Assembly (NCBI GenBank): GCA_963845565.1
Contig: CAWJSJ010000001.1
Coordinates: forward strand, 288,001-352,000
Direction of reading: 5' to 3'
DNA from: an uncultured Methylomirabilota bacterium
Lineage (GTDB): Bacteria; Methylomirabilota; Methylomirabilia; Methylomirabilales; 2-02-FULL-66-22
Length of the DNA stretch: 64,000 nucleotides
The position numbers were made by a program, and so were the translations under genes. The stretch's first letter is position 1; each line of letters begins with the position of its first letter. Below are positions 1-64,000 of this stretch, in pieces. Below the pieces are notes generated by a model that was not told the DNA's origin, made no database searches, and was given only the letters and a program-made list of their open reading frames with translations.

Positions 1-183
1 GTCTTTCAGGCCGCGGACGGCACGCCCGTCCCGGCCTACGTGGATGCGCACCGGCTCTTACAACCGGAGGGGACGATTCTCTGCTTGGTGGTGAGCGATC
101 TCTCCGAGTTGGAATCGGCCACCGACGTCGTCCGACAGCTCCGACAGGAGATAGCCGAGCGCGAGCGATCCGGACACGCCTAG
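1..183 (+). CDS. 3' end of a PAS-domain sensor protein (partial, possibly truncated by a nonsense codon)
   Basis: Frame 1 reads VFQAADGTPVPAYVDA...TILCLVVSDLSE...LRQEIAERERSGHA*, resembling a PAC motif plus coiled coil; RESEESF follows the TAG in frame. Confidence 0.55.
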   Translation, partial: VFQAADGTPVPAYVDAHRLLQPEGTILCLVVSDLSELESATDVVRQLRQEIAERERSGHA

Positions 184-346
184 CGCGAGAGCGAGGAGTC
201 GTTCGGCCTATGAGTTCCGACCACGCGTATGCATCGTCCCGGTTGATTTTTTCGACGGTCGGCCGCACGCTGCCCTGCGGTGCGCAAATCACCTTTCCGG
301 TCTTCGTTTACCCTGACGGGACCGGTACCCAGAGAGAGACGCCGCG

Positions 347-2479
347 ATGACCCGTGCAAAGGGCCGCCCTCCTGGCACAAGGGCGCCAGACGCTCCACGG
401 ACCCCTCCCAAGCCTCCGCGCCCGACCCCGCCGCCCGAGGCCCCCGCGCTGCGCGGCCGCGCGGAAGCACGCCTGCGCGCCACGGCGACGCGTCCCCCCG
501 CGCCCCGCACCGCCGCCGACACCCAGCGGCTCCTCCACGAGCTCCAGGTTCACCAGGTGGAGCTGGAGCTGCAGAACGAGGAACTCCGCCAGGCGCGCGA
601 GGCCGGCGAGGCGGCGCTGGCCCGGTACACCGCGCTCTACGACGAGGCCCCGGTAGCGTATCTGACGCTCGACCGGGCCGGGGGCATCCGCGGCCTGAAC
701 TTCACCGGCGCCACCCTCCTGGGGGAAGCGCGCGCCGCGGTGGTGGGGACCCCCTTCCAGCGATTCCTCCCGGCGGACGCCCACCCCGTCGTCGAGGCCG
801 TCCTCAAGGCCGCGGGCCCCGACCCGGACCCGCAGGCCGGCTGCGAGGTGCCTCTGCGGCCGACCGCGGGCCCCCCGCGGTTCGTGCGCCTCCAGGCCAC
901 CGCGGAGGCAGCCGGCGCCGAGTGCCGCGTCGTGCTCATCGACCTCACGGACAGCCGGCGCCTCCAATTCGAGGCCCTCCTCGCCGACCTCTCCGCCCGG
1001 TTCGTCCACGTGCCGGCCGACCAGGTGGACCGGCTGATCGAGGAGGCCCAGCGGCGGATCTGCGAGACGCTGGGCCTGGACCGCAGTACGCTCCTGCAGC
1101 GGGCGGACACGGACGACGACCTGGCCATCACGCACGCCTGGGCCGTGCCGGCATTCGCCCCGCAGCCCGGGCTCTTTGCGAAACGCGACTTCCCATGGGT
1201 GCACCAGACCCTCCTCCAGGGCGGGCTCGTGCGTTTTGCCACGCTGGCGGAGCTGCCCGCCGCGGCCGCCCGCGACCAGGCCGCGTTCCAGACCCTGGGC
1301 CAGAAGTCCGGGGTGGTCTTTCCGCTGACGGCCACCGGCCGGGTCGTCGGCGCGCTCTCCTTCGGGGCCCTGACGGCCGAGCGCGAGTGGCCGGACGTCC
1401 TGGTGCAGCGCCTCCAGCTCCTGGCGGACATCTTCGCGAATGCGCTGGCGCGCCAGCAGGCCGAACGGGCCCTCCAACGCGCCCTGGCCGACGTCACGCG
1501 CCTGAAACAGCAGCTCGAAGCCGAGAACGCGTATCTGCGCGAGGCGGCCCAGGCGCAGCCCAGCGACATCGTGGGCAATTCGCCGGCGCTGAAGCGGGTG
1601 TTGTCCCAGGTGGACCACGTCGCGCCGACCGAAGCCTCCGTGCTGCTCTTGGGCGAGACGGGGACCGGCAAGGAGTTGCTCGCCCACCTCCTCCATCGCC
1701 GCAGCCGGCGCCAGGCCCGGACGATGGTGACGCTCAACTGCGCGGCGCTCCCCCCGACCTTGATCGAGGCGGAGCTGTTCGGGCGCGAGAAGGGCGCCTA
1801 CACCGGGGCCCTGACCCGCCAGGCCGGCCGGTTCGAGCTGGCGGACGGCTCGACCATCTTCCTCGACGAGATCGCCGAGCTGCCGCTGGAGCTGCAGGTC
1901 AAGCTGCTGCGGGTCCTGGAGGACGGGCAACTGGAGCGGCTCGGCAGCACCAAGACCCTCACGGTGGATGTCCGCGTGATCGCCGCGACCAACCGCGACC
2001 TGGCCGCCCTGGTCGCCCGCGGCACCTTCCGCGAGGACCTCTACTACCGCCTGAATGTCTTCCCGATCGCCGTGCCGCCGCTGCGGGAGCGCGGCGAGGA
2101 TATCCCGCTGCTGGTCTGGACCTTCGCCAAACAGTTCGGCCAGGCGCTCGGGAAGCCGATCGAGCGCATCCCGCAGGAGACCATGGACGCGCTCCGGGCC
2201 TACCCCTGGCCGGGCAACATCCGGGAGCTGCGGAACGTGATCGAGCGCGCCGTGATCCTCACCGACAGCTCCACCCTCCGGGTGGCGGTGGGGACGGCCC
2301 CCGCGGGCCGCGCGGCCGCGCCGACGCTCGCCGCCACCGAGCGCGCGCAGATCGTGGCCGCCCTGGAGCAGACCGGCTGGCGCATCCGCGGCCCGGGCGG
2401 CGCCGCCGCGCTGCTCGGCCTCAACCCCACCACCCTCGAATCCCGCCTCAAGAAGCTCGGCCTCTCGCGTCCCCGCTGA
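347..2479 (+). CDS. Sigma-54-dependent enhancer-binding protein (PAS + GAF + AAA+ + Fis-type HTH; FhlA-like)
   Basis: Walker [15 protein letters not shown] loop, Walker [25 protein letters not shown]-terminal [28 protein letters not shown]-terminal [18 protein letters not shown] coiled coil, then PAS and GAF. Confidence 0.95.
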
Positions 2480-2491
2480 GCGGTCCCGCCC

Positions 2492-2643
2492 CTCCGACCG
2501 ATCGGAGCCCGCTCCGAGATCTCGTGCGGGTTTCGGCGGGGCGTCGCTCGCCGGTTGTTTTCCGCATCTCCTTCAACCCCTTGTTTCGACACGGCGCAGG
2601 CCGCGTCGCGGCCCAGGCCGGGCGCGCTGGATCAGGTTTTGCG
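2492..2643 (+). promoter_or_regulatory. Sigma-54 promoter unit P1
   Basis: CTCCGAccgaTCGGAG-cccg-CTCCGAgatcTCGTG at 2492; IHF-like CAAccccTTGTTT 2574-2586; TGGatcaggttttGC 2628-2642. Confidence 0.8.
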
Positions 2644-2813
2644 GACAAAGAGGCGGGCAGGCAATTCTACCTGATCCAAGGACATTCCCCCCAAGGGATC
2701 CACGGCGACAGTCCGAGGCAAGCCCACAGGACAACGGCGGGCCGGCCCGCGCCCGGCGATTTCGGTCACAGCCGCTGACGCCACGGGTGGCGGAGGCGCG
2801 AAGGAGAGACGAG

Positions 2814-2993
2814 ATGGGGGACGGAGCGATGGTGGGACGGCGAGTGCTCATTGTTGTGGATGCGATTCTGGCGAAACCGCGTCGACTGGCCGACCTGGAG
2901 GCGGTAATTGGCGGGTTGGCGCGGAGCCGTGCCGTGCGTCGTCCGTCCGGTGTCGCTGGGCGGCGAGACGACGATCCGGGGGCGATCGGCTAG
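2814..2993 (+). CDS. Small hypothetical protein (59 aa)
   Basis: AAGGAGAG RBS before ATG 2814; downstream of P1. Confidence 0.35.
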   Translation: MGDGAMVGRRVLIVVDAILAKPRRLADLEAVIGGLARSRAVRRPSGVAGRRDDDPGAIG

Positions 2994-3052
2994 GTCCCGT
3001 TCTGGTCTTTCGCTCAAGCAGGCCTCCGGTGCCTCCGCTGCGCCCCAGCCAC

Positions 3053-3203
3053 CTCCGACCCCTCGGAGCCGCTCCGAGATCTCGGGCGGTTTCCGCCCAC
3101 GCCGCCGCGGAGCTTTCCCGGCAGCCGCTCCGCTAACCCTCCGGTTCGTCAACGCAAAAACCGCGTCAGGCCCCGCGACCGGTGGGATGGATCTGTTGTT
3201 GCA
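3053..3203 (+). promoter_or_regulatory. Sigma-54 promoter unit P2
   Basis: CTCCGAccccTCGGAG-ccg-CTCCGAgatcTCGG at 3053; degenerate IHF-like site 3134-3146; TGGatctgttgttGCA 3188-3203. Confidence 0.8.
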
Positions 3204-3359
3204 TATCCAGGTGAACGAGAGGTGCACAGGATAAAGGGATACGGGCGGAGCGGGCGTGGGGAAGCGACACGCGCCCGGCTTTGGGTGCCCGGCCCGGCTG
3301 GAGGCCCTGGGGAGCACCACTCGGCGGATGGCGTCGCGCCATCGGGGAGGAAGGGCAAC

Positions 3360-3434
3360 ATGTATTCGATCGTCTACATCGTGGGCGCGGTCGTCATCCT
3401 GGGGGTGGTACTGCGATGGGCCGGGCTTTACTAG
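3360..3434 (+). CDS. 24-aa single-TM membrane peptide MYSIVYIVGAVVILGVVLRWAGLY
   Basis: GGAGGAAGGG RBS, hydrophobic helix, paralog at 12488. Confidence 0.7.
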   Translation: MYSIVYIVGAVVILGVVLRWAGLY

Positions 3435-3560
3435 GCCGGGCCACCGCACCACAGGCGCGTCTGCCCTGAACGTACCAGCACGACGGAACGCAACCGGCCG
3501 AGGCGCCCCGCAGCCGTCCAGGCGCGGGGGCCTCGGCCCAGACTGACAGGAGGAGAGACC

Positions 3561-4599
3561 ATGCAACGCAGAACGACCATTGCCGTCCTACTCGTGGGGT
3601 TGGGGGTGGCGCTGAGCCTCGGGCTGTTCGCGACCCCCGGATTCGCCGTCCAGGAGCACGGCAAGACGGCCGGCACGACCGCCACCGGGGAGATCACGGA
3701 CTCCTGGCTTACCCTCAAGACCAAGCTGGCCTTGCTGGCCGACGAACGGATCAGCAGCACCGAGGTGAGCGTGAAGACCGTGAAGGGCGTGATCACGCTG
3801 CACGGAAAGGTGGCCAGCGCGGAGGAACAGAAGGCCGCGGAGGAAGTGGCCCTCACGATCGAGGGACAGAAGCAGGTGGTCAACCAGTTGACGGTGGTGC
3901 CGCAGGCGGAACGAAAGGCCGTGGATCGCCAGGACGACCAGATCGTCACAGAGGTCGCAGCAGGGGCTCAAGAAGGATGCGGCCCTGAAGAAGACGGACA
4001 TTGCGGTGCGCGCCGAAAAGGGCATCGTCACCCTGACGGGGAAGGCGCCGTCCCTCGCGACGAGCGTCCGCGCGTCTGAGGTGGCCCGCCGGGTCGCCGG
4101 TGTGCGCGCCGTGCGGAACGAGCTGGCCCTCCCGGCCCGCGCGGCCGCCCCCACGGCCGGGGCCCGCCCCGCGCCGGGGATGCACACCCCGCGGGCCGCG
4201 ACGACCACCTCGCGCGTCGACCGCGTCGAGGACCGCATCACCATGCTGCATAGCACCCTCAACATCACGCCGGCCCAGGAAGCGCTCTGGACGAATGTCA
4301 CCCAGGTGATGCGGGACAATGCGAAAACCATGGATGCGCTCACCACGGCCCGGGTCGACCAGGCCAAGACCATGAACGCCGTGGAGGATCTCAAGTCCTA
4401 TACCGAGATCACCAAGGCCCATACCGAGGGCCTCACGAAATTCCTCCCCGCCTTCGAGGCGCTCTATGCCAGCATGTCGGACGCGCAGAAGGCCGAGGCG
4501 AATACCATGTTCCGCGGGCACCAGCGCCGCCCCACGGCGGCGAAGGCGCCGATGCCCAAGAGCCCCGCGATGGCGACGAACGCCGCGTCCGTGAAATAG
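3561..4599 (+). CDS. Secreted 2xBON-domain protein fused to a Spy/CpxP-like (LTXXQ) domain; frameshift near 3957
   Basis: Signal peptide; ITDSWLTLKTKLALLAD BON; second BON QGLKKDAALKKTDIAVRAEKGIVTLTG in the next frame; LNITPAQEALW...LYASMSDAQKAEAN. Confidence 0.8.
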
Positions 4600-4647
4600 G
4601 GCACCCGCCCACGCGCGCACGATGCGCGCCCAGAACGGAGGGTCAGC

Positions 4648-4989
4648 ATGAGAGCATCGACAGGACAGGTCACACGCCCGCGCGTCCGGACGCTCGGGCT
4701 GGCGCTCGCCGTCGCGGCGGTGCTGGTCGGGGGCGCCCTGGCGCCGGCGTTCAGCGCCGATTACAAGCAGCGCACTCGGCAACAGGAGCGCGACTGGCGG
4801 GCGCATCAAAGCTACCAGTGGACGCATCACCCCGCCCAGCGGGCGCATCCACGGTACCAGCGCGCGTATCCCGCCTATCGGTACTACGCGCCGCCCCCGG
4901 TGATGTACGCGCCGCCGCCGGTCGTCTACGCCCCGCTGCCGTCGCCGGGCATCAGCCTCTTCTTCGGCTTCCCCCTCGGGCATCGCTAG
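4648..4989 (+). CDS. Secreted Pro/Tyr-rich hypothetical protein
   Basis: GGAGG RBS, signal peptide, YYAPPPVMYAPPPVVYAP repeat. Confidence 0.7.
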   Translation: MRASTGQVTRPRVRTLGLALAVAAVLVGGALAPAFSADYKQRTRQQERDWRAHQSYQWTHHPAQRAHPRYQRAYPAYRYYAPPPVMYAPPPVVYAPLPSPGISLFFGFPLGHR

Positions 4990-5106
4990 GAGGCGCAGCG
5001 ACGGGCAACGGTTCGGTGCTCACGACCGCGCTCCTCGGAGCGGTCGTGAGCACTGCCGATCGACAGGAGAGGATGCGGCGATGGAGTACCAGAAAGGGGT
5101 AACGCC

Positions 5107-5703
5107 ATGAAAATGACACTGGGGGTCACCGCAGCGGTGCTGCTTGGGATGGGGTGCCTGGCGGGGCCCGCACAAGCCTTCCTCGTGGAAGGCGGCCGGT
5201 GCCCGAGTTGTGCCGGGTCGGTCTACGAACTGCCGCTCACCCCCTTTGGCGGGGCGGCGTTTCACGCATTGCTGTCGAGTGAGAAATATGGCTTCAGCAG
5301 CCCGAGTGCGTTTCTCCACCTCGGCGCCGGGTCCGTGATGGACACGACGGCCCTCGGGTCTGCCGAGCCTACGGACACCCTCGGTGGTCCCGGGAGCACG
5401 GGTGCAGCCGGTTCGAGCACTGCCCGGTGCGCCACGGGCGGGGGGAGCGGAGTGGGGTGCAACCCCGCCGACTTTCCCGGGGTCGTGCCGACGGGTCTCG
5501 ACCCGGCCCACCGCGGGTCCCCCTGGGCGGGCACGGAGTTCCCGCGGCCGGGCGGGCCGCGCCACCCCGGTCTGATCCCCGTCCATCCGGGCAGGGACAC
5601 GCCGGGCGCGGCCCCGGTCCCCGAACCCGCCACCCTGTTGCTTCTCGGGTCCGGTCTCGTGGGCCTGGGTGGCGTCGTATGGCGGCGGCACCGTCGCGCC
5701 TAG
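5107..5703 (+). CDS. PEP-CTERM sorting-domain protein
   Basis: Signal peptide; C-terminal VPEPATLLLLGSGLVGLGGVVWRRHRRA. Confidence 0.85.
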   Translation: MKMTLGVTAAVLLGMGCLAGPAQAFLVEGGRCPSCAGSVYELPLTPFGGAAFHALLSSEKYGFSSPSAFLHLGAGSVMDTTALGSAEPTDTLGGPGSTGAAGSSTARCATGGGSGVGCNPADFPGVVPTGLDPAHRGSPWAGTEFPRPGGPRHPGLIPVHPGRDTPGAAPVPEPATLLLLGSGLVGLGGVVWRRHRRA

Positions 5704-5725
5704 CGGCGTTTAGCATAGTAGGACT

Positions 5726-5759
5726 CGCCGAGCTCCGGGGGTCACCTCGGGGCTCGGCG
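5726..5759. terminator. GC-rich hairpin between convergent genes
   Basis: cgccgagctccgggg...cctcggggctcggcg imperfect inverted repeat. Confidence 0.35.
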
Positions 5760-5822
5760 TGTTCGTGGGCGGTCGCCGCGCACGTGCCCTCGACTCCTCA
5801 CCGTCTCTTTCCCAGCATCTTT

Positions 5823-6944
5823 TCAGGCCATCGACCCGATGGTCCGGCGGAAACGCGCCAGCGCGATGGCGAAGAAGGCGGCGCCGATCAGGGCGATGGC
5901 GATGAATTGCGGCCACACCACCGCGAGACCGGCGCCGCGGAAGAGAATCCCCTGGGCGAGGATGACGAAATGGGTCGTCGGCGCCGCCAGCATCACCAGT
6001 TGGACAAATACGGGCATGCTCTCCCGTGGCGTTGAGCCGCCCGAGAGCATCTGCAGCGGCAACAGCACCAGCATCAGGAGCAGGCCGAACTGAGGCATCG
6101 AGCGCGCGATCGTTCCCATGAAGATCCCCATCGAGGTCGTGGCGAACAGATGCACCGCCGCTCCAGCCAGGAACAGCGCGAGCGCGCCTTCGATCCGCAC
6201 CCCGAGCAGTCCCTGCACGACACCGACCAGCGAACAGGCGCAGGCGCCGAGCACCACCAGCCCCATCGCCCACACTTTGCTCGTCATGATCTCCAAGGGG
6301 GTCACCGGCATCACCAGCAGATGCTCGACGGTGCCGTGCTCGCGCTCCCGGATCAGCGCGGCGCCGGTGAGCACGATCGACAGCATGGTGACCTCGTTGA
6401 TGACCTGCATCACGGCGCCGAACCAGGATTTGTTCAGCGTCGGGTTGAAGCGAACGCGCACGGCGAGATCAACCGGCGGAGCGGCCGGGGCGCGGTCGCG
6501 CCGCGTGAATGCCGCCACCTCGTCATTGATGATGATCTGGATATAACCGCTGCCGGTGAACGCCTGGCTCATGCGGGTCGCATCGACATTGAGCTGGATG
6601 GTGGGCGTGCGCCCGGCCAGCAGGTCGCGCTGAAACTCCGGGGGAATATCGAGGGCGAAGGTGTCGATCCCGGCGTCCATCCGCGCATCCATCTCGGCCT
6701 GGGTGATCATCGCCGGTGTGAGGAAATGCGGCGGATAGAAGGCGCTTCGGATGCGCGCCGACAGCGGAGACCGATCCTCGTCGACGATGCTGAGGGGGGC
6801 CTTGTTGAGCGTTTCCGGCATCGCCGTGGCTGCGGCGTAGACCGAAAAGGTGAAGGCGTAGACGATCAGCACCAGCATCATCGGATCCCGGGCCAGGCTG
6901 CGCAGCTCCTTGATGCCCAGACGCAGGACGTTGGCGGCACGCAT
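5823..6944 (-). CDS. yhhJ: ABC-2 permease (YhhJ-like)
   Basis: [40 protein letters not shown]. Confidence 0.85.
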
Positions 6945-6947
6945 GGC

Positions 6948-9733
6948 TCAGGTCTCCTGTTTCTTCAAGAACGCCGCGCACAGGCCGACCAGCACCGGTG
7001 GGGCAATCAGCAGCGGCACGAACGACGCGCTGCAGGTCGCTGAAGGCCAGGGCCTTGGAAAAGACGCCCTGCGAGATGAGGAGAAAATGGGTGGTGGGAT
7101 AGATGCGGCCGATGAGCGCGCCCACCCCTTCCAGCGACGACACCGGGTCGAGCATGCCGGAGAACTGCACGGCAGGAACGATGGTCAGGATCGCGGTGCC
7201 GAAGATGGCGGCGATCTGACTGCGCATGAAGGTGGAGATCAAGAGCCCCAGGGCGGTCGCGCAGGCCACGTACAGCAGTGCCGCCGTGATCAGGGTCGGA
7301 AAGCTCCCTTTCATCGGCACGCCGAACAGGGTGACCGCGAGCGCCGTCAGCAGCAGGAAGTTGAGCATCGCCAGCGCAACATAGGCGAGCTGCTTCCCGA
7401 GCAGGAACTCCAGGCGCGTGACGGGGGTGACATAGAGATTGACAATCGACCCGAGCTCCTTTTCACGCACCACCGAGAGGGCCGTCAGCATCGCCGGGAT
7501 CAGCATCAGCAGCAGCGGGATCACCGCCGGGACCATGGCCACCAGGCTCTTGACGTCCGGGTTGTAGCGGAAGCGCGTCTCGATGGTGACGAGGCCGGCC
7601 GCCCTGGCGTTGGCCGGATGCCCCGGCCAGCCATTGGGCATGCATGCCGCGCGCATACCCCTGCACGGTCTCGGCGCGCTGCGGCATGGCGCCGTCGACC
7701 CAGGCCCCGATCTCCACCGGACGGCCGCGGGCCAGATCGCGCGCGAAGCCGGAGGGGATCTCGATCGCCAAGCTGATCTCACCGGCGCGCATGCGCCGGT
7801 CGAGGTCGTCGTAATCGGCAATCGGCGCGTGTTCGATGAAGTAGCGGGAGCCGGAGAGGGTGAGCGCATATTCGCGGCTGGTCGTGGTCTGATCGCGGTC
7901 CAGCACCGCGAACGACAGGTCCTCCACGTCCATGCTGAGGCCGTACCCCATGATGAACATCAGGATGACCGTGCCCAGCAGCGCCAGGGTGGCGCGGATC
8001 GGATCGCGCCGCAGCTCCAGCGCCTCGCGCCGGGTGTAGCTGAACATGCGTCGGGGATTGAAGACCCCCTGCGAGTCCCGCCGGGGGTGATCGATCGTGG
8101 GCCCCGGCGCGGCGACGGACGGCGCCGGTTCATGGGGTCCGGGCCGCGCGTCCTCGGGCCGGCCCAGGGCGACCGCCTCTTCCAGATAGCCGATGAAGGC
8201 GTCCTCCAGCGTCTGCGCGCGGCGCCGCTCCCGTAACGCGGCCGGCGTGTCGGTGACCAGCACCCGGCCGGCATGCATCAGCGAGATCCGGTCGCAGCGC
8301 TCGGCTTCATTCATGAAGTGGGTGGAGATGAAGATCGTGACCTGGTCGCGGCGCGACAGCTCGATCATGATTCGCCAGAAGGCATCGCGCGCCACCGGAT
8401 CGACGCCCGAGGTCGGCTCGTCAAGAATCAGCATCTCCGGTTGATGGATCATGGCCACCGCCAGGGACAGGCGCTGACGTTGCCCCAGGGGCAATGCGTC
8501 GGGCAGGGCGTCGACGACGTTGGCGAGGTCGAAGCGCGCGACCATTTCGTCGATCCGGTCGGGGATCTTCCCAGCGGGCATCTGAAACAGCCGCGCGTGC
8601 AGATCGAGATTCTGGCGCACGGTCAACTCGGAATAGAGCGAGAATGCCTGCGACATGTACCCGACCCGTCGGCGGGTGTCGAGATCGTGCGGGTTCACGC
8701 CCTGGCCGAACAGCCACGCCTGCCCCTCACTGGCCGGCAGCAGGCCGGTGAGCATCTTCATGGTTGTCGTCTTGCCGCAGCCGTTGGAGCCGAGGAAGCC
8801 GAAGATCTCGCCCCGCGTGATCTGGAAACTCACATGATCGACGGCGACGAACGCACCGAAACGCATCGTCAGATCCCGCGCCTCGATCGCCACCTGCTGG
8901 TCATCTGTGGCGCGGGGTGGAATCTCCACTGCCCGGTAGCCCCGGCGCTTTCCCTCCGGCAGCAGGGCGACGAAGGCAGCCTCCAGCGAGGTGGTGGCGG
9001 TGCGCGCGAGGAGTGCCTGCGGGGTGCCGGCGGCGAGCACGCGGCCGGCGTCCATCGCCACCAGCCAGTCGAAGCGCGCGGCCTCCTCCATGTAGGCGGT
9101 TGCCACCAGCACGCTCATCCCGGACTGCGCGGCGCGGATGCGGGCGATCAGCTCCCAGAACTGACGGCGCGAGAGGGGATCGACGCCGGTGGTGGGTTCG
9201 TCGAGAATCAGCAGGTCCGGGTCGTGGATCAGCGCGCAGCACAGGCCGAGCTTCTGCTTCATGCCCCCGGACAGCTTGCCGGCGGGTCGGTCCGCGAAGG
9301 GGGCCAGACCGGTACTCCCCAGCAGGTCGGCGATCCGGCGCGTGCGCTCGGTGCGGCCGTGGCCAAACAGGCGGCCGAAGAAGTCGAGGTTCTCGAACAC
9401 CGAGAGTGTCGGATACAGGTTTTTGCCCAGGCCCTGCGGCATGTAGGCGATGCGCGGGCAGACGGCCCGGCGATGACGGGCATCGCGCATGTCGCCGCCC
9501 AGCACCTCGACCTGCCCGCTCTTGATCGCACGGGCGCCGGCGATGATGGCCAGGAGGCTGGACTTGCCGACGCCGTCCGGGCCGATCATTCCGACCATGC
9601 GGTCGGCCGGCAGCTCCAGCGTGACGGCATCCAGCGCGCGCGTCTTGCCGTAGCGCAGGCTGACGTCGCGCAATCGGGCCACCGGCATCGCGTCGGTCGC
9701 AGCCGGTGGGGCGGCGGGGGTGCCGCCGGTCAT
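6948..9733 (-). CDS. rbbA: RbbA-type double-ATPase/permease ABC protein; frameshifts near 7620 and 7030
   Basis: GPDGVGKS and GSNGCGKT Walker A motifs, LSGGMKQ, DEPT twice; permease [17 protein letters not shown] in another frame; ends LKKQET. Confidence 0.85.
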
Positions 9734-10815
9734 TGCGGAAGCTTCACGTGCAGCTCGGCAGGCCACGCCGCGCGGGAGTCGAGCCGGACATGTGCCATGC
9801 CGGGTAACCCGGTCTTGACCTTGGTGATGTTCTGCTTGAGGAGCTCGGGAGCGATCTGCGCCTTGACCCGGAACATCAGCTTCTCCCGCTCGCTGGCAGT
9901 CTCGACGGTCTTGGGGGTGAACTGGGCGACGTCGGCAACGAAGGAGACCTGCGCCGGGATGACGTACTGCGGCGCAGCATCGAGCACCAGCCGCGCCTCC
10001 GAACCGATGGCGACTCGACCCGCCGCAGCCGTGGGCAGGAAAAAGGTCATGTACACATCGCTCAGGTCGAGCAGGCTCAGCACCCTGCCGCCGGGCGCGA
10101 GCACCTCGCCGCGCTGGGCGACGCGATACTGCACGCGCCCATCGCGCGGCGCTTTGAGCACGCTGTCGTCGAGGTCCGCCTGGATGCGCTGGATGGTTGC
10201 CCGCGCCGCCTCGACGTCCGACTGCACCCCGATCGCCTGCGACCTGGCCGTGGCGATGGCCGCGTCCATTGCCGCGACCTGAGACTCCGCCGCAAGCAGG
10301 CCCGCCTCTGTGCCGAGGAAACCGGTGCGATCGTCGTCGAGCTGCTGCCTGGAAATCGCATTATCGGCGAACAGCGACTCTGCACGCGCCCGACGCCCTC
10401 TCGCCGCATCCACTTCCGACTTGCGCTGGATCACCACGGCCCGCGCGGCCGCCTTCTCGCTCTGTCGCTGGACCACCTGGCTGTGGGTGGTCTCGATGGC
10501 GTTTTCCGCCTGGCGCAACCGGGCCTGTGCCTCTCGCTGCTGGGCCTGCAATACGGCGGTGTCCATCTCCGCCAGCGGTTGCCCGGCGGTGACGAGATCG
10601 CCTTCGCTCACCAGAATGTCCTTGACCCGTCCCGCGGTCTTGGCGGCGATGTCGATCTCCACGGCTTCGATGCGGCCGTTGCCGGAGGCAAAGCCGCCGG
10701 GAAGCCCTTTGGGCCTCAAGGAGTGCCAGGCAAAGACGGCGGCTCCGATGCCAACCACCGCAATCAGGATCGCCGACAGCCAGTGCTTTCGTAATGTCAA
10801 CATTGCGACGTGCAC
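9730..10815 (-). CDS. HlyD-family membrane fusion protein (YhiI-like)
   Basis: [44 protein letters not shown]; stop overlaps the rbbA start. Confidence 0.9.
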
Positions 10816-10994
10816 GCTTGTACCCTCGCGGTGGCTGCGGTGTGCTTGGAGTCGAACCCCACGTCGGCCGGGACCTTCTGCGTCACGATCTTGATGACGG
10901 TACGCCATCCCGGCATGGCCCGCGTTCCGCTCCGCCATCACGGCGGTGCACGCATTCTCACGCCGTGATCGCTCGGTTCACCGGGGCACACGTC

Positions 10995-11288
10995 TCAGCG
11001 TCGAAGTGCTCCCACCGGGGAGACGCCTGCGGCGTCGCGATCTTTGCTGGGCTCATAGTCGGGTTTATGGCGTCGTTCTTGTGCTTGGAATTGGAGCAGG
11101 ATAGGCCCCCGTGGCTCCGTCCCCAGGCCCACCCGTCCTGCCGACCGTGCCCGATCCCACACCCGCTCGATCAGGAGGGCCAATCCCACGACGATCAGAC
11201 CCCAGAGCAACGTGATGACGAACCACTCGCCGATCCCCAACCCATAGCCGAAACCTCCCCACTCCATCGTTCCGCTTCCCGGCCGCAT
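10995..11288 (-). CDS. Small single-TM membrane protein
   Basis: AAGGAGG RBS; Gly-rich N-terminus then a TM helix; first gene after P3. Confidence 0.6.
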   Translation of the reverse strand: MRPGSGTMEWGGFGYGLGIGEWFVITLLWGLIVVGLALLIERVWDRARSAGRVGLGTEPRGPILLQFQAQERRHKPDYEPSKDRDAAGVSPVGALRR

Positions 11289-11380
11289 CGTGTGGACCTC
11301 CTTCCCATCAACGCGGTCGACATCCGCTACACACCGGCCCACGCCCTACCGCCCGGCATACTCCGTTCCCGCACACAATG

Positions 11381-11531
11381 TGCAAGGCCGGATCCAGCCA
11401 ACGCGGCGACCGGCACGCTGCGAGAACCGCCCATTGGAATCAAGCAGTTATGGGCGCTGAGGCCGAAGAGGCTCGGGCGCGAAACCTGCGGGAACGCTCC
11501 GAGATTTCGGAGACGCTCCGACCGATCGGAG
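11381..11531 (-). promoter_or_regulatory. Sigma-54 promoter unit P3
   Basis: Two CTCCGA-N4-TCGGAG palindromes 11497-11531; perfect IHF consensus AATCAAgcagTTA 11438-11450; minus-strand TGGatccggccttGCA 11396-11381. Confidence 0.85.
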
Positions 11532-11654
11532 GGGGAGAAACAGGGGGGCGCGGCGCGCGTGGTGTGCGGCGGGCCGCGAGAAAAGCGGATGTGAGGCAGA
11601 GCACGTCGGCGACGCTGCGCGTTCCATTTCCCGCCTCTCGCCGGTTATTCGGTC

Positions 11655-11805
11655 CTCCATGTATCTCCGAACGTCCTCCGAGATGTCGGAGGTGTCCGGC
11701 CGGTTCCGCCGCGGAACCGCCGGGCCGTGTGCGACCCAAGTCTCTGATTCGAGGGGTGCCGAGTTCGTCTGGGAAGCGGAAGAGCGTGGTGGCCTTGCGC
11801 TTGCA
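11655..11805 (+). promoter_or_regulatory. Sigma-54 promoter unit P4 (divergent from P3)
   Basis: CTCCGAgatgTCGGAG 11676-11691 with a degenerate upstream half-site at 11655; IHF-like CAAgtctCTGATT 11737-11749; TGGccttgcgcttGCA 11790-11805. Confidence 0.75.
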
Positions 11806-11932
11806 CCAGTTCACAAGGGAACGGGCAGGGACCTCGGCGCGCATTCAGGTCGGGAACCGAGGCCCCGCGTGCCCATGGCCAGGGGCTTTCCCCTTCCGGG
11901 CTCACCCGACGACCAAGGATCAGGAGACAACC

Positions 11933-12435
11933 ATGGCGAGGAAAATGCGCAGATCAGGTGTCCCCACGTGGGAAGCCTCCAGGGGGACGGCACGACGGGG
12001 CGTCTGAGGCTGGAAGCGCTCTTGCGGGTGCGGCGGGGCGCGCTCGAACCGCCGAAGGCACCGGGCACCGCCAGCGCAGATCCGATCGATGCGGCCCAGG
12101 AGCGGGCGGAAGAGCGAACATGGCTCGCGATCGTGGAGCGCACCCGCGACATGCAGGCCATGGCGGACGAGGCGCTGGCCAGGCTGGACGCAGGGCGGTA
12201 TGGCGTGTGTGCAGAGTGTGAGGAGCCCATCCCGGCGCCCCGCCTCCGGGCGTTGCCATTCGCGGTGCGGTGCCTCCCGTGCCAGGAGCGCTGGGAACGG
12301 AGAGCCGAGGCGAGGAATGCCGCCGCCCCCCGCCCGGACGAGCACGCACTGAGATCGCTTCCGAGCAACCGGTGGTCGTCCGGCGAGTTCGCTCCCCCCC
12401 GAGAGGTGACCCGCTGGGCAGCCTACTCGGAGTAG
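11933..12435 (+). CDS. TraR/DksA C4-type zinc-finger protein; probable frameshift near 11985
   Basis: ADPIDAA, ALARLDAGRYGVCAECEEPIPAPRLRALPFAVRCLPCQ; the ATG 11933 with AGGAG RBS is in another frame across a G run. Confidence 0.8.
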
Positions 12436-12487
12436 CCGGGAAAAACCAAAAGTCGGATGGTGTCACGCCATCCGGGAAGGATGTCAC

Positions 12488-12598
12488 ATGAACTCCGTCC
12501 TCTACTTCGTGGGCGCCGTCGTCATCATTGCCGTGGTAGGTCGGTCTCTGCTTGGTCGGTCCGCCACGGCACCGATTTCCAGACGCGATCGATCCTAG
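12488..12598 (+). CDS. 36-aa membrane peptide, paralog of 3360-3434
   Basis: MNSVLYFVGAVVIIAVVGRSLLG...; GGAAGG RBS. Confidence 0.6.
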   Translation: MNSVLYFVGAVVIIAVVGRSLLGRSATAPISRRDRS

Positions 12599-14715
12599 GC
12601 CAACGGTACGCCGAATGCCGATGAACGGTACTGCGGTCCGGGTCCGACGACTGGCGAGTCCGCCGCCGCGCAATGCGTTGGCGGGCGCAGCCTTGCGCAC
12701 GAGAGCACTCGTTGCGGTGGGCGTCCTCTTGGTGGGCGCCGTGGGCCTGGCGTGTGTCTGGGCGACGTGGTCGTATCGGCTTCCGGACCTTCGCGCAGGG
12801 AATGCTGCGACGGTCCGCCTCTACGCCGGCAGCGAAGAGATCGCGGCCTTCCAGGGAGCCTCTCGGCGCTTTCAGATCTGGCTCCCCCTGGACGAGATCC
12901 CGCGGCCTGTCGTGAACGCGGTCTTGGCGGCGGAGGACCGGCGGTTCTTCCACCATCCGGGGATCGAGGTGCGCGCGGTCCTGCGCGCCACCCTGATGAA
13001 TCTGCAGAAACGGGGCGTGTACCAGGGCGGCAGCACGATCACGCAACAGCTTGCTCGCACGCTCTATTTCAGCAGCGAACGGACATGGGGGCGTAAGCTG
13101 CGGGAGTCCGCCGCCGCCCTGCTCCTCGAGATCCGGTACCCCAAGCGCCGGATCCTGGAAACCTATCTGAATGTCGTGTACATGGGGCACGATGGGAATG
13201 TCGCCATCCTCGGCATCGGGGCGGCATCGCGGCACTTCCTGGGCAAGGACCTGGCGGACGTCCGCCTCGACGAAGCCGCCGTGCTGGCCGCCGCCATTCA
13301 TGCGCCCAATCGAACCTTCTTCGGCCACTCCGCCCGCGCTGTCCATGCGCGCCGCGACTGGATCCTCCAGGCCATGCGGGGTCTGGATACGGCCGCCGAG
13401 AGTGCCGTTCGCGAGGCGATGGCCCGACCGCTGCCCCGCCGGGCACCCCGCAGCGCGGACCAGCCGGCGTACTTCGTGGACCTGGCGCGCGAAGAGATCG
13501 CCCGCCGGATCTCGCTCCCGGCCTCGGGTGAGGTCCGCATCACCACCACCCTGGATCCTCCGCTCCAGCGCGCCGCCGAGCGGGCGCTCCGCGAGGGCCT
13601 GGAACGGATCGCGCGAAGGCAGCCCGGCCTCGAGCGGGCGGGCCTGCAGGCGGCCCTGGTGGCCATCCAACCGGCCTCGGGAGCGATCCGCGCCTTGGTG
13701 GGCGGCCGGAGTTACCGCGAGAGCCCATTCAACCGGGCCACGCGGGCCGCCCGTCAGCCCGGCTCGCTCTTCAAGCCTTTTGTCTATCTGGCAGCCTTCG
13801 AGGCTGAGCGCATGGGTCGTGGCCCGGGCTTCACGCCGGCCTCGCTGATCCCCGATGACCCGGTCGAGATTCCGACCGGCTCCACCACCTGGTTCCCACA
13901 GAACTTCGATCGTCAGTTTCGCGGGCCGGTGACGATTCGCCGGGCACTGGAATCATCGCTCAACGTCCCGGCGGTCCGCGTCGCGCAGGACGTGGGCCTC
14001 AACCAAGTCGTGCTGATGGCCCAAGCCCTGGGGATCGCGCGGCCCCTCGCTGCGGTGCCATCCCTGGCCTTGGGAACCTCGGAGGTCACGCTACTGGAAA
14101 TCGCCGCGGCCTACGCCACGCTGGCCAATCAGGGTGTTCGGACGTTTCCCACCACGCTGGCCGCCGACGTGGCCGCCCAGGGGGTGCAGGCCGTTGAGCC
14201 GCTACCCCCGGCGGAGCGCGCGGTCTCGGCAGAATCCGCTTTCCTGATCACCCACGTGCTCCGCGGGGTGGTGCGCTCGGGCACGGGTCGCGCCAGCGTG
14301 CGTTGGGGGCTCAGCGACGCGGCGGCAGGAAAGACAGGAACCACGGACAACCTGCGGGACGCCTGGTTCGTCGGTTATACGCCGGAACTGGTGGTGGGGG
14401 TGTGGGTGGGCATGGACGATGCCAGTCCCGCTGGGCCTCACGGGCGCCCAGGCCGCGCTGCCGATCTGGGCCGCGGTGATGCAGGCCGCCGTGCGGCGGT
14501 CCCCCCCCTCACGGTTCACGCCGCCCCCCGGCGTCGTGATGGCTCGGGTGGATCGGGACAGCGGGCGTCTCGCCTCCTTCGAGTGCGGCGGTGGGCCGAC
14601 GATCGAGGAGGCATTCCGGGCCGGAAGCGAACCCCGGGATTCCGATTGTGGTAAACCGCGTCGCGTGGATGCCCCGGACTCTGTTGTCGGGTGGTTCCAG
14701 CGCCTGTTCCCCTGA
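12552..14715 (+). CDS. Class A penicillin-binding protein (transglycosylase/transpeptidase); frameshift near 14425; start uncertain
   Basis: EDRRFFHHPG, QGGSTITQQL, RKLRE, ETYLN; SLFK, SLN, KTGT; C-terminus LGLTGAQAALPIW in the next frame. Confidence 0.9.
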
Positions 14716-14979
14716 GCGGCCCGGAAGCACCGTCAGGGGCCACACCGGCGATCCAGCCACCCCGCTCCGCGCCCCTCCGACATGCAAGACAAGATCGGCC
14801 AAGCCGAGAAGGTCCAGGGGGCCCAGGTGCACGGCGAATCACATGCCGGAACGCCCTCGGCCCCGCGGTTGAGGCGACGCTGGGCCCGAAGCGCAGCAAC
14901 CCGCCCGGCGGGAGGTCTGCGGGGCGAGCTCGTCACAGAAAACCATAACACAACCTGACGGCAAACAGGAGGACGGACA

Positions 14980-15750
14980 ATGAAACCGATATTTTCTGCC
15001 GTGCTGATGGCGGCCGCGATGGCTCTGTTGGTGAACTGTTCGTCAATCAGGGATCCGGGATACGCGTCCGGAACGGACGACCGCATCGAATCCTCGGCCA
15101 GGGAGTCGTATATTTTCAAGACCTACCTTAAGGACGATGATATTGAGATTCACTCCCAAGACGGTGTCGTCACCGTGACGGGACTTGTGTCCGACGAATC
15201 CCACATCTCGTTGGCCCAGGAGACCGTCGTGAACCTCCCCGGGGTTAAGAGCGTGGACAACAGGTTGGAGGTCAAAGGCACGCCCCCCGCGGTCCGCTCG
15301 GATGCATGGCTCCGGGATAAAGTGAATTTCACGCTCGCGTCTCATCAGAGCGTGAGCGCCGCGCAGGCCGAGGTGGAGGTCAAAGACGGCATTGTGACTC
15401 TGCGCGGCAATGCGACCAGCCAGGCGCAAAAGGACCTGACGACCGAATACGCCAAGGATGTGGATGGGGTCAAAGACGTCAAGAATGAGATGACCGTGTC
15501 GATGACCGGGAAAACGACCCCCCGGACACCGGGCGAAAGGATTGATGACGCGTCTATCACCGCCCAGGTCAAGATGGCGTTGTTGGTCCATCGCTCCACC
15601 AGCGCCCTCCGCACCTCAGTCACAACGAAACGCGGTGTGGTCACCGTGGGTGGAAAAGCCAAGAATGCGGCCGAAAAGGACCTGGTAGACAAACTCGTCA
15701 GCGACATCCACGGTGTGCAGAGCGTCAATAACCGGATGACCATCCCGTAG
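14980..15750 (+). CDS. OsmY-like triple BON-domain (lipo)protein
   Basis: GGAGG RBS, signal peptide with Cys, three BON repeats (e.g. IDDASITAQVKMALL). Confidence 0.9.
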   Translation: MKPIFSAVLMAAAMALLVNCSSIRDPGYASGTDDRIESSARESYIFKTYLKDDDIEIHSQDGVVTVTGLVSDESHISLAQETVVNLPGVKSVDNRLEVKGTPPAVRSDAWLRDKVNFTLASHQSVSAAQAEVEVKDGIVTLRGNATSQAQKDLTTEYAKDVDGVKDVKNEMTVSMTGKTTPRTPGERIDDASITAQVKMALLVHRSTSALRTSVTTKRGVVTVGGKAKNAAEKDLVDKLVSDIHGVQSVNNRMTIP

Positions 15751-15853
15751 GGTGTGTCCACTACCCAATCGGTGGTACCGGTCACGGGCGTACCGCGGGC
15801 CGTGGGGCCTGATCGAACGGACCCAGGTCCCGCGGGAATCACGGCAGGGGTCG

Positions 15854-17662
15854 CTAGCCGGGGGCGGGCTGGACCTTGACGTGTGGATGGATGGATCGGG
15901 CGATCTGGTCGCGGGTTTCGATGAGCGTGACGGCGCAGTGGGTGGCGCCGGCGGCCAGTAGGGCTTCGCAGTCCTTGTGACCCTTCTCGGGCAGTCCCCA
16001 GTAGCCCACCACGATGTCGAGTCCGGGGAGTCGGCCGCGCAGCAGTGTGCTCAGGTGGCGGCTGGCGGACAAACCGCCGGGCGGAATGAAACCGACGCAG
16101 AACAACTCCGGGCGTTTCTGTTCTACTTCCTGCAGGATTTCGGAGAAGCGTTGGCCGGCGGCGCTGATGTCCATTTCATAGCGCGTGGCGTCGAGCAGTT
16201 GTTGCAACATCAGCAGGGCGATGGCGTCACCTTCGTCATGGGCGGGCCAGGCCAGGATGCGGCCTTTGGCGACGCTGACTGTGGCCGTGTCGCCACCGGC
16301 GATGGCGGGAGCATCGGTGGACGACGGGGGATAGGCGGACGGCAGGCCAATGCGTTCAACGATCTGCCGCGTGGACTTGTACACGAACTCTCGGTCGTCG
16401 TCCGGCAGGATGCCCAGCCGGCTGTCGCGTTTGGCGTAATGCAGGGCGGGCAGGAGCACTTCGTCGAAGACGTGCTCCACCGCATGCGTGCGCAACTGTT
16501 CTTCGACGATCGCCTCGGCCTCGTCCTGGTCCATCGCCAACAACCGCTTGTAGTAGGCCACCGAGGCCTGCATCATCGGCTGGTCGCCGAAGAGCACGGC
16601 GATGAATTCCAGTTGCGGGACATTCTTCGCGACCACAGTCAGGCACGCGGTCAGCGGCGTGGCCAACAGCAGGCCGACCGGGCCCCACAGCCAGGACCAA
16701 AACGCGATGGCGATCAGCATGGCCAGTTTTGACGTGCCCGCGCTCTGACTAAACAACATCGGCTCGATGACCATCGCGGCGGCGATCTCGAAGACCGCGA
16801 ACATCCCCAGCACCGACAGCGGCTGCCACCAGTTCGACGAAGTGGCCAGGCTGACCGCGAACGGCAGCAAGGCCGCAATCCAGATTCCGATGAAGGGAAC
16901 GAACCGGAGGATGACGATCAGGGATCCCCACAACAGGGCATAGGGTACTCCCAGCAGAAACAGCCCCAAGCCAATCGCCACGCCGAGGCAGGCATTGACG
17001 ATGAATTGGGCGAAAAGATACCGGCTCACTCGTTCGCCGGCTTCGTCGAGCGCCTGGGTCGTCAGGCTCAATCGTCCGTACCCCAGCAGCCGAATCACGC
17101 GGGTGCGCAACTCGTCGCGTTCGAGCAGCATGAAAATCACCAGCATGACGACCAGCAGGACTTGGAACACAGATTCCAGCAGCGGAAGAACCAGTTGCCA
17201 CACACCCGAGGAAAACCTGCCGCTTTGCACCGTCACCAGGACCGGTTTGGGGACGTGCTCGGCCGGTGGCGCGCTGGTGTTCAGGTCGCCGATCAACTGC
17301 TCGAACGTGGCGAGGACGTTGTCGAGCGCCGTGCCTTTGCCCACCTGCAAATCCTCGACGCGCTTTTTGATGTTGCCCTGGTAGCCCGGCAAGGCGTTGG
17401 CGAATTCCTTCACCTCAACCGAGACGCCCCAGCCGATGAGGCCGATCAGCGAAAACGTCAACACCGCCAGCAACAGGGCCGAGACCACCCGACCCAGGCC
17501 GAGGCGCTGGAGCGCGCTGTCGCAGGGACTCAAGAGAAAGGTCAGCAAGATCGCCAGCGCCACCGGCAACAGGACTGGGCGCGCCCAGTACAGCGAGGCG
17601 ACGATCAGCACGAGTGTGCCTGCCACGACCAGCGGCGACAATTTAGGAGCCTTCGTTGGCAC
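15854..17662 (-). CDS. AI-2E family transporter with a C-terminal cytoplasmic domain
   Basis: LYWARPVLLPVALAILLTFLLSP, RFVPFIG, WSWLWGPVGLLLATPLT. Confidence 0.9.
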   Translation of the reverse strand: MPTKAPKLSPLVVAGTLVLIVASLYWARPVLLPVALAILLTFLLSPCDSALQRLGLGRVVSALLLAVLTFSLIGLIGWGVSVEVKEFANALPGYQGNIKKRVEDLQVGKGTALDNVLATFEQLIGDLNTSAPPAEHVPKPVLVTVQSGRFSSGVWQLVLPLLESVFQVLLVVMLVIFMLLERDELRTRVIRLLGYGRLSLTTQALDEAGERVSRYLFAQFIVNACLGVAIGLGLFLLGVPYALLWGSLIVILRFVPFIGIWIAALLPFAVSLATSSNWWQPLSVLGMFAVFEIAAAMVIEPMLFSQSAGTSKLAMLIAIAFWSWLWGPVGLLLATPLTACLTVVAKNVPQLEFIAVLFGDQPMMQASVAYYKRLLAMDQDEAEAIVEEQLRTHAVEHVFDEVLLPALHYAKRDSRLGILPDDDREFVYKSTRQIVERIGLPSAYPPSSTDAPAIAGGDTATVSVAKGRILAWPAHDEGDAIALLMLQQLLDATRYEMDISAAGQRFSEILQEVEQKRPELFCVGFIPPGGLSASRHLSTLLRGRLPGLDIVVGYWGLPEKGHKDCEALLAAGATHCAVTLIETRDQIARSIHPHVKVQPAPG

Positions 17663-17809
17663 CGAACGCGTTCCTTCCGATCGCTGTCAGATGAGCCTGC
17701 CAGAAATCACACCCGTTGCCGCTGAGGTAAACACCCCGTACCGCCCGCACGGTTTCCCACCTGATTCTCATCCTACCATGAGCGATAGAAAGTATCCGGC
17801 TTATTCCCG

Positions 17810-18946
17810 CTAAAGCTGCTTCTCATAAATCCTATAGGTCTTTGACCTCCGCGCACCCATCTTCTGCAGTAGGGAATTGGCCGCCGTGTTGCTTTCGAGA
17901 ATCCAGGACAGCTCACACTTCCGGTAGTTCTTATTGTGCTTCGCGGCATCGTACGTACGACAGCAGAAGACGGCCTCGATGCCTCTCATGCGGTGCTTTT
18001 TCAAGACGCCCAAGACGGGCATGCGCCAGGAGCTGATCTTCCGCCGATGCCAGAGGATCTTCAGCAAACCCACAGGGAACAAACGGCCGCCCGCTTTCTT
18101 CAAGGCCTGGTTCATATCGGGAAGCACCAGAGACAACCCGGCCGGTTCGCCGTCGTACTCGGCGATGAAGGACAGATCCCTGTCGTAAATCAATTTGAAC
18201 TCGCCGACGATATGATCGAACTCTTCTTCCGTCAGCGGCACGGCGCCCCAGTTCTCGGACCAGGCCTCCGTGTAGATCTTCTTGATCCTGTCCCTTTCAT
18301 TCTTGAAATCTCTCACATCCATCGTACGGACGACGAGCTTGGGGTCCTCAAGCACAAAGCCGGCAATGTCGCGCAACCTCTTCGGGAAACCCTCACTCTC
18401 GAACATTGCATAGGCGTACAGGTCCTGGATCTTCTGCAAACCGTATCCTTCGATCAGGCCGGCATAGTACGGGGGATTATAGGTCATCCGGATGAATGGC
18501 GGCTCGTCGAAGGGATCGATGAGCAATCCGACTTCATGATTCACGGAAAAACTCATGGGCCCCCTGATGGTCTCGAGCCCGCGCCCCCTCAGCCAGCTCG
18601 CGGCTGCATCAAACAGCGCATTGGCGACCGGTTGGTCATTGACACATTCGAAGAAGCCGAAGAATCCAGCTCCGTCTTTGTGGACCTGACTGTGTTGTGT
18701 GTTCTCATGGGCTGAGATTCGTCCGACCGGTTCTTCGCCCCGAAACGCCATGAAGAGCTGGGCTTTTGAATGAGAAAGGTAGAGATTCTTTCCAGGGGTG
18801 AAGAATTGACGCTGGTCGAAGATCAGGGGTGGGACCCAGTGGGGATCATCCTGGTAAATCGTCCACGGGAACCTAATGAATTTCCCGAGCTGCCGTCTGT
18901 TCCCCAATTCAATAGGGTGTATCGAGACGGGGGGCGAGCCTGCCAT
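17810..18946 (-). CDS. GNAT-fold N-acyltransferase, bacterial ceramide synthase (bCerS/YghO)-like
   Basis: FIRFPWTIYQDDPHWVPPL, GFFGFFEC, GP..S.NHEVGLL, YNPPYY, AWSENWG.VP, ELSWILESN, KTYRIYEK. Confidence 0.75.
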   Translation of the reverse strand: MAGSPPVSIHPIELGNRRQLGKFIRFPWTIYQDDPHWVPPLIFDQRQFFTPGKNLYLSHSKAQLFMAFRGEEPVGRISAHENTQHSQVHKDGAGFFGFFECVNDQPVANALFDAAASWLRGRGLETIRGPMSFSVNHEVGLLIDPFDEPPFIRMTYNPPYYAGLIEGYGLQKIQDLYAYAMFESEGFPKRLRDIAGFVLEDPKLVVRTMDVRDFKNERDRIKKIYTEAWSENWGAVPLTEEEFDHIVGEFKLIYDRDLSFIAEYDGEPAGLSLVLPDMNQALKKAGGRLFPVGLLKILWHRRKISSWRMPVLGVLKKHRMRGIEAVFCCRTYDAAKHNKNYRKCELSWILESNTAANSLLQKMGARRSKTYRIYEKQL

Positions 18947-19265
18947 GCCGGCACCTCTTCCGATGTTGGTCCCATGCTATTATTTTACCGGGGGCAGGGC
19001 ACACCGGCAAAGGTCTCCGGCCGCATGGCACCAGGGTCACCTTTTTATCGCTCGTTTGCCTGGTGCTGGCAAGCCCAATTTGGGCGATGAGAACCGCCGC
19101 CCCGACCAAATCCGCAGAAGCCCTTTTTCAATCGTGGGCCGGCACCACCCGGCCGCGAGTGTTGGTTCTTCGCGGGGAACCGCGTATAATCCCGACCAGA
19201 CTGGTGGAAAGTGATGGTGCCGCACCGGCGGAGGGACGACGATAAGAACCCAGGACGCAGCATCC

Positions 19266-20270
19266 GTGCTGGTCACCGGGGCCAGCGGCTTTATCGGACG
19301 GCACCTGGTGCGCCGGCTGGTCGAGCGTGGCGACCGGGTGTCGTGCCTGGTGCGGGCCACGTCGCGCATCGACGAACTCCGATCGTCAGGCGCCCAATTC
19401 ATCGTGGGCGATGCGACCGATCGCGCCGGCATTGACCGGGCACTGGCACAGTCGCAGGCCGGCGTGGTGTTCCACCTGGCGGGCCTGGTGAAGGCGGTGC
19501 GGACGGCCGACTTCGCCCGCGTGAACGCGGGCGGCGTCGAATCCGTCGCGGCGGCCTGTGCGGACCGCGCCGAGCGGCCGGTGTTGATCGTGGTCTCCTC
19601 CCTGGCCGCGGCAGGGCCGTGCACCGGCGACCGACCTCGCGTGGAAGGCGATTCGCCCGCACCGGTTTCCGCCTACGGTCGCAGCAAACTCGCCGGCGAG
19701 TTGGCCGCGGCCACGCATGCCGGAGAGTTGGCAATCACCATCGTGCGTCCGCCGATCGTCTTCGGCCCCGGCGACCGAGGCGTGCTTGAATTGTTCCGGC
19801 CGATCGCCCGCGCGGGGCTCCAGGTCGTGCTCGGCTGGAAGGAACGACGCGTTTCGCTGATCCACGTGGCCGATCTGGTGGCACTCCTGCTCCTGGCCGC
19901 CGAGAAAGGCGAGCGTCTCCACCCCGACGGAGCGCCGGGCCAGGGTATCTACTTCGTGGCGGCAGAGCACGATCCGACCTATGCCGAACTGGGGCAGGCC
20001 ATGGCTACGGCATTGGGAAGAAAGCGGGCCACGGTGGTGCCGATGCCGGGAACGGTCGCACGACTGGTCGGGCTTTGCGGCGACGTTCTTGCACGCGTGC
20101 GGCAACGCCCGGGTTGGGTGAACAGCGACAAGATGGTCGAAGCCCTGGCGGGATCGTGGACGTGCTCATCCGCCAAGGCGCGTACGCAGTGGGGTTGGTC
20201 CCCCGCGGCCAGGTTGCCCGAACGACTGCGCGACACGGCCCAATGGTATCGCCAGGCCGGATGGCTCTGA
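19266..20270 (+). CDS. Extended SDR NAD(P)-dependent epimerase/reductase (candidate ceramide reductase)
   Basis: TGASGFIG, HLAG, SSLAA, YGRSK, RPPIVFGPGD; TATAAT at 19185. Confidence 0.85.
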   Translation: MLVTGASGFIGRHLVRRLVERGDRVSCLVRATSRIDELRSSGAQFIVGDATDRAGIDRALAQSQAGVVFHLAGLVKAVRTADFARVNAGGVESVAAACADRAERPVLIVVSSLAAAGPCTGDRPRVEGDSPAPVSAYGRSKLAGELAAATHAGELAITIVRPPIVFGPGDRGVLELFRPIARAGLQVVLGWKERRVSLIHVADLVALLLLAAEKGERLHPDGAPGQGIYFVAAEHDPTYAELGQAMATALGRKRATVVPMPGTVARLVGLCGDVLARVRQRPGWVNSDKMVEALAGSWTCSSAKARTQWGWSPAARLPERLRDTAQWYRQAGWL

Positions 20271-20345
20271 GCGCCTCGTCGAGAACCGGGCGGCCTTGCT
20301 CCGGGTCGGCCCCCGGAAACCGGAGGCCTCCGGTAACTCAGGACA

Positions 20346-21332
20346 CTAGGACATCTTCACCGCCCCCCCAAGCAGCCCGCGGCAGACATTCGCGATGTTG
20401 AGAGCCGCCGCGCCGTTTTGAACAGGCATCAGCCGACGTAATTCGTCCAGGTCGAAGTCCGAATGGGTTTCCTTGTCCAGCGCCAGGCCGACAAATGCCG
20501 TCGATGAGTATTGCGTGACCAGGACATCGCAATTCGCGATCATCTCTTCGGCACTTCCCGTCGTAAACACCGTGGCGCCCGGCGCCCACCGGGAGATTTC
20601 CCGGGTCGCGCGCTTGACGTTTTCCGCCGGGTGAAGCTTGAAGATGAGCCGCCGGTCGCCGGCGATCCCAACGGCTTTGCGGATGAACGCCTCGCGGTCT
20701 TCGCCCCGAAACGTCTCCCGGAGCGGCGACGTACAGACCAGCACATAGTGGCTGTGGGGGAATGTGTTGGCGCGATATCGGCGGCAGTCATCGAAATTGG
20801 GGATGCCCGTGACGACGATCTTGTCGGCCCGCGCGCCTTTTCGGATGAAGAAATCCCGATAGCCTTCGCTGGCGACGCAGAATCTGCGGTAGGCATTGCT
20901 CAGGCCCGTCGCCGCCGTGCCCGCCAGCCACAGCGGAAGGAACCGAATTCGCGTGACCAGACGAAACGCAAAGGTTTCCGGATCCGTGATCCCCTCCTGC
21001 ACCAGGACGATCCGGTGGTTCCGGATGTTCTTCTGCAGGTACACGTCCGTACAGGTGACCACCAGGTCGTAGGGCCCGTTTCGTCCCTGGTAGTCGACGG
21101 GGAGGTCGTGATCCTCCAGATACCGCCGGCAGCGTCCCGCGAGTCTGTTGCCGATGATCGTGAACTCCATCAACCCCAGCTTTCGCAGAATCTCGTCGAC
21201 GCCGTCGCAGTAGAAGGGCGAGAAGGCGTGCTCGTACTCGGAAAGATGCCCGGAGATCTGGTGCATCTGCGTGGTCTGATTCATCGAGCCGCAGATGAAC
21301 AGGATTCTCTTCTTCACGCGCACTCTTCCCAT
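20346..21332 (-). CDS. Hypothetical protein, probable GT-B fold (glycosyl/glycerophospho-transferase or UDP-GlcNAc 2-epimerase-like)
   Basis: KIVVTGIPNFD, LIFKLHPAE, MIANCDVLVTQYSST. Confidence 0.65.
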   Translation of the reverse strand: MGRVRVKKRILFICGSMNQTTQMHQISGHLSEYEHAFSPFYCDGVDEILRKLGLMEFTIIGNRLAGRCRRYLEDHDLPVDYQGRNGPYDLVVTCTDVYLQKNIRNHRIVLVQEGITDPETFAFRLVTRIRFLPLWLAGTAATGLSNAYRRFCVASEGYRDFFIRKGARADKIVVTGIPNFDDCRRYRANTFPHSHYVLVCTSPLRETFRGEDREAFIRKAVGIAGDRRLIFKLHPAENVKRATREISRWAPGATVFTTGSAEEMIANCDVLVTQYSSTAFVGLALDKETHSDFDLDELRRLMPVQNGAAALNIANVCRGLLGGAVKMS

Positions 21333-21346
21333 CGGGTCACTCTAAT

Positions 21347-21384
21347 CCGGATTATTCACGAAGGATTCGTGAATAATCCGGGCT
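21347..21384. repeat. REP/MITE-like palindrome (family R1)
   Basis: CCGGATTATTCACGAA-gga-TTCGTGAATAATCCGG; right part recurs at 45423-45446. Confidence 0.75.
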
Positions 21385-21440
21385 TACCTGACGCACAGCC
21401 ATTCTCGCCGGCAGCGGGAGGATACGTGGTGACGGGCGAA

Positions 21441-21468
21441 CCGGGTACCCATCCGCCAGGATGGGTGC
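21441..21468. repeat. Small hairpin repeat (family R2)
   Basis: ccgggtACCCATCCgccaGGATGGGTgc; near-identical reverse-complement copy at ~51567-51593. Confidence 0.65.
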
Positions 21469-21525
21469 GGTGTCACCGCGTACCGGCGACGCCTGTACAG
21501 GAACTCGGCATCATTGGGAGGCCGC

Positions 21526-22140
21526 CTATTGGGGCAGGTCCCTGATGACCGTTGCGATCTCCCGACTCAACGCTCCGAGCGCGCGGCTCATGGCCGCCAC
21601 CAAAGCGCCGTAGCCCGGCGCACCCACGACCTCGGTGATCGTCGAGCGCCGCAGGGCGAGTTCCTTCCCGTCGCCGCCCAGGATGCGCCAGCGCGCCTCC
21701 AGCGTGACGTCCGCACCCGCCGCCCCCTCGAAGCGCGCCACCTCCACGACAACCTGGTACTGCACCGGGTGGGACCCCCGCCATGGGAAGAGGGCGACGC
21801 GATCCGTTCGTAGCAGGATGGCCAGGTCCTCGCCCAGGACGCGGATCGCGCCGTCCTTCAACTGCTCCGACCAGCGGTCGAACTCGCCGAGCTCGATCTC
21901 TTCGCGTCCCCGGCGGGTCACGATCTCGCGGCGATCGAGGTAGCCCGGCAGTGTCACCGGCCCCACACCGATGGCAAGACCCCGCTCGGCGGCGAGCGGG
22001 TTTGCCTCGGTCGTCGGTACAGCCACGGGAACCAACGTGTAGAACCTGGTGGGGGCACTGGCGCCTCCCAGGCAGCCGCCCCCCCAGACCAGGATGGCCC
22101 CCAGCAGCAGGGCGCGCAGGCAACGGTCGCGGGTGCGCAT
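21526..22140 (-). CDS. PqiC-like / ABC auxiliary lipoprotein
   Basis: Lipobox-like GGGC, PTRFYTL, IGVGPVTLPGYLDR, LEARWRI. Confidence 0.85.
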   Translation of the reverse strand: MRTRDRCLRALLLGAILVWGGGCLGGASAPTRFYTLVPVAVPTTEANPLAAERGLAIGVGPVTLPGYLDRREIVTRRGREEIELGEFDRWSEQLKDGAIRVLGEDLAILLRTDRVALFPWRGSHPVQYQVVVEVARFEGAAGADVTLEARWRILGGDGKELALRRSTITEVVGAPGYGALVAAMSRALGALSREIATVIRDLPQ

Positions 22141-23231
22141 CAGTTCCCTCCGGGCCGCCCCTTGCCCCGGAGCAGGGCTTCGGGGTGCCGCTCCAGATAG
22201 TCGGTCAGGGCCCGCAGCGACTGGGAGGCCGCCCCCAGGTCCTGGAGTGTCTGGACGAGCTGGGATCCGAGGCGCGAGTCCCCGTCCGTCGTGCCGTCGA
22301 TGGTGGCGAGCGTGGCCCGTGCCTTCTCCAGGGTCGCCCGCGCTTCCTCGGACATGCTCTTCACGGAGGAGGCCACGGACCCAACTTCCGTTTCCGTCTT
22401 CACGACCAGCCGCTGGACATCCCCCATCAGCGCATTCAGGGTGGCGACCTCGGCCTCCAACCGCCCCAGCAGCCGGCGGGCGTCCCGGGACACATCCGTG
22501 ACGGCGACGCGGGCGGCATCCGAGGTGTCCTTGAACGAGGCCATCACCGGACCGGCGTCTTCGCCCAAGCGGCGGGCAAGCTTCTCCGCTTCGGTCAGGA
22601 ATGCGGCGGCCGAGCGCACGGACCTCTGCAGCTCCGGCGACTGAACCATCGTCTTGACCCCCTCCACCGCCTCGGCCGATGACCGGACCAGCTTCTCCAG
22701 CGGCAAGTCCTGGAGCGTGGCCAAGAGTTTCTCCGCCTGGGCGGTGAACATCTGAATCGTGGTGGGGACAATGGGGATCTCGGGCACGGACGTGTCGAGA
22801 CCGACCAGCTTGATGGGGGTCTTGGGGAAGAGGTCGAGCCCCACAAAGAGCTGACCCGTGATGAAGTTTTGCCACCGGAGCTGGGCCCGGAGGCCATGCT
22901 CTTGAATCGCCTTGCCGAGCATCTCCCCCATCTCGTGCACGTCGTGCCCCCGCATGCCCCGGATCGTCCGCAGGTCGAGCCGGACATACACGGCGATCCA
23001 CTCGGTGCCCCACCGCGACTCGATGCGGGACACCTGGCCGAGCTTGACGCCCCGGAACTCGACATCGGCGCCGACGCTCAGACCGCTGACCGTGGAGTCG
23101 AAGAACATGACGTAGGTGAGGGGCCGCCGGAAGAGGTTCATGCTCCCGAACGCCACCAGACCGACGACCAGGAGCGCCGCTGCGCCCACGACGAAGGCGC
23201 CGATGAGGGTCGGGCTTGCGCGCTTGCTCAT
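22140..23231 (-). CDS. MCE/MlaD-family protein
   Basis: SPTLIGAFV, SVSGLSVGADVEFRGVKLGQV, LERHPEALLRGK. Confidence 0.9.
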   Translation of the reverse strand: MSKRASPTLIGAFVVGAAALLVVGLVAFGSMNLFRRPLTYVMFFDSTVSGLSVGADVEFRGVKLGQVSRIESRWGTEWIAVYVRLDLRTIRGMRGHDVHEMGEMLGKAIQEHGLRAQLRWQNFITGQLFVGLDLFPKTPIKLVGLDTSVPEIPIVPTTIQMFTAQAEKLLATLQDLPLEKLVRSSAEAVEGVKTMVQSPELQRSVRSAAAFLTEAEKLARRLGEDAGPVMASFKDTSDAARVAVTDVSRDARRLLGRLEAEVATLNALMGDVQRLVVKTETEVGSVASSVKSMSEEARATLEKARATLATIDGTTDGDSRLGSQLVQTLQDLGAASQSLRALTDYLERHPEALLRGKGRPGGN

Positions 23232-23250
23232 GGTAGATCTCCTCCGCGGC

Positions 23251-24057
23251 TCATCGGGCTGGAACCCGGGCTTTCCCTCGGGTGAGGAACTCGTGCACCT
23301 TGGGGTCCGTGGAATCGGCGAGCAGGGCTCGGGGGTTGCCCTGCGCGATCATCGTGCCGGTTTCCCCGTCGAGGAGCACCGCATTGTCCCCGATGGCGAA
23401 GATACTGGGCAGCTCGTGTGAGACCGCCACCACCGTGGCCCCCAGGCTGTCGCGCAACTCGAGGATCAGGTCGTCCAGCAGTTTCGAGCTGATGGGATCG
23501 AGGCCGGCCGACGGCTCGTCGAAGAACAGGATGTCCGGGTCCAGCGCCATGGCGCGAGCCAGCCCCGCTCGCTTCCGCATGCCCCCGCTGAGCTCCGACG
23601 GGTCGAAATCCTCGAAGCCGGCGAGGCCCACCAGGGCCAGCTTGAGGGCCACAATCTCGCGGATCTGCGCCGCCGTCAGGTCGGTGAACTCCCGGAGAGG
23701 GAACGCTACGTTCTCGGCCAGGGTCATCGAGGTCCACAGCGCGCCTTTCTGGTACAGCACACCGAACCGGCGCATCATGCGCTCGCGCTCCTCGGGATCC
23801 GCAGTGCAAAAACTCCGGCCATCGTAGAGCACGTCGCCCCGGACGGGCGGGAGCAGGCCGATCAGGCCCCGGAGCAGGGTGCTCTTGCCACAGCCGCTTC
23901 CGCCCATGATGATGAAAATCTCCCCCCGCCGGACGGTGAAGGTCAGGTCGCGCTGGATCACGGAGCTGCCGTACGCCAGGGTGAGATCGGTGACCGCAAT
24001 ACGGGGCACCTCCGGCCCCGCGCCGCCCGGGGGAGGGGTACTAGAAGCCGAGGGCAT
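23251..24057 (-). CDS. MlaF/Mkl-type ABC ATPase
   Basis: GGSGCGKST, LSGGMRKRAGLARAMALDP, FFDEPSAGLDP. Confidence 0.9.
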   Translation of the reverse strand: MPSASSTPPPGGAGPEVPRIAVTDLTLAYGSSVIQRDLTFTVRRGEIFIIMGGSGCGKSTLLRGLIGLLPPVRGDVLYDGRSFCTADPEERERMMRRFGVLYQKGALWTSMTLAENVAFPLREFTDLTAAQIREIVALKLALVGLAGFEDFDPSELSGGMRKRAGLARAMALDPDILFFDEPSAGLDPISSKLLDDLILELRDSLGATVVAVSHELPSIFAIGDNAVLLDGETGTMIAQGNPRALLADSTDPKVHEFLTRGKARVPAR

Positions 24058-25207
24058 TGTAGATGACCGTCAGGATCGCGTCCGAAAAGACGATGAACAC
24101 GATGCCCGTCACCACGGCGGACGTGACCGCCATCCCCACCGCAGCGGAGGAGCGGCCGCACTGCATGCCGCGCAGGCAGCCGGCCAGGGCCACCAGCACC
24201 CCGAACACCACGCTCTTGATCAGCCCCATACTGAAGTCGGTGAGGGTCAAGATGCGCTGCGTCTCGTAGAAGTATTGCGTGGGCGAGAGCCCCAGCATGG
24301 TGATGCCGACGAACCCACCGCCCAGGATGCCCAGCAGGTCGGCGTACAGCGTGAGCATGGGCATCATCAGCACCAGCGCGATCATCCGCGGCAGAACGAG
24401 GCACTCCACGGGCGACAGCCCCAGGGTCGTCAGCGCGTCGACCTCCTCGTTTGCCTGCATGCTACCGATCTGGGCAGCGAACGCAGCCCCGCTGCGCCCG
24501 GCCATGATGATGGCCGTCATCATGGCGCCCATCTCCCGCGCCATGGCGATGCCCACGAGGTCCGCCACGTAGATCTGCGCGCCGAACTGCCGGAGCTGGA
24601 CGGCGCCCACGAAGGCCAGGATCAGCCCCACGAGGAAACTGATGAGCGTCACGATGGGCAGCGCCCTGGCGCCGCACTCGTCAATATAGAGGGCTAGGTC
24701 GGAACCGCGCAAGCGCGCCTTCCCGCGGAGCAGGGCCAGGACGGCAAGGAACACCTCGCCGATGAACGTGAGCATCGCGACGGCCCCCGCCCAGGCGGCA
24801 AGGCCGGTCGTCCCCACGCGGGCGAGCCAGGGCAGGCGAGTGTCGCGTGGCCCGGTCTTCCGAGGCGGCACGACGTCCGCCAGGCGCAAGAGCCGCTGGA
24901 TGCCCTCCGGCAGCCCGGTCAGGTCCGGCTCGATGCCGTCGGCGGAGCCCCACTCGCGCAGCTTCGAGACGAATGCGAGGAGCCCCGTGTCCCACGCCGT
25001 CACGCCCTGCGTGTCGAACAGGATGCGCTGGACGGCCCGCCACGTTTCGATCTGCCGCTGCACCTCGCTCACGGCGGGCAGCCGGTCCTCCATCTTCCAG
25101 CTCCCAGAGAGCCGGACCAGCACCGTCCTCTCCGCGGGATGCTCCACCCGCATCTGCCACCGTTCGGCCGCGGCGGCACTGACACCCTGTGGTTGATCAG
25201 CGGTCAC
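24041..25207 (-). CDS. MlaE-type permease with an N-terminal STAS-like domain
   Basis: QLRQFGAQIYVADL, REMGA..AII.AGRSGAAFAAQIGSM..NEEVDAL. Confidence 0.9.
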   Translation of the reverse strand: MTADQPQGVSAAAAERWQMRVEHPAERTVLVRLSGSWKMEDRLPAVSEVQRQIETWRAVQRILFDTQGVTAWDTGLLAFVSKLREWGSADGIEPDLTGLPEGIQRLLRLADVVPPRKTGPRDTRLPWLARVGTTGLAAWAGAVAMLTFIGEVFLAVLALLRGKARLRGSDLALYIDECGARALPIVTLISFLVGLILAFVGAVQLRQFGAQIYVADLVGIAMAREMGAMMTAIIMAGRSGAAFAAQIGSMQANEEVDALTTLGLSPVECLVLPRMIALVLMMPMLTLYADLLGILGGGFVGITMLGLSPTQYFYETQRILTLTDFSMGLIKSVVFGVLVALAGCLRGMQCGRSSAAVGMAVTSAVVTGIVFIVFSDAILTVIYNALGF

Positions 25208-25430
25208 GCGTCGTCACCCCTTCGACACGCCAATGGGCCATTCAGGGCGCCAGAATTCTGGATTCATTCAGTCGTATCGGCACCTGCCGCTGCCCGCCAT
25301 CACGCGGCCGCATGAGGAGCGGTGCTGTTCCTCCCTCAGGTCGCGAAATTCCGCTCGCCGGTCCGCAGGCGGCGTCGCCTCGCGCGGAGGACGGCGGAGG
25401 TTCTCTGGGAGGATCTCGCGCACTCCGTTC

Positions 25431-26546
25431 TCACTTGCCCTCTTCCCATTTGGTGGTCCGTATGCCCGCGATGAAGACCGCGGTCGCGAACACCCCGATG
25501 ACCACCGAGTACCGCAGCGCGGTCATGTTGTCCACAAATACCATGGACGCCCGGAGCCCCTCGTTGACGTAGTACAGGGGCAGTATCCGAGCGAACGTCT
25601 GCAGGAAACCCGGCATCATCTCGAGGGGGAAGAAGCTCCCCGAGAGGAACATCATCGGGAACATGATGACGTTTGCCGCCGCCGCCGCGCTCTCCGCCTC
25701 CTTCGCGACGCGGGTGAGGATCATCCCGATTCCGGCGAACGCGAAGACCTCCAGCGCAATGAACACCGGGAGCCAGGCGTTGATCTGCAGGCTCACCTGG
25801 AACACCGCGTAGCTCACCAGCAGGATCGCGATCGTGGACATGACCGCGAGGATGAATTGGTACAGGATGTTCGACAGGATCCAGTCGGTCCGGGTGATGG
25901 GCGTGGTGGATAGCTTCCTGATGACGCCCTTCTGCCGGAGCTGCGCGTTGACGTTCACCGCGCCGGAAAGGCTCGAGGTCATCACCGACATCGCAATGAT
26001 GCCGGGGACGAAGAACTCGATGAACCGGTACTTCTTGGTGTGGATCGATGTCTCGGCCGACCGGATGAACGGCAACGCTCCGGACAAACTCTGGTTCACC
26101 ACCCCGAACAAGGACTGGAGCGCCTGCAGCTTCGTGACCGTTGCGGTCGAACTCGGGTCGTAGATGGACGTGACCGTCACGGACGCGCTGGGGTCACGGA
26201 ACGTCATCCTCCGCACGAGCGCGCTCTCGTAGCCCCTGGGGATCACGAGAACGAGGTTCAGCTTGTGGTCCTTGGCGTACTGCGTGGCGTCGATGGCAGG
26301 GTCGACCTTGGTGAGCCGGAACCTCCCGCTTTCCGCGAGCCTCGTGACGAGCTGGGCGGACGCATTCGTGCGATCGAGGTCCTGCACGTGCAAGGCGAAG
26401 CTCATGTTGTCCTGGTCCAGGAAGATCGTGCCGAACACGAGTATCAGGATTATCGGGAACGCGATCGTGAAGAACATCGCCGACTTCTCGCGGGAGAAGC
26501 TCTTGAGGCTCACGACGAGATTGGCACCGATGACACGCGGGCTCAT
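25431..26546 (-). CDS. ABC-2 type permease
   Basis: FFTIAFPII, FFVPGIIAMSVM, PMMFLSGSFFP. Confidence 0.9.
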   Translation of the reverse strand: MSPRVIGANLVVSLKSFSREKSAMFFTIAFPIILILVFGTIFLDQDNMSFALHVQDLDRTNASAQLVTRLAESGRFRLTKVDPAIDATQYAKDHKLNLVLVIPRGYESALVRRMTFRDPSASVTVTSIYDPSSTATVTKLQALQSLFGVVNQSLSGALPFIRSAETSIHTKKYRFIEFFVPGIIAMSVMTSSLSGAVNVNAQLRQKGVIRKLSTTPITRTDWILSNILYQFILAVMSTIAILLVSYAVFQVSLQINAWLPVFIALEVFAFAGIGMILTRVAKEAESAAAAANVIMFPMMFLSGSFFPLEMMPGFLQTFARILPLYYVNEGLRASMVFVDNMTALRYSVVIGVFATAVFIAGIRTTKWEEGK

Positions 26547-27511
26547 TCCGGCACCGTCTCGACGGAGCTGCCCTGGAGCGCCTCGCCGGTGAGCTTCATG
26601 AACACCTCTTCGAGGTTCGGCTTGCGAACGTCCAGGCTAAGGAGCGACACGCCGGCGCCCGTGAGGGCGTTCAGTATCCGCTGGACGTCGCCGGTGTGTT
26701 CCACCCTGACCTTGATGTGGTTGTGGTTTTCATGGGGGACCGGCGGAAAGCCCATCTGCTGGACGATCTCGCGGGCGCGTTCCTCGAGGAACTTCAGCGT
26801 GAGGACCAGGTAATTCGCGCTGCGTTCTATCAGCTCGTCGGGAGAGCCCATCGCGACGATCTTCCCCTTCGAGATTATCGCGACCGCGTCCGCAAGGAGT
26901 TCGGCTTCCTCCATGTAGTGCGTGGTGAGAAAGACCGTCTTCCCCTTCTTCTTCAGTCCCAGCAGGACGTCCCACACTTCGCGCCGTGCGCGCGGGTCGA
27001 GCCCCGTCGTCGGCTCGTCGAGGAACACGACCTCGGGGTCGTTCACGAGCGCGATGGCGATGCCGAGGCGCTGCTTCAAGCCCCCCGAGAGATTCCTGAA
27101 CTGCTCTGTGCTCTTGGCCTCGAGGTTCGCGAGCGCGATCAGCCCGTCGACATCGGCGTGTCGGCAGCAGAAAAGTCGCGAGTAGTACTGGATGGTCTCC
27201 CTGACCGTTAGTCTGTCGAACGAGCTGAACCCCTGCGGGAGGACGCCGATGCGGGGCAGGATATCGCGCTTCCTCGTCGTGACGTCCATCCCGAGCAGGC
27301 TCACTCTTCCCGAGGTGGGCGTGCGGATGGTCTCGATGATCTCGACGGTGGTGGTCTTGCCGGCGCCGTTCGGGCCCAGGAACGCGAACACGCCGCCTTT
27401 CCTGACGTTGAACGAGACGTCGTCGACCGCCAGGAAATCCCCGTAACGCTTCGTCAGTGCCTCGACTTCGATGGCGGGCTCAGCAATTGCGTGATCAGCG
27501 CGGTTCGTCAT
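26543..27511 (-). CDS. ABC exporter ATP-binding protein
   Basis: GPNGAGKTT, LSGG, FLDEPTTGLDP, TTHY; overlaps both neighbours. Confidence 0.9.
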   Translation of the reverse strand: MTNRADHAIAEPAIEVEALTKRYGDFLAVDDVSFNVRKGGVFAFLGPNGAGKTTTVEIIETIRTPTSGRVSLLGMDVTTRKRDILPRIGVLPQGFSSFDRLTVRETIQYYSRLFCCRHADVDGLIALANLEAKSTEQFRNLSGGLKQRLGIAIALVNDPEVVFLDEPTTGLDPRARREVWDVLLGLKKKGKTVFLTTHYMEEAELLADAVAIISKGKIVAMGSPDELIERSANYLVLTLKFLEERAREIVQQMGFPPVPHENHNHIKVRVEHTGDVQRILNALTGAGVSLLSLDVRKPNLEEVFMKLTGEALQGSSVETVPE

Positions 27512-30500
27512 GGATCGGCGGCTCATCGCCTTCGTGCGGCAGGTTGGCGAGTTCGTCGGCCACGGCGCTGACGGTCGTGCGGATCTGCGCCTCGCTGTGA
27601 TTCGTGGTGAGGAAGAAACGCAGGCGAGCGGAGCGGTCGGGCACCGCCGGATACAGAATCGGATGGACGTTGATGCCGCGGTCGAACAAGGCCTGTGACA
27701 GGCGCAAGGCCCTGACCGAGCTTCCAGCGATGACCGGAACCACCGGCGTGCCGGCCGCCAAGCCGGTGTCCAAGCCGCGCTCCCTGGCCAGTGTCAGGAA
27801 CAGCGTTGCCAACTCGCGGAGCCGGGCCACTCGCCGCGGCTCGCGCTGGAGGACCGTCAGGGCGGCCAGGGACGCAGCGGCACTGGGCGGCGGGAGGCCC
27901 ACGCTGTAGACGAACCCGGGGGCGGTGTACTTGAGGTACTCGACGAGCTCGGTCGAGCCGGCAATAAACCCGCCGCAACCGGCCAGCGACTTGGAGAGCG
28001 TGCCCATCCACAGGTCGACGTCGGCGCGGGCCGCGCCCCAGTGCTCGCCGAGGCCCCGGCCGGTCGCCCCCATGGTGCCCAGCGAGTGCGCGTCATCGAC
28101 CAGCAGCAGCGTCTTGTGCTTCTTCCTGAGTTCCACGAAGCGCGGCAACTCGGGGAAGTCGCCATCCATGCTGTACACGCCCTCGATGGCGATCAGCACG
28201 CGACGGTAGCGGTGGCGCACTTCGGACAACAGGCTGTCGAGGGCCTGCCAGTCGTTGTGGGCAAAGCCTCGACGCGCAGCACCGGCGAGCATGGCGCCCT
28301 GGACGATCGAGTTGTGGGCCAGCATGTCGTGGAGGATCAGATCGTCCGGCCCGAACAGGTGGCCGATGGTGGTGACGTTGGTGGCATGGCCGGAGACGAA
28401 GACGATCGCGGCCGGGGTGGTCAGGAAGGCGGCCAAGGCCTGCTCCAGATCACGGTGGACCTGCTTCTCGCCGGAGACCAGGCGACTGGCGCCGGCGCTG
28501 GTGCCATAGCGGTCGATCGCGGCCTTGGCGGCGGCGGCCACCTCCGGATCGTGGGCCAGGCCGACGTAGTCATAGACGCTGAAGTTGACGAGCGGACGCC
28601 CCCCGATGCTGGGCGCGCTTCCCGATCCGCCTTGGTCGACGCGGAAGTAGGGGTTGTCGCCGACGGCCAGCAGCAGACGCTCTTGACGCTTCAATTCGCC
28701 GTACTCGGGGAAGCGGGCCACCTCGTAGTGTTCGGGCGGGATCTGGCCGGCGGGAACGTCGAACCTGGGGGCGTCGATCAGGTGCTTCTGCACGGCCTGG
28801 ACCAGATCCGCCAGCGTCTGTACCTGGCTGATCGCCGCGTCGGGCAGGCGCCCGGCGAACGCCTTCTCCAGCCTGGCCGCGAGATCCACACGCTGCAGCG
28901 AGTCCAGGCCCAAGACGGCAAGGGGGGTGTCCGGCGTGAGGTCGGGCAGCGCTGCGCCGGCCAAGGCGCGGGCGTGCTGGCAAACGGCGGCCAGTGCGGT
29001 TTGCCAAGAGTGCGGCGCGGGATGCGCCGTGGAAGCGCCTGCGCCGTCGCCACCCGGGGCGGCATTGTCGCCGGGCAAGCCGCAGTGTTCGGCGAGGACC
29101 TTGAGTTCTCCGGCCAGGAAGGCCGCGCGACAGGCGTGGCGCTGCGTCTTTCCGCTGGAGGTCCGGGGAATCGTCCCGCTGCGCACCAGCACGACCGCGT
29201 CCAGGGCCAGGCCATGTTCGTCGAGTACCGCCCGGCGAAGGGCATCCAGCACGGGCGCGAAATCAACCCGCTCCTTTGTGCGCGACCTCCTGCACCAGAA
29301 CCAGGCGCTGGCGCCCGTGATCGTCCGCGACGAAGGCGGCCCCGTGGCCGGTTTCCAGCAGCGGGTGGCTCCCGCGGGCGGTGGCCTCGATATCCTGCGG
29401 ATAGCGGTTCAGGCCGCGGACGATGATCAGGTCGTCCAGCCGGCCGGTGACATAGAGTTGGCCCTCGCATATGAAGCCCAGGTCGCCGGTCCGCAGGAAC
29501 GGGCCCTCGCCCGTGTCGCTCAGGCGGGCGTCGAAGGAACGGCGGGTCTGACCGGGCTTGTGCCAATAGCCCTGACCGACCGACGCGCCGGCAACCCAGA
29601 TTTCGCCCACGCGGCCGGGGGCGGCCTGCGCGCCGCTGTGCGGGTCGACGATCACCACGCGGAGACCGTCGATGGGCGATCCGCAGGCCACCAGGTGGCG
29701 AGCCTGCGGCGCATCGGTGGCCATGGGTTCGACGCGGTTCTCGGTCAGCGCCCTGGCGCGGAAGGCCTCGACGGTCGCGCCACTATCGCGCCTCGGGCCG
29801 CTGACCATGAGCGTCGCCTCCGCCAGACCGTAACAGGGATACAAGGCGCCCGGTTTGAAGCCGCAGGGGGCGAACGCGGTCGCAAAGCGATCGAGCGTTC
29901 CGGGTTCAATGGGTTCGGCGCCGACGAAGGCCAGAGCCCAGGAGGAAAGGTCGAGGGTCGCCCGCTGCTCGTCGGTGATCTTGCGAACACAAAGATCGTA
30001 GGCGAAGTTGGGCCCGCCGGAGATGGTGGCCCGGTACTGGCTGATGGCGGTCAGCCACGTGATGGGGCTCTGGAGGAACGTGGCCGGTGAGATAGACACG
30101 TTGGTCGCACCGGTGAACACCGGGACCAGGATGCCGCCCACCAGGCCCATGTCATGGTACATGGGCAGCCAGAACACACTGCTGTCCCCGGCCTGTACGC
30201 CGAACGCCTGATAGGTGGCACGGATGTTGGCCATGAGGGCCGCGTGACTGAGCATGACGCCCTTGGGCCGGTCGGTCGAGCCGGAGGTGTACTGGAGCAT
30301 GGCCAGCGTGTCAGGGGCGATTGCCGGTTCTTGCCAGCGCTCGGCCACGGCGTCGGGAATCTCGTCGGTGGCGAGCCACGAGAGCTGGGTGAACGTGGCC
30401 GCGTGACGGCTGTTTTCCGCTTCCATCATGGCCTGGAACTGTGCCGCGCCCGAGGCGTTGCTCAGGGCGGTGCGGGCCCCGGCATCGGCGGCGACGGCTT

Positions 30501-30840
30501 GGAATCGCTCCAGCATGCGGTGGCGATGCGGTGGGTAGGTCGGCACCGCGACGCAACCGGCGTATAGGCAGCCGAAGAGAGCCGTAATGAAGTCGAGGCC
30601 GGGCGGATAGACCAGCAGCACGAACTGGCCGACACAGCCCATGTCCTGCAAGTGAGCCGCGATGGCGCGGGCTCGCCGATCGAGCTGGGCGTAGGTCAGG
30701 CTGGCGTGATCGGCCTGGCCGTCGAGCAGATGGACACATGCCGGTTTCCGCGGTTGTTCGTCGGCGTGGCGGCGCAGCACGCGGATCAAGTGGCCGGGAA
30801 GCTGATGCGGATTGAGGTGAGCGTGGGTGTGAACCGACAT
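27495..30840 (-). CDS. Fatty acyl-AMP ligase - acyl carrier protein - PLP alpha-oxoamine synthase (SPT/AONS-like) fusion; +1 frameshift near 29275
   Basis: FAAL: YTSGSTDRPKGV, CYGLAEATL, insertion segment, FLRTGDLGF, PRTSSGK; ACP LGLDSL; AOS NFSVYDYVGL, AHNS, DDAHS, GTLSKS. Removing one base from an A run joins the two ORFs (HKERVDFAPVLDA). Confidence 0.9.
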
Positions 30841-31017
30841 GGTCAGGGGGATCTCCCAGAGGAATTTGACCCACGACCGGTGTGGGTCTTTACTTGTTTA
30901 TAACTGGGGCCGGGTGCGTTTTCAAGAACTTTCCCATCGCCCGGTCATGGCCATGATGGGGAAATGCGGGTTGATGGTGGTCAGAGTCACCGCGAAACCC
31001 GATTCTCGATTGAACCT

Positions 31018-31300
31018 CCGACCTCCAGCGTATTTTCGCGGCTGGCGCACCGACGCGCCACCACGGTGGGGTGAACACTGGGGCCAGGGCTGGGACCAGC
31101 GTCGCGCCGGATGGGACCGATGGGACCACCGCTCCGGTCCACGTGCCGCGCCGTTGCGCGGTCTACCAGCGACAGTATTCCGGGGACCGCTATCTTCAAC
31201 GAACGTCGACGCAACAACCACGTGCAACCGAACCAGCAACGGCAACAACAGGAACCCATGCAGCCGCCGCCGCAAATGCAACAGGCGATCTGGCTTTACC
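31018..31300 (+). pseudogene. Fragment of a Trp/Pro/Gln-rich hypothetical protein gene
   Basis: RPPAYFRGWRTDAPPRWGEHWGQGWDQRRAGWDRWD continues as YQRQYSGDRY in another frame; no clear 5' end. Confidence 0.45.
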
Positions 31301-32807
31301 TGCGAGAATCTGCGTTGTCTGCGGATGACATGACGGCGGACGGTTTCGGGGTGGCGGCGGGGCCATTGACGCAGGCGGTATCGCGTTCGTGGATAATTTG
31401 ATGCTCGGCGTCGGCGGGAGCTGGGGGGACGTGGCGATGGGCGCTGCAAAAGGAGAGGGAGTTGGCGATCAGGCCGCGCAGGAGCCGCAGCTTGTCGGGC
31501 CGGAACCCGCGGTGAGGCCAATAAAGGCGCTCCTGGCGGATCACGCGATGCACAATCTTCCGGTAGCTGCCCAGCATCATGCCGTAGAGCTTCTTGGTGG
31601 GGATGGGCGTCCGGGTCACGAAGTGCTGCATGTCGTAGACTTCCCAATCCGTGGTTAGTACGTTCTGTTTCTGTTGCTCGTAGTATTTTGTCCCGGGGAA
31701 AGGCGTGATGGGCGTGAACTCGGCGTGCATGATCGAGGGGTGGGTGCGGATGTAGCGGTTCAGCTGCGTGAAGTCCTGCTGTGTGAACGTTGGCTTGACG
31801 AGGAAGCCCGCACTGATCCCCACCCCGATTTCCTCGAGGAACCGCACGGCCCCTTCGTTTTGCGACATGTGGATCCTCTTTTGGAATCCGTCCAGTTCCT
31901 TGTCATCCAGGGCTTCCAGCCCGATCATCGCGATGGACAGCCCAGCCTGGGCCCAAAGCTCGAACAGATCGGGGTTGTTGACGATCGTATCAGCCCGAAC
32001 GTACGTGAGATAACGCTTCTTGATTCCCGCGTCCAGGAGCATCTGGCCCAAGGTCCGCATGCGGTCGACCTCGTGGAAGGTGCCGTTGTCGCAGAAATAG
32101 ATGAACGGCTCCTGGATCGAGCAGATCTCTTCGAACATCTTCTGAGGATCCCGGGTGGCGAAGCAATTCTGCGCATAGAGCGGGTTGGGACAGAAGGTGC
32201 AACTATGTTCGCAGCCCATGGACAGCCGCATGCCCGCTGCCGAGGGCTCGGTAATGTAGTAGTAGTGCTTGCGGTAACGGGCGGTGAGCGAGCGGTCGGG
32301 GAAGGGATGGTGGTCGAGCGTGGTGGGAATTGGCCGTGGATCGGTGGACTTCAGTCCCACGCTGGTTCGGATCTTCAGGCCCGCGATGTGCTCGAACGTG
32401 GTCGCCCCCGCCTTGCGGGCGGCGCAAATCTCGGCGAACGTCTCGACCCCTTCCCCGTGAACAACCAGGTCCACGGCGGGGTCCTCAAAGTCGTCAGGGA
32501 AGAGCGTGGGGTGATGGCCCCCGACCACCGTCAGGCAATCCGGTACCAACCGGCGGATCGTGCGCAGTACGTTCTTGGCCTGACCCGAGCGGGCTGCCTC
32601 GGTGGTCACACCGACGACGTCGGGCTTGAAGTGCTTCAGGGTCGCCAACAGGTCGCCGGGATACGTAAGCATATCGACCAGCTGCACCTTGTTGCCTTCT
32701 TTGACGGCCGCACCGATGGTTTCCAGCGCCAACGGCTCGATACGAGAGATATGGCGCATGCCGATAGTCCGTGCACCGCACGGGGGATTGACAAGAAGCA
32801 CTCTCAT
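31296..32807 (-). CDS. B12-binding radical SAM enzyme (class B methyltransferase-like)
   Basis: MRVLLVNPP, EPLALE, VGGHHPT, CEHSCTFC, IGLE, TPFPGT; AAGGAG RBS. Confidence 0.9.
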   Translation of the reverse strand: MRVLLVNPPCGARTIGMRHISRIEPLALETIGAAVKEGNKVQLVDMLTYPGDLLATLKHFKPDVVGVTTEAARSGQAKNVLRTIRRLVPDCLTVVGGHHPTLFPDDFEDPAVDLVVHGEGVETFAEICAARKAGATTFEHIAGLKIRTSVGLKSTDPRPIPTTLDHHPFPDRSLTARYRKHYYYITEPSAAGMRLSMGCEHSCTFCPNPLYAQNCFATRDPQKMFEEICSIQEPFIYFCDNGTFHEVDRMRTLGQMLLDAGIKKRYLTYVRADTIVNNPDLFELWAQAGLSIAMIGLEALDDKELDGFQKRIHMSQNEGAVRFLEEIGVGISAGFLVKPTFTQQDFTQLNRYIRTHPSIMHAEFTPITPFPGTKYYEQQKQNVLTTDWEVYDMQHFVTRTPIPTKKLYGMMLGSYRKIVHRVIRQERLYWPHRGFRPDKLRLLRGLIANSLSFCSAHRHVPPAPADAEHQIIHERDTACVNGPAATPKPSAVMSSADNADSRR

Positions 32808-33183
32808 GTCAACTCCTTCAAAGCGGATTCTGCTGACACCCATTCCGGCCGAGGCTCGGTGGCATCTGAACTGTCGCCGCGCCACGGCCCGCGCGGGGAG
32901 CTCCAGGATGGTCCAAAGCGTGCCGCACCTCGCCTCCGAGTGTCAAGGGGAATCACTCCCGGGGTTTCGCTGGGTGAACCGATCGATGCCCTTTTGGGGA
33001 GCCTCGTGCCGAGCGTGGACGTTTTCCCGTAGGCGCAGGAGGCCGACACCGGCGGCGCGAGCGCTCCTTGCCGTACCGTCTTCGTGTGTCGGCCGCCGCT
33101 GGCGTGCTCGACCTCACACTACTCCCCTCGAGTCCCACGTGAAGACGCTCGGGTCCCAATGCGCTCGCCGAAGACTGCTTCGC

Positions 33184-33334
33184 CTCCGACCGGTCGGAGC
33201 CTCTCCGATATTTCGGGCGTTTCCCGTCGGCGTCCCCGCTAGGATCCCCTTGCAGTTTCCACTTCAACCACTCGATTACACAGGGCTGATAACCATTCGA
33301 GTTCATCGAAGCGTGGTCTGGATCTGTTGTTGCA
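33184..33334 (+). promoter_or_regulatory. Sigma-54 promoter unit P5
   Basis: CTCCGAccggTCGGAG-cct-CTCCGAtattTCGG at 33184; IHF-like CAAccacTCGATT 33265-33277; TGGatctgttgttGCA 33319-33334, identical to P2. Confidence 0.85.
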
Positions 33335-33444
33335 TATACTCCTGAAAGGCATATGCACAGGTTGGATGAATAGCGGCTGATCTGGTCCGTGGATGCGCCA
33401 TTTGACCGGCCTCAGGCGCCCATTCCGGAAGGAGGATGCACAGA

Positions 33445-33720
33445 ATGGCGACGATTGTGGAGTACTCCGACCGGAAGCCGCCCGTGAATCGGTACCCCCA
33501 CCGCATCATCTCGCCTCCGCGGGCGGGCGCCTGTTGCTTCTCCGACATGGAAGAGGTCGGGAACCCCCAACAGGATGACCGCTGGATGTTCCAGTACCGG
33601 CGCTGTCGCCAGTGTGGCTTTGCCGTCCGGGTGATCCTCCGCGAACTCCCGGACACGGCCCTGGTGGCCAGCCTGCGCAAAGAGCTGGCTCACTCATTCG
33701 TGCGGAACGTCCCGGAGTGA
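33445..33720 (+). CDS. Small Cys-containing (CC...CxxC) hypothetical protein
   Basis: AAGGAGG RBS; GACCFSDM...RRCRQCGF. Confidence 0.7.
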   Translation: MATIVEYSDRKPPVNRYPHRIISPPRAGACCFSDMEEVGNPQQDDRWMFQYRRCRQCGFAVRVILRELPDTALVASLRKELAHSFVRNVPE

Positions 33721-33790
33721 CGCCCTGGCCCCCACGAGCGTCCGAGGGGTGGGGCGCAAAACTCCCGGGAGTTGCGGAAAGCGAGCGACG

Positions 33791-33991
33791 ATGGACGAGG
33801 AACGGGTGTGTTACCCGTACGAGCGCTATACGATCACGACGCTTCAGGACGAGGGCCAATGGTGGGCCAGGGCCCGCGTGGCGCTGAAGCAGGCCGGGGG
33901 CGATCGCGCGGTGCTGGGCGGTCCCTGGAAGAGTCGGTTGGACGCGAAAGCCGCCGCGGAAGCGTTCTGCGACAGCAAGAAGGCAGGGTAG
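33791..33991 (+). CDS. Small hypothetical protein (66 aa)
   Basis: Protein-like composition; stop overlaps the next GTG. Confidence 0.55.
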   Translation: MDEERVCYPYERYTITTLQDEGQWWARARVALKQAGGDRAVLGGPWKSRLDAKAAAEAFCDSKKAG

Positions 33992-34464
33992 TGCGACCGC
34001 CGTGGTGGCACCAGTGGTTCGGGAGCCGCGTTGCGGACAACGTAGACGCCTTGCAGAGGCTCTTGACCAAGATCTGTCGGCAAGAAACGGCGCTGGCCTG
34101 GCATCTGGCCGACCGGGCGCGCGCTGTGCGCTTCACCCCCCACCGGCTGAGCCTGGAGGGGTTGGCTGCGCGGGAGCGCCAGAACGCCCATGCGATGGCA
34201 CGCGAGATCGGGGGCGAGGCCACCCTGGCGCCGACTGCATCGCCCGCGCATCGCCCCGGATCGCTGACGGCCACCAAGCTCATCCAGGACTTGGTAGAGG
34301 TCGAAGACCTGTACACCCTGTACCGGCAGGCGCGTTGGCTGACGCCGGACACGATTCTCCGCGATACGCTGGAGGGGATGGCCGCGGAGGCGGATCACAG
34401 CTCGCAGACCATCCGCAGAATCCTTGGCACCATGGACAGCTACGTGACGGACCGTCCGGCATGA
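33991..34464 (+). CDS. Helical protein, possibly ferritin-like
   Basis: Four-helix pattern with ERQNAH and EADHS; GTG coupled to the upstream stop. Confidence 0.5.
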   Translation: MRPPWWHQWFGSRVADNVDALQRLLTKICRQETALAWHLADRARAVRFTPHRLSLEGLAARERQNAHAMAREIGGEATLAPTASPAHRPGSLTATKLIQDLVEVEDLYTLYRQARWLTPDTILRDTLEGMAAEADHSSQTIRRILGTMDSYVTDRPA

Positions 34465-34572
34465 GAAGGATCCGCTGGGCGACCTGAAGTAACCGTTCGC
34501 TTGGGGGCACGCGGCAGGAAGGCGCAGGCCCCTGAACGAATCAAGCGGTATCCCGGGAAGGAGGTACGCACC

Positions 34573-34836
34573 ATGGCCACGAAACAGCAACGCCCCACGG
34601 AAGAGGCCCGTCGGGGGCTCCAGCGCGGTAAGGACACGCGGGCCAACGCCGCGCAGGTGACCGCGGGCATCACGGAGGGGGACGTCGCGCGGCATAAGGA
34701 GTTCGATGCCCTCAGCGTCCCCAAGGGTGGTCGGATGGTGCGGAAGATGGCCGTGCCGGCGCGGCGGTACTGGCCAAGCGCGAACTCTCAACGCGCGCCC
34801 AGCCGACCTATGGGGACCAAGAAATCGCCCAGGTAA
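34573..34836 (+). CDS. Small basic hypothetical protein
   Basis: AAGGAGG RBS before ATG 34573. Confidence 0.55.
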
Positions 34837-34908
34837 CGACACTCGGCACACGGGTGCCGCAACGGATTCAACGATCGGCCTCTCCACTGCCGAAAGGAGC
34901 GAAGCGCG

Positions 34909-35199
34909 ATGAAGAAATTCAAGCCGTTGCAGGACCGGATCCTGGTCAAGCGCCTGGAGGAGAAAGAGACCAAGAAGGGCGGCATCATCATCCCGGATAC
35001 CGCCAAGGAGAAGCCGCAGGAAGGCGAAGTCATCGCCGTGGGCCCGGGCAAGGTGACGGACGACGGGAAGTTGCAGCCGATGGGGGTGAAGGTGGGCGAC
35101 AAGATCCTCTTCGGGAAGTACTCGGGGAGCGAAGTGAAGCTGGACGATGCGGAGTACCTGATCATGCGCGAGGAGGACGTCCTCGGCATTCTGCAGTAA
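34909..35199 (+). CDS. groES: Co-chaperonin GroES
   Basis: [34 protein letters not shown]. Confidence 0.98.
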
Positions 35200-36894
<1,695 letters not shown>

Positions 36895-36897
<3 letters not shown>

Positions 36898-36999
36898 GCC
36901 GTTGTCAAAGAATTAGTTGAGCGGAGACATTCCGAAACGGCATAAGGAGCCGTAACGAAATAGAAAGAGATGTGTAGGTTATTTCGTAACGGCTCCTAA
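36895..36999. repeat. 105-bp composite hairpin repeat, copy 1
   Basis: Starts at the groEL TAA; differs from 37450-37554 at one base. Confidence 0.95.
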
Positions 37000-37027
37000 G
37001 CGGTCGCAGGAGAGATCCTCCTGCGTT

Positions 37028-37067
37028 CGGCTTGGCATCCCGGCGAATCTTCCGGGATGCCAAGCCG
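37028..37067. other. Perfect 16-bp inverted repeat
   Basis: CGGCTTGGCATCCCGG-N8-CCGGGATGCCAAGCCG. Confidence 0.8.
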
Positions 37068-37125
37068 CATCCCATCGGGAGACGCGATTTTGCCCGATGG
37101 GCACTCCGAGCGAACGAGGTCGAAA

Positions 37126-37452
37126 ATGACCATGGTCATTTCCACCCTGCGGATTGTGACGGCGCCCCGATCCCGGGCCGAGGTCCTTCGGGCGCTCGCC
37201 GCGCAATTGGGGCCGACGCGTGTGCAGCCGGGCTGCCTTCGGTGTGATCTCTATCGCGATTTCGAGAATCAGGGGGCGATCACGCTGGTGGAGGAGTGGG
37301 AATCCCAAGCCGATCTGGATCTTCGCTTAAACTCCGAGGAATACCGCACCGTGCTGGCGGCGATGGAGCTAGCGCATGAGCAACCCGTGATTCATTTCGA
37401 CACGGTCACCAGACGCGGAGGCTTGGAGGTCGTCGTTGCAGCGAGGGCGTAA
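37126..37452 (+). CDS. ABM-domain (antibiotic biosynthesis monooxygenase family) protein
   Basis: TRVQPGCLRCDLYRD, LVEEWESQADL. Confidence 0.85.
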   Translation: MTMVISTLRIVTAPRSRAEVLRALAAQLGPTRVQPGCLRCDLYRDFENQGAITLVEEWESQADLDLRLNSEEYRTVLAAMELAHEQPVIHFDTVTRRGGLEVVVAARA

Positions 37453-37554
37453 GCCGTTGTCAAAGAATTAGTTGAGCGGAGACATTCCGAAACGGCATAA
37501 GGAGCCGTAACGAAATAGAAAGAGATGTATAGGTTATTTCGTAACGGCTCCTAA
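37450..37554. repeat. 105-bp composite hairpin repeat, copy 2
   Basis: Starts at the TAA of the ABM gene. Confidence 0.95.
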
Positions 37555-37689
37555 CCGCGTTCCGTAAATACCCCATCCGCTAGCCGGCGGCGCATAAACC
37601 GAGGGGTCGGAGTGCCACCCTCTGGCCGTGTGGTTGTCTTCGGTACGCATGGTGTCGCGCAGCGCCAGGATCAGAGCTGAGGTAACTAC

Positions 37690-37860
37690 ATGGCAACGAT
37701 AATCATCCATTGGAAGGATAAGACCATCCCGCCTATGGAAATCAAAGATGCCGCCTATAAGGGTGCAGATAGTTCGATCATAAAAATAACATCTGCCGGG
37801 AAAGAGTACTGGTTCAACTGGACCGAATGCTGGTTCTTAGAGACTACTGGAACAAAGTAA
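37690..37860 (+). CDS. 56-aa hypothetical protein, AT-rich
   Basis: GAGGT RBS; MATIIIHWKDKTIPPMEIKDAAYKGADSSIIKITSAGKEYWFNWTECWFLETTGTK. Confidence 0.6.
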   Translation: MATIIIHWKDKTIPPMEIKDAAYKGADSSIIKITSAGKEYWFNWTECWFLETTGTK

Positions 37861-37891
37861 TCGCCGCGCCACATGGAAAGTAGGAAGGGCC

Positions 37892-38047
37892 ATGTCGATC
37901 ATCACCATTCTGTTGTTGTTGGCGATTGCGGCGTCCGTCTGCCTTGTCGGCCATGTGCTGCGGAGGGACGCGTTCCCGCTCTGGGTTCCGGTGGCTCTCC
38001 TGTGTCTCATAGAGCTGCTGCGCACGCTCCCCCTGGGACGCTACTGA
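37892..38047 (+). CDS. 51-aa two-TM membrane protein
   Basis: AGGAAGG RBS; MSIITILLLLAIAASVCLVGHVLRRDAFPLWVPVALLCLIELLRTLPLGRY. Confidence 0.6.
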   Translation: MSIITILLLLAIAASVCLVGHVLRRDAFPLWVPVALLCLIELLRTLPLGRY

Positions 38048-38210
38048 GCACACGTCAGCGCGTCGTGTGTCTTCTTTGGTGAAGAGCGTCCAGGGCAGGC
38101 AGTGGATGGAAGTGCCACAACCAAGAGGGCCGCAAAGAGGAAGGTATGCAGCGCGACGCTCACCGGTCCTGCTGTCCGTCGACAGGGTGATCGTCTCGAA
38201 AGGAGGAACA

Positions 38211-38717
38211 ATGGCGACAACGGTTCGGCAGCGGGCCAAGGGGAAGGCCACCAAGTGGACGGGGTATCACCGGATCCTGTGGCCCACGGATTTCTCTCCG
38301 CTGGCGAAGGCGGCCCTTCCGCATGCGGTGGGGTTGGCGGGGGATGCGGGCGCGGAACTCATGGTGCTCCACGTGCTGCCGTCGCTCGCGGCGTATGCCG
38401 TGCCCGATCTCTCGGGCGCCCTCTCGGTTTCTCTCCAGCGAAAGACCCGGGACGCCGCCCAGAAGGAGCTTCACCGGCTCGAAACACAGGTCAAGGCATC
38501 CAACATTCGAGTGCAGACGATCTTGGCGGAGGGGGTCCCGTTCTTCCAGATCCTGCGAGCCGCCAAGCAGCTCCGGTGCGATCTGATCGTTCTGGCGACG
38601 CATGGGCGGACCGGGCTCGTACACGCCATTATGGGCAGCGTCGCAGAGAACGTGATCCGCCGCGCGCCCTGCGCGGTTCTCACCATACGTCCGCTGCGAT
38701 TCCGGCGCGCCTTGTAA
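38211..38717 (+). CDS. Universal stress protein
   Basis: RILWPTDFS, DLIVLATHGRTG...GSVAENVIRRAPCAVLTIR. Confidence 0.95.
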   Translation: MATTVRQRAKGKATKWTGYHRILWPTDFSPLAKAALPHAVGLAGDAGAELMVLHVLPSLAAYAVPDLSGALSVSLQRKTRDAAQKELHRLETQVKASNIRVQTILAEGVPFFQILRAAKQLRCDLIVLATHGRTGLVHAIMGSVAENVIRRAPCAVLTIRPLRFRRAL

Positions 38718-38934
38718 CGAGACCCCGGCGCTGCCTACCTGCCTCCGAGACCGCGTCCCTGCGGGGGCAGCGCCGTCTCCGCTTTCTTCGACGGGATTCT
38801 CCGCACTGAGTCCCAAAATCCTCCGAGACGGGCGGGCATCTCGAGCGGCAAATGCGACAAGGTGTCGCCAGGAAGTTGCATCCGTCGAATGCGGTCATCG
38901 GTGGCGCGCTCTTTGCGACGGCATCGTCACGCCA

Positions 38935-41344
38935 TCACGCGTCAGTCACCCGCTTCTGCTTGAACAACTTCACCCACTCAAACCAGAGAATGCTGACAAG
39001 GCCTCCCGCCAAGCAGATCGCTATGTCACCGGGGTGCAAGGTTGAAAAGTGAAACAAGTCACGCAAGAACGGAACGTATAGCACCAGACCGAGGAAGACC
39101 AGCGTGCCTCCAAGAACGAACCAGAGGGCCGGATTCGGAGTCCGCAGGGTGGACCAGATGGTGCGGGACCACGAGCGGTTGGCAAAGATCAGGCCCAAGT
39201 TGGCAACGACGAGCGTAGTGAAACTCAGTGCCGTGGCGTCCAGGGCGTCTCGCCAGCCTAACAGCGCGGACAGATACACTGCCATGACGATCAGCAGTAC
39301 GCTCGCACCTTGCAGCAGTCCCAGGCCAAGAAGCCGCCTGCCGAAGAGGGATTCCTTGGCGTTCCGCGGCGGTCGGCGCATCACGTCGGCTTCTTCCGGT
39401 TCGGCTTCAAACACGATGGAACAGGCGGGGTCGATCACGAGCTCAAGAAACAGGATATGCACCGGCAGAAGGGCCAGGGGCCAGCCGAACAGTACCGGGA
39501 TCAACGACATCCCGGCAATCGGCACATGGACCGCCACGATGTACGTCATCGCTTTTTGTAGGTGGTCGAATATCCGCCGACCCATGCGGACAGACCGGAC
39601 AATGGATGCGAAGTCGTCATCCAGGAGCACCAGGGAGGCGGCTTCACGGGCCACGTCCGTTCCTCGACCGCCCATCGCAATGCCGATGTGGGCCGCGTTC
39701 AGTGCGGGCGCGTCGTTCACTCCGTCGCCCGTCATGGCAACGACTTCGCCGACGGCTTTCAGGGCGTTCACCAGCCGCAACTTCTGCTCCGGAACCATCC
39801 GAGCAAAGACGTTACTCGTTCGCACGCGCTGTTGCAGTTCACGATCTTCGATCGCGTCCAGTTCGGGGCCGGTGATGATCTGCAGTGAGTGGTGTGATGC
39901 CCGCTTGACGAGCGATGCTCTGTGCCGTCGTCGGGTGATCGCCGGTAATCATGATCACCCGGATGCCTGCCGTGTAACACTCCTGCACGGCAGCGGGAAC
40001 CGTCGGGCGTACTGGGTCGGCCAAACCGACGAGGCCCAAGAACTCAAACGTGAAGTCGTGTTGCGCGCCCGGCAGATCCGCTTGCTTGAACACTCCCCGG
40101 GCGACCCCCAGCACTCGAAGTCCCTCCTGGGCCATCGTTGTCACTGTTTCGCGAAAGCGCCTGTGTTCGTTCGGGATTCAGATGGCACAGGTCTGCAACG
40201 GCCTCCGGCGCGCCTTTTGCCGCCAGAACGTAATCCCGACCGGTGGGCGACTTCCAAACGTGCGACATCGCGAGAAGCTCGGGAGACAAGGGGTATCCTC
40301 GTTCCAGCGTCCAGTCAGCGTGCAGGTGTTCGGTATGCGCGAGACGAGCATTGCCGAGGTCGTGGAACGCTTTCTCCATCGGGTCGAACGGGTCACGCTG
40401 ACTCGCCATGATGCCGAACTCGACGACCTCGTGGTAGGCCTCTGGCAACGGCTGCGCGGTGTGTTGCTCCACCTCAAGAGCCGCTCCGTCCACGACCACC
40501 TTGCGGATTGACATGCGGTTGACGGTAAGCGTGCCGGTCTTGTCCACACAGAGGACGGTGGCCGAGCCGAGCGTTTCGATCACCGGCACGCGACGAGCAG
40601 TACGTTCATTTTCGCCAAGCGCCAAGCACCCAGGGCGAGGAAGATGGTCAGGACGACGGGAAATTCTTCGGGTATCATCGCCATCGCCAAGGTGATCCCG
40701 GCCAGAAAACCGTTGAGCCAATCAGCACGAGTCAGACCGTAGAGAACGACCACGATGGCACACAAAGACAATCCGAGGACGGCCACCCGCCGCACGAGCC
40801 GTCCGACTTCCAGCTGTAACTGTGTGCCTTCAGGTTGCACCGTCTGCAGCGCCTTGCCAATGTTGCCCATTTCGGTCTGGATGCCGGTGGCCCGCACTCG
40901 AGCGATGCCCTGGCCCTGAACCACCAGCGTCCCGGAAAACACGAAGGGGAGATCGTCACCACCCGGATGGCTCATCTCCCGCACGCCGTCCCAGGCGACT
41001 TTTCTGACCGGCACGGATTCCCCGGTCAGCAGAGACTCATCGGTGGAAAGGCCATTGCACGAAATGACAACGGAATCTGCGGGAACCCGGTCGCCTTCAA
41101 CCAGAACGAGAATGTCGTCCGGGACGACATCCCGGCCGGCAATTCGCTTCCGTTCCCCGCCTCGAATAACGAGCGCCCGAGGACTGGAGAGGTCACGCAG
41201 GGCCTCCAGCGCCCGCTCCGTCTTTCGTTCTTGGTAGAGAGTGATTCCCAGCACCACGAAGACAAACCCGAGGAGCATTAAGGCTTCTTGCACGTCGCCC
41301 AGAAACAGGTAGACCGCACCGCAAGCCAGCAGCAGAAGAAACAT
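38935..41344 (-). pseudogene. Cation-transporting P-type ATPase (type II-like); N-terminally truncated, split over four ORFs
   Basis: [41 protein letters not shown] in successive frames; begins at the first TM helix. Confidence 0.8.
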
Positions 41345-41454
41345 CCTGCCTCCTCCGAGACCGCGTCCTGTTGGCGCAGTGCGGGGCCGTATTCACCCTG
41401 AACGCCGCGATACCCCGCTCCCAACGACATCCCCATGCGTGATCCGCGCCCCGC

Positions 41455-42651
41455 TCAGAAATGGAGGTGCACGCCCAAGCCGATGTACTCGATCTTCTGA
41501 TTATAGAACTGCCCGTCCGGGGAATAGCCATTGAAGTATTGCACCAGGACTTGCAGGTTGCGGCCGACGATCTGCAGGCTCTCGAACTGAACGCCCGCGC
41601 GCGCCGACAGGTCGGTTCGCCACCCATTCTCCTGGTGGTTCTGCACATCGACGGCGGCGACCGGTCGGATCCGCTCCCCCCAGAAGGTCAGGGGACTCCG
41701 GAACTCCACACCGGCTTGGGTGGCCCACGGCTTCAGGTCTGACGGGTCGCTCGCGACCAGCCCGCTGCCGCCGCCGTACACGCGGAACCCCAGGGGGAAA
41801 TCGTACGACACGAGGAGCCCCACACCCTCGTAGCTGAGGTTGACGCGCGCGACCTGGGTCCGGAGGAGAAACTCGTCACCCAGGTGCGAGCTCTGGTGAA
41901 AGAGGCGTCCGAGCACCGAAACATTCCCCGTCCGGTAGGCGGCCAGGGCGGCCACATAATAGTCCGCGTTGACGAGGTCCATCGACTCGGCGTCCAGATC
42001 GAAGATCGTAAACACCCCTGCCTGGATGCCAAACTCCAACCGCCCCGAACCCGGCGCGGCCATCCGGTAGATGGGAATGGTTTCCCCGAAGGTCGCGGCG
42101 GCCACGTTGCGCAGGGTCGTGTCGTTCGGGTAGTACTGGTAGCTGGCGGAGAAATGGGGCCACCGCGGATCGGCGAGGAGCGGGCCGAAGAGGCGGCCCT
42201 CCGGCAGCCAGCCGACCGGCAAGGGGTCCGCTGGGGACCCGCCGCGCCCCGACCCCCCCGCGCCGGCCGGGGATTGCCCGGCGATGTCGGCCGCCGTGGC
42301 CTTGGCACCGGTCGCGGCGTCTCCGACCACGACGTACAGGACCCCTGGGATGCGCGAGAGGCTCTGTACCACCTTCTCGCGATCGGCGCCGGAAAGATCC
42401 TCCGCGGTCAGGGTGACGCGGCCCTCCGTGACGCGCAGGGACGGGGCCCGCACATTGAATTCCCTCTCCAGCACGGCGGTCGCATATCCCGCGACAAAGG
42501 CGTCATCGGACGCCGCCGCCCAGCCATCCGACGCCGGGGATGCCAGCAAGAACAGCCCGAGCACGAATGTGCAGAACGTCGCCGACCATCGCACGCGCAT
42601 GAGCTGCAGGGGAATGATTCCACACGCACCGAGCCACCTCTCGCTTCTCAT
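41455..42651 (-). CDS. DUF1207-like outer-membrane/secreted protein
   Basis: Signal peptide; FGPLLADPRWPHFS, DLVNADY, HQSSHLGDEF, RVNLSYE, C-terminal LHF. Confidence 0.75.
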   Translation of the reverse strand: MRSERWLGACGIIPLQLMRVRWSATFCTFVLGLFLLASPASDGWAAASDDAFVAGYATAVLEREFNVRAPSLRVTEGRVTLTAEDLSGADREKVVQSLSRIPGVLYVVVGDAATGAKATAADIAGQSPAGAGGSGRGGSPADPLPVGWLPEGRLFGPLLADPRWPHFSASYQYYPNDTTLRNVAAATFGETIPIYRMAAPGSGRLEFGIQAGVFTIFDLDAESMDLVNADYYVAALAAYRTGNVSVLGRLFHQSSHLGDEFLLRTQVARVNLSYEGVGLLVSYDFPLGFRVYGGGSGLVASDPSDLKPWATQAGVEFRSPLTFWGERIRPVAAVDVQNHQENGWRTDLSARAGVQFESLQIVGRNLQVLVQYFNGYSPDGQFYNQKIEYIGLGVHLHF

Positions 42652-42820
42652 GGATACTTCCCTCCGTTTCGCGTTTGCTTCCAATGAAAGATCAAACAGC
42701 CGAAGGGCTGGGTCGCCACGAAAAGGACTGCGTAGGCTTCTGGGTCGGCGTTCACGCAGTCGGAGACCTTTGTGCGACAGCACGTGACTTCCGAAAAAGC
42801 TCCAGGGACACTCTTTCTTC

Positions 42821-42971
42821 TGCAACAAAAGATCCAGACGGCCCGTCGTGGAGCAGACTTGGTATGCATCCTTTAAAACCAACTGGTTAGCGAAGATATC
42901 TAGACAAACATTGCATTGTTTGGATCGGAAGGAACCGCACGAGATATCGGAGGGGCTCCGAGATTCTGGAG
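42821..42971 (-). promoter_or_regulatory. Sigma-54 promoter unit P6
   Basis: Minus-strand CTCCAGaatcTCGGAG-ccc-CTCCGAtatcTCGTG from 42971; IHF-like AACCAActggTTA 42877-42889; minus-strand TGGatcttttgttGCA 42836-42821. Confidence 0.85.
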
Positions 42972-43030
42972 GCGGGGACGCTGGGGCCCGAGCACTGCCT
43001 GGCAGAACCCTGCGGAGTGTCTGCCGGAAA

Positions 43031-43567
43031 TCAGCGGGCCAGGTGCTGGGTGTCCGAGCAGGCGTCCAGGACGAAGAAGCGCTGGGTCTGCTGGGCCATC
43101 AGGACTGGCCCGTCCCAGTCCAGGGCCGCAAGCCTGGGGCTGTGGCCGCGATCTTGGTACTGGTACTCGTAGTACAGGTCAAACCGGGCCTCGCCGCCGG
43201 TCGTGCGAAGGTCGATCTGAAACCTCGTGTACATGTTGGTCGCCAGCTGGACGGCCGCCGACTTGACCTGCTCGCTCGCGAGGGTTCGTCCCGCCGCATC
43301 CACCGCCACCAGATCCCACGCGAGGTACTGCACAGGCTGGCTGCTCCATTGGTTCGCGACTATGCCCTCCAGCCGCATCAGGTTGGGCTCGGGCCGCGTG
43401 CAGCTCCAATACTGCCGGATGGCTCCCGTGGCGACGGTGTGCTTGAACTCTGATGGCGGCCACGGGATGTTGCCCAGCATGGCCGCGGGAGGCGGTCCGC
43501 CCGCCACGCAGCCCGACAACGCGGTCCCAAGGAGCACAAGGAGGGTGCCCAGCATTGCTCGCTTCAT
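43031..43567 (-). CDS. Hypothetical lipoprotein
   Basis: MKRAMLGTLLVLLGTALSGC lipobox. Confidence 0.75.
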   Translation of the reverse strand: MKRAMLGTLLVLLGTALSGCVAGGPPPAAMLGNIPWPPSEFKHTVATGAIRQYWSCTRPEPNLMRLEGIVANQWSSQPVQYLAWDLVAVDAAGRTLASEQVKSAAVQLATNMYTRFQIDLRTTGGEARFDLYYEYQYQDRGHSPRLAALDWDGPVLMAQQTQRFFVLDACSDTQHLAR

Positions 43568-44239
43568 CGCTCTCACCTCACAGGCGGTCACCCCGCCTCC
43601 GCCGGCAGCACGTGCGCGGCCGCATTGCCACCTCTGCTTTCACCCTGCCAGGACGCGGCGATCGCGTGCGCTCCCGTTGCGCCTCGTCACCGTCTAAAAC
43701 CTAGCACGTGAACCGGCCGTTGGCAACGGGGCCATGGTCGACTCGGCTCGGCACGCGCCCAGGGTTGCCGTCACATGGGCCTCACTTTTCGAGCTGCTCT
43801 GCTAGACGACCTGCGTCACGCTGCCCCCAAACCTCCGGCTAACGCCAGGGCGGCCTTCGTGCGAGTGGACGCGGCCGGGGCCGGACCGGCCCCTCCGGCC
43901 GCCTGGCGCCGCGTCGAGAACCGCCCGGCCTTGCGCCGGGTCGCCCCGCCCGGGGCGGGGCTCCGGACCGGCGCCGGCGGGCGGGCGCAGCGGCGTCGGG
44001 GCCGGCCCGGCCCCCGGCCTCCGCGGTGTCACCCAGTGGGTGCACCCTCCCTGCGCGCGCTAGCCGGAGAACAGGGCTGCCGGCCTGTTCTTGTTCCACG
44101 GGGAGCGGTGTGGTAGCGTCCCGGCAATCGCAAAGGCGGAGTGCCGGCGGAGGCGATCGAGTGGTCCTCGCGGAGGGTGATCCCCGGCGGCCACGGCCTC
44201 CGATCGTCAGGAGAAAACCGGGCAGGGGAGGCGGGCCGT

Positions 44240-45271
44240 ATGGTGTTTGTCCTGGTCGTCTTCAGCGTCTATCTGGTGATGAACTGGTATGTCCTGGCGC
44301 GGCTGTGCCACCTGTTCGCGATTCGCAAGACGGTCTGGTTTTATCTCGCGCTCATCCCCCTGACCCTGTCGTTCATCGTGGCGCTCGCCCTGGAGTCACG
44401 ATTCGGGACCCAGGTCACCGGCAGCCTGTTTGTCCTGGCGATGCTGTGGCTGGGCCTGTGCGGCCAGCTCCTCTGGATCTTGCTGGTCCAGCAACTCCTG
44501 GCGCTGGTCATCCCGCTGCCGCGGCGGTTATGGGCGATCGGCACGTGCGGCCTCGCGTGCGGCCTCGCGCTGTATGCGGTTGTCAATGCCCGCACGATCA
44601 CCGTCCGCCACGAACAGATCCCGCGTCTTCCCCTCAGGATCGCGCACCTGTCGGATATTCACATCGGCTCGATCGGACCGTCGAGGCTCGCCGACATCGT
44701 CGCCAAGACGAATGACCTCAAGCCCGATCTCATTCTCATCACCGGCGACCTGTTCGATAACGCCAACCCCGCCACTCGCGCAAGCGCGGCGCTCCTGGCG
44801 AGGTTCGCCGCCCCGGTGCTGTTCACCTCCGGCAATCATGAAGCCTATACGGGATATGATAACGTGCGGCAAATGCTGGCGGCCACACAGATCCGCTGGC
44901 TGCGCAATGAGGCAGTGGAGGTCAACGGGGTCCGGATCATCGGCATCGAGGACAGCTACGGCACGGAGCTGCTGCAGTCGGTGCTCAGCCGGACGCCCCC
45001 GTCACCGGCGTATACGATTCTCATGCATCACCAGCCCACCGGGTTCGCCGTCGCCGCCGCGCGCGGCATCGGCCTGACGCTCTCCGGCCACGTGCATAAC
45101 GGCCAGATCTGGCCGTTCAACTACATCGTGGGATTGTTCTATCCGTATCTCAAGGGTCTCCACGCCAATGGGAGCGCGTTGCTGAATGTCTCGACCGGCA
45201 CGGGCACCTGGGGCCCGCCGATGCGCCTTGGCTCCCGCAGTGAGATCGTCGTGCTGGAGCCGATACGCTGA
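44240..45271 (+). CDS. Membrane-bound calcineurin-like metallophosphoesterase
   Basis: DIH, TGD, GNHE, HHQP, SGHVHNGQ; N-terminal TM helices. Confidence 0.9.
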   Translation: MVFVLVVFSVYLVMNWYVLARLCHLFAIRKTVWFYLALIPLTLSFIVALALESRFGTQVTGSLFVLAMLWLGLCGQLLWILLVQQLLALVIPLPRRLWAIGTCGLACGLALYAVVNARTITVRHEQIPRLPLRIAHLSDIHIGSIGPSRLADIVAKTNDLKPDLILITGDLFDNANPATRASAALLARFAAPVLFTSGNHEAYTGYDNVRQMLAATQIRWLRNEAVEVNGVRIIGIEDSYGTELLQSVLSRTPPSPAYTILMHHQPTGFAVAAARGIGLTLSGHVHNGQIWPFNYIVGLFYPYLKGLHANGSALLNVSTGTGTWGPPMRLGSRSEIVVLEPIR

Positions 45272-45422
45272 CGCTCCACCCGCGTTGCGAGCTGGGATCT
45301 CGATCGGGGGGAGAGCCATGTCTTGACCTGGGCGTTGCACCACCCCGGGTACGAGGCCGTTCCCGACGATCTCGCCGCCCGGACGTAAGGCGCGGGCCCC
45401 TCGATGCCAGTCCATGGCACAC

Positions 45423-45446
45423 AAGGATTCGTGAATAATCCGGGCT
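45423..45446. repeat. Half copy of repeat family R1
   Basis: AAGGATTCGTGAATAATCCGGGCT identical to 21361-21384. Confidence 0.75.
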
Positions 45447-45516
45447 AGGCGCTCCCCCGCCGATCCATGAGACCTCGCGGCGTGACGCGTTCTTTCGCTC
45501 TGAGCGGTGTGCGCCC

Positions 45517-45819
45517 TTGGATGTGACCACCCCCGAGGCGGGTGGCCTCGGCACGGGACGGGAGAGCCGTTGCAATCGCTCGGAGTCGAAGGAGACGTTT
45601 TGCTTTGACGCCGTAGCCTGGATGCGCGAGCGACGGGTGAGGATTGACGAGGAAGACCGGGGCCTTTCGTGGGCTGAAAGACGCGAGAAGACGCGCAATG
45701 TCTTGGAGACCGATCCGCTGTGGCTTCGGTTGAGAACGCGGGTGGTGGAGCCATCGTCTACGCCTCGGATGTTGGTGCGGGAGCCCGGCGCGGAATACGG
45801 GACGAAGGCACCAGACTGA
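45517..45819 (+). CDS. Small hypothetical protein; start uncertain
   Basis: FDAVAWMRERRVRIDEEDRGLSWAE...VREPGAEY. Confidence 0.45.
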   Translation: MDVTTPEAGGLGTGRESRCNRSESKETFCFDAVAWMRERRVRIDEEDRGLSWAERREKTRNVLETDPLWLRLRTRVVEPSSTPRMLVREPGAEYGTKAPD

Positions 45820-46150
45820 TCCGTGCGGGATTCCGGGAAGTCAGAAATACTTCTTCGCAATTTTGGTTGCCGCTCTTTTCAGTCCGAACGCCGCCCCCCG
45901 CTGAGTTCCCCAGTTATCTGTTCCGCCCCCTCCGGAAGGATTCCGGCCAGAAAGAATGGGGGGGAGTAGTTTTGTGTGTCTTGACAGTCGTCGGAAGCCA
46001 GGAGTAGGCTCCCGCACTGCGGAACCGTTTGGGATTTCTGGACCAACCGCTCGGCACGCCCCGGGGAGGGTATACGGGAGCGATGCAAGAGTCGGTACCG
46101 GGGGCCGCATAACCGCCGTCGGGGCAGATTCTGATGCTAGAGGAAGAGCG

Positions 46151-47125
46151 ATGTTTCCATCTTCGAGAATACCAACGTCAATCAAGAAGGGTATTTCCAC
46201 CCGATACAGGCGCACCAATCAGGAGGGTATGCGACTCATTGAAGCGTCGCTGAAGCAGAACTTCTTTACTCAAAGGGATGCGTGGTACGGTGATCAGGCA
46301 TATCTGTCCTCAGAAGAAGGCCAAGCCGACCTGCAGAACCATTTGCACTATCGGCTCGATAAATATCGCGAGGCGGTTATTCCGTGGTTGAACCATGCCA
46401 AACCCCTGAGCGGTTCACGCATTCTGGAAATCGGCTGCGGCACTGGGAGCTCAACAGTCGCCCTTGCCGAGCAAGGCGCAGAAGTCACCGCGGTTGATGT
46501 TCTTGATACCAGCCTCATCGTGGCCAGGGATAGATGTGCGGCGTATGATCTCCACGCGAATTTCCACTGTGCCAATGCCACTCAAGTACCCAAGATCCTC
46601 GCGGGCGAACACTTCGACTTGATCATTTTTTTCGCCACGCTTGAGCATATGACCATCAGCGAGCGAATCGTTGCCATGAAGAATACTTGGGAGATGCTCT
46701 CCCCCGGCAGTTTGTGGTGCCTGAAAGAAACTCCGAATCGATTATGGCATTACGATTCTCACACGTCTCAATTACCCTTCTATTTATGGTTGCCGGATGA
46801 CTTAGCCTTTCTGTACTCTCAGTTCAGCCCCAGAAAGAACTTCTGCGATTTGTATCGAGACATAAATGAAGATTCCATGCGTGATTTTCTCAGGCGTGGT
46901 CGGGGAGTCAGTTTCCACGAATTTGAACTTACCATGAAGCGGGCCGAAAAGCTCGATGTTGTGAGCAGCTTTCCGATCTTCGCACGAGAACGAAACGTCT
47001 TCAGAAAAGTCGCCTGGATGCTCTCAAAAAAAGGCCGCTACGAGTCCTTCCTGGCGCGATTCGGTCCAAAGATTCATCGGGGGTTTTATCAGGAGTCGCT
47101 GGATTTGATCATCCGGAAAGATTAA
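46151..47125 (+). CDS. Class I SAM-dependent methyltransferase
   Basis: ILEIGCGTG, FDLI, LEH, ETPNR; visibly lower GC than flanks. Confidence 0.9.
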   Translation: MFPSSRIPTSIKKGISTRYRRTNQEGMRLIEASLKQNFFTQRDAWYGDQAYLSSEEGQADLQNHLHYRLDKYREAVIPWLNHAKPLSGSRILEIGCGTGSSTVALAEQGAEVTAVDVLDTSLIVARDRCAAYDLHANFHCANATQVPKILAGEHFDLIIFFATLEHMTISERIVAMKNTWEMLSPGSLWCLKETPNRLWHYDSHTSQLPFYLWLPDDLAFLYSQFSPRKNFCDLYRDINEDSMRDFLRRGRGVSFHEFELTMKRAEKLDVVSSFPIFARERNVFRKVAWMLSKKGRYESFLARFGPKIHRGFYQESLDLIIRKD

Positions 47126-47203
47126 CCGTGGTCTGAGGATCGGCCTCTCGTCAAGGCGCAAAGAGTTCCAGGGCGGATGCCGGGCGGGTGAATGCCGGGT
47201 GTC

Positions 47204-48754
47204 TCACTCCGCCGCCGGAGCGGCGATCCGGCGCACGGGGCCCAGTGTCGTCAGACCCGATTCGAACTGCGGCACGTCGCCGACGACGAGGACCGTGGTG
47301 GTGTCGGGCCGAAGATACTGCCGGGCGACTCGCTGCACGTCCTCGCGGGTGACGGCCCGATAGCGATCCAGCAGCGTGTCGAGATAGTCCGGCGGATACT
47401 CATCGAATTCCAGCATGAGGAGCTGCGTCACGACGCTGAACCGGGACGTGAACCGAAAGACAAACGAGTTGACGATCGCCTCCTTGGCGCCGTCCAGCTC
47501 CGCCGGGCTGACGAGGTGGCTCTGCATGCGGCGCATCTCTTCCAGGATGGCCCGGACGGCACGCGGGACATTCTCGTTCTTGGTCTGGACGGTCACCCGG
47601 AAGAGGCTGACGTCCCGGCTGGAGGTGGGAAAAGACGAGGCAACCGAATAGGCCAGTCCTTCCTCGGTCCGCACCCGCTCCATGATCCGACTGCTGAAAC
47701 CGCCCCCGCCCAGGATGGTGTCCATGATCTGGATGGCGTAGCGGTCCGGATTGGCGCGGCTGATCCCAAAGTGGCCCAGGACGACGTTGGACTGGGTCAG
47801 GGGGCGCGAGAGGAGAAGCATGCCCGCCTCGAAGCGGGGCTCCACCTTGGGAAGCGGCGGGAGATCGAGCGCCCCGGCGGCGGTCCAATCGCCGAAGTGT
47901 TCCTGGACCTTGGCGGCCAGCTCGTCCACGCTGAAATCGCCCACCACCGCCAGGAACATGTTGTCGGGGCGGACGAAGCGCCGGTGGTGGGCCTTCAGGT
48001 CTTCGGGTTGGATCGCCTGCGCCTGGGCCGCGGTGAGGGGCCGCCCGAGGGGATGCGCCTCGGTGTACATGGCGCGCGCGAACTCTTGTGTCATCAGGCG
48101 GGAGGGATTGTCCGGCACGCGGCGGAGATCGTCGACCACGCGGCCTCGATAGGTCTGGAGGGGTGTCGTCGCGAAGGCGGGGCGGCGAATCATCTCCGCC
48201 AGCAGCTCGAGGGATCGGTCGGCGTTCTTGGCCAGCGCGCTGACCGTGAGCGAGATCGTCTCTGACCCAACGCCGGATTCGACGGAGACCCCCAGGACCT
48301 CCAGCTCTTCATTCAACGCGTCCACGGCCATGGCAGTGGTCCCACCGGAGCGAAGCTGCGAGGCGGTGAACTGGGCGCGGCCCGCCCGTTCGGTCGGCTC
48401 GTACAAGCTACCCGCACGAAAGACGGCGTACGCGTTCAGGACCGGCAGCGACCGGTCGCTGGCGAGGTACAGGACCATGCCGTTGGAAAGGACGCGTCGC
48501 TCCACCTCGCGGCCGACGCGCGGGACGGTGAGCTGGAGCGGGGGGAAGGTCATCCGCTGAACCAGGGCAGCGCCGGGCGAGCGGGGGGGGTCATGCCGGA
48601 GAGCGGTATCGGTGGCGCACCCCGTCATCAATACCGCCAGAGCGGAAAGACATCCCGCGATGGATCGCGCGCGGTGCGACCACCCGTGCGTCAGGCAGAA
48701 CTTATCCCGTGTCCTCACCGGTATCCTCCCCCAAACCCGAATCCGCGTACCCAA
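47204..48754 (-). CDS. M16B peptidase, non-catalytic partner (probable lipoprotein)
   Basis: LSNGMVLYL, no HxxEH, ILGGGGFSSRIMERVRTEEGLAY. Confidence 0.85.
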   Translation of the reverse strand: MGTRIRVWGRIPVRTRDKFCLTHGWSHRARSIAGCLSALAVLMTGCATDTALRHDPPRSPGAALVQRMTFPPLQLTVPRVGREVERRVLSNGMVLYLASDRSLPVLNAYAVFRAGSLYEPTERAGRAQFTASQLRSGGTTAMAVDALNEELEVLGVSVESGVGSETISLTVSALAKNADRSLELLAEMIRRPAFATTPLQTYRGRVVDDLRRVPDNPSRLMTQEFARAMYTEAHPLGRPLTAAQAQAIQPEDLKAHHRRFVRPDNMFLAVVGDFSVDELAAKVQEHFGDWTAAGALDLPPLPKVEPRFEAGMLLLSRPLTQSNVVLGHFGISRANPDRYAIQIMDTILGGGGFSSRIMERVRTEEGLAYSVASSFPTSSRDVSLFRVTVQTKNENVPRAVRAILEEMRRMQSHLVSPAELDGAKEAIVNSFVFRFTSRFSVVTQLLMLEFDEYPPDYLDTLLDRYRAVTREDVQRVARQYLRPDTTTVLVVGDVPQFESGLTTLGPVRRIAAPAAE

Positions 48755-48767
48755 CCCCCGCGTCCCG

Positions 48768-50339
48768 TCACTTCACGTCCCAGGGCTGATGCGTCGCCAG
48801 GGGGCGGGGCGCGCCTGCCACGGCGGGCGCGGTCCCGCTCCCGCGAATCAGCGCGGCCACGGTCCGACGTCGGGGCACCAGGTAGCTCTGCGCCGCATCG
48901 CGGACCTCTTCGGCCGTGACGGCCTGGAGCTTCTCCCGATCCGTGAAGAGGGTGCGCCAGTCGCCGGTCAGCGCCCAGGCGTTGCCGAGCTGCGACGCCA
49001 GCCCGGCGTTTGAGGCGAGCTGGCCGACGGCCTCCACCTCGGCCTGGTTCCGGACCTTGAGCATCTCCCGCGGGGTGGGAGGGTCCGCGGCCAGGCGGGC
49101 GATCTCCTCGCTGATGGCGGCCTCCACCTCGTCGGCCGTGTGCGGGGCGCGCGGGGTGGCCTGGATCATGAACAGGCCGGCATGCTGGAGGAACCAGGGG
49201 CCCGCCGCAACGCTCGTCGCCAGACGCCGCTCCTCGACCAGGCGCTTGTAGAGGCGGGACGATCGGCCTTCCCCGAGGAGGCTGCCCAGCACCGCAACGG
49301 CGTAGGTGTCCGAATGACCGAGCGCGGGGGCCTGGTACAACATGAGCAAGCTGGGCTCGGCGGGGTACTCGACGCGCACCCGACGCTCGCCGGTCTGTGG
49401 CGGTTCTTCCAGGCGAGGCGGCACGGGAAGGGGCTGGGCAGGCAGATCGCCGAAGTACTGCTCGACGACACGAATGACCGCCGCGGGGTCCAGATCGCCG
49501 ACCAACACCGCCAGGGCGTTGTTCGGCGCGTAATGCGTCTTGAAATACGCCTGCGCCTGGGGCCGATTCAGATTCTCCAGATCGCCCGGCCAGCCCAGGA
49601 CCGGATGCCCGTACGGGACGGCGGTGAACGCGGTGGCAAGGGCGGCCTCCATCAACTGGCCGCGGGGGTTCGTGTCCACGCGCTGGCGCCGCTCTTCCTG
49701 CACCACGTCCCGCTCGGTGTAGAACTCCCGGAAGACGGGATTGCGCATTCGATCCGACTCCAGCAGCGCCCAGAGTTCCAGCCGGTTCTTGGGCAAACTG
49801 ATGAAGTATTGGGTTCCGTCGCGGGAGGTGGAGGCGTTCAGGCTGGTCCCGCCGTTCCGTCGGTAGATCTCCCAGAGTTCGTTGCGGACGATGAAGCCCT
49901 TCGCCTGGGTTTCCAGGACGGCCAATTCCTGTTCGATGGCCGCCACGCGCCCTGCCGCGGGCGTCGTGCCGGGACGCTTGGCGTGTCGCCGTTCGGTCTG
50001 GAGTTCGCGGTGGAGCGCGTCGATGCGATCCAGAAGGGCCTGCTCGCGGCCGGGGTCCGTGGAGCCGAACAGCGTGGTTCCCTTGAACATCATGTGCTCC
50101 AACAGGTGGGCGAGACCGGTCTGCCCAGGGACCTCGTTCACGCTGCCGACCTTGAAGCGAATATACGCGGCGAAGGTGGGGGATTCCCGTCGCTCGACGA
50201 TCAAGAACCGCATCCCGTTCTTGAGCGTGTGCTCGATGACCGGGAGTCGGGCGCTTTCGGAGAGGACATCGGCGGCGCCGGCGGGGCCGAAAAGCAGGAG
50301 GAGGACAGTCACACCGGCAAGCGCGAGGAGTCGTTTCAT
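48768..50339 (-). CDS. M16B zinc peptidase, catalytic subunit
   Basis: GLAHLLEHMMFKGT, NASTSRDGT, ERDVVQEER. Confidence 0.92.
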   Translation of the reverse strand: MKRLLALAGVTVLLLLFGPAGAADVLSESARLPVIEHTLKNGMRFLIVERRESPTFAAYIRFKVGSVNEVPGQTGLAHLLEHMMFKGTTLFGSTDPGREQALLDRIDALHRELQTERRHAKRPGTTPAAGRVAAIEQELAVLETQAKGFIVRNELWEIYRRNGGTSLNASTSRDGTQYFISLPKNRLELWALLESDRMRNPVFREFYTERDVVQEERRQRVDTNPRGQLMEAALATAFTAVPYGHPVLGWPGDLENLNRPQAQAYFKTHYAPNNALAVLVGDLDPAAVIRVVEQYFGDLPAQPLPVPPRLEEPPQTGERRVRVEYPAEPSLLMLYQAPALGHSDTYAVAVLGSLLGEGRSSRLYKRLVEERRLATSVAAGPWFLQHAGLFMIQATPRAPHTADEVEAAISEEIARLAADPPTPREMLKVRNQAEVEAVGQLASNAGLASQLGNAWALTGDWRTLFTDREKLQAVTAEEVRDAAQSYLVPRRRTVAALIRGSGTAPAVAGAPRPLATHQPWDVK

Positions 50340-50750
50340 GGCACGCACACTCCCTTTACCACCCAGCGCGGATACGTGACAACGACGCCCGCCGCGCTGC
50401 TCCGTTTGCGAGGAAGGCCCTCGCGGTTGGACGAGACGACACGCAAGGGCTCGGCCCAACCCTCGGATTCCACCGAATGGGGCGGGCCGCCGCCCCTCGT
50501 CAGACTCTTCCCCGGACTGTGCGGTCGGGTTGGACGTGTTGCCGATTTCACGCACCGCACAGACGTGTTACCTCTCAAGGCCAATCTAGCACGCTAACGG
50601 TCCGAAATAGAAGAGGGTAAAAACCGAGACCGCCTGGCGACACCCGGAGGTCGACGAGTTTCTTTCGCATGTATTCGCCGACGGTAATCGTTTGCGGGTT
50701 TTGGCACAGACCGAGTGGTCGGTTGGGACACCTTCGTGTGCTTTCGAGCA

Positions 50751-50873
50751 TTTGTCATACTTTCTCCGATTAACATGACAAACGGTCAACCGTTCAACAT
50801 ATTGAAAAATAAGGGCTGATATAGTCGGTCGAGACGCTTCGCCTCCTGGAGTTGGCGTGGCACCCCGATTGCT
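50751..50873 (+). promoter_or_regulatory. Sigma-54 promoter P7 with a different upstream palindrome
   Basis: TTTGTCAT-N16-ATGACAAA 50751-50782; IHF-like CAAcataTTGAAA 50795-50807; canonical TGGCACcccgaTTGCT 50858-50873. Confidence 0.75.
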
Positions 50874-50967
50874 CATTTTCCGGCCGGTGTCTGGAATCGG
50901 ATGGTTTTCTCTCACCGAGGGGCGACCGGATCGACGCCTCGGGATCCGAGACGAGTGGGGTGGGGAA

Positions 50968-51474
50968 ATGGGCAAGGTTGCCCCCAAGAGCGAGAGCGAC
51001 GTCATCCTGATGGCGATCGCCCAAGAGAAAGAATCCTACGCCCAGCTTGCCGCCGCCGCCTGCGCGTGCACCTGCCAGAAGGCTCGGCGTCTTTACAACC
51101 AGTTGGCCCTGGACGAACTCAGGCACCTCTTGACGCTCGTCAGTCTGATGGACGGGTTGGCCGACGATTGCCTGACGCAACTCGACCTGACCTTTCCCAC
51201 GGCGCCGCCGCCCGACCCGCTGCCGCAAAGCGAGGATGGCATCCTGCGTTCCACCATGGCGGCGGAGGCGGAATCGCACGAGCTCTTTGCGCGTCTGGCG
51301 GAAGGTGTGAACCGGGAAGAGCTTCAGGCGTTGCTGGTGATCCTCCGGGACGAAGAAGCGGACCATCTCTCCCGTCTGCGTTCCATGCTGTACGGGATGG
51401 AGGCCGACCGACCGGCCGTGGCCAAGTGGATGCGGTCGATCCGCCGCTTGGTGCCGTCGGAGTATCTGCATTAG
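50968..51474 (+). CDS. Ferritin/rubrerythrin-like protein
   Basis: AIAQEKES...DELRH and MAAEAES...EEADH (paired E...ExxH). Confidence 0.8.
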   Translation: MGKVAPKSESDVILMAIAQEKESYAQLAAAACACTCQKARRLYNQLALDELRHLLTLVSLMDGLADDCLTQLDLTFPTAPPPDPLPQSEDGILRSTMAAEAESHELFARLAEGVNREELQALLVILRDEEADHLSRLRSMLYGMEADRPAVAKWMRSIRRLVPSEYLH

Positions 51475-51475
51475 G

Positions 51476-51619
51476 AGGCTGCTGAAAAAGGCCCATCTGC
51501 GGCGTTGGCGCGCTCGCGCGCCGCTGCGGCGTACGTGCGAAGTACGCCTCGCGTCTGCACCCATCCTGCGGATGGGTACCCGGCGCGCCGCATTGCATCT
51601 GGACCTTTTTGAGCAGCCT
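51476..51619. mobile_element. MITE-like element with 16-bp terminal inverted repeats
   Basis: AGGCTGCTGAAAAAGG ... CCTTTTTGAGCAGCCT (one mismatch); internal hairpins including R2; no coding capacity. Confidence 0.75.
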
Positions 51620-51749
51620 GCGCGAAGGTGGCGTTTTCAGTAGGGGTGGTGGCCGAACCTGAATTATCGGGGCGGCCCACGCGTCAAGCACTGCGGGGAA
51701 AGCGACCCCGCTTGAACTCGTCCCCGTGTTGGCGAGGCAAGGAGGGTGG

Positions 51750-51971
51750 ATGATGATGCCTGAAGTCGAGCTGTGGTCCCCCGAGCAGGAGTTGCGACTG
51801 CTGGAGGAGCTGGTCGAGACGGAAGCGAAGGCGTTCGACCTGGACTTTGGCTTGCCGGCGGCGGTCATCGCGGCCGAACCGGAGCAGCCGTGGGTTGCCT
51901 ACTGGCAGTTACCGCCCAACGGCGTCCGGGGGAGGGCGCGGACCGGCGCACGCGCGGTGCGCGGACGCTAG
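51750..51971 (+). CDS. Small hypothetical protein
   Basis: AAGGAGG RBS. Confidence 0.45.
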   Translation: MMMPEVELWSPEQELRLLEELVETEAKAFDLDFGLPAAVIAAEPEQPWVAYWQLPPNGVRGRARTGARAVRGR

Positions 51972-52166
51972 CCTGACCTGACGACGCGATAGGAAACTCC
52001 TGGAGGTACCCCTCGGGCGTGCGGCGCCCATGCGCACGAGTTGGGGTTTCCGTTCACCCGATGGTCCATTACGACCACAATGCGTGTCGTGCAGCCCCGG
52101 CGGACATTCCGTCGGGGCTGTTCTCTTGATGGGCAGTCGGTTGACATCCGACGCTTCCGGGTGTAA

Positions 52167-52183
52167 ATACCCTGCCAGGGTAT
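52167..52183. promoter_or_regulatory. CsoR operator
   Basis: ATACCCTG-C-CAGGGTAT palindrome just upstream of csoR; TTGACA at 52141 and TATAGT at 52181. Confidence 0.8.
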
Positions 52184-52204
52184 AGTACGCGTGGGGTGAG
52201 CGCC

Positions 52205-52495
52205 ATGATGGATGCGGAAACGAAGCGACAGGCCTTGGCCAGGGTGCGACGGATTGTAGGACAGGTCCAGGGCATCCAACGGATGGTGGAAGACGAGAAG
52301 TACTGCGTGGACATCCTGCTCCAGATCTCGGCGGTGCAGGGCGCCCTGGAACAGGTGTCGAAGATCCTCATGGCCCGCCACATCGAAAGCTGCGTGACGG
52401 ACAGCCTGCAGGCAGGGAGCGAGCGGGAGCGGGCCAGGAAGATCGACGAACTGATCGAGGTCTTCTCTCGCCACAGCGGTTTCGGAGGGCGCTGA
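52205..52495 (+). CDS. csoR: Copper-sensing repressor CsoR
   Basis: RVRRIVGQVQGIQRMVEDEKYCVDILLQISAV...RHIESCV (C-H-C ligands). Confidence 0.9.
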   Translation: MMDAETKRQALARVRRIVGQVQGIQRMVEDEKYCVDILLQISAVQGALEQVSKILMARHIESCVTDSLQAGSERERARKIDELIEVFSRHSGFGGR

Positions 52496-52518
52496 GCCGA
52501 GGGTCGCTCCGCGACCGT

Positions 52519-53718
52519 ATGACGGGTACCGGGGACGGCTGGTCGGCGGAGATCGCCGTGAGCGACTATGATGTGCTGATCGTTGGCGCCGGGCCGGCCG
52601 GCTCGACGGCGGCTCGTCTCTTGGCGGCGGGTGGCGCCCGGGCGTGCCTGGTGGACAAGGCTCGGTTCCCGCGCCCGAAGCCGTGCGGCGGTGCGCTCTC
52701 TCCCCGCACCTTGCGGTACTTGCCCTCCGGGGTGGACCGGCTCGTTCGGGCGCGGATCCAGCGTGCGGTCTTCACCTTCCGGTCGGGGAAGCCCTTCGAG
52801 ATCGCGTCGCCTACCCCCATGGGATACATGGTGTGCCGCGAAGAGTTCGATACCTGGCTTCGGGCCGGGGCGGAAGAGGCGGGAGCGTCGGTGCGCGAGG
52901 GGGCATGTGTCCGGGCGATCGAAGAGACGGAGAGCGGATTCACGGTCCGCGCGGGCGGGGAGACGATCTCGGCCGGGACAGTGATCGGGGCCGACGGGGC
53001 CAACAGCCTGGTTGCCTCGCGGTTTCTTCCCGCCCGCCCGCCCGCCCGCTACATTGCCGTGGAGGCGGAGGTCCCTCAGGACGGCCACGACCTCGGCGGC
53101 ACAATCATCGTGGACGTGGGGGCATATCCCGGCGGGTATGCTTGGGCCTTTCCCAAGGGGGACCGGATCAACATCGGTGTGATGGTCGAATACGCCCGAG
53201 GGCGCGAGTTGCGGCACGCCCTGGCCGACTTCGTCGCCGGCCAGTCCGGCCTTCCCACCATCGCGGCGGCGTCCCAGCAGGCCGCCCCGGTGGCCGCACC
53301 GCGGTCCACACCGGTTCCCTGCGCGCGGCCCGGCGTCTTGCTGGTCGGCGATGCGGCGCACCTGGCCGATCCGTTTCTCGGTGAGGGGATTTATTCCGCG
53401 GTGCGAAGCGGCGCCCTGGCGGCGCAGGCCATCCTCGCAGGAAACGGGAGGGCCGAGACCGCCCACGGGTACGCCGTCCAGATTGCCGCGCGAATCTGGC
53501 CGGACCTGATGGCGGCGTCGCGCGTCGCCTTTCTGTTCCATCGGATGCCGCGGTGGTGGCATCATCTCTGTTCCCGGATGCCCGGTTCCTTGTCGGGCGT
53601 CGTGAGGGTGCTGGCGGGAGAGCAGTCGTACGCGGGCCTCCTTCGCCAGATCGTGCAGCGGGTGGAGGCGAAGGCCAACCGCTGGGTCCGAGAGCAGTTA
53701 GGAGTCGTTACGAAATAG
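52519..53718 (+). CDS. Geranylgeranyl reductase family flavoprotein
   Basis: [45 protein letters not shown]. Confidence 0.9.
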
Positions 53719-53734
53719 GGATGGGTTGGTGGCA

Positions 53735-56294
53735 ATGGTCCAGACAGCGGTGCCGTCCGGGACCCGACGACTTGATTTCGGTGTTCGAGGGATGAGCTGC
53801 GCCTCGTGCGTGGCGGCGGTAGAGAACGCGCTGACGGCGGTCCCCGGCGTCCGGACCGCGGCCGTGAATCTGGCGGCCGAGCGGGGAAGCGTCCAGTACG
53901 ACCCCGCCGCCGCGACGCCGGCGGCCCTCGTGCGCGCCGTGGCGGATGCCGGCTTCACACCCACCGTGGAGAAGATCACCATTCCCATCAGCGGGATCTC
54001 CTGTGCGTCCTGCGTGGCTACGATCGAGACGGCGCTCGCGGACGCTCCAGGCGTGATTTCGGCTGCGGTGAACTTCGCCACCAATGCGGCCACGATCGAG
54101 TTTGTGCCGGCCATGGCGACGACCGGGGACCTGCGCCGGGTCATCCGTGAAGCCGGGTACGAGCCGCTGGAGGTTGAGGAGGGCGGCGCCCAGGCGGACC
54201 ACGAGAAGGCGGCGCGGGCACGGGAAATCCGCATCCTGAAACGAAAGCTGGCCACGGGCATCGTCCTCACCGTTCCGGTGGTCCTCGGGAGCATGCACCA
54301 CTGGTTCCCATGGGCGCCGCCGGTGCTGCAGAATTTCTGGGTGCTGCTGGCGCTCACCACGCCGGTCCAGTTCTGGGTGGGGGCGCAGTTCTACCGAGGG
54401 GCGTGGGCGGCACTCAGGCACCGGACCTCGGACATGAACACGCTCATCGCCGTGGGGACGTCGGCGGCGTATGCGTACAGCCTGGCCATGACGGTTGCGC
54501 CGCGATTCTTCCAAACCCGCGGCATCACGCCGGCCGTTCACTACGAGACGGCGGCCGTGATCATCACGCTGATTCTGCTGGGGCGTCTCCTGGAGTCGGT
54601 CGCCAGGGGCCGGACCTCCGAGGCGATGAAACGGTTGATGGGCCTCCGGGCCAAGACGGCGCGGGTCGTCCGCGACGGGGCCGAGGCGGACATCCCCGTG
54701 GACGAGGTGCGGATCGGTGACCTGGTGATCGTGCGGCCCGGCGAGAAGATCCCGGTGGATGGCGTCGTGCGGGACGGGGCCTCCGCCGTGGACGAATCGA
54801 TGCTGACCGGGGAAAGCATTCCGATCGAGAAGCGGTCGGGCGATCCGGTAATCGGGGCCACCCTGAACAAGACCGGCATGTTCCGGTTCGAAGCCACCAA
54901 GATCGGGAAGGACACGGTTCTGGCCCGGATCATCCGGCTGGTGGAAGAGGCACAAGGGTCCAAAGCGCCGATCCAGCGGCTGGCCGATCGGGTGGCCAGC
55001 GTCTTTGTGCCGACGGTGATCGGGATCGCGGTGTTGACGTTCGTCGTCTGGTGGGTCGTCGGGCCGCCTCCGGCGTTCCTGTTTGCCATGCTGAACTTCG
55101 TGGCGGTTCTGATCATCGCCTGTCCGTGCGCGCTGGGGCTTGCCACGCCGACGGCGATCATGGTCGGGACGGGCAAAGGGGCCGAGCTGGGCATCCTGAT
55201 CCGGAGCGGCGAGAGCCTGGAAACGGCGCACAAGGTGCGGACCGTGGTCTTCGACAAGACCGGCACGCTGACGAAGGGTGAGCCGGAGGTGACGGATGTC
55301 GTCAGCAGGCAGCAGGCAGTAGGCAGTAGGCAGGCCGGGATAGCAGAGGACGAGCGGAGAGCCGAGAGCCGCGAGAGCCGAGAGCCTGAGAGCTGAGACG
55401 AGCGGGCCGCGAGCCGAGAGCCGGGACGAGCTCTTGCGACTCGCCGCGAGTCTTGAGCGCGGGTCGGAGCATCCGCTGGGGGAGGCAATCGTTACGCGCG
55501 CCAAGGGCGACGGCCTGACCCTCTCCGACGTCGAGGGGTTCGAGGCGGTCCCGGGCCAGGGCGTGCGCGGCAAGGTGGACGGCCGGGACGTCCTGCTCGG
55601 CAACGCTCGGTATCTGGCGGAATCCGGCATCGAGGTAGGCGAGTTGGCATCGGCGGCCGAGGCGCTGGCGGCGCAAGGAAAGACCCCGATGTTTGTCGCC
55701 GTGGACGGTCGCGCGGCCGGACTGATCGCGGTGGCCGACACGCTGAAGGATCAGTCCGCCCAGGCCGTGGAGGCGCTGCACCGCCTGGGGATCGAAGTGC
55801 TGATGATCACGGGAGACAACCGGCGAACCGCGGCCGCCATTGCGAAGCAGGCGGGAATCGATGCGGTGCTGGCCGAAGTGATGCCGGACCAGAAAGCGGC
55901 GGAGATCCGGAAGCTGCAAGCGGCGGGGAAGGTTGTGGCGATGGTGGGGGACGGCATCAACGACGCGCCGGCCCTGGCGCAGGCCGATGTCGGGATCGCC
56001 ATCGGGACGGGAACGGATGTCGCCATGGAGGCATCGGACATCACACTGATTCGCGGCGACCTGACCGGGGTGGTCACCGCGATCCAGCTCAGCCAGCGGA
56101 CGCTCCGCACGATCAAGCAGAACCTCTTCTGGGCGTTCGTGTACAACGTCCTGGGTATTCCCCTCGCCGCCGGCGTCCTGTACCCGTTCTTCGGGATCCT
56201 GCTTGACCCGATGGTGGGGTCGGCCGCCATGGCCCTCTCGTCGGTCTCGGTGGTGAGCAACTCCTTGCGCCTGCGCCGCTTCCAACCGGTGTGA
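53735..56294 (+). CDS. copA: Cu(I)-exporting P1B-ATPase; frame broken in a repeat tract at ~55305-55430
   Basis: Two GxxCASC HMA domains, [31 protein letters not shown]. Confidence 0.92.
55304..55425 (+). repeat. Heptamer tandem-repeat tract (AGGCAGY, GAGAGCC) inside copA
   Basis: agcaggcagcaggcagtaggcagtaggc ... gagagccgagagccgcgagagccgagagcc. Confidence 0.8.
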
Positions 56295-56366
56295 CCCGCC
56301 CCGAGTTGCCCTGCGCGTCCGAGGATGAGTCAGGAGTGGTTCCGAAATAAAACGTCGGGCGCGCGG

Positions 56367-57148
56367 TCATTTGTCAGGTGTTGGGTAGCCGATCGCGTAC
56401 GTGATTGGGATCTTCGTTCGCCAGTTCCGTACCTGCCCGATTTCCCACGCGTACCCTGCCCCACGGAGCGGGTCGACAAGTTCCGAGAGTTCGGCCGGCG
56501 AGTACGTCCGCAGGCACGAAACAATTCCATCGAAGAGCACTCCCAGGGGAAGGACGGGAATCAGATATGTCAGCACGAAGGTCTGCCAGCGTATCGGCCT
56601 GAGAAAGGGGACCCCGAGCAGCACCGCGAAGGGTGTGAGCGCCAGGACGGCGACCGCCCAGACGCTCCGCTCGGTAAACTCGAAGATACCGATCCCCACA
56701 CGATTGTCCACCGCATCGGCGAGAATGGCGCGCGCTGCCGCAGGGCGAAAGTGGTGGAAGGACGTGAACATCGTTCGGAATCCGCGGAGGTCACGAGGCA
56801 CGGCCGTGGCGTCCACACTGCGAGACTCGCTGCGGATGCGGCCGTCGGATACCTCCGCGACTCGATGGGCGCCCAAGGCGTTCGGGTGCTTGTCGGTCAA
56901 GAGTACGCGGGCCGGTGTCTGTCGCCGAGCTTGGGGAGCAGTCTCAGCCACGGTCCGCCGCCGCCCGAGCAGAGATCAACGATTTCGTGTTCCCTGGCCT
57001 TCTCGAGCGCCTCCGTGAGGCGATGCGCGATCGGCGCGTAGTAGTTACCGATTCGGAGGAAGAACTCCAGGATGTCGGTCTCTGCGTCGCGGAATGCCTT
57101 CGGGCACCAGCTTTGGTCTCCGAACTCGAAGAGATGAAGGCGATGCAT
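56367..57148 (-). CDS. SAM-methyltransferase-fold hypothetical protein; frameshift near 56920
   Basis: RLHLFEFGDQSW, IVDLCSGGGGP; next frame LLTDKHPN, FTSFHHF, FDGIVSCLRTY. Confidence 0.75.
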
Positions 57149-57429
57149 CGTCAACCCCCGACCAGGTATCGCGTCCGGCTAACGAATTGGATGTGATCCG
57201 CATGACCTGCGGGGTTTTGATTTTCTACCCGGCGCTCTATCCTGTAGTTTATCACAATATCTTCATAACATGCGCATCGGCGTGCAAGCGAGTAGCCGCG
57301 TAGAACCCGCGGTGTACGATATCCGCGACTTTCCGCATTGAGTAGACGACAGCGAGATGCGACAGGGGCAGCGATACGGCGACCGAGCCGGGGCTCGATT
57401 CGCTGTCGCTGTCGGAAATCCCTGTCGCC

Positions 57430-57925
57430 CTATTTGGGAAACACGATGTCCTGCTCCCGCACGGGTTTGGGTGGTGCGGGAGGCGGCGGAAGCGGGCGTG
57501 GGGCGGGCGTCGGGGGCTGGCTCACGGCAGCCGGGGTGGCCACCGGGGGTTTCGAGGCGACGACCACGCGCACTTGAATTGTCCGCCCGTCGCGCTGGAG
57601 GACGGCAGGCACCTGCGTTCCTGGCGCCGTCTCGGTGGCGAGGCGTGTGAGTGCGGCGGGGTCCGCATTCCCGAGTTTCGACCGGCCAAAGCTGAGCAGG
57701 AGGTCCCCGGGTCGGACCCCGGCGCGCTGGCCCGGTCCGTCGGTGTCCACGCCGACCACCAGCAGGCCCGCCGAACCCATCCGTCGAACCCGGCCGCGCC
57801 TGACACTCGATGCCGACCCATCCCGGCCCCGCGGCAGCCGGTGCCGCGGTCCGCTTGTTCCGAGAGCACGCGGTGGTGAGCAACATCCCACAGAGCATCA
57901 CGATCATCAACCGCCTGCCGGTCAT
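57430..57925 (-). CDS. PDZ-domain lipoprotein; frameshift near 57800
   Basis: LCGMLLTTAC lipobox, GWVGI, GLLVVGVDTDGPGQRAGVRPGDLL, Pro-rich tail. Confidence 0.65.
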
Positions 57926-57998
57926 TCCGCTCGCCCCCTTCTGTCTCTTGACGTCGTTCGCCTCTTCATTCGGTCGCTTCGGAACAACAATATCCTGA

Positions 57999-60900
57999 TC
58001 AGCGGAGCCGATAGATAATCTCCGACCACAGCGGCGCTTCCCCGTTCGGGACCCAGAACGTATAGGAACCGTCGGCTTGCCGGCTCGCTCTCCATTCGAT
58101 CTCACCTGCAGGGAATGAACGGCGATCATTCTTATACGTGAGATCCGCCTTCCGCGTTCCTTTCCCGGTGCAGGAGGAACCGTCACGGTCGCACTGCCCG
58201 GGATAGAGGACGAAGGTAAACTTGCGAATATCCGGCGGGGCCGTGGCGGGTATGCGGAACTGGCCTTCAAAGGTCAGATTTGCGCTGACGCGGCCGATAC
58301 CGCCGGGGTTGATCTCCAGGGTCACCGTTCCGGACTGAAACTGGACAGACTTACCCTCGGCCCGGCGCCCGTCCACTCGCTTGCGGACTTCCGCCTGGTC
58401 AAGTCCGCCGGATACCGTCCGGCGAACCGGCGCGGCCGTAGCTCTTGGCTGCGAGGGCGCGGATGGTTGCGGAGCATCCGGTTGGCGGAGGAGCGGTTCC
58501 AGCAGGGACGGCAATAGGATCCATGGATTCACCGGAGGTGGGGTGGGGTCCTGGGTCGTTACGGACACCGCGACGCAGGCCGTCTGCGCCGCGTTCCAGT
58601 TCTTGGGCGGGCTACACGTGCACCCGGCCTTTTGCCGTGCCTCATCCCATCCGGCCTGGCTCCCCGGATACCGGGAGCAATCCACCATCGCGAGTTGCCG
58701 GTCTCGGTCGGAAACGCAGGCCGTTTGGCTTCCGTTCCAGACCAAGGGGTCAGGGCATGTACACCCCGCCCGTTGCTGGCTGTCGCTCCACACGGTCACG
58801 CTGCCCGGCTTCAACCTCGGGCAGTCTAAGGCCGCCAAGGCTGTGGCGTGGTCCACATTGCACGCGGTCTTGTTCGCGTTCCACCCCGGCGGGTCCGGGC
58901 ACGCGCAGCCCGGCCGCTGCTCCTTTTCGCTCCACACGGCGACGCTCCCCGGCAGGCCGGAGCAGTCCATAGCCGCCAGGGCTCTGTCCCGATCCGCAGG
59001 ACAGTCAAGCCCCGAATCGCCTGCGATGTTCCCCGGTAAGCACGGTCCGTTTCCCGCACCTCCCGACGCGTTGGCGGTCGCAGAGGTCTTTGCGAGGTCT
59101 TCGGCAAGGGCTTGGCAAAATGCGGCGCCCTCCAGGGCCTTCCGGGCCCTCTGATCATATTCGCTGAAGAAGGAAAGGGCATTGGCGGCTTGCTGCCCTG
59201 CGGCCGCGGCCGCCTGCTTGAGGACGTTAGGATAAATTGGAGGCGAAAGAGCATTCCCATCGCGCGCTGCGCGCTTACCCTGGACCTTCTCGATCTCGGC
59301 ATCCGCAATAGCCCAGCAGTCGGTTGGTCCTCCGAGAAGAGCGGCAACCCTTTTCTGCTGCGCGTAAATGTCCTCAAGGATCTTTCGGAATTGTGGGTCT
59401 TCAGCCAGGGGCCTGGAGACCCCTTCGGCTTTTTGAACCACGGGAGATACCTGCGTGTGGAGATCTGCGATGCTTGCAGACGTTCCCCGGGAGGTGGCGA
59501 GTAGGTTGCGAGCTTGGGCGACTTCGCCATCCGCTGCACCGATGGCATTCGATGATCCGGAACCGTCCCGGAGGAGAGCCGCTAACGCGTCAGCCTCGGC
59601 CGCCGCGGTCTTTGCCACTGTGTCGGTTCGTGCGGCTGCCAGTGACGCTGTCTGGATGAAGCCCTGGCACGACGCGTAGTGATCTTTTGCTTCGCTAACA
59701 TTCTTCACTACGTTACCGAACACAGTCTGCCTGTCGCCGACGGTCTTTTTTCTGGCCAAATCCTGCAGTGACTTGCAGGCTTCGGCGGCTGCACCTTCGG
59801 CCGAGATCATGGCTTGTCCGGCCTGCGCGGCGGCGGCGGCGCACTCCTGGGCTCCGTCTTGGGCGGCCTGGACTCGCGATGGGAGAAGCGCAGCCCGCCG
59901 CTGGAGGTCCGCCGGGTCGGGTACCCGATCCAAAGAAGATCCCGCAGCGCGGGCCGCAGCCACTGCCGCCTCACAATCGCGGCGGGCTGCCTCCTGAAAC
60001 CCCGTGGCACGCTCGGCCAGGTCCCAGATCTGCCCGCTGAGGTTCTGCACTTCTCGCAGGATCTGCTCGCGCTGTTCCCTGGACGGCCCTTTGCACCGGC
60101 GGAAGAAATCCTCCCGGTCCTCCTGTGACAGCTTGTAGATCATGATGATTCCTGTGGGACCCTTAGCCATCTGTAGCTTCCCAAGGCAATCGTCGATCGC
60201 TTTGTATTCGTCCAGCAGAATTGGAGGTGTTCCTGAAACACCTGTTCATTCCCACTGATTTCGAAATACCGCACGCCCTGCTGTACGAGGAGGGCGACGT
60301 CGTTTATGGCGTTGACATAGTAGGGGTACACATCTTTCAAATAAACCTCCCGCCCGCCCGAGCGGATCGCCCTCGCCGTTAGTTGATCGATCTCGTTCCG
60401 GAGTCTCGGGTTGTTTGCAACCGCCGGGTTTCTGATCTTCTGTTCATAATCGGCAATCGAAAGATCATAGGCGATCTGCATGGCCTTGAGACCCGCGTTT
60501 CTTCGGACCCAGAATTTTGCCTCTTCTTTTGCTTGGGTCAAGGCGAATTTCCCTGTGAGAGTTCTTCCGGCGGCCGCTTCGACGCGGGACCCAAGCCGCA
60601 TTGACAAACGCTTTGAACTTTGTCGGGCGCAGGTCACTCGGCGCTTGCTCTGATTCCCCTTTTAGGATGAAATGCGCCCACCAATACTCGGCGACCTCCG
60701 GATACACGCCGTTCCGGCTTGTTTCGTCGACGAAAGCTTTCCTAAAGCCCGCCGTCATAGCGTTGAGGATGCTCTTTCGCGTTACGTCCGCCAGGCATGC
60801 TACCGTCATGTTCTGCTCGGGAACAGAGACGGGCCTCACCTCGGGCTTGTCTCCGGAAAATCCTCGCATCCAGGGCTGACGTTCTTCATCCCTGCAACCA

Positions 60901-61569
60901 GCGTCTTGACCGCACAGTCGAATCAGGTCGTCCACGAACTTTTCTGCGTGATTTAGGAACAATGTACTTGACGTGATCCCACGCGTCATTCAGGAGCACG
61001 TCGTAATTGAGCCCCCAAACGCCTGTGTATGTGTACGCCTGAATCCCGTTACGCTCGAACCGGTCGTAGTACAAACGTGCCTCACGGTGCTCAACCTCGG
61101 CGCGTAACCATTCGAGGTGCGAGGACCACACGAAATTCCTGGCTACCGCGTTCTGGGGTTCCGCGAGTGTTTCCTTTGGGTTGTTGTCTTCATGATACTT
61201 TTTCCGACTCTCAGCGGCAGTGAGGCGATCCTTCGTTTCTTCGAAGAGTCGGTATGCTTCAGGGCTGAAGTGCGGCGATTTCCTGAACCAGGCTCGGGCC
61301 TTTTCGCGCTCGGCTTCGGACCAAGAGCCCCAGATCTTCTCCCGTTCCTGACGGATTGGCTCAAGGTCAGCATCTAGCTGCCTGATACGGCTTTTCAATT
61401 GCTCGCGTTGCGCGAGGTACACGGGCTCCTCTTCAGCCATCGGCTTGGTGCCCCAACCGCCGGAATATGCTGTGGATGGCGGGCTTCCCGACGGCGAGGA
61501 AGGTCCGGCACCGAAAGCGCCGACTCCACTGACAGCGAGAAACACGAGGGTGATGATAGCGCCGAGCAT
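57999..61569 (-). CDS. Large secreted protein with three Cys-rich repeats; split over four overlapping ORFs
   Basis: Signal peptide MLGAIITLVFLAVSGVGAFGA; overlapping ORFs 60886-, 60465-, 60140-, 57999-; repeats at ~58569-58994. Confidence 0.6.
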
Positions 61570-62213
61570 GGTGCGTACCCTACGATCGCGGACGACGAAC
61601 GCCAGAGGCAGGGCGCGCAGGAACGCGGGCCGTCGGTTGTATGCGTTGACCTGTCGGATTCTCGGATCTCCCTCAACTCGCATGGCTTTGGTGGTGGGCC
61701 GGACATGGTGCCGGCGCGTTTGCATGTACGAAGAGAGGTGGTCACCGGTAGGGACTGCGGTGCAGCGGCTTCTGACCGAGAACAGTTGCGAGGGTGGCTG
61801 CTGGAACAATCTTCGGCAGTCAGATCCGGGACGACGAGAAACGTTCTGACGTAAGGAGCTTTGGCGAGTGTTCACATTGAGCGGATCGCAGGAGAAGCGG
61901 CGCCTCGAAAGGAGTGGGGTGGAAGGCAGTTTCGTTTGGATGAGAAGAAAGGACAACCTGCGCGTGGGGACGAAGTTGCGCCCCTGGTTTCTGCCGACGC
62001 GACGCATGCCGACCCCTCCAGTGTGAGAGGTGTGGAGCCGGGGTCGCACCGGGGAAGGTGGAGATCGGGCTTTTCCGTCCCGGGTGCATGTATGGAAACC
62101 GAGGCGTCTGGGATGCCTCGGAGCGAAACAGGAGCATGCACCTATGGCGTCGCCGAACTGTTCGCCGACCTTTTATCCCTGACGGATGGGGAATGTCAAG
62201 AGGATGTGTGTTG

Positions 62214-62326
62214 GAGAGCCGAGGGGCGGGAATTGAGAGCCGAGAGCCGAGAGCGAGCGAGAGGCGAGGCGAGAGGCGAGCGGCGCAGAGGGCAGAGCGG
62301 CAGAAGGCAGGGGAGCGGCGCGAGGG
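62214..62326. repeat. Intergenic purine-rich heptamer tract (GAGAGCC, GAGAGGC, GCAGAGG)
   Basis: gagagccgagagccgagagcgagcgagaggcgaggcgagaggcgag. Confidence 0.7.
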
Positions 62327-62361
62327 ACGGATGCGATACTGGGTATGTCGGCAGGCGGGGG

Positions 62362-63561
62362 TTACGTCAGTTCGAACAGGGTGACCTCGGGTGGGGCGTT
62401 GAGGCGGACGGGGGTGAAGGTGGTGCCGATGCCGCGACTGACGTAGAGGTGGCTGGCATTGATCCGATACAGACCCTCCGGGTAGGGAGTCCGGATGTGG
62501 GCCATGCTGAAATCGCCGCCGGGCAGGCTCAGCTTGACCTGACCTCCGTGATAGTGGCCGGAAAGGGTCAGCGGGATTCCACGGGCGGCGGCATCGGGAA
62601 AGATCTCGGGGCGATGAGACAGGAGGAGCGTCGGGATGGCGGGGTCCAACCCGCGAAGCGCAGCCTCCAGGTCGGGGCGCCCCCACTGGATGTCATCGAT
62701 CCCGGCGATGGCGAAGGGGCCCCCCACCGTCTGGATCACCGTGTGCGCATTGGTCAACACCGGGATGCCGCGCCGCTGGAAGGTCGCCTCGACCTCGCGT
62801 GCGTTTCCCCACAGGTGCTCGTGATTCCCCAGCGTGGCGAAGGTGCCGTACCGGGCGCGGACCCGGGCCATCTCTTCAACGCAGCCGGGAAGAAACGCCA
62901 TGGAGTTCGAGATGAAATCTCCGGTGAGGACAAACAGTTCCGGCTCCAGCATCATGACCTGGTTGACGTACCTCCGCATGTCGTCACGGGTCATGTAGAT
63001 GCCGGCATGGATGTCGGTGAGCTGGACAACACGTAACTGTCGGCCGAAGGGCAGGGCAAACTTCTCGACGCTGTACGCCTTGCTCGCGTACGCAGCGCCG
63101 TACCCGGAGAAGAGCACCGGGGCCGCCGCGATACCGCCCACCCCGGCCTGCAGGAGTCGGCGGCGGCCAAGGTCCACCGGGGTCGGGGCCCCCCGGTTGG
63201 CCTGCCGACGCGTCAGCCAAACGACCACGCGTCCCAGTCCGCCGCCGATTCGCATCACCAGGAGGAACAAGGCGGAGAACAGCGAGCCGAAGTTCCAGAT
63301 GGCCACGGGATAGAAGAGGCCGACCTGCGCGGCGATCGGCGGGTCCACCCAGGGGAGTTGAATGAACAAGAGGTACGCGTTCAGGGCGAAGAGCAAGATG
63401 ATGGCCGCGCCGACCAGGCGGATGGCGTGCGTCTTGAACCGCTCGGATCGGTTCGACGACAAGATCGCCCGCCGGATGCGGATGAAGAGATATACCTGTG
63501 CGAGGAGCGCAAGGCCGACGATGATCAGGCGGAGCCTGGGAAACCGAAAACCAAACAGCAC
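62362..63561 (-). CDS. Membrane-bound metallophosphoesterase
   Basis: TDIH, TGD, GNHE, SHRP, SGHYHGGQ; GTG start with GAGAGG RBS. Confidence 0.9.
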   Translation of the reverse strand: MLFGFRFPRLRLIIVGLALLAQVYLFIRIRRAILSSNRSERFKTHAIRLVGAAIILLFALNAYLLFIQLPWVDPPIAAQVGLFYPVAIWNFGSLFSALFLLVMRIGGGLGRVVVWLTRRQANRGAPTPVDLGRRRLLQAGVGGIAAAPVLFSGYGAAYASKAYSVEKFALPFGRQLRVVQLTDIHAGIYMTRDDMRRYVNQVMMLEPELFVLTGDFISNSMAFLPGCVEEMARVRARYGTFATLGNHEHLWGNAREVEATFQRRGIPVLTNAHTVIQTVGGPFAIAGIDDIQWGRPDLEAALRGLDPAIPTLLLSHRPEIFPDAAARGIPLTLSGHYHGGQVKLSLPGGDFSMAHIRTPYPEGLYRINASHLYVSRGIGTTFTPVRLNAPPEVTLFELT

Positions 63562-63828
63562 AGCATACCTCTCGTTGCGGAGGGGCGTACGACTGAAGGA
63601 TGGTAACGAACTAAAGAGCGACGGGCAAGCGCGTTCGTCGGCGCGGGTGAAGCTCGAGACTCTTGGCGGGTCGCACATGGTTGGTTCGCGGATTTTACCG
63701 GGGGGCGGGGTTATGATAGGCTTCCGCACGGAACGCGGGACCGACTCTTCCTGTGATTGTTCGGCCGGTGCGTGCCGGCCCTTTTATCGTCGTCTGTCAG
63801 TGCCTGTGCACATCGAAGGAGAAGACCG

Positions 63829-64000
63829 ATGAGTGAGACACTCTTCAGCATCTTTGCGGCCGCCGGCACGTACGTGCAGGGCCCGGGGGCTCTGGGCGCC
63901 ATCGGGCCGCATCTCGTGCGACTCGGGAAGCGGGCGGTCGGCGTGGTGGATCCCGTGGTTCGAGCACAGGTCGAGCCTGCACTCTCGAGCGTGTGTGCCA
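63829..64000 (+). CDS. Glycerol dehydrogenase-like protein, 5' partial
   Basis: AAGGAG RBS; FAAAGTYVQGPGALGAIG...LGKRAVGVVD. Confidence 0.7.
   Translation, partial: MSETLFSIFAAAGTYVQGPGALGAIGPHLVRLGKRAVGVVDPVVRAQVEPALSSVCA

Follow-up and report, generated by a model that had tools for sequence, protein, structure and literature searches.

Six intergenic regions in the 64,000-nucleotide stretch of DNA analyzed here (the window) carry a tandem palindrome, an IHF-like site and a -24/-12 box at near-constant distances, which raises the question of which regulator they serve and how far its regulon extends. A preliminary description saw in them a six-promoter sigma-54 regulon for stress and envelope functions, driven by the activator encoded at 347-2479. 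We put at roughly 75% the probability that they are sigma-54 (-24/-12) promoters of one plan, co-activated by the PAS-GAF protein 347-2479 (a predicted role) and likely serving a general stress response.

Results

Six promoter modules in the window

All six regions were found as described. In each, tandem CTCCGA-N4-TCGGAG dyads are followed by an IHF-like site of the form YAA-N6-GATT and then by a -24/-12 box, TGGATC-N5-TTGC, with TGGCCT in P4 (Table 1). Measured again from the opening C of the distal dyad to the T of TGG, the distance was 136 bp in P1 and 135 bp in P2, P3, P5 and P6, as described. P4, the weakest module, has the single clean palindrome (11676) and the degenerate site at -135 (11655) attributed to it. 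The AAC of the IHF-like site falls at -53 or -52 in 6/6 promoters; the site is perfect in P3 (TAACTGCTTGATT) and weak in P2, as had been noted.

CTCCGA-N4-TCGGAG with at most one mismatch occurs six times in the window vs. 0.48 expected, a count reached in none of 100 shuffles; the P6 copy (42971-42956, minus strand) has two mismatches. TGG-N10-GC by itself is uninformative (262 matches in the window vs. 236 expected); the six named boxes have TGG(A/C)(T/C)(C/T)-N5-TTGC in common.

Table 1. Activator gene, promoter modules and downstream genes in the window (E, match to the profile built from relatives).
Feature	Position	Strand	Details
Predicted cognate activator	347..2479	+	710 aa; coiled-coil/PAS, GAF, sigma-54 AAA+, Fis-type helix-turn-helix
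Palindrome sites (≤1 mismatch), starts	2492, 3053, 11497, 11516, 11676, 33184
-24/-12 boxes, T of TGG	2628, 3188, 11396(-), 11790, 33319, 42836(-)
P1 module	2492..2642	+	distal dyad 2492-2507, proximal 2512-2527; IHF-like 2574-2586; box 2628-2642; E 3.3e-20
Doubtful 59-aa ORF	2814..2994	+	only candidate P1 product; AAGGAG 7 nt before ATG
P2 module	3053..3202	+	dyads 3053-3068, 3072-3087; IHF-like 3134-3146; box 3188-3202; E 3.8e-32
P2 operon	3222..5703	+	small membrane peptide ORF first; BON 3561-4079; BON/LTXXQ 4006-4599, apparently frameshifted from the 3561-4079 BON; at the end 113-aa protein, PEP-CTERM protein 5107-5703 (Pfam)
P3 module	11382..11531	-	dyads 11516-11531, 11497-11512; IHF-like 11438-11450; box 11382-11396; E 1.1e-22
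P3 operon	5823..11342	-	115-aa membrane protein; HlyD adaptor 9730-10941; fused double ABC ATPase-permease about 6945-9766, apparently frameshifted; ABC-2 permease 5823-6944 (Pfam)
P4 module	11655..11804	+	degenerate distal site 11655-11670; clean dyad 11676-11691; IHF-like 11737-11749; box 11790-11804 (TGGCCT...TTGC); partial match without distal dyad, E 1.7e-9
P4 operon	11875..15750	+	DksA/TraR zinc-finger protein about 11875-12435; class A penicillin-binding protein 12552-14654; triple-BON protein 14980-15750 (Pfam, start candidates)
P5 module	33184..33333	+	dyads 33184-33199, 33203-33218; IHF-like 33265-33277; box 33319-33333; E 5.6e-36
P5 operon	33436..36897	+	94-aa Cys-rich protein; two unknown proteins; GroES 34909-35199; GroEL 35260-36897 (Pfam)
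Downstream of P5 operon		+	ABM 37057-37452; Usp 38067-38717
P6 module	42822..42971	-	distal dyad 42956-42971 (2 mismatches), proximal 42937-42952; IHF-like 42877-42889; box 42822-42836; E 4.4e-19
P6 gene	41455..42651	-	DUF1207 protein (Pfam DUF1207, 5.5e-111); best start ATG at 42651, GGAGG ahead

A predicted regulon of 25 modules with fixed spacing

A profile HMM made solely from 44 promoters of relatives was searched against the 5.36-Mb genome and returned 25 full-length modules (E ≤1.7e-9). The six proposed promoters are real, but they make up only about a quarter of the set, with the other 19 outside the window; 23 of the 25 lie in C1:208-331 kb, a 123-kb island of stress-protection genes. 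The profile otherwise matched only the palindromic dyads within these modules, 13 times on the reverse strand (E 8.5e-5 to 0.4) and once more in that way beside the C2:978890 module (E 3), and, weakly, three other loci (E 3.3-6.9). The strict pattern TCCGA-N4-TCG-N100-105-TGG-N8-TTGC matched 19 times in the genome, always in C1:208-331 kb, and exact palindromes fell within promoter modules in 15/15 cases.

The spacing correlation suggested for the window holds genome-wide. When dyads with at most two mismatches were paired with boxes 90-200 bp away (n=70), two distances stood out, 133-136 bp (22 pairs) and 114-116 bp (14 pairs), and every other distance was found three times or fewer. From the T of the proximal TCCGA to the T of TGG there are 115 bp in 14 promoters, 114 in 5 and 113 in 5 (24/24 measured); the dyad-to-dyad step is 19 bp in 21/24 promoters (60/68 when relatives are included), and AAC of the IHF-like site is at -53 or -52 in 22/24. 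Spacing varies by 3 bp across the 25 modules. Every box keeps its GG and GC. The dyad motif had not been recognized as a described one, and our literature search likewise found no paper describing it.

Genes behind the promoters

The predicted regulon includes the stress families BON (at least 8), CsbD, DUF3309, YtxH, DUF948, dodecin, ABM, OmpA and LTXXQ, together with hemerythrin, Usp, a GT20 trehalose-phosphate synthase, a fatty-acid desaturase, FtsH, a cold-shock protein, an RNB nuclease, a second DnaK and a third GroEL (an extra GroESL copy). The GroEL behind P5 is one of the three copies in the genome, and its 94-aa Cys-rich neighbor has a paralogue behind the 25th promoter. The stress part of the earlier functional label stands; "stress/envelope" is too narrow for a general-stress content and a regulon four times larger.

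P1 begins 12 bp past the stop codon of the activator gene, its spacer contains a terminator-like hairpin (2533-2554), and it is without a convincing product: the 59-aa ORF had no match in Pfam or NCBIfam, and Rfam gave no family anywhere within the window. At the P2 operon, RNA-library (metatranscriptome) contigs of three studies span 3238-5700; their coverage sets in at 3238 or 3245, ∼25-30 nt past the predicted start, and 2734-3067 is nearly without it. These contigs give a weak hint of expression; contigs cannot reveal RNA 5′ ends.

The module occurs with orthologues of the 347-2479 activator

Relatives were scanned in a sample of 251 genomes of the phylum, with 20 other species of the genus compared. 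Activator orthologues (69-91% identity) were present in only 7 of these 20 congeners (G002, G005, G006, G008, G009, G010 and G014), each with 1-13 strict-pattern matches; the best activator match elsewhere reached at most 58% identity. Activator and module are both present in these 7 and both absent in the other 13, and they coincide in the same 8 of the 251 genomes, host included. The other 243 gave 15 random-looking strict-pattern matches spread over 14 genomes, and a reversed control pattern gave 11 in 10 genomes. Behind the relatives' promoters are DUF3309 (seven times), ABM (six), BON (four), CsbD, OmpA and LTXXQ. Coincidence between related genomes does not count as independent evidence; it could go back to one event in which the entire island was gained or lost.

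The 347-2479 protein matches Sigma54_activat (5.4e-69), AAA_lid_14, HTH_8, GAF_2 and PAS_4 in Pfam and stays under all NCBIfam equivalog cut-offs (e.g., NifA, 373.7 vs. 528.85). Its loop reads GAYTGA in place of the canonical GAFTGA; excerpts of PMC4641369 report related loop variants as tolerated. In this genome, a gene for a hybrid histidine kinase lies just upstream, adjoining KaiC-KaiB-KaiB, and the activator's PAS module is a copy of the one in that kinase (94% identity). The sigma-54, enhancer and IHF-type architecture proposed earlier agrees with the invariant GG and GC, with a single rpoN and with IHF-like genes that score just below the NCBIfam cut-offs (alpha-like, 104.8 vs. 111; beta-like, 109.2 vs. 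115).

The genome encodes ∼31 sigma-54 activators, and the dyads of real sigma-54 promoters might be bound by another of them, the 347-2479 gene being merely a neighbor. Candidates are a 58%-identical paralogue at C5:643627, whose recognition helix (RTTLQSRMKKLG) is similar, and the activator encoded 4 kb upstream of the C2:978890 promoter. We consider this unlikely: across the 20 genus genomes only 347-2479 orthologues track the module, a module directly behind the activator stop codon recurs in G005 (three times), G010 and G014, and the 23 island modules surround the 347-2479 gene, the sole complete sigma-54 activator in C1:208-331 kb. The helix of the C2 activator is unrelated, and the helix PTTLESR(L/I)KKLG, found in the 347-2479 protein and the orthologues of G002, G006, G008, G010 and G014, differs from those of three intact in-genome paralogues with a related helix. 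The assignment of 347-2479 as the regulon's activator is in this way supported indirectly but well.

Selection, rather than recent copying, probably keeps the elements alike

Conserved columns are 82% identical among the genome's promoters, and spacer columns are close to random, at 36% identity, slightly over the shuffled level of 27% (sd 6%). It is very improbable that the 150-bp module is a duplicated or mobile repeat with spacing owed to common descent and some copies not working as promoters. Such copying would fit the slight excess of spacer identity over the shuffled level, the pair C1:224297 and P2, which are 75% identical even in their spacers, a leader sequence common to three promoters, and a decayed duplicate of the activator 3′ end plus a BON operon at C1:250070-251200. 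However, spacer identity exceeds 70% in only 1/276 promoter pairs, is at most 63% in 275/276 and below 50% in 264/276; an ORF on the same strand lies ahead of every one of the 25 copies examined; and the element positions hold in 8 genomes whose activators diverged to ∼70%. Informal inspection revealed no terminal repeats or target duplications.

Discussion

Taken together, the modules suggest a scheme in which we infer what binds each site, where transcripts start and that a signal induces them. PAS and GAF would hold the activator off until that signal. Activator dimers would then bind two 16-bp dyads (cTCCGA-N4-TCGGAG, then CTCCGA-nATn-TCGkGCG) that start 135 and 116 bp ahead of the T of TGG, with a 19-bp step between them, and would nucleate an AAA+ hexamer. 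With the DNA bent by an IHF-like protein at cAAC-N5-GATT, 53 bp before the box, the hexamer could contact closed sigma-54 holoenzyme at TGGATCTG-N3-TTGCAT, and its ATP hydrolysis would open the promoter.

Some sigma-54 activators function without DNA binding, and further conserved positions between -70 and -25 (GCnGCATC and GAGACCnCGTC) fall outside this scheme. The dyads might bind a separate non-AAA+ dimeric repressor or co-activator, and the promoters might be fired by an activator that works in solution or docks elsewhere, for instance on the conserved -70 to -25 block. We give this little credence: tandem dyads ∼110-135 bp upstream with an intervening bend site are the textbook enhancer layout, the activator retains a conserved Fis-type helix-turn-helix, and among the sigma-54 activators, the only class compared across genomes, we saw no second gene that tracks the module.

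Co-activation by the 347-2479 protein would resemble the classical IHF-bent sigma-54 promoters (NifA/nifH, NtrC/glnHp2, XylR/DmpR at Pu/Po, and OrpR in Desulfovibrio vulgaris) in the -24 GG/-12 GC box, the tandem upstream dyads with a bend site about midway, and an AAA+ activator with C-terminal Fis-type helix-turn-helix and N-terminal PAS/GAF repression. It differs in the dyad motif, the TGGATC flank (canonical TGGCAC), the GAYTGA loop and the sub-cut-off equivalog scores; the IHF-like site retains just two parts of the E. coli consensus, YAA and GATT, and the TT of TTGATW is not conserved. Known sigma-54 regulons have enhancers at varied distances, in contrast to 25 promoters with a 3-bp tolerance in one genome.

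Chaperone genes of Planctomycetota and Bacteroidota are predicted to be under sigma-54 control (PMC12316311), and groES/EL and dnaK lie behind predicted -24/-12 promoters outside the Proteobacteria both there and here; in the excerpted text of that work the promoters are predicted only, no activator or enhancer is named and this lineage is not covered. Like the PspF phage-shock system, which combines sigma-54, IHF and an AAA+ activator responding to envelope stress, the regulon has envelope targets (OmpA, PBP1A, LTXXQ, DUF1207 and an exporter). PspF itself has no sensory domain and is under the control of PspA. PspA/IM30 had no match among the ORFs scanned, and the regulon here is far larger and reaches beyond the envelope.

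The regulon is likely a general stress program of an uncultivated wetland bacterium. One regulator for dozens of genes recalls RpoS of Gammaproteobacteria, SigB of Bacillota and EcfG-NepR-PhyR of Alphaproteobacteria, whose regulons have similar content: BON/OsmY-like proteins, CsbD, YtxH, trehalose synthesis, Usp, small membrane stress proteins and chaperones. An RpoS or RpoH equivalog was not found in the genome, which has only one 301-aa sigma of unclear type. In contrast to those systems, the regulon is physically clustered and would rely on sigma-54-type promoters and an ATP-driven activator instead of a dedicated stress sigma of the sigma-70 family.

Genome-wide set of predicted sigma-54 promoter modules

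Each module comprises two dyads, an IHF-like site and a -24/-12 box, and six predicted copies (P1 to P6) lie in the window. A search for CTCCGA-N4-TCGGAG (16 bp, ≤1 mismatch) returned 6 sites in the window (0.48 expected); 0 of 100 shuffles reached 6. The palindromes named in the preliminary description were recovered at exactly the same positions; P6, on the minus strand, has a dyad version with 2 mismatches. The bare TGG-N10-GC box, with 262 matches in the window vs. 236 expected, was rejected as a signal. TGGATC-N5-TTGC is common to the six boxes, except for that of P4 (TGGCCT). The geometry first read from the window was reproduced: the distal dyad precedes the T of TGG by 136 bp in P1 and by 135 bp in P2, P3, P5 and P6, P4 has a clean proximal dyad and a degenerate distal site, and a YAA...GATT site with AAC at -53 or -52 is present in 6 of 6 modules (perfect in P3, weak in P2). 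Within the P1 spacer, directly after the proximal dyad, lies a terminator-like hairpin with a T-run behind it; it may be the terminator of the activator gene itself, placed inside the promoter that comes next.

The assembly (5.36 Mb, six contigs, 66% G+C), in which the window occupies C1:288001-352000, contains 15 exact palindromes, all 15 inside promoter modules of the same type. The strict pattern TCCGA-N4-TCG-N100-105-TGG-N8-TTGC has 19 genome matches, all within a 123-kb stretch of contig C1 (the island). A profile HMM trained on 44 promoters from other genomes only gave 25 full-length matches in this genome (E 2e-39 to 1.7e-9), with 23 in the island and two on contig C2, one of which has CGG in place of TGG. 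The remaining 17 matches comprised 13 on the reverse strand of palindromic dyads within these modules (E 8.5e-5 to 0.4) and a further reverse-strand dyad match next to the C2:978890 module (E 3); the last three were at other loci (E 3.3-6.9). The six promoters proposed earlier are real modules, but they are not the full set, the window holding about a quarter of the 25.

Spacing was counted in 24 promoters of this genome, and in 68 once relatives were added. The predicted genome-wide correlation of dyad and box was present in 24/24 measured promoters: the T of the proximal dyad's TCCGA lies 115 bp (14/24), 114 bp (5/24) or 113 bp (5/24) before the T of TGG. The dyad-to-dyad distance is 19 bp in 21/24 promoters (60/68 with relatives), and AAC is found at -53 or -52 in 22/24. 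The 68-promoter alignment yielded the consensus c.TCCGA....TCGGAG.c.CTCCGA.AT.TCGggcG.tTcCcgcC ... gc.Gcatc ... ccAACc...cGaTT..acaGggc.ga.acC.Cgtc ... TGGAtCtG.c.TTGCAt. Between this genome's promoters, conserved columns are 82% identical and spacer columns 36% (27%, sd 6%, when shuffled), with only 1 of 276 pairs exceeding 70% in the spacers. Because conserved columns and spacers differ in this way, the modules are judged to be old, with spacers drifted and elements and distances held; the comparison indicates that elements and distances are kept by selection. A simple three-element model leaves further conserved positions between -70 and -25 unexplained; they could represent the rest of an IHF-sized footprint or an additional site.

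Apparent frameshifts split the BON-LTXXQ gene, the fused ABC-ABC-permease gene and two P-type ATPase genes. BON-LTXXQ is one unbroken 352-aa gene in the related genome G009. Indel errors in a long-read assembly would fit these splits and could also lie behind some of the 1-bp spacing differences.

Promoter class and bend site

As read from the sequence, the architecture follows the textbook scheme of enhancer, bend and sigma-54 promoter. Across the 68 aligned promoters, TGG and TTGC hardly vary. A TGG-N8-TTGC scan matched 19 regulon promoters, and 16 of these have ATC instead of CAC as the flank. RpoN is represented by one Sigma54_DBD match in the genome (206 bits). Of the IHF consensus WATCAANNNNTTR, read on the reverse strand, the YAA and GATT parts are kept at -53 or -52 in 22 of 24 promoters and the TT is not; perfect matches occur in P3 and at C1:245503. 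Both IHF-like proteins score just below the curated cut-offs (alpha-like, 104.8 vs. 111; beta-like, 109.2 vs. 115). IHF-type bending at the -53 site is likely. Inside the island, a canonical TGGCAC-N5-TTGC box without dyads lies directly before a FecR-like gene and a CHASE2-HD protein, and may belong to another activator's regulon.

The activator and the dyads

About 31 sigma-54 activators are present in the genome, and the 710-aa predicted enhancer-binding protein of the window is the only complete one inside the island. Its AAA+ domain matches Sigma54_activat (5.4e-69) with the loop GAYTGA, not GAFTGA; PMC4641369 reports similar loop variants as functional. The C-terminus matches HTH_8 (4.5e-8), and the helix is conserved in orthologues. 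Identity as a NifA, NorR or FhlA equivalog was rejected, the scores falling below the NCBIfam cut-offs (NifA 373.7 vs. 528.85; FhlA 372.4 vs. 830; NorR 355.5 vs. 476), as they do for every NCBIfam equivalog. Orthologues with 69-91% identity occur in 7 of 20 other species of the genus, the best match elsewhere in the search being 58%. Upstream of the activator gene, the 745-bp gap gave 0 matches when scanned for sigma-70 promoters.

The strict composite pattern was searched for in 66 genomes of the order and in a phylum sample of 251. The relatives with the pattern were precisely the seven with an orthologue (13 matches in G009, 9 in G005, 7 in G014, 4 in G006, 3 in G008, 2 in G010 and 1 in G002). 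The other 243 genomes gave 15 scattered matches without conserved inner elements, no more than in the reversed control (11). The carriers are related to one another, and gain or loss of the island as a unit may underlie the pattern. In G005 (three copies), G010 and G014, as with P1 here, the stop codon of the orthologue is directly followed by a module. The recognition helix PTTLESR(L/I)KKLG is common to the activator and the orthologues of G002, G006, G008, G010 and G014, and the related helix found in three intact paralogues of this genome is different. Co-occurrence provides strong circumstantial evidence for the prediction that this activator reads the dyads. The motif is not traceable further, because none of 79 loci with distant activator homologues (about 40-59% identity, other phyla) has the exact dyad.

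Elsewhere in the island, a decayed duplicate of the activator 3' end (a short AAA+ fragment at C1:250070) is followed by a full module, which precedes BON/LTXXQ operon fragments nearly identical to the P2 genes.

Genes behind the promoters

The gene content behind the modules is collected in the table. The regulon had been described as one of stress and envelope functions; its stress character stands, and its scope is broader than an envelope response. The island DnaK is the second of 2 genome copies and the island GroEL one of 3, so both are regarded as extra, stress-dedicated paralogues. Relatives have the same families behind their promoters: DUF3309 (seven times), ABM (six times) and BON (four times), plus CsbD, OmpA and LTXXQ. 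For one regulon protein, the closest protein-atlas clusters occur most often in Candidatus Methylomirabilota. An Rfam scan of the window assigned no family to an RNA product of P1.

Locations and gene content of the features discussed (L004 and L006, loci on C1 outside the window)
Feature	Location	Content or remark
Activator gene	window 347-2479 (+)	PAS, GAF, AAA+, HTH_8
Coiled-coil/PAS shared with kinase	window 347-1000	
Hairpin and T-run	window 2533-2554	
P1		doubtful 59-aa ORF only
P2		BON, BON-LTXXQ, 113-aa protein, PEP-CTERM protein
BON-LTXXQ split	window 3561-4599	
P3		small membrane protein with HlyD / fused ABC-ABC-permease / ABC-2 exporter
P3 exporter	window 5823-10941 (-)	
ABC-ABC-permease split	window 6523-9766	
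P4		DksA/TraR, class A penicillin-binding protein, triple-BON protein
MlaD/E/F genes	window 22140-25207	
AMP-binding enzyme cluster	window 25431-32885 (-)	
P5		three unknown proteins, then GroES-GroEL
Cys-rich family	window 33436-33720; C2:1800186-1800494	
P-type ATPase splits	window 38935-41344; C1:276453-279208	
P6		DUF1207
Modules outside window		more BON proteins, CsbD then DnaK, PRC-barrel protein, MltF-like transglycosylase, GT20 trehalose-phosphate synthase, DUF3309, Ysc84, DUF302, fatty-acid desaturase, DinB_2, alpha/beta hydrolase, DUF948/YtxH, OmpA, dodecin, ABM proteins, FtsH with cold-shock protein, CBS protein, RNB nuclease, DedA, DUF6600, hemerythrin, P-type ATPase; signalling: CheR-PAS with hybrid kinase, receiver protein
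C2 modules	C2:978890; C2:about 1801190	CGG for TGG in the latter
Island	C1:208-331 kb	
Decayed activator duplicate and module	C1:250070-251200 (L004:5070-6200)	
Canonical box without dyads	C1:263666 (L004:18666)	
Kai locus	C1:280408-287602 (L006:5408-12602)	CheB-CheR-PAS fusion, hybrid histidine kinase, KaiC, two KaiB
Hybrid histidine kinase	C1:283271-284932 (L006:8271-9932)	
RpoN	C1:500909	

A Cys-rich family (94-102 aa, N-terminus MATIVEY.DRKP) without a Pfam match is encoded first in P5 and second behind the 25th promoter; the atlas clusters nearest to it are unnamed and give weak zinc-ribbon leads. The HlyD / fused double-ATPase-permease / ABC-2 permease arrangement of the P3 exporter is also that of E. 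coli yhiI-rbbA-yhhJ. A cluster with no module in front, encoding an AMP-binding enzyme, a carrier-protein/class I-II aminotransferase fusion, an ABC-2 exporter and a B12-binding radical SAM enzyme, adjoins the MlaD/E/F genes and may act in lipid synthesis or export.

The P2 operon (3238-5700) is covered by RNA-library contigs of three studies, at 90-99% identity to the window, and little of 2734-3067 is. These contigs begin 25-30 nt after the predicted P2 start, which is weak evidence, as contigs cannot define 5' ends. Almost no RNA-contig cover was found at 6074-8077 of the P3 exporter, and this is uninformative on expression.

A Kai locus next to the activator

The Kai locus lies directly upstream of the activator, and its KaiC scores 721 bits against an equivalog cut-off of 408. 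Residues 46-212 of the activator and 25-191 of the hybrid kinase, encoded 3.4 kb upstream, are 94% identical (157/167). It looks like the kinase's coiled-coil/PAS sensor was put onto a GAF-type activator by a recent domain graft or gene conversion. This N-terminal module is absent from most orthologues, the matches of which begin near residue 203, and, apart from this genome, only G005 has KaiC adjacent to the activator; the Kai link is therefore a local addition, outside the core system. In G006 KaiC is elsewhere in the genome, and G009, G010 and G014 have weak KaiC matches only. KaiC linkage as a general feature was consequently rejected.

The most far-reaching reading, to which we give roughly one chance in three, is that in part of one uncultivated genus the general stress response would be run by sigma-54 together with a single enhancer-binding protein of GAF type, with no stress sigma factor. 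A rigid 150-bp promoter cassette would stand before at least 25 operons, gathered in one island, and in this genome the switch would be tied to a KaiC-KaiB histidine-kinase timer via the acquired PAS module. If the latter is true, stress protection would be gated by the same input as the kinase, perhaps a daily or metabolic rhythm.

Under sigma-54 control, off-states would be tight and induction all-or-none. Together the 68 aligned promoters form a natural mutagenesis series, displaying the tolerated positions and distances of an enhancer, bend and promoter assembly, useful for studies of sigma-54 mechanism and for the design of orthogonal sigma-54 switches. One activator, one motif and 25 targets make a clean set that is directly testable in E. 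coli.

Comparison with known systems

In open-access full texts, CTCCGA/TCGGAG was not found as a sigma-54 motif (the single match was an unrelated AraC regulator), and no paper with both Rokubacteria and sigma-54 was found; among the papers listed for Rokubacteria or Methylomirabilota together with sigma-54/RpoN, none names either lineage. Nothing comparable was among the papers listed on general stress responses under sigma-54 or on Kai combined with sigma-54. Sigma-54 control of stress genes is not an isolated idea, because sigma-54 promoters are predicted before chaperone genes in Planctomycetota and Bacteroidota in PMC12316311.

What is new here is (i) the subfamily of the activator together with its dyad motif, of which no open full-text paper was found; (ii) general-stress content behind sigma-54 promoters; (iii) a set of 25 promoters with a 3-bp spacing tolerance; (iv) the concentration of these promoters in one island; and (v) their limitation to part of one genus. 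To our knowledge, general stress responses are understood in few phyla only, and always via a dedicated sigma-70-family factor. Sequence-level evidence now suggests that an uncultivated wetland/sediment lineage wires protective genes of such kinds to ATP-gated sigma-54.

The PspF/PspA system differs in that its activator has no sensory domain, whereas the activator here has PAS and GAF; PspA_IM30 had no match among 125 ORFs scanned (43 in the window set and 82 outside). No RpoS or RpoH equivalog was found in the genome as a dedicated stress sigma. RpoS, SigB or EcfG control a matching gene content in other bacteria. The likeness to those regulons is in gene content only, the promoters here being of the -24/-12 type.
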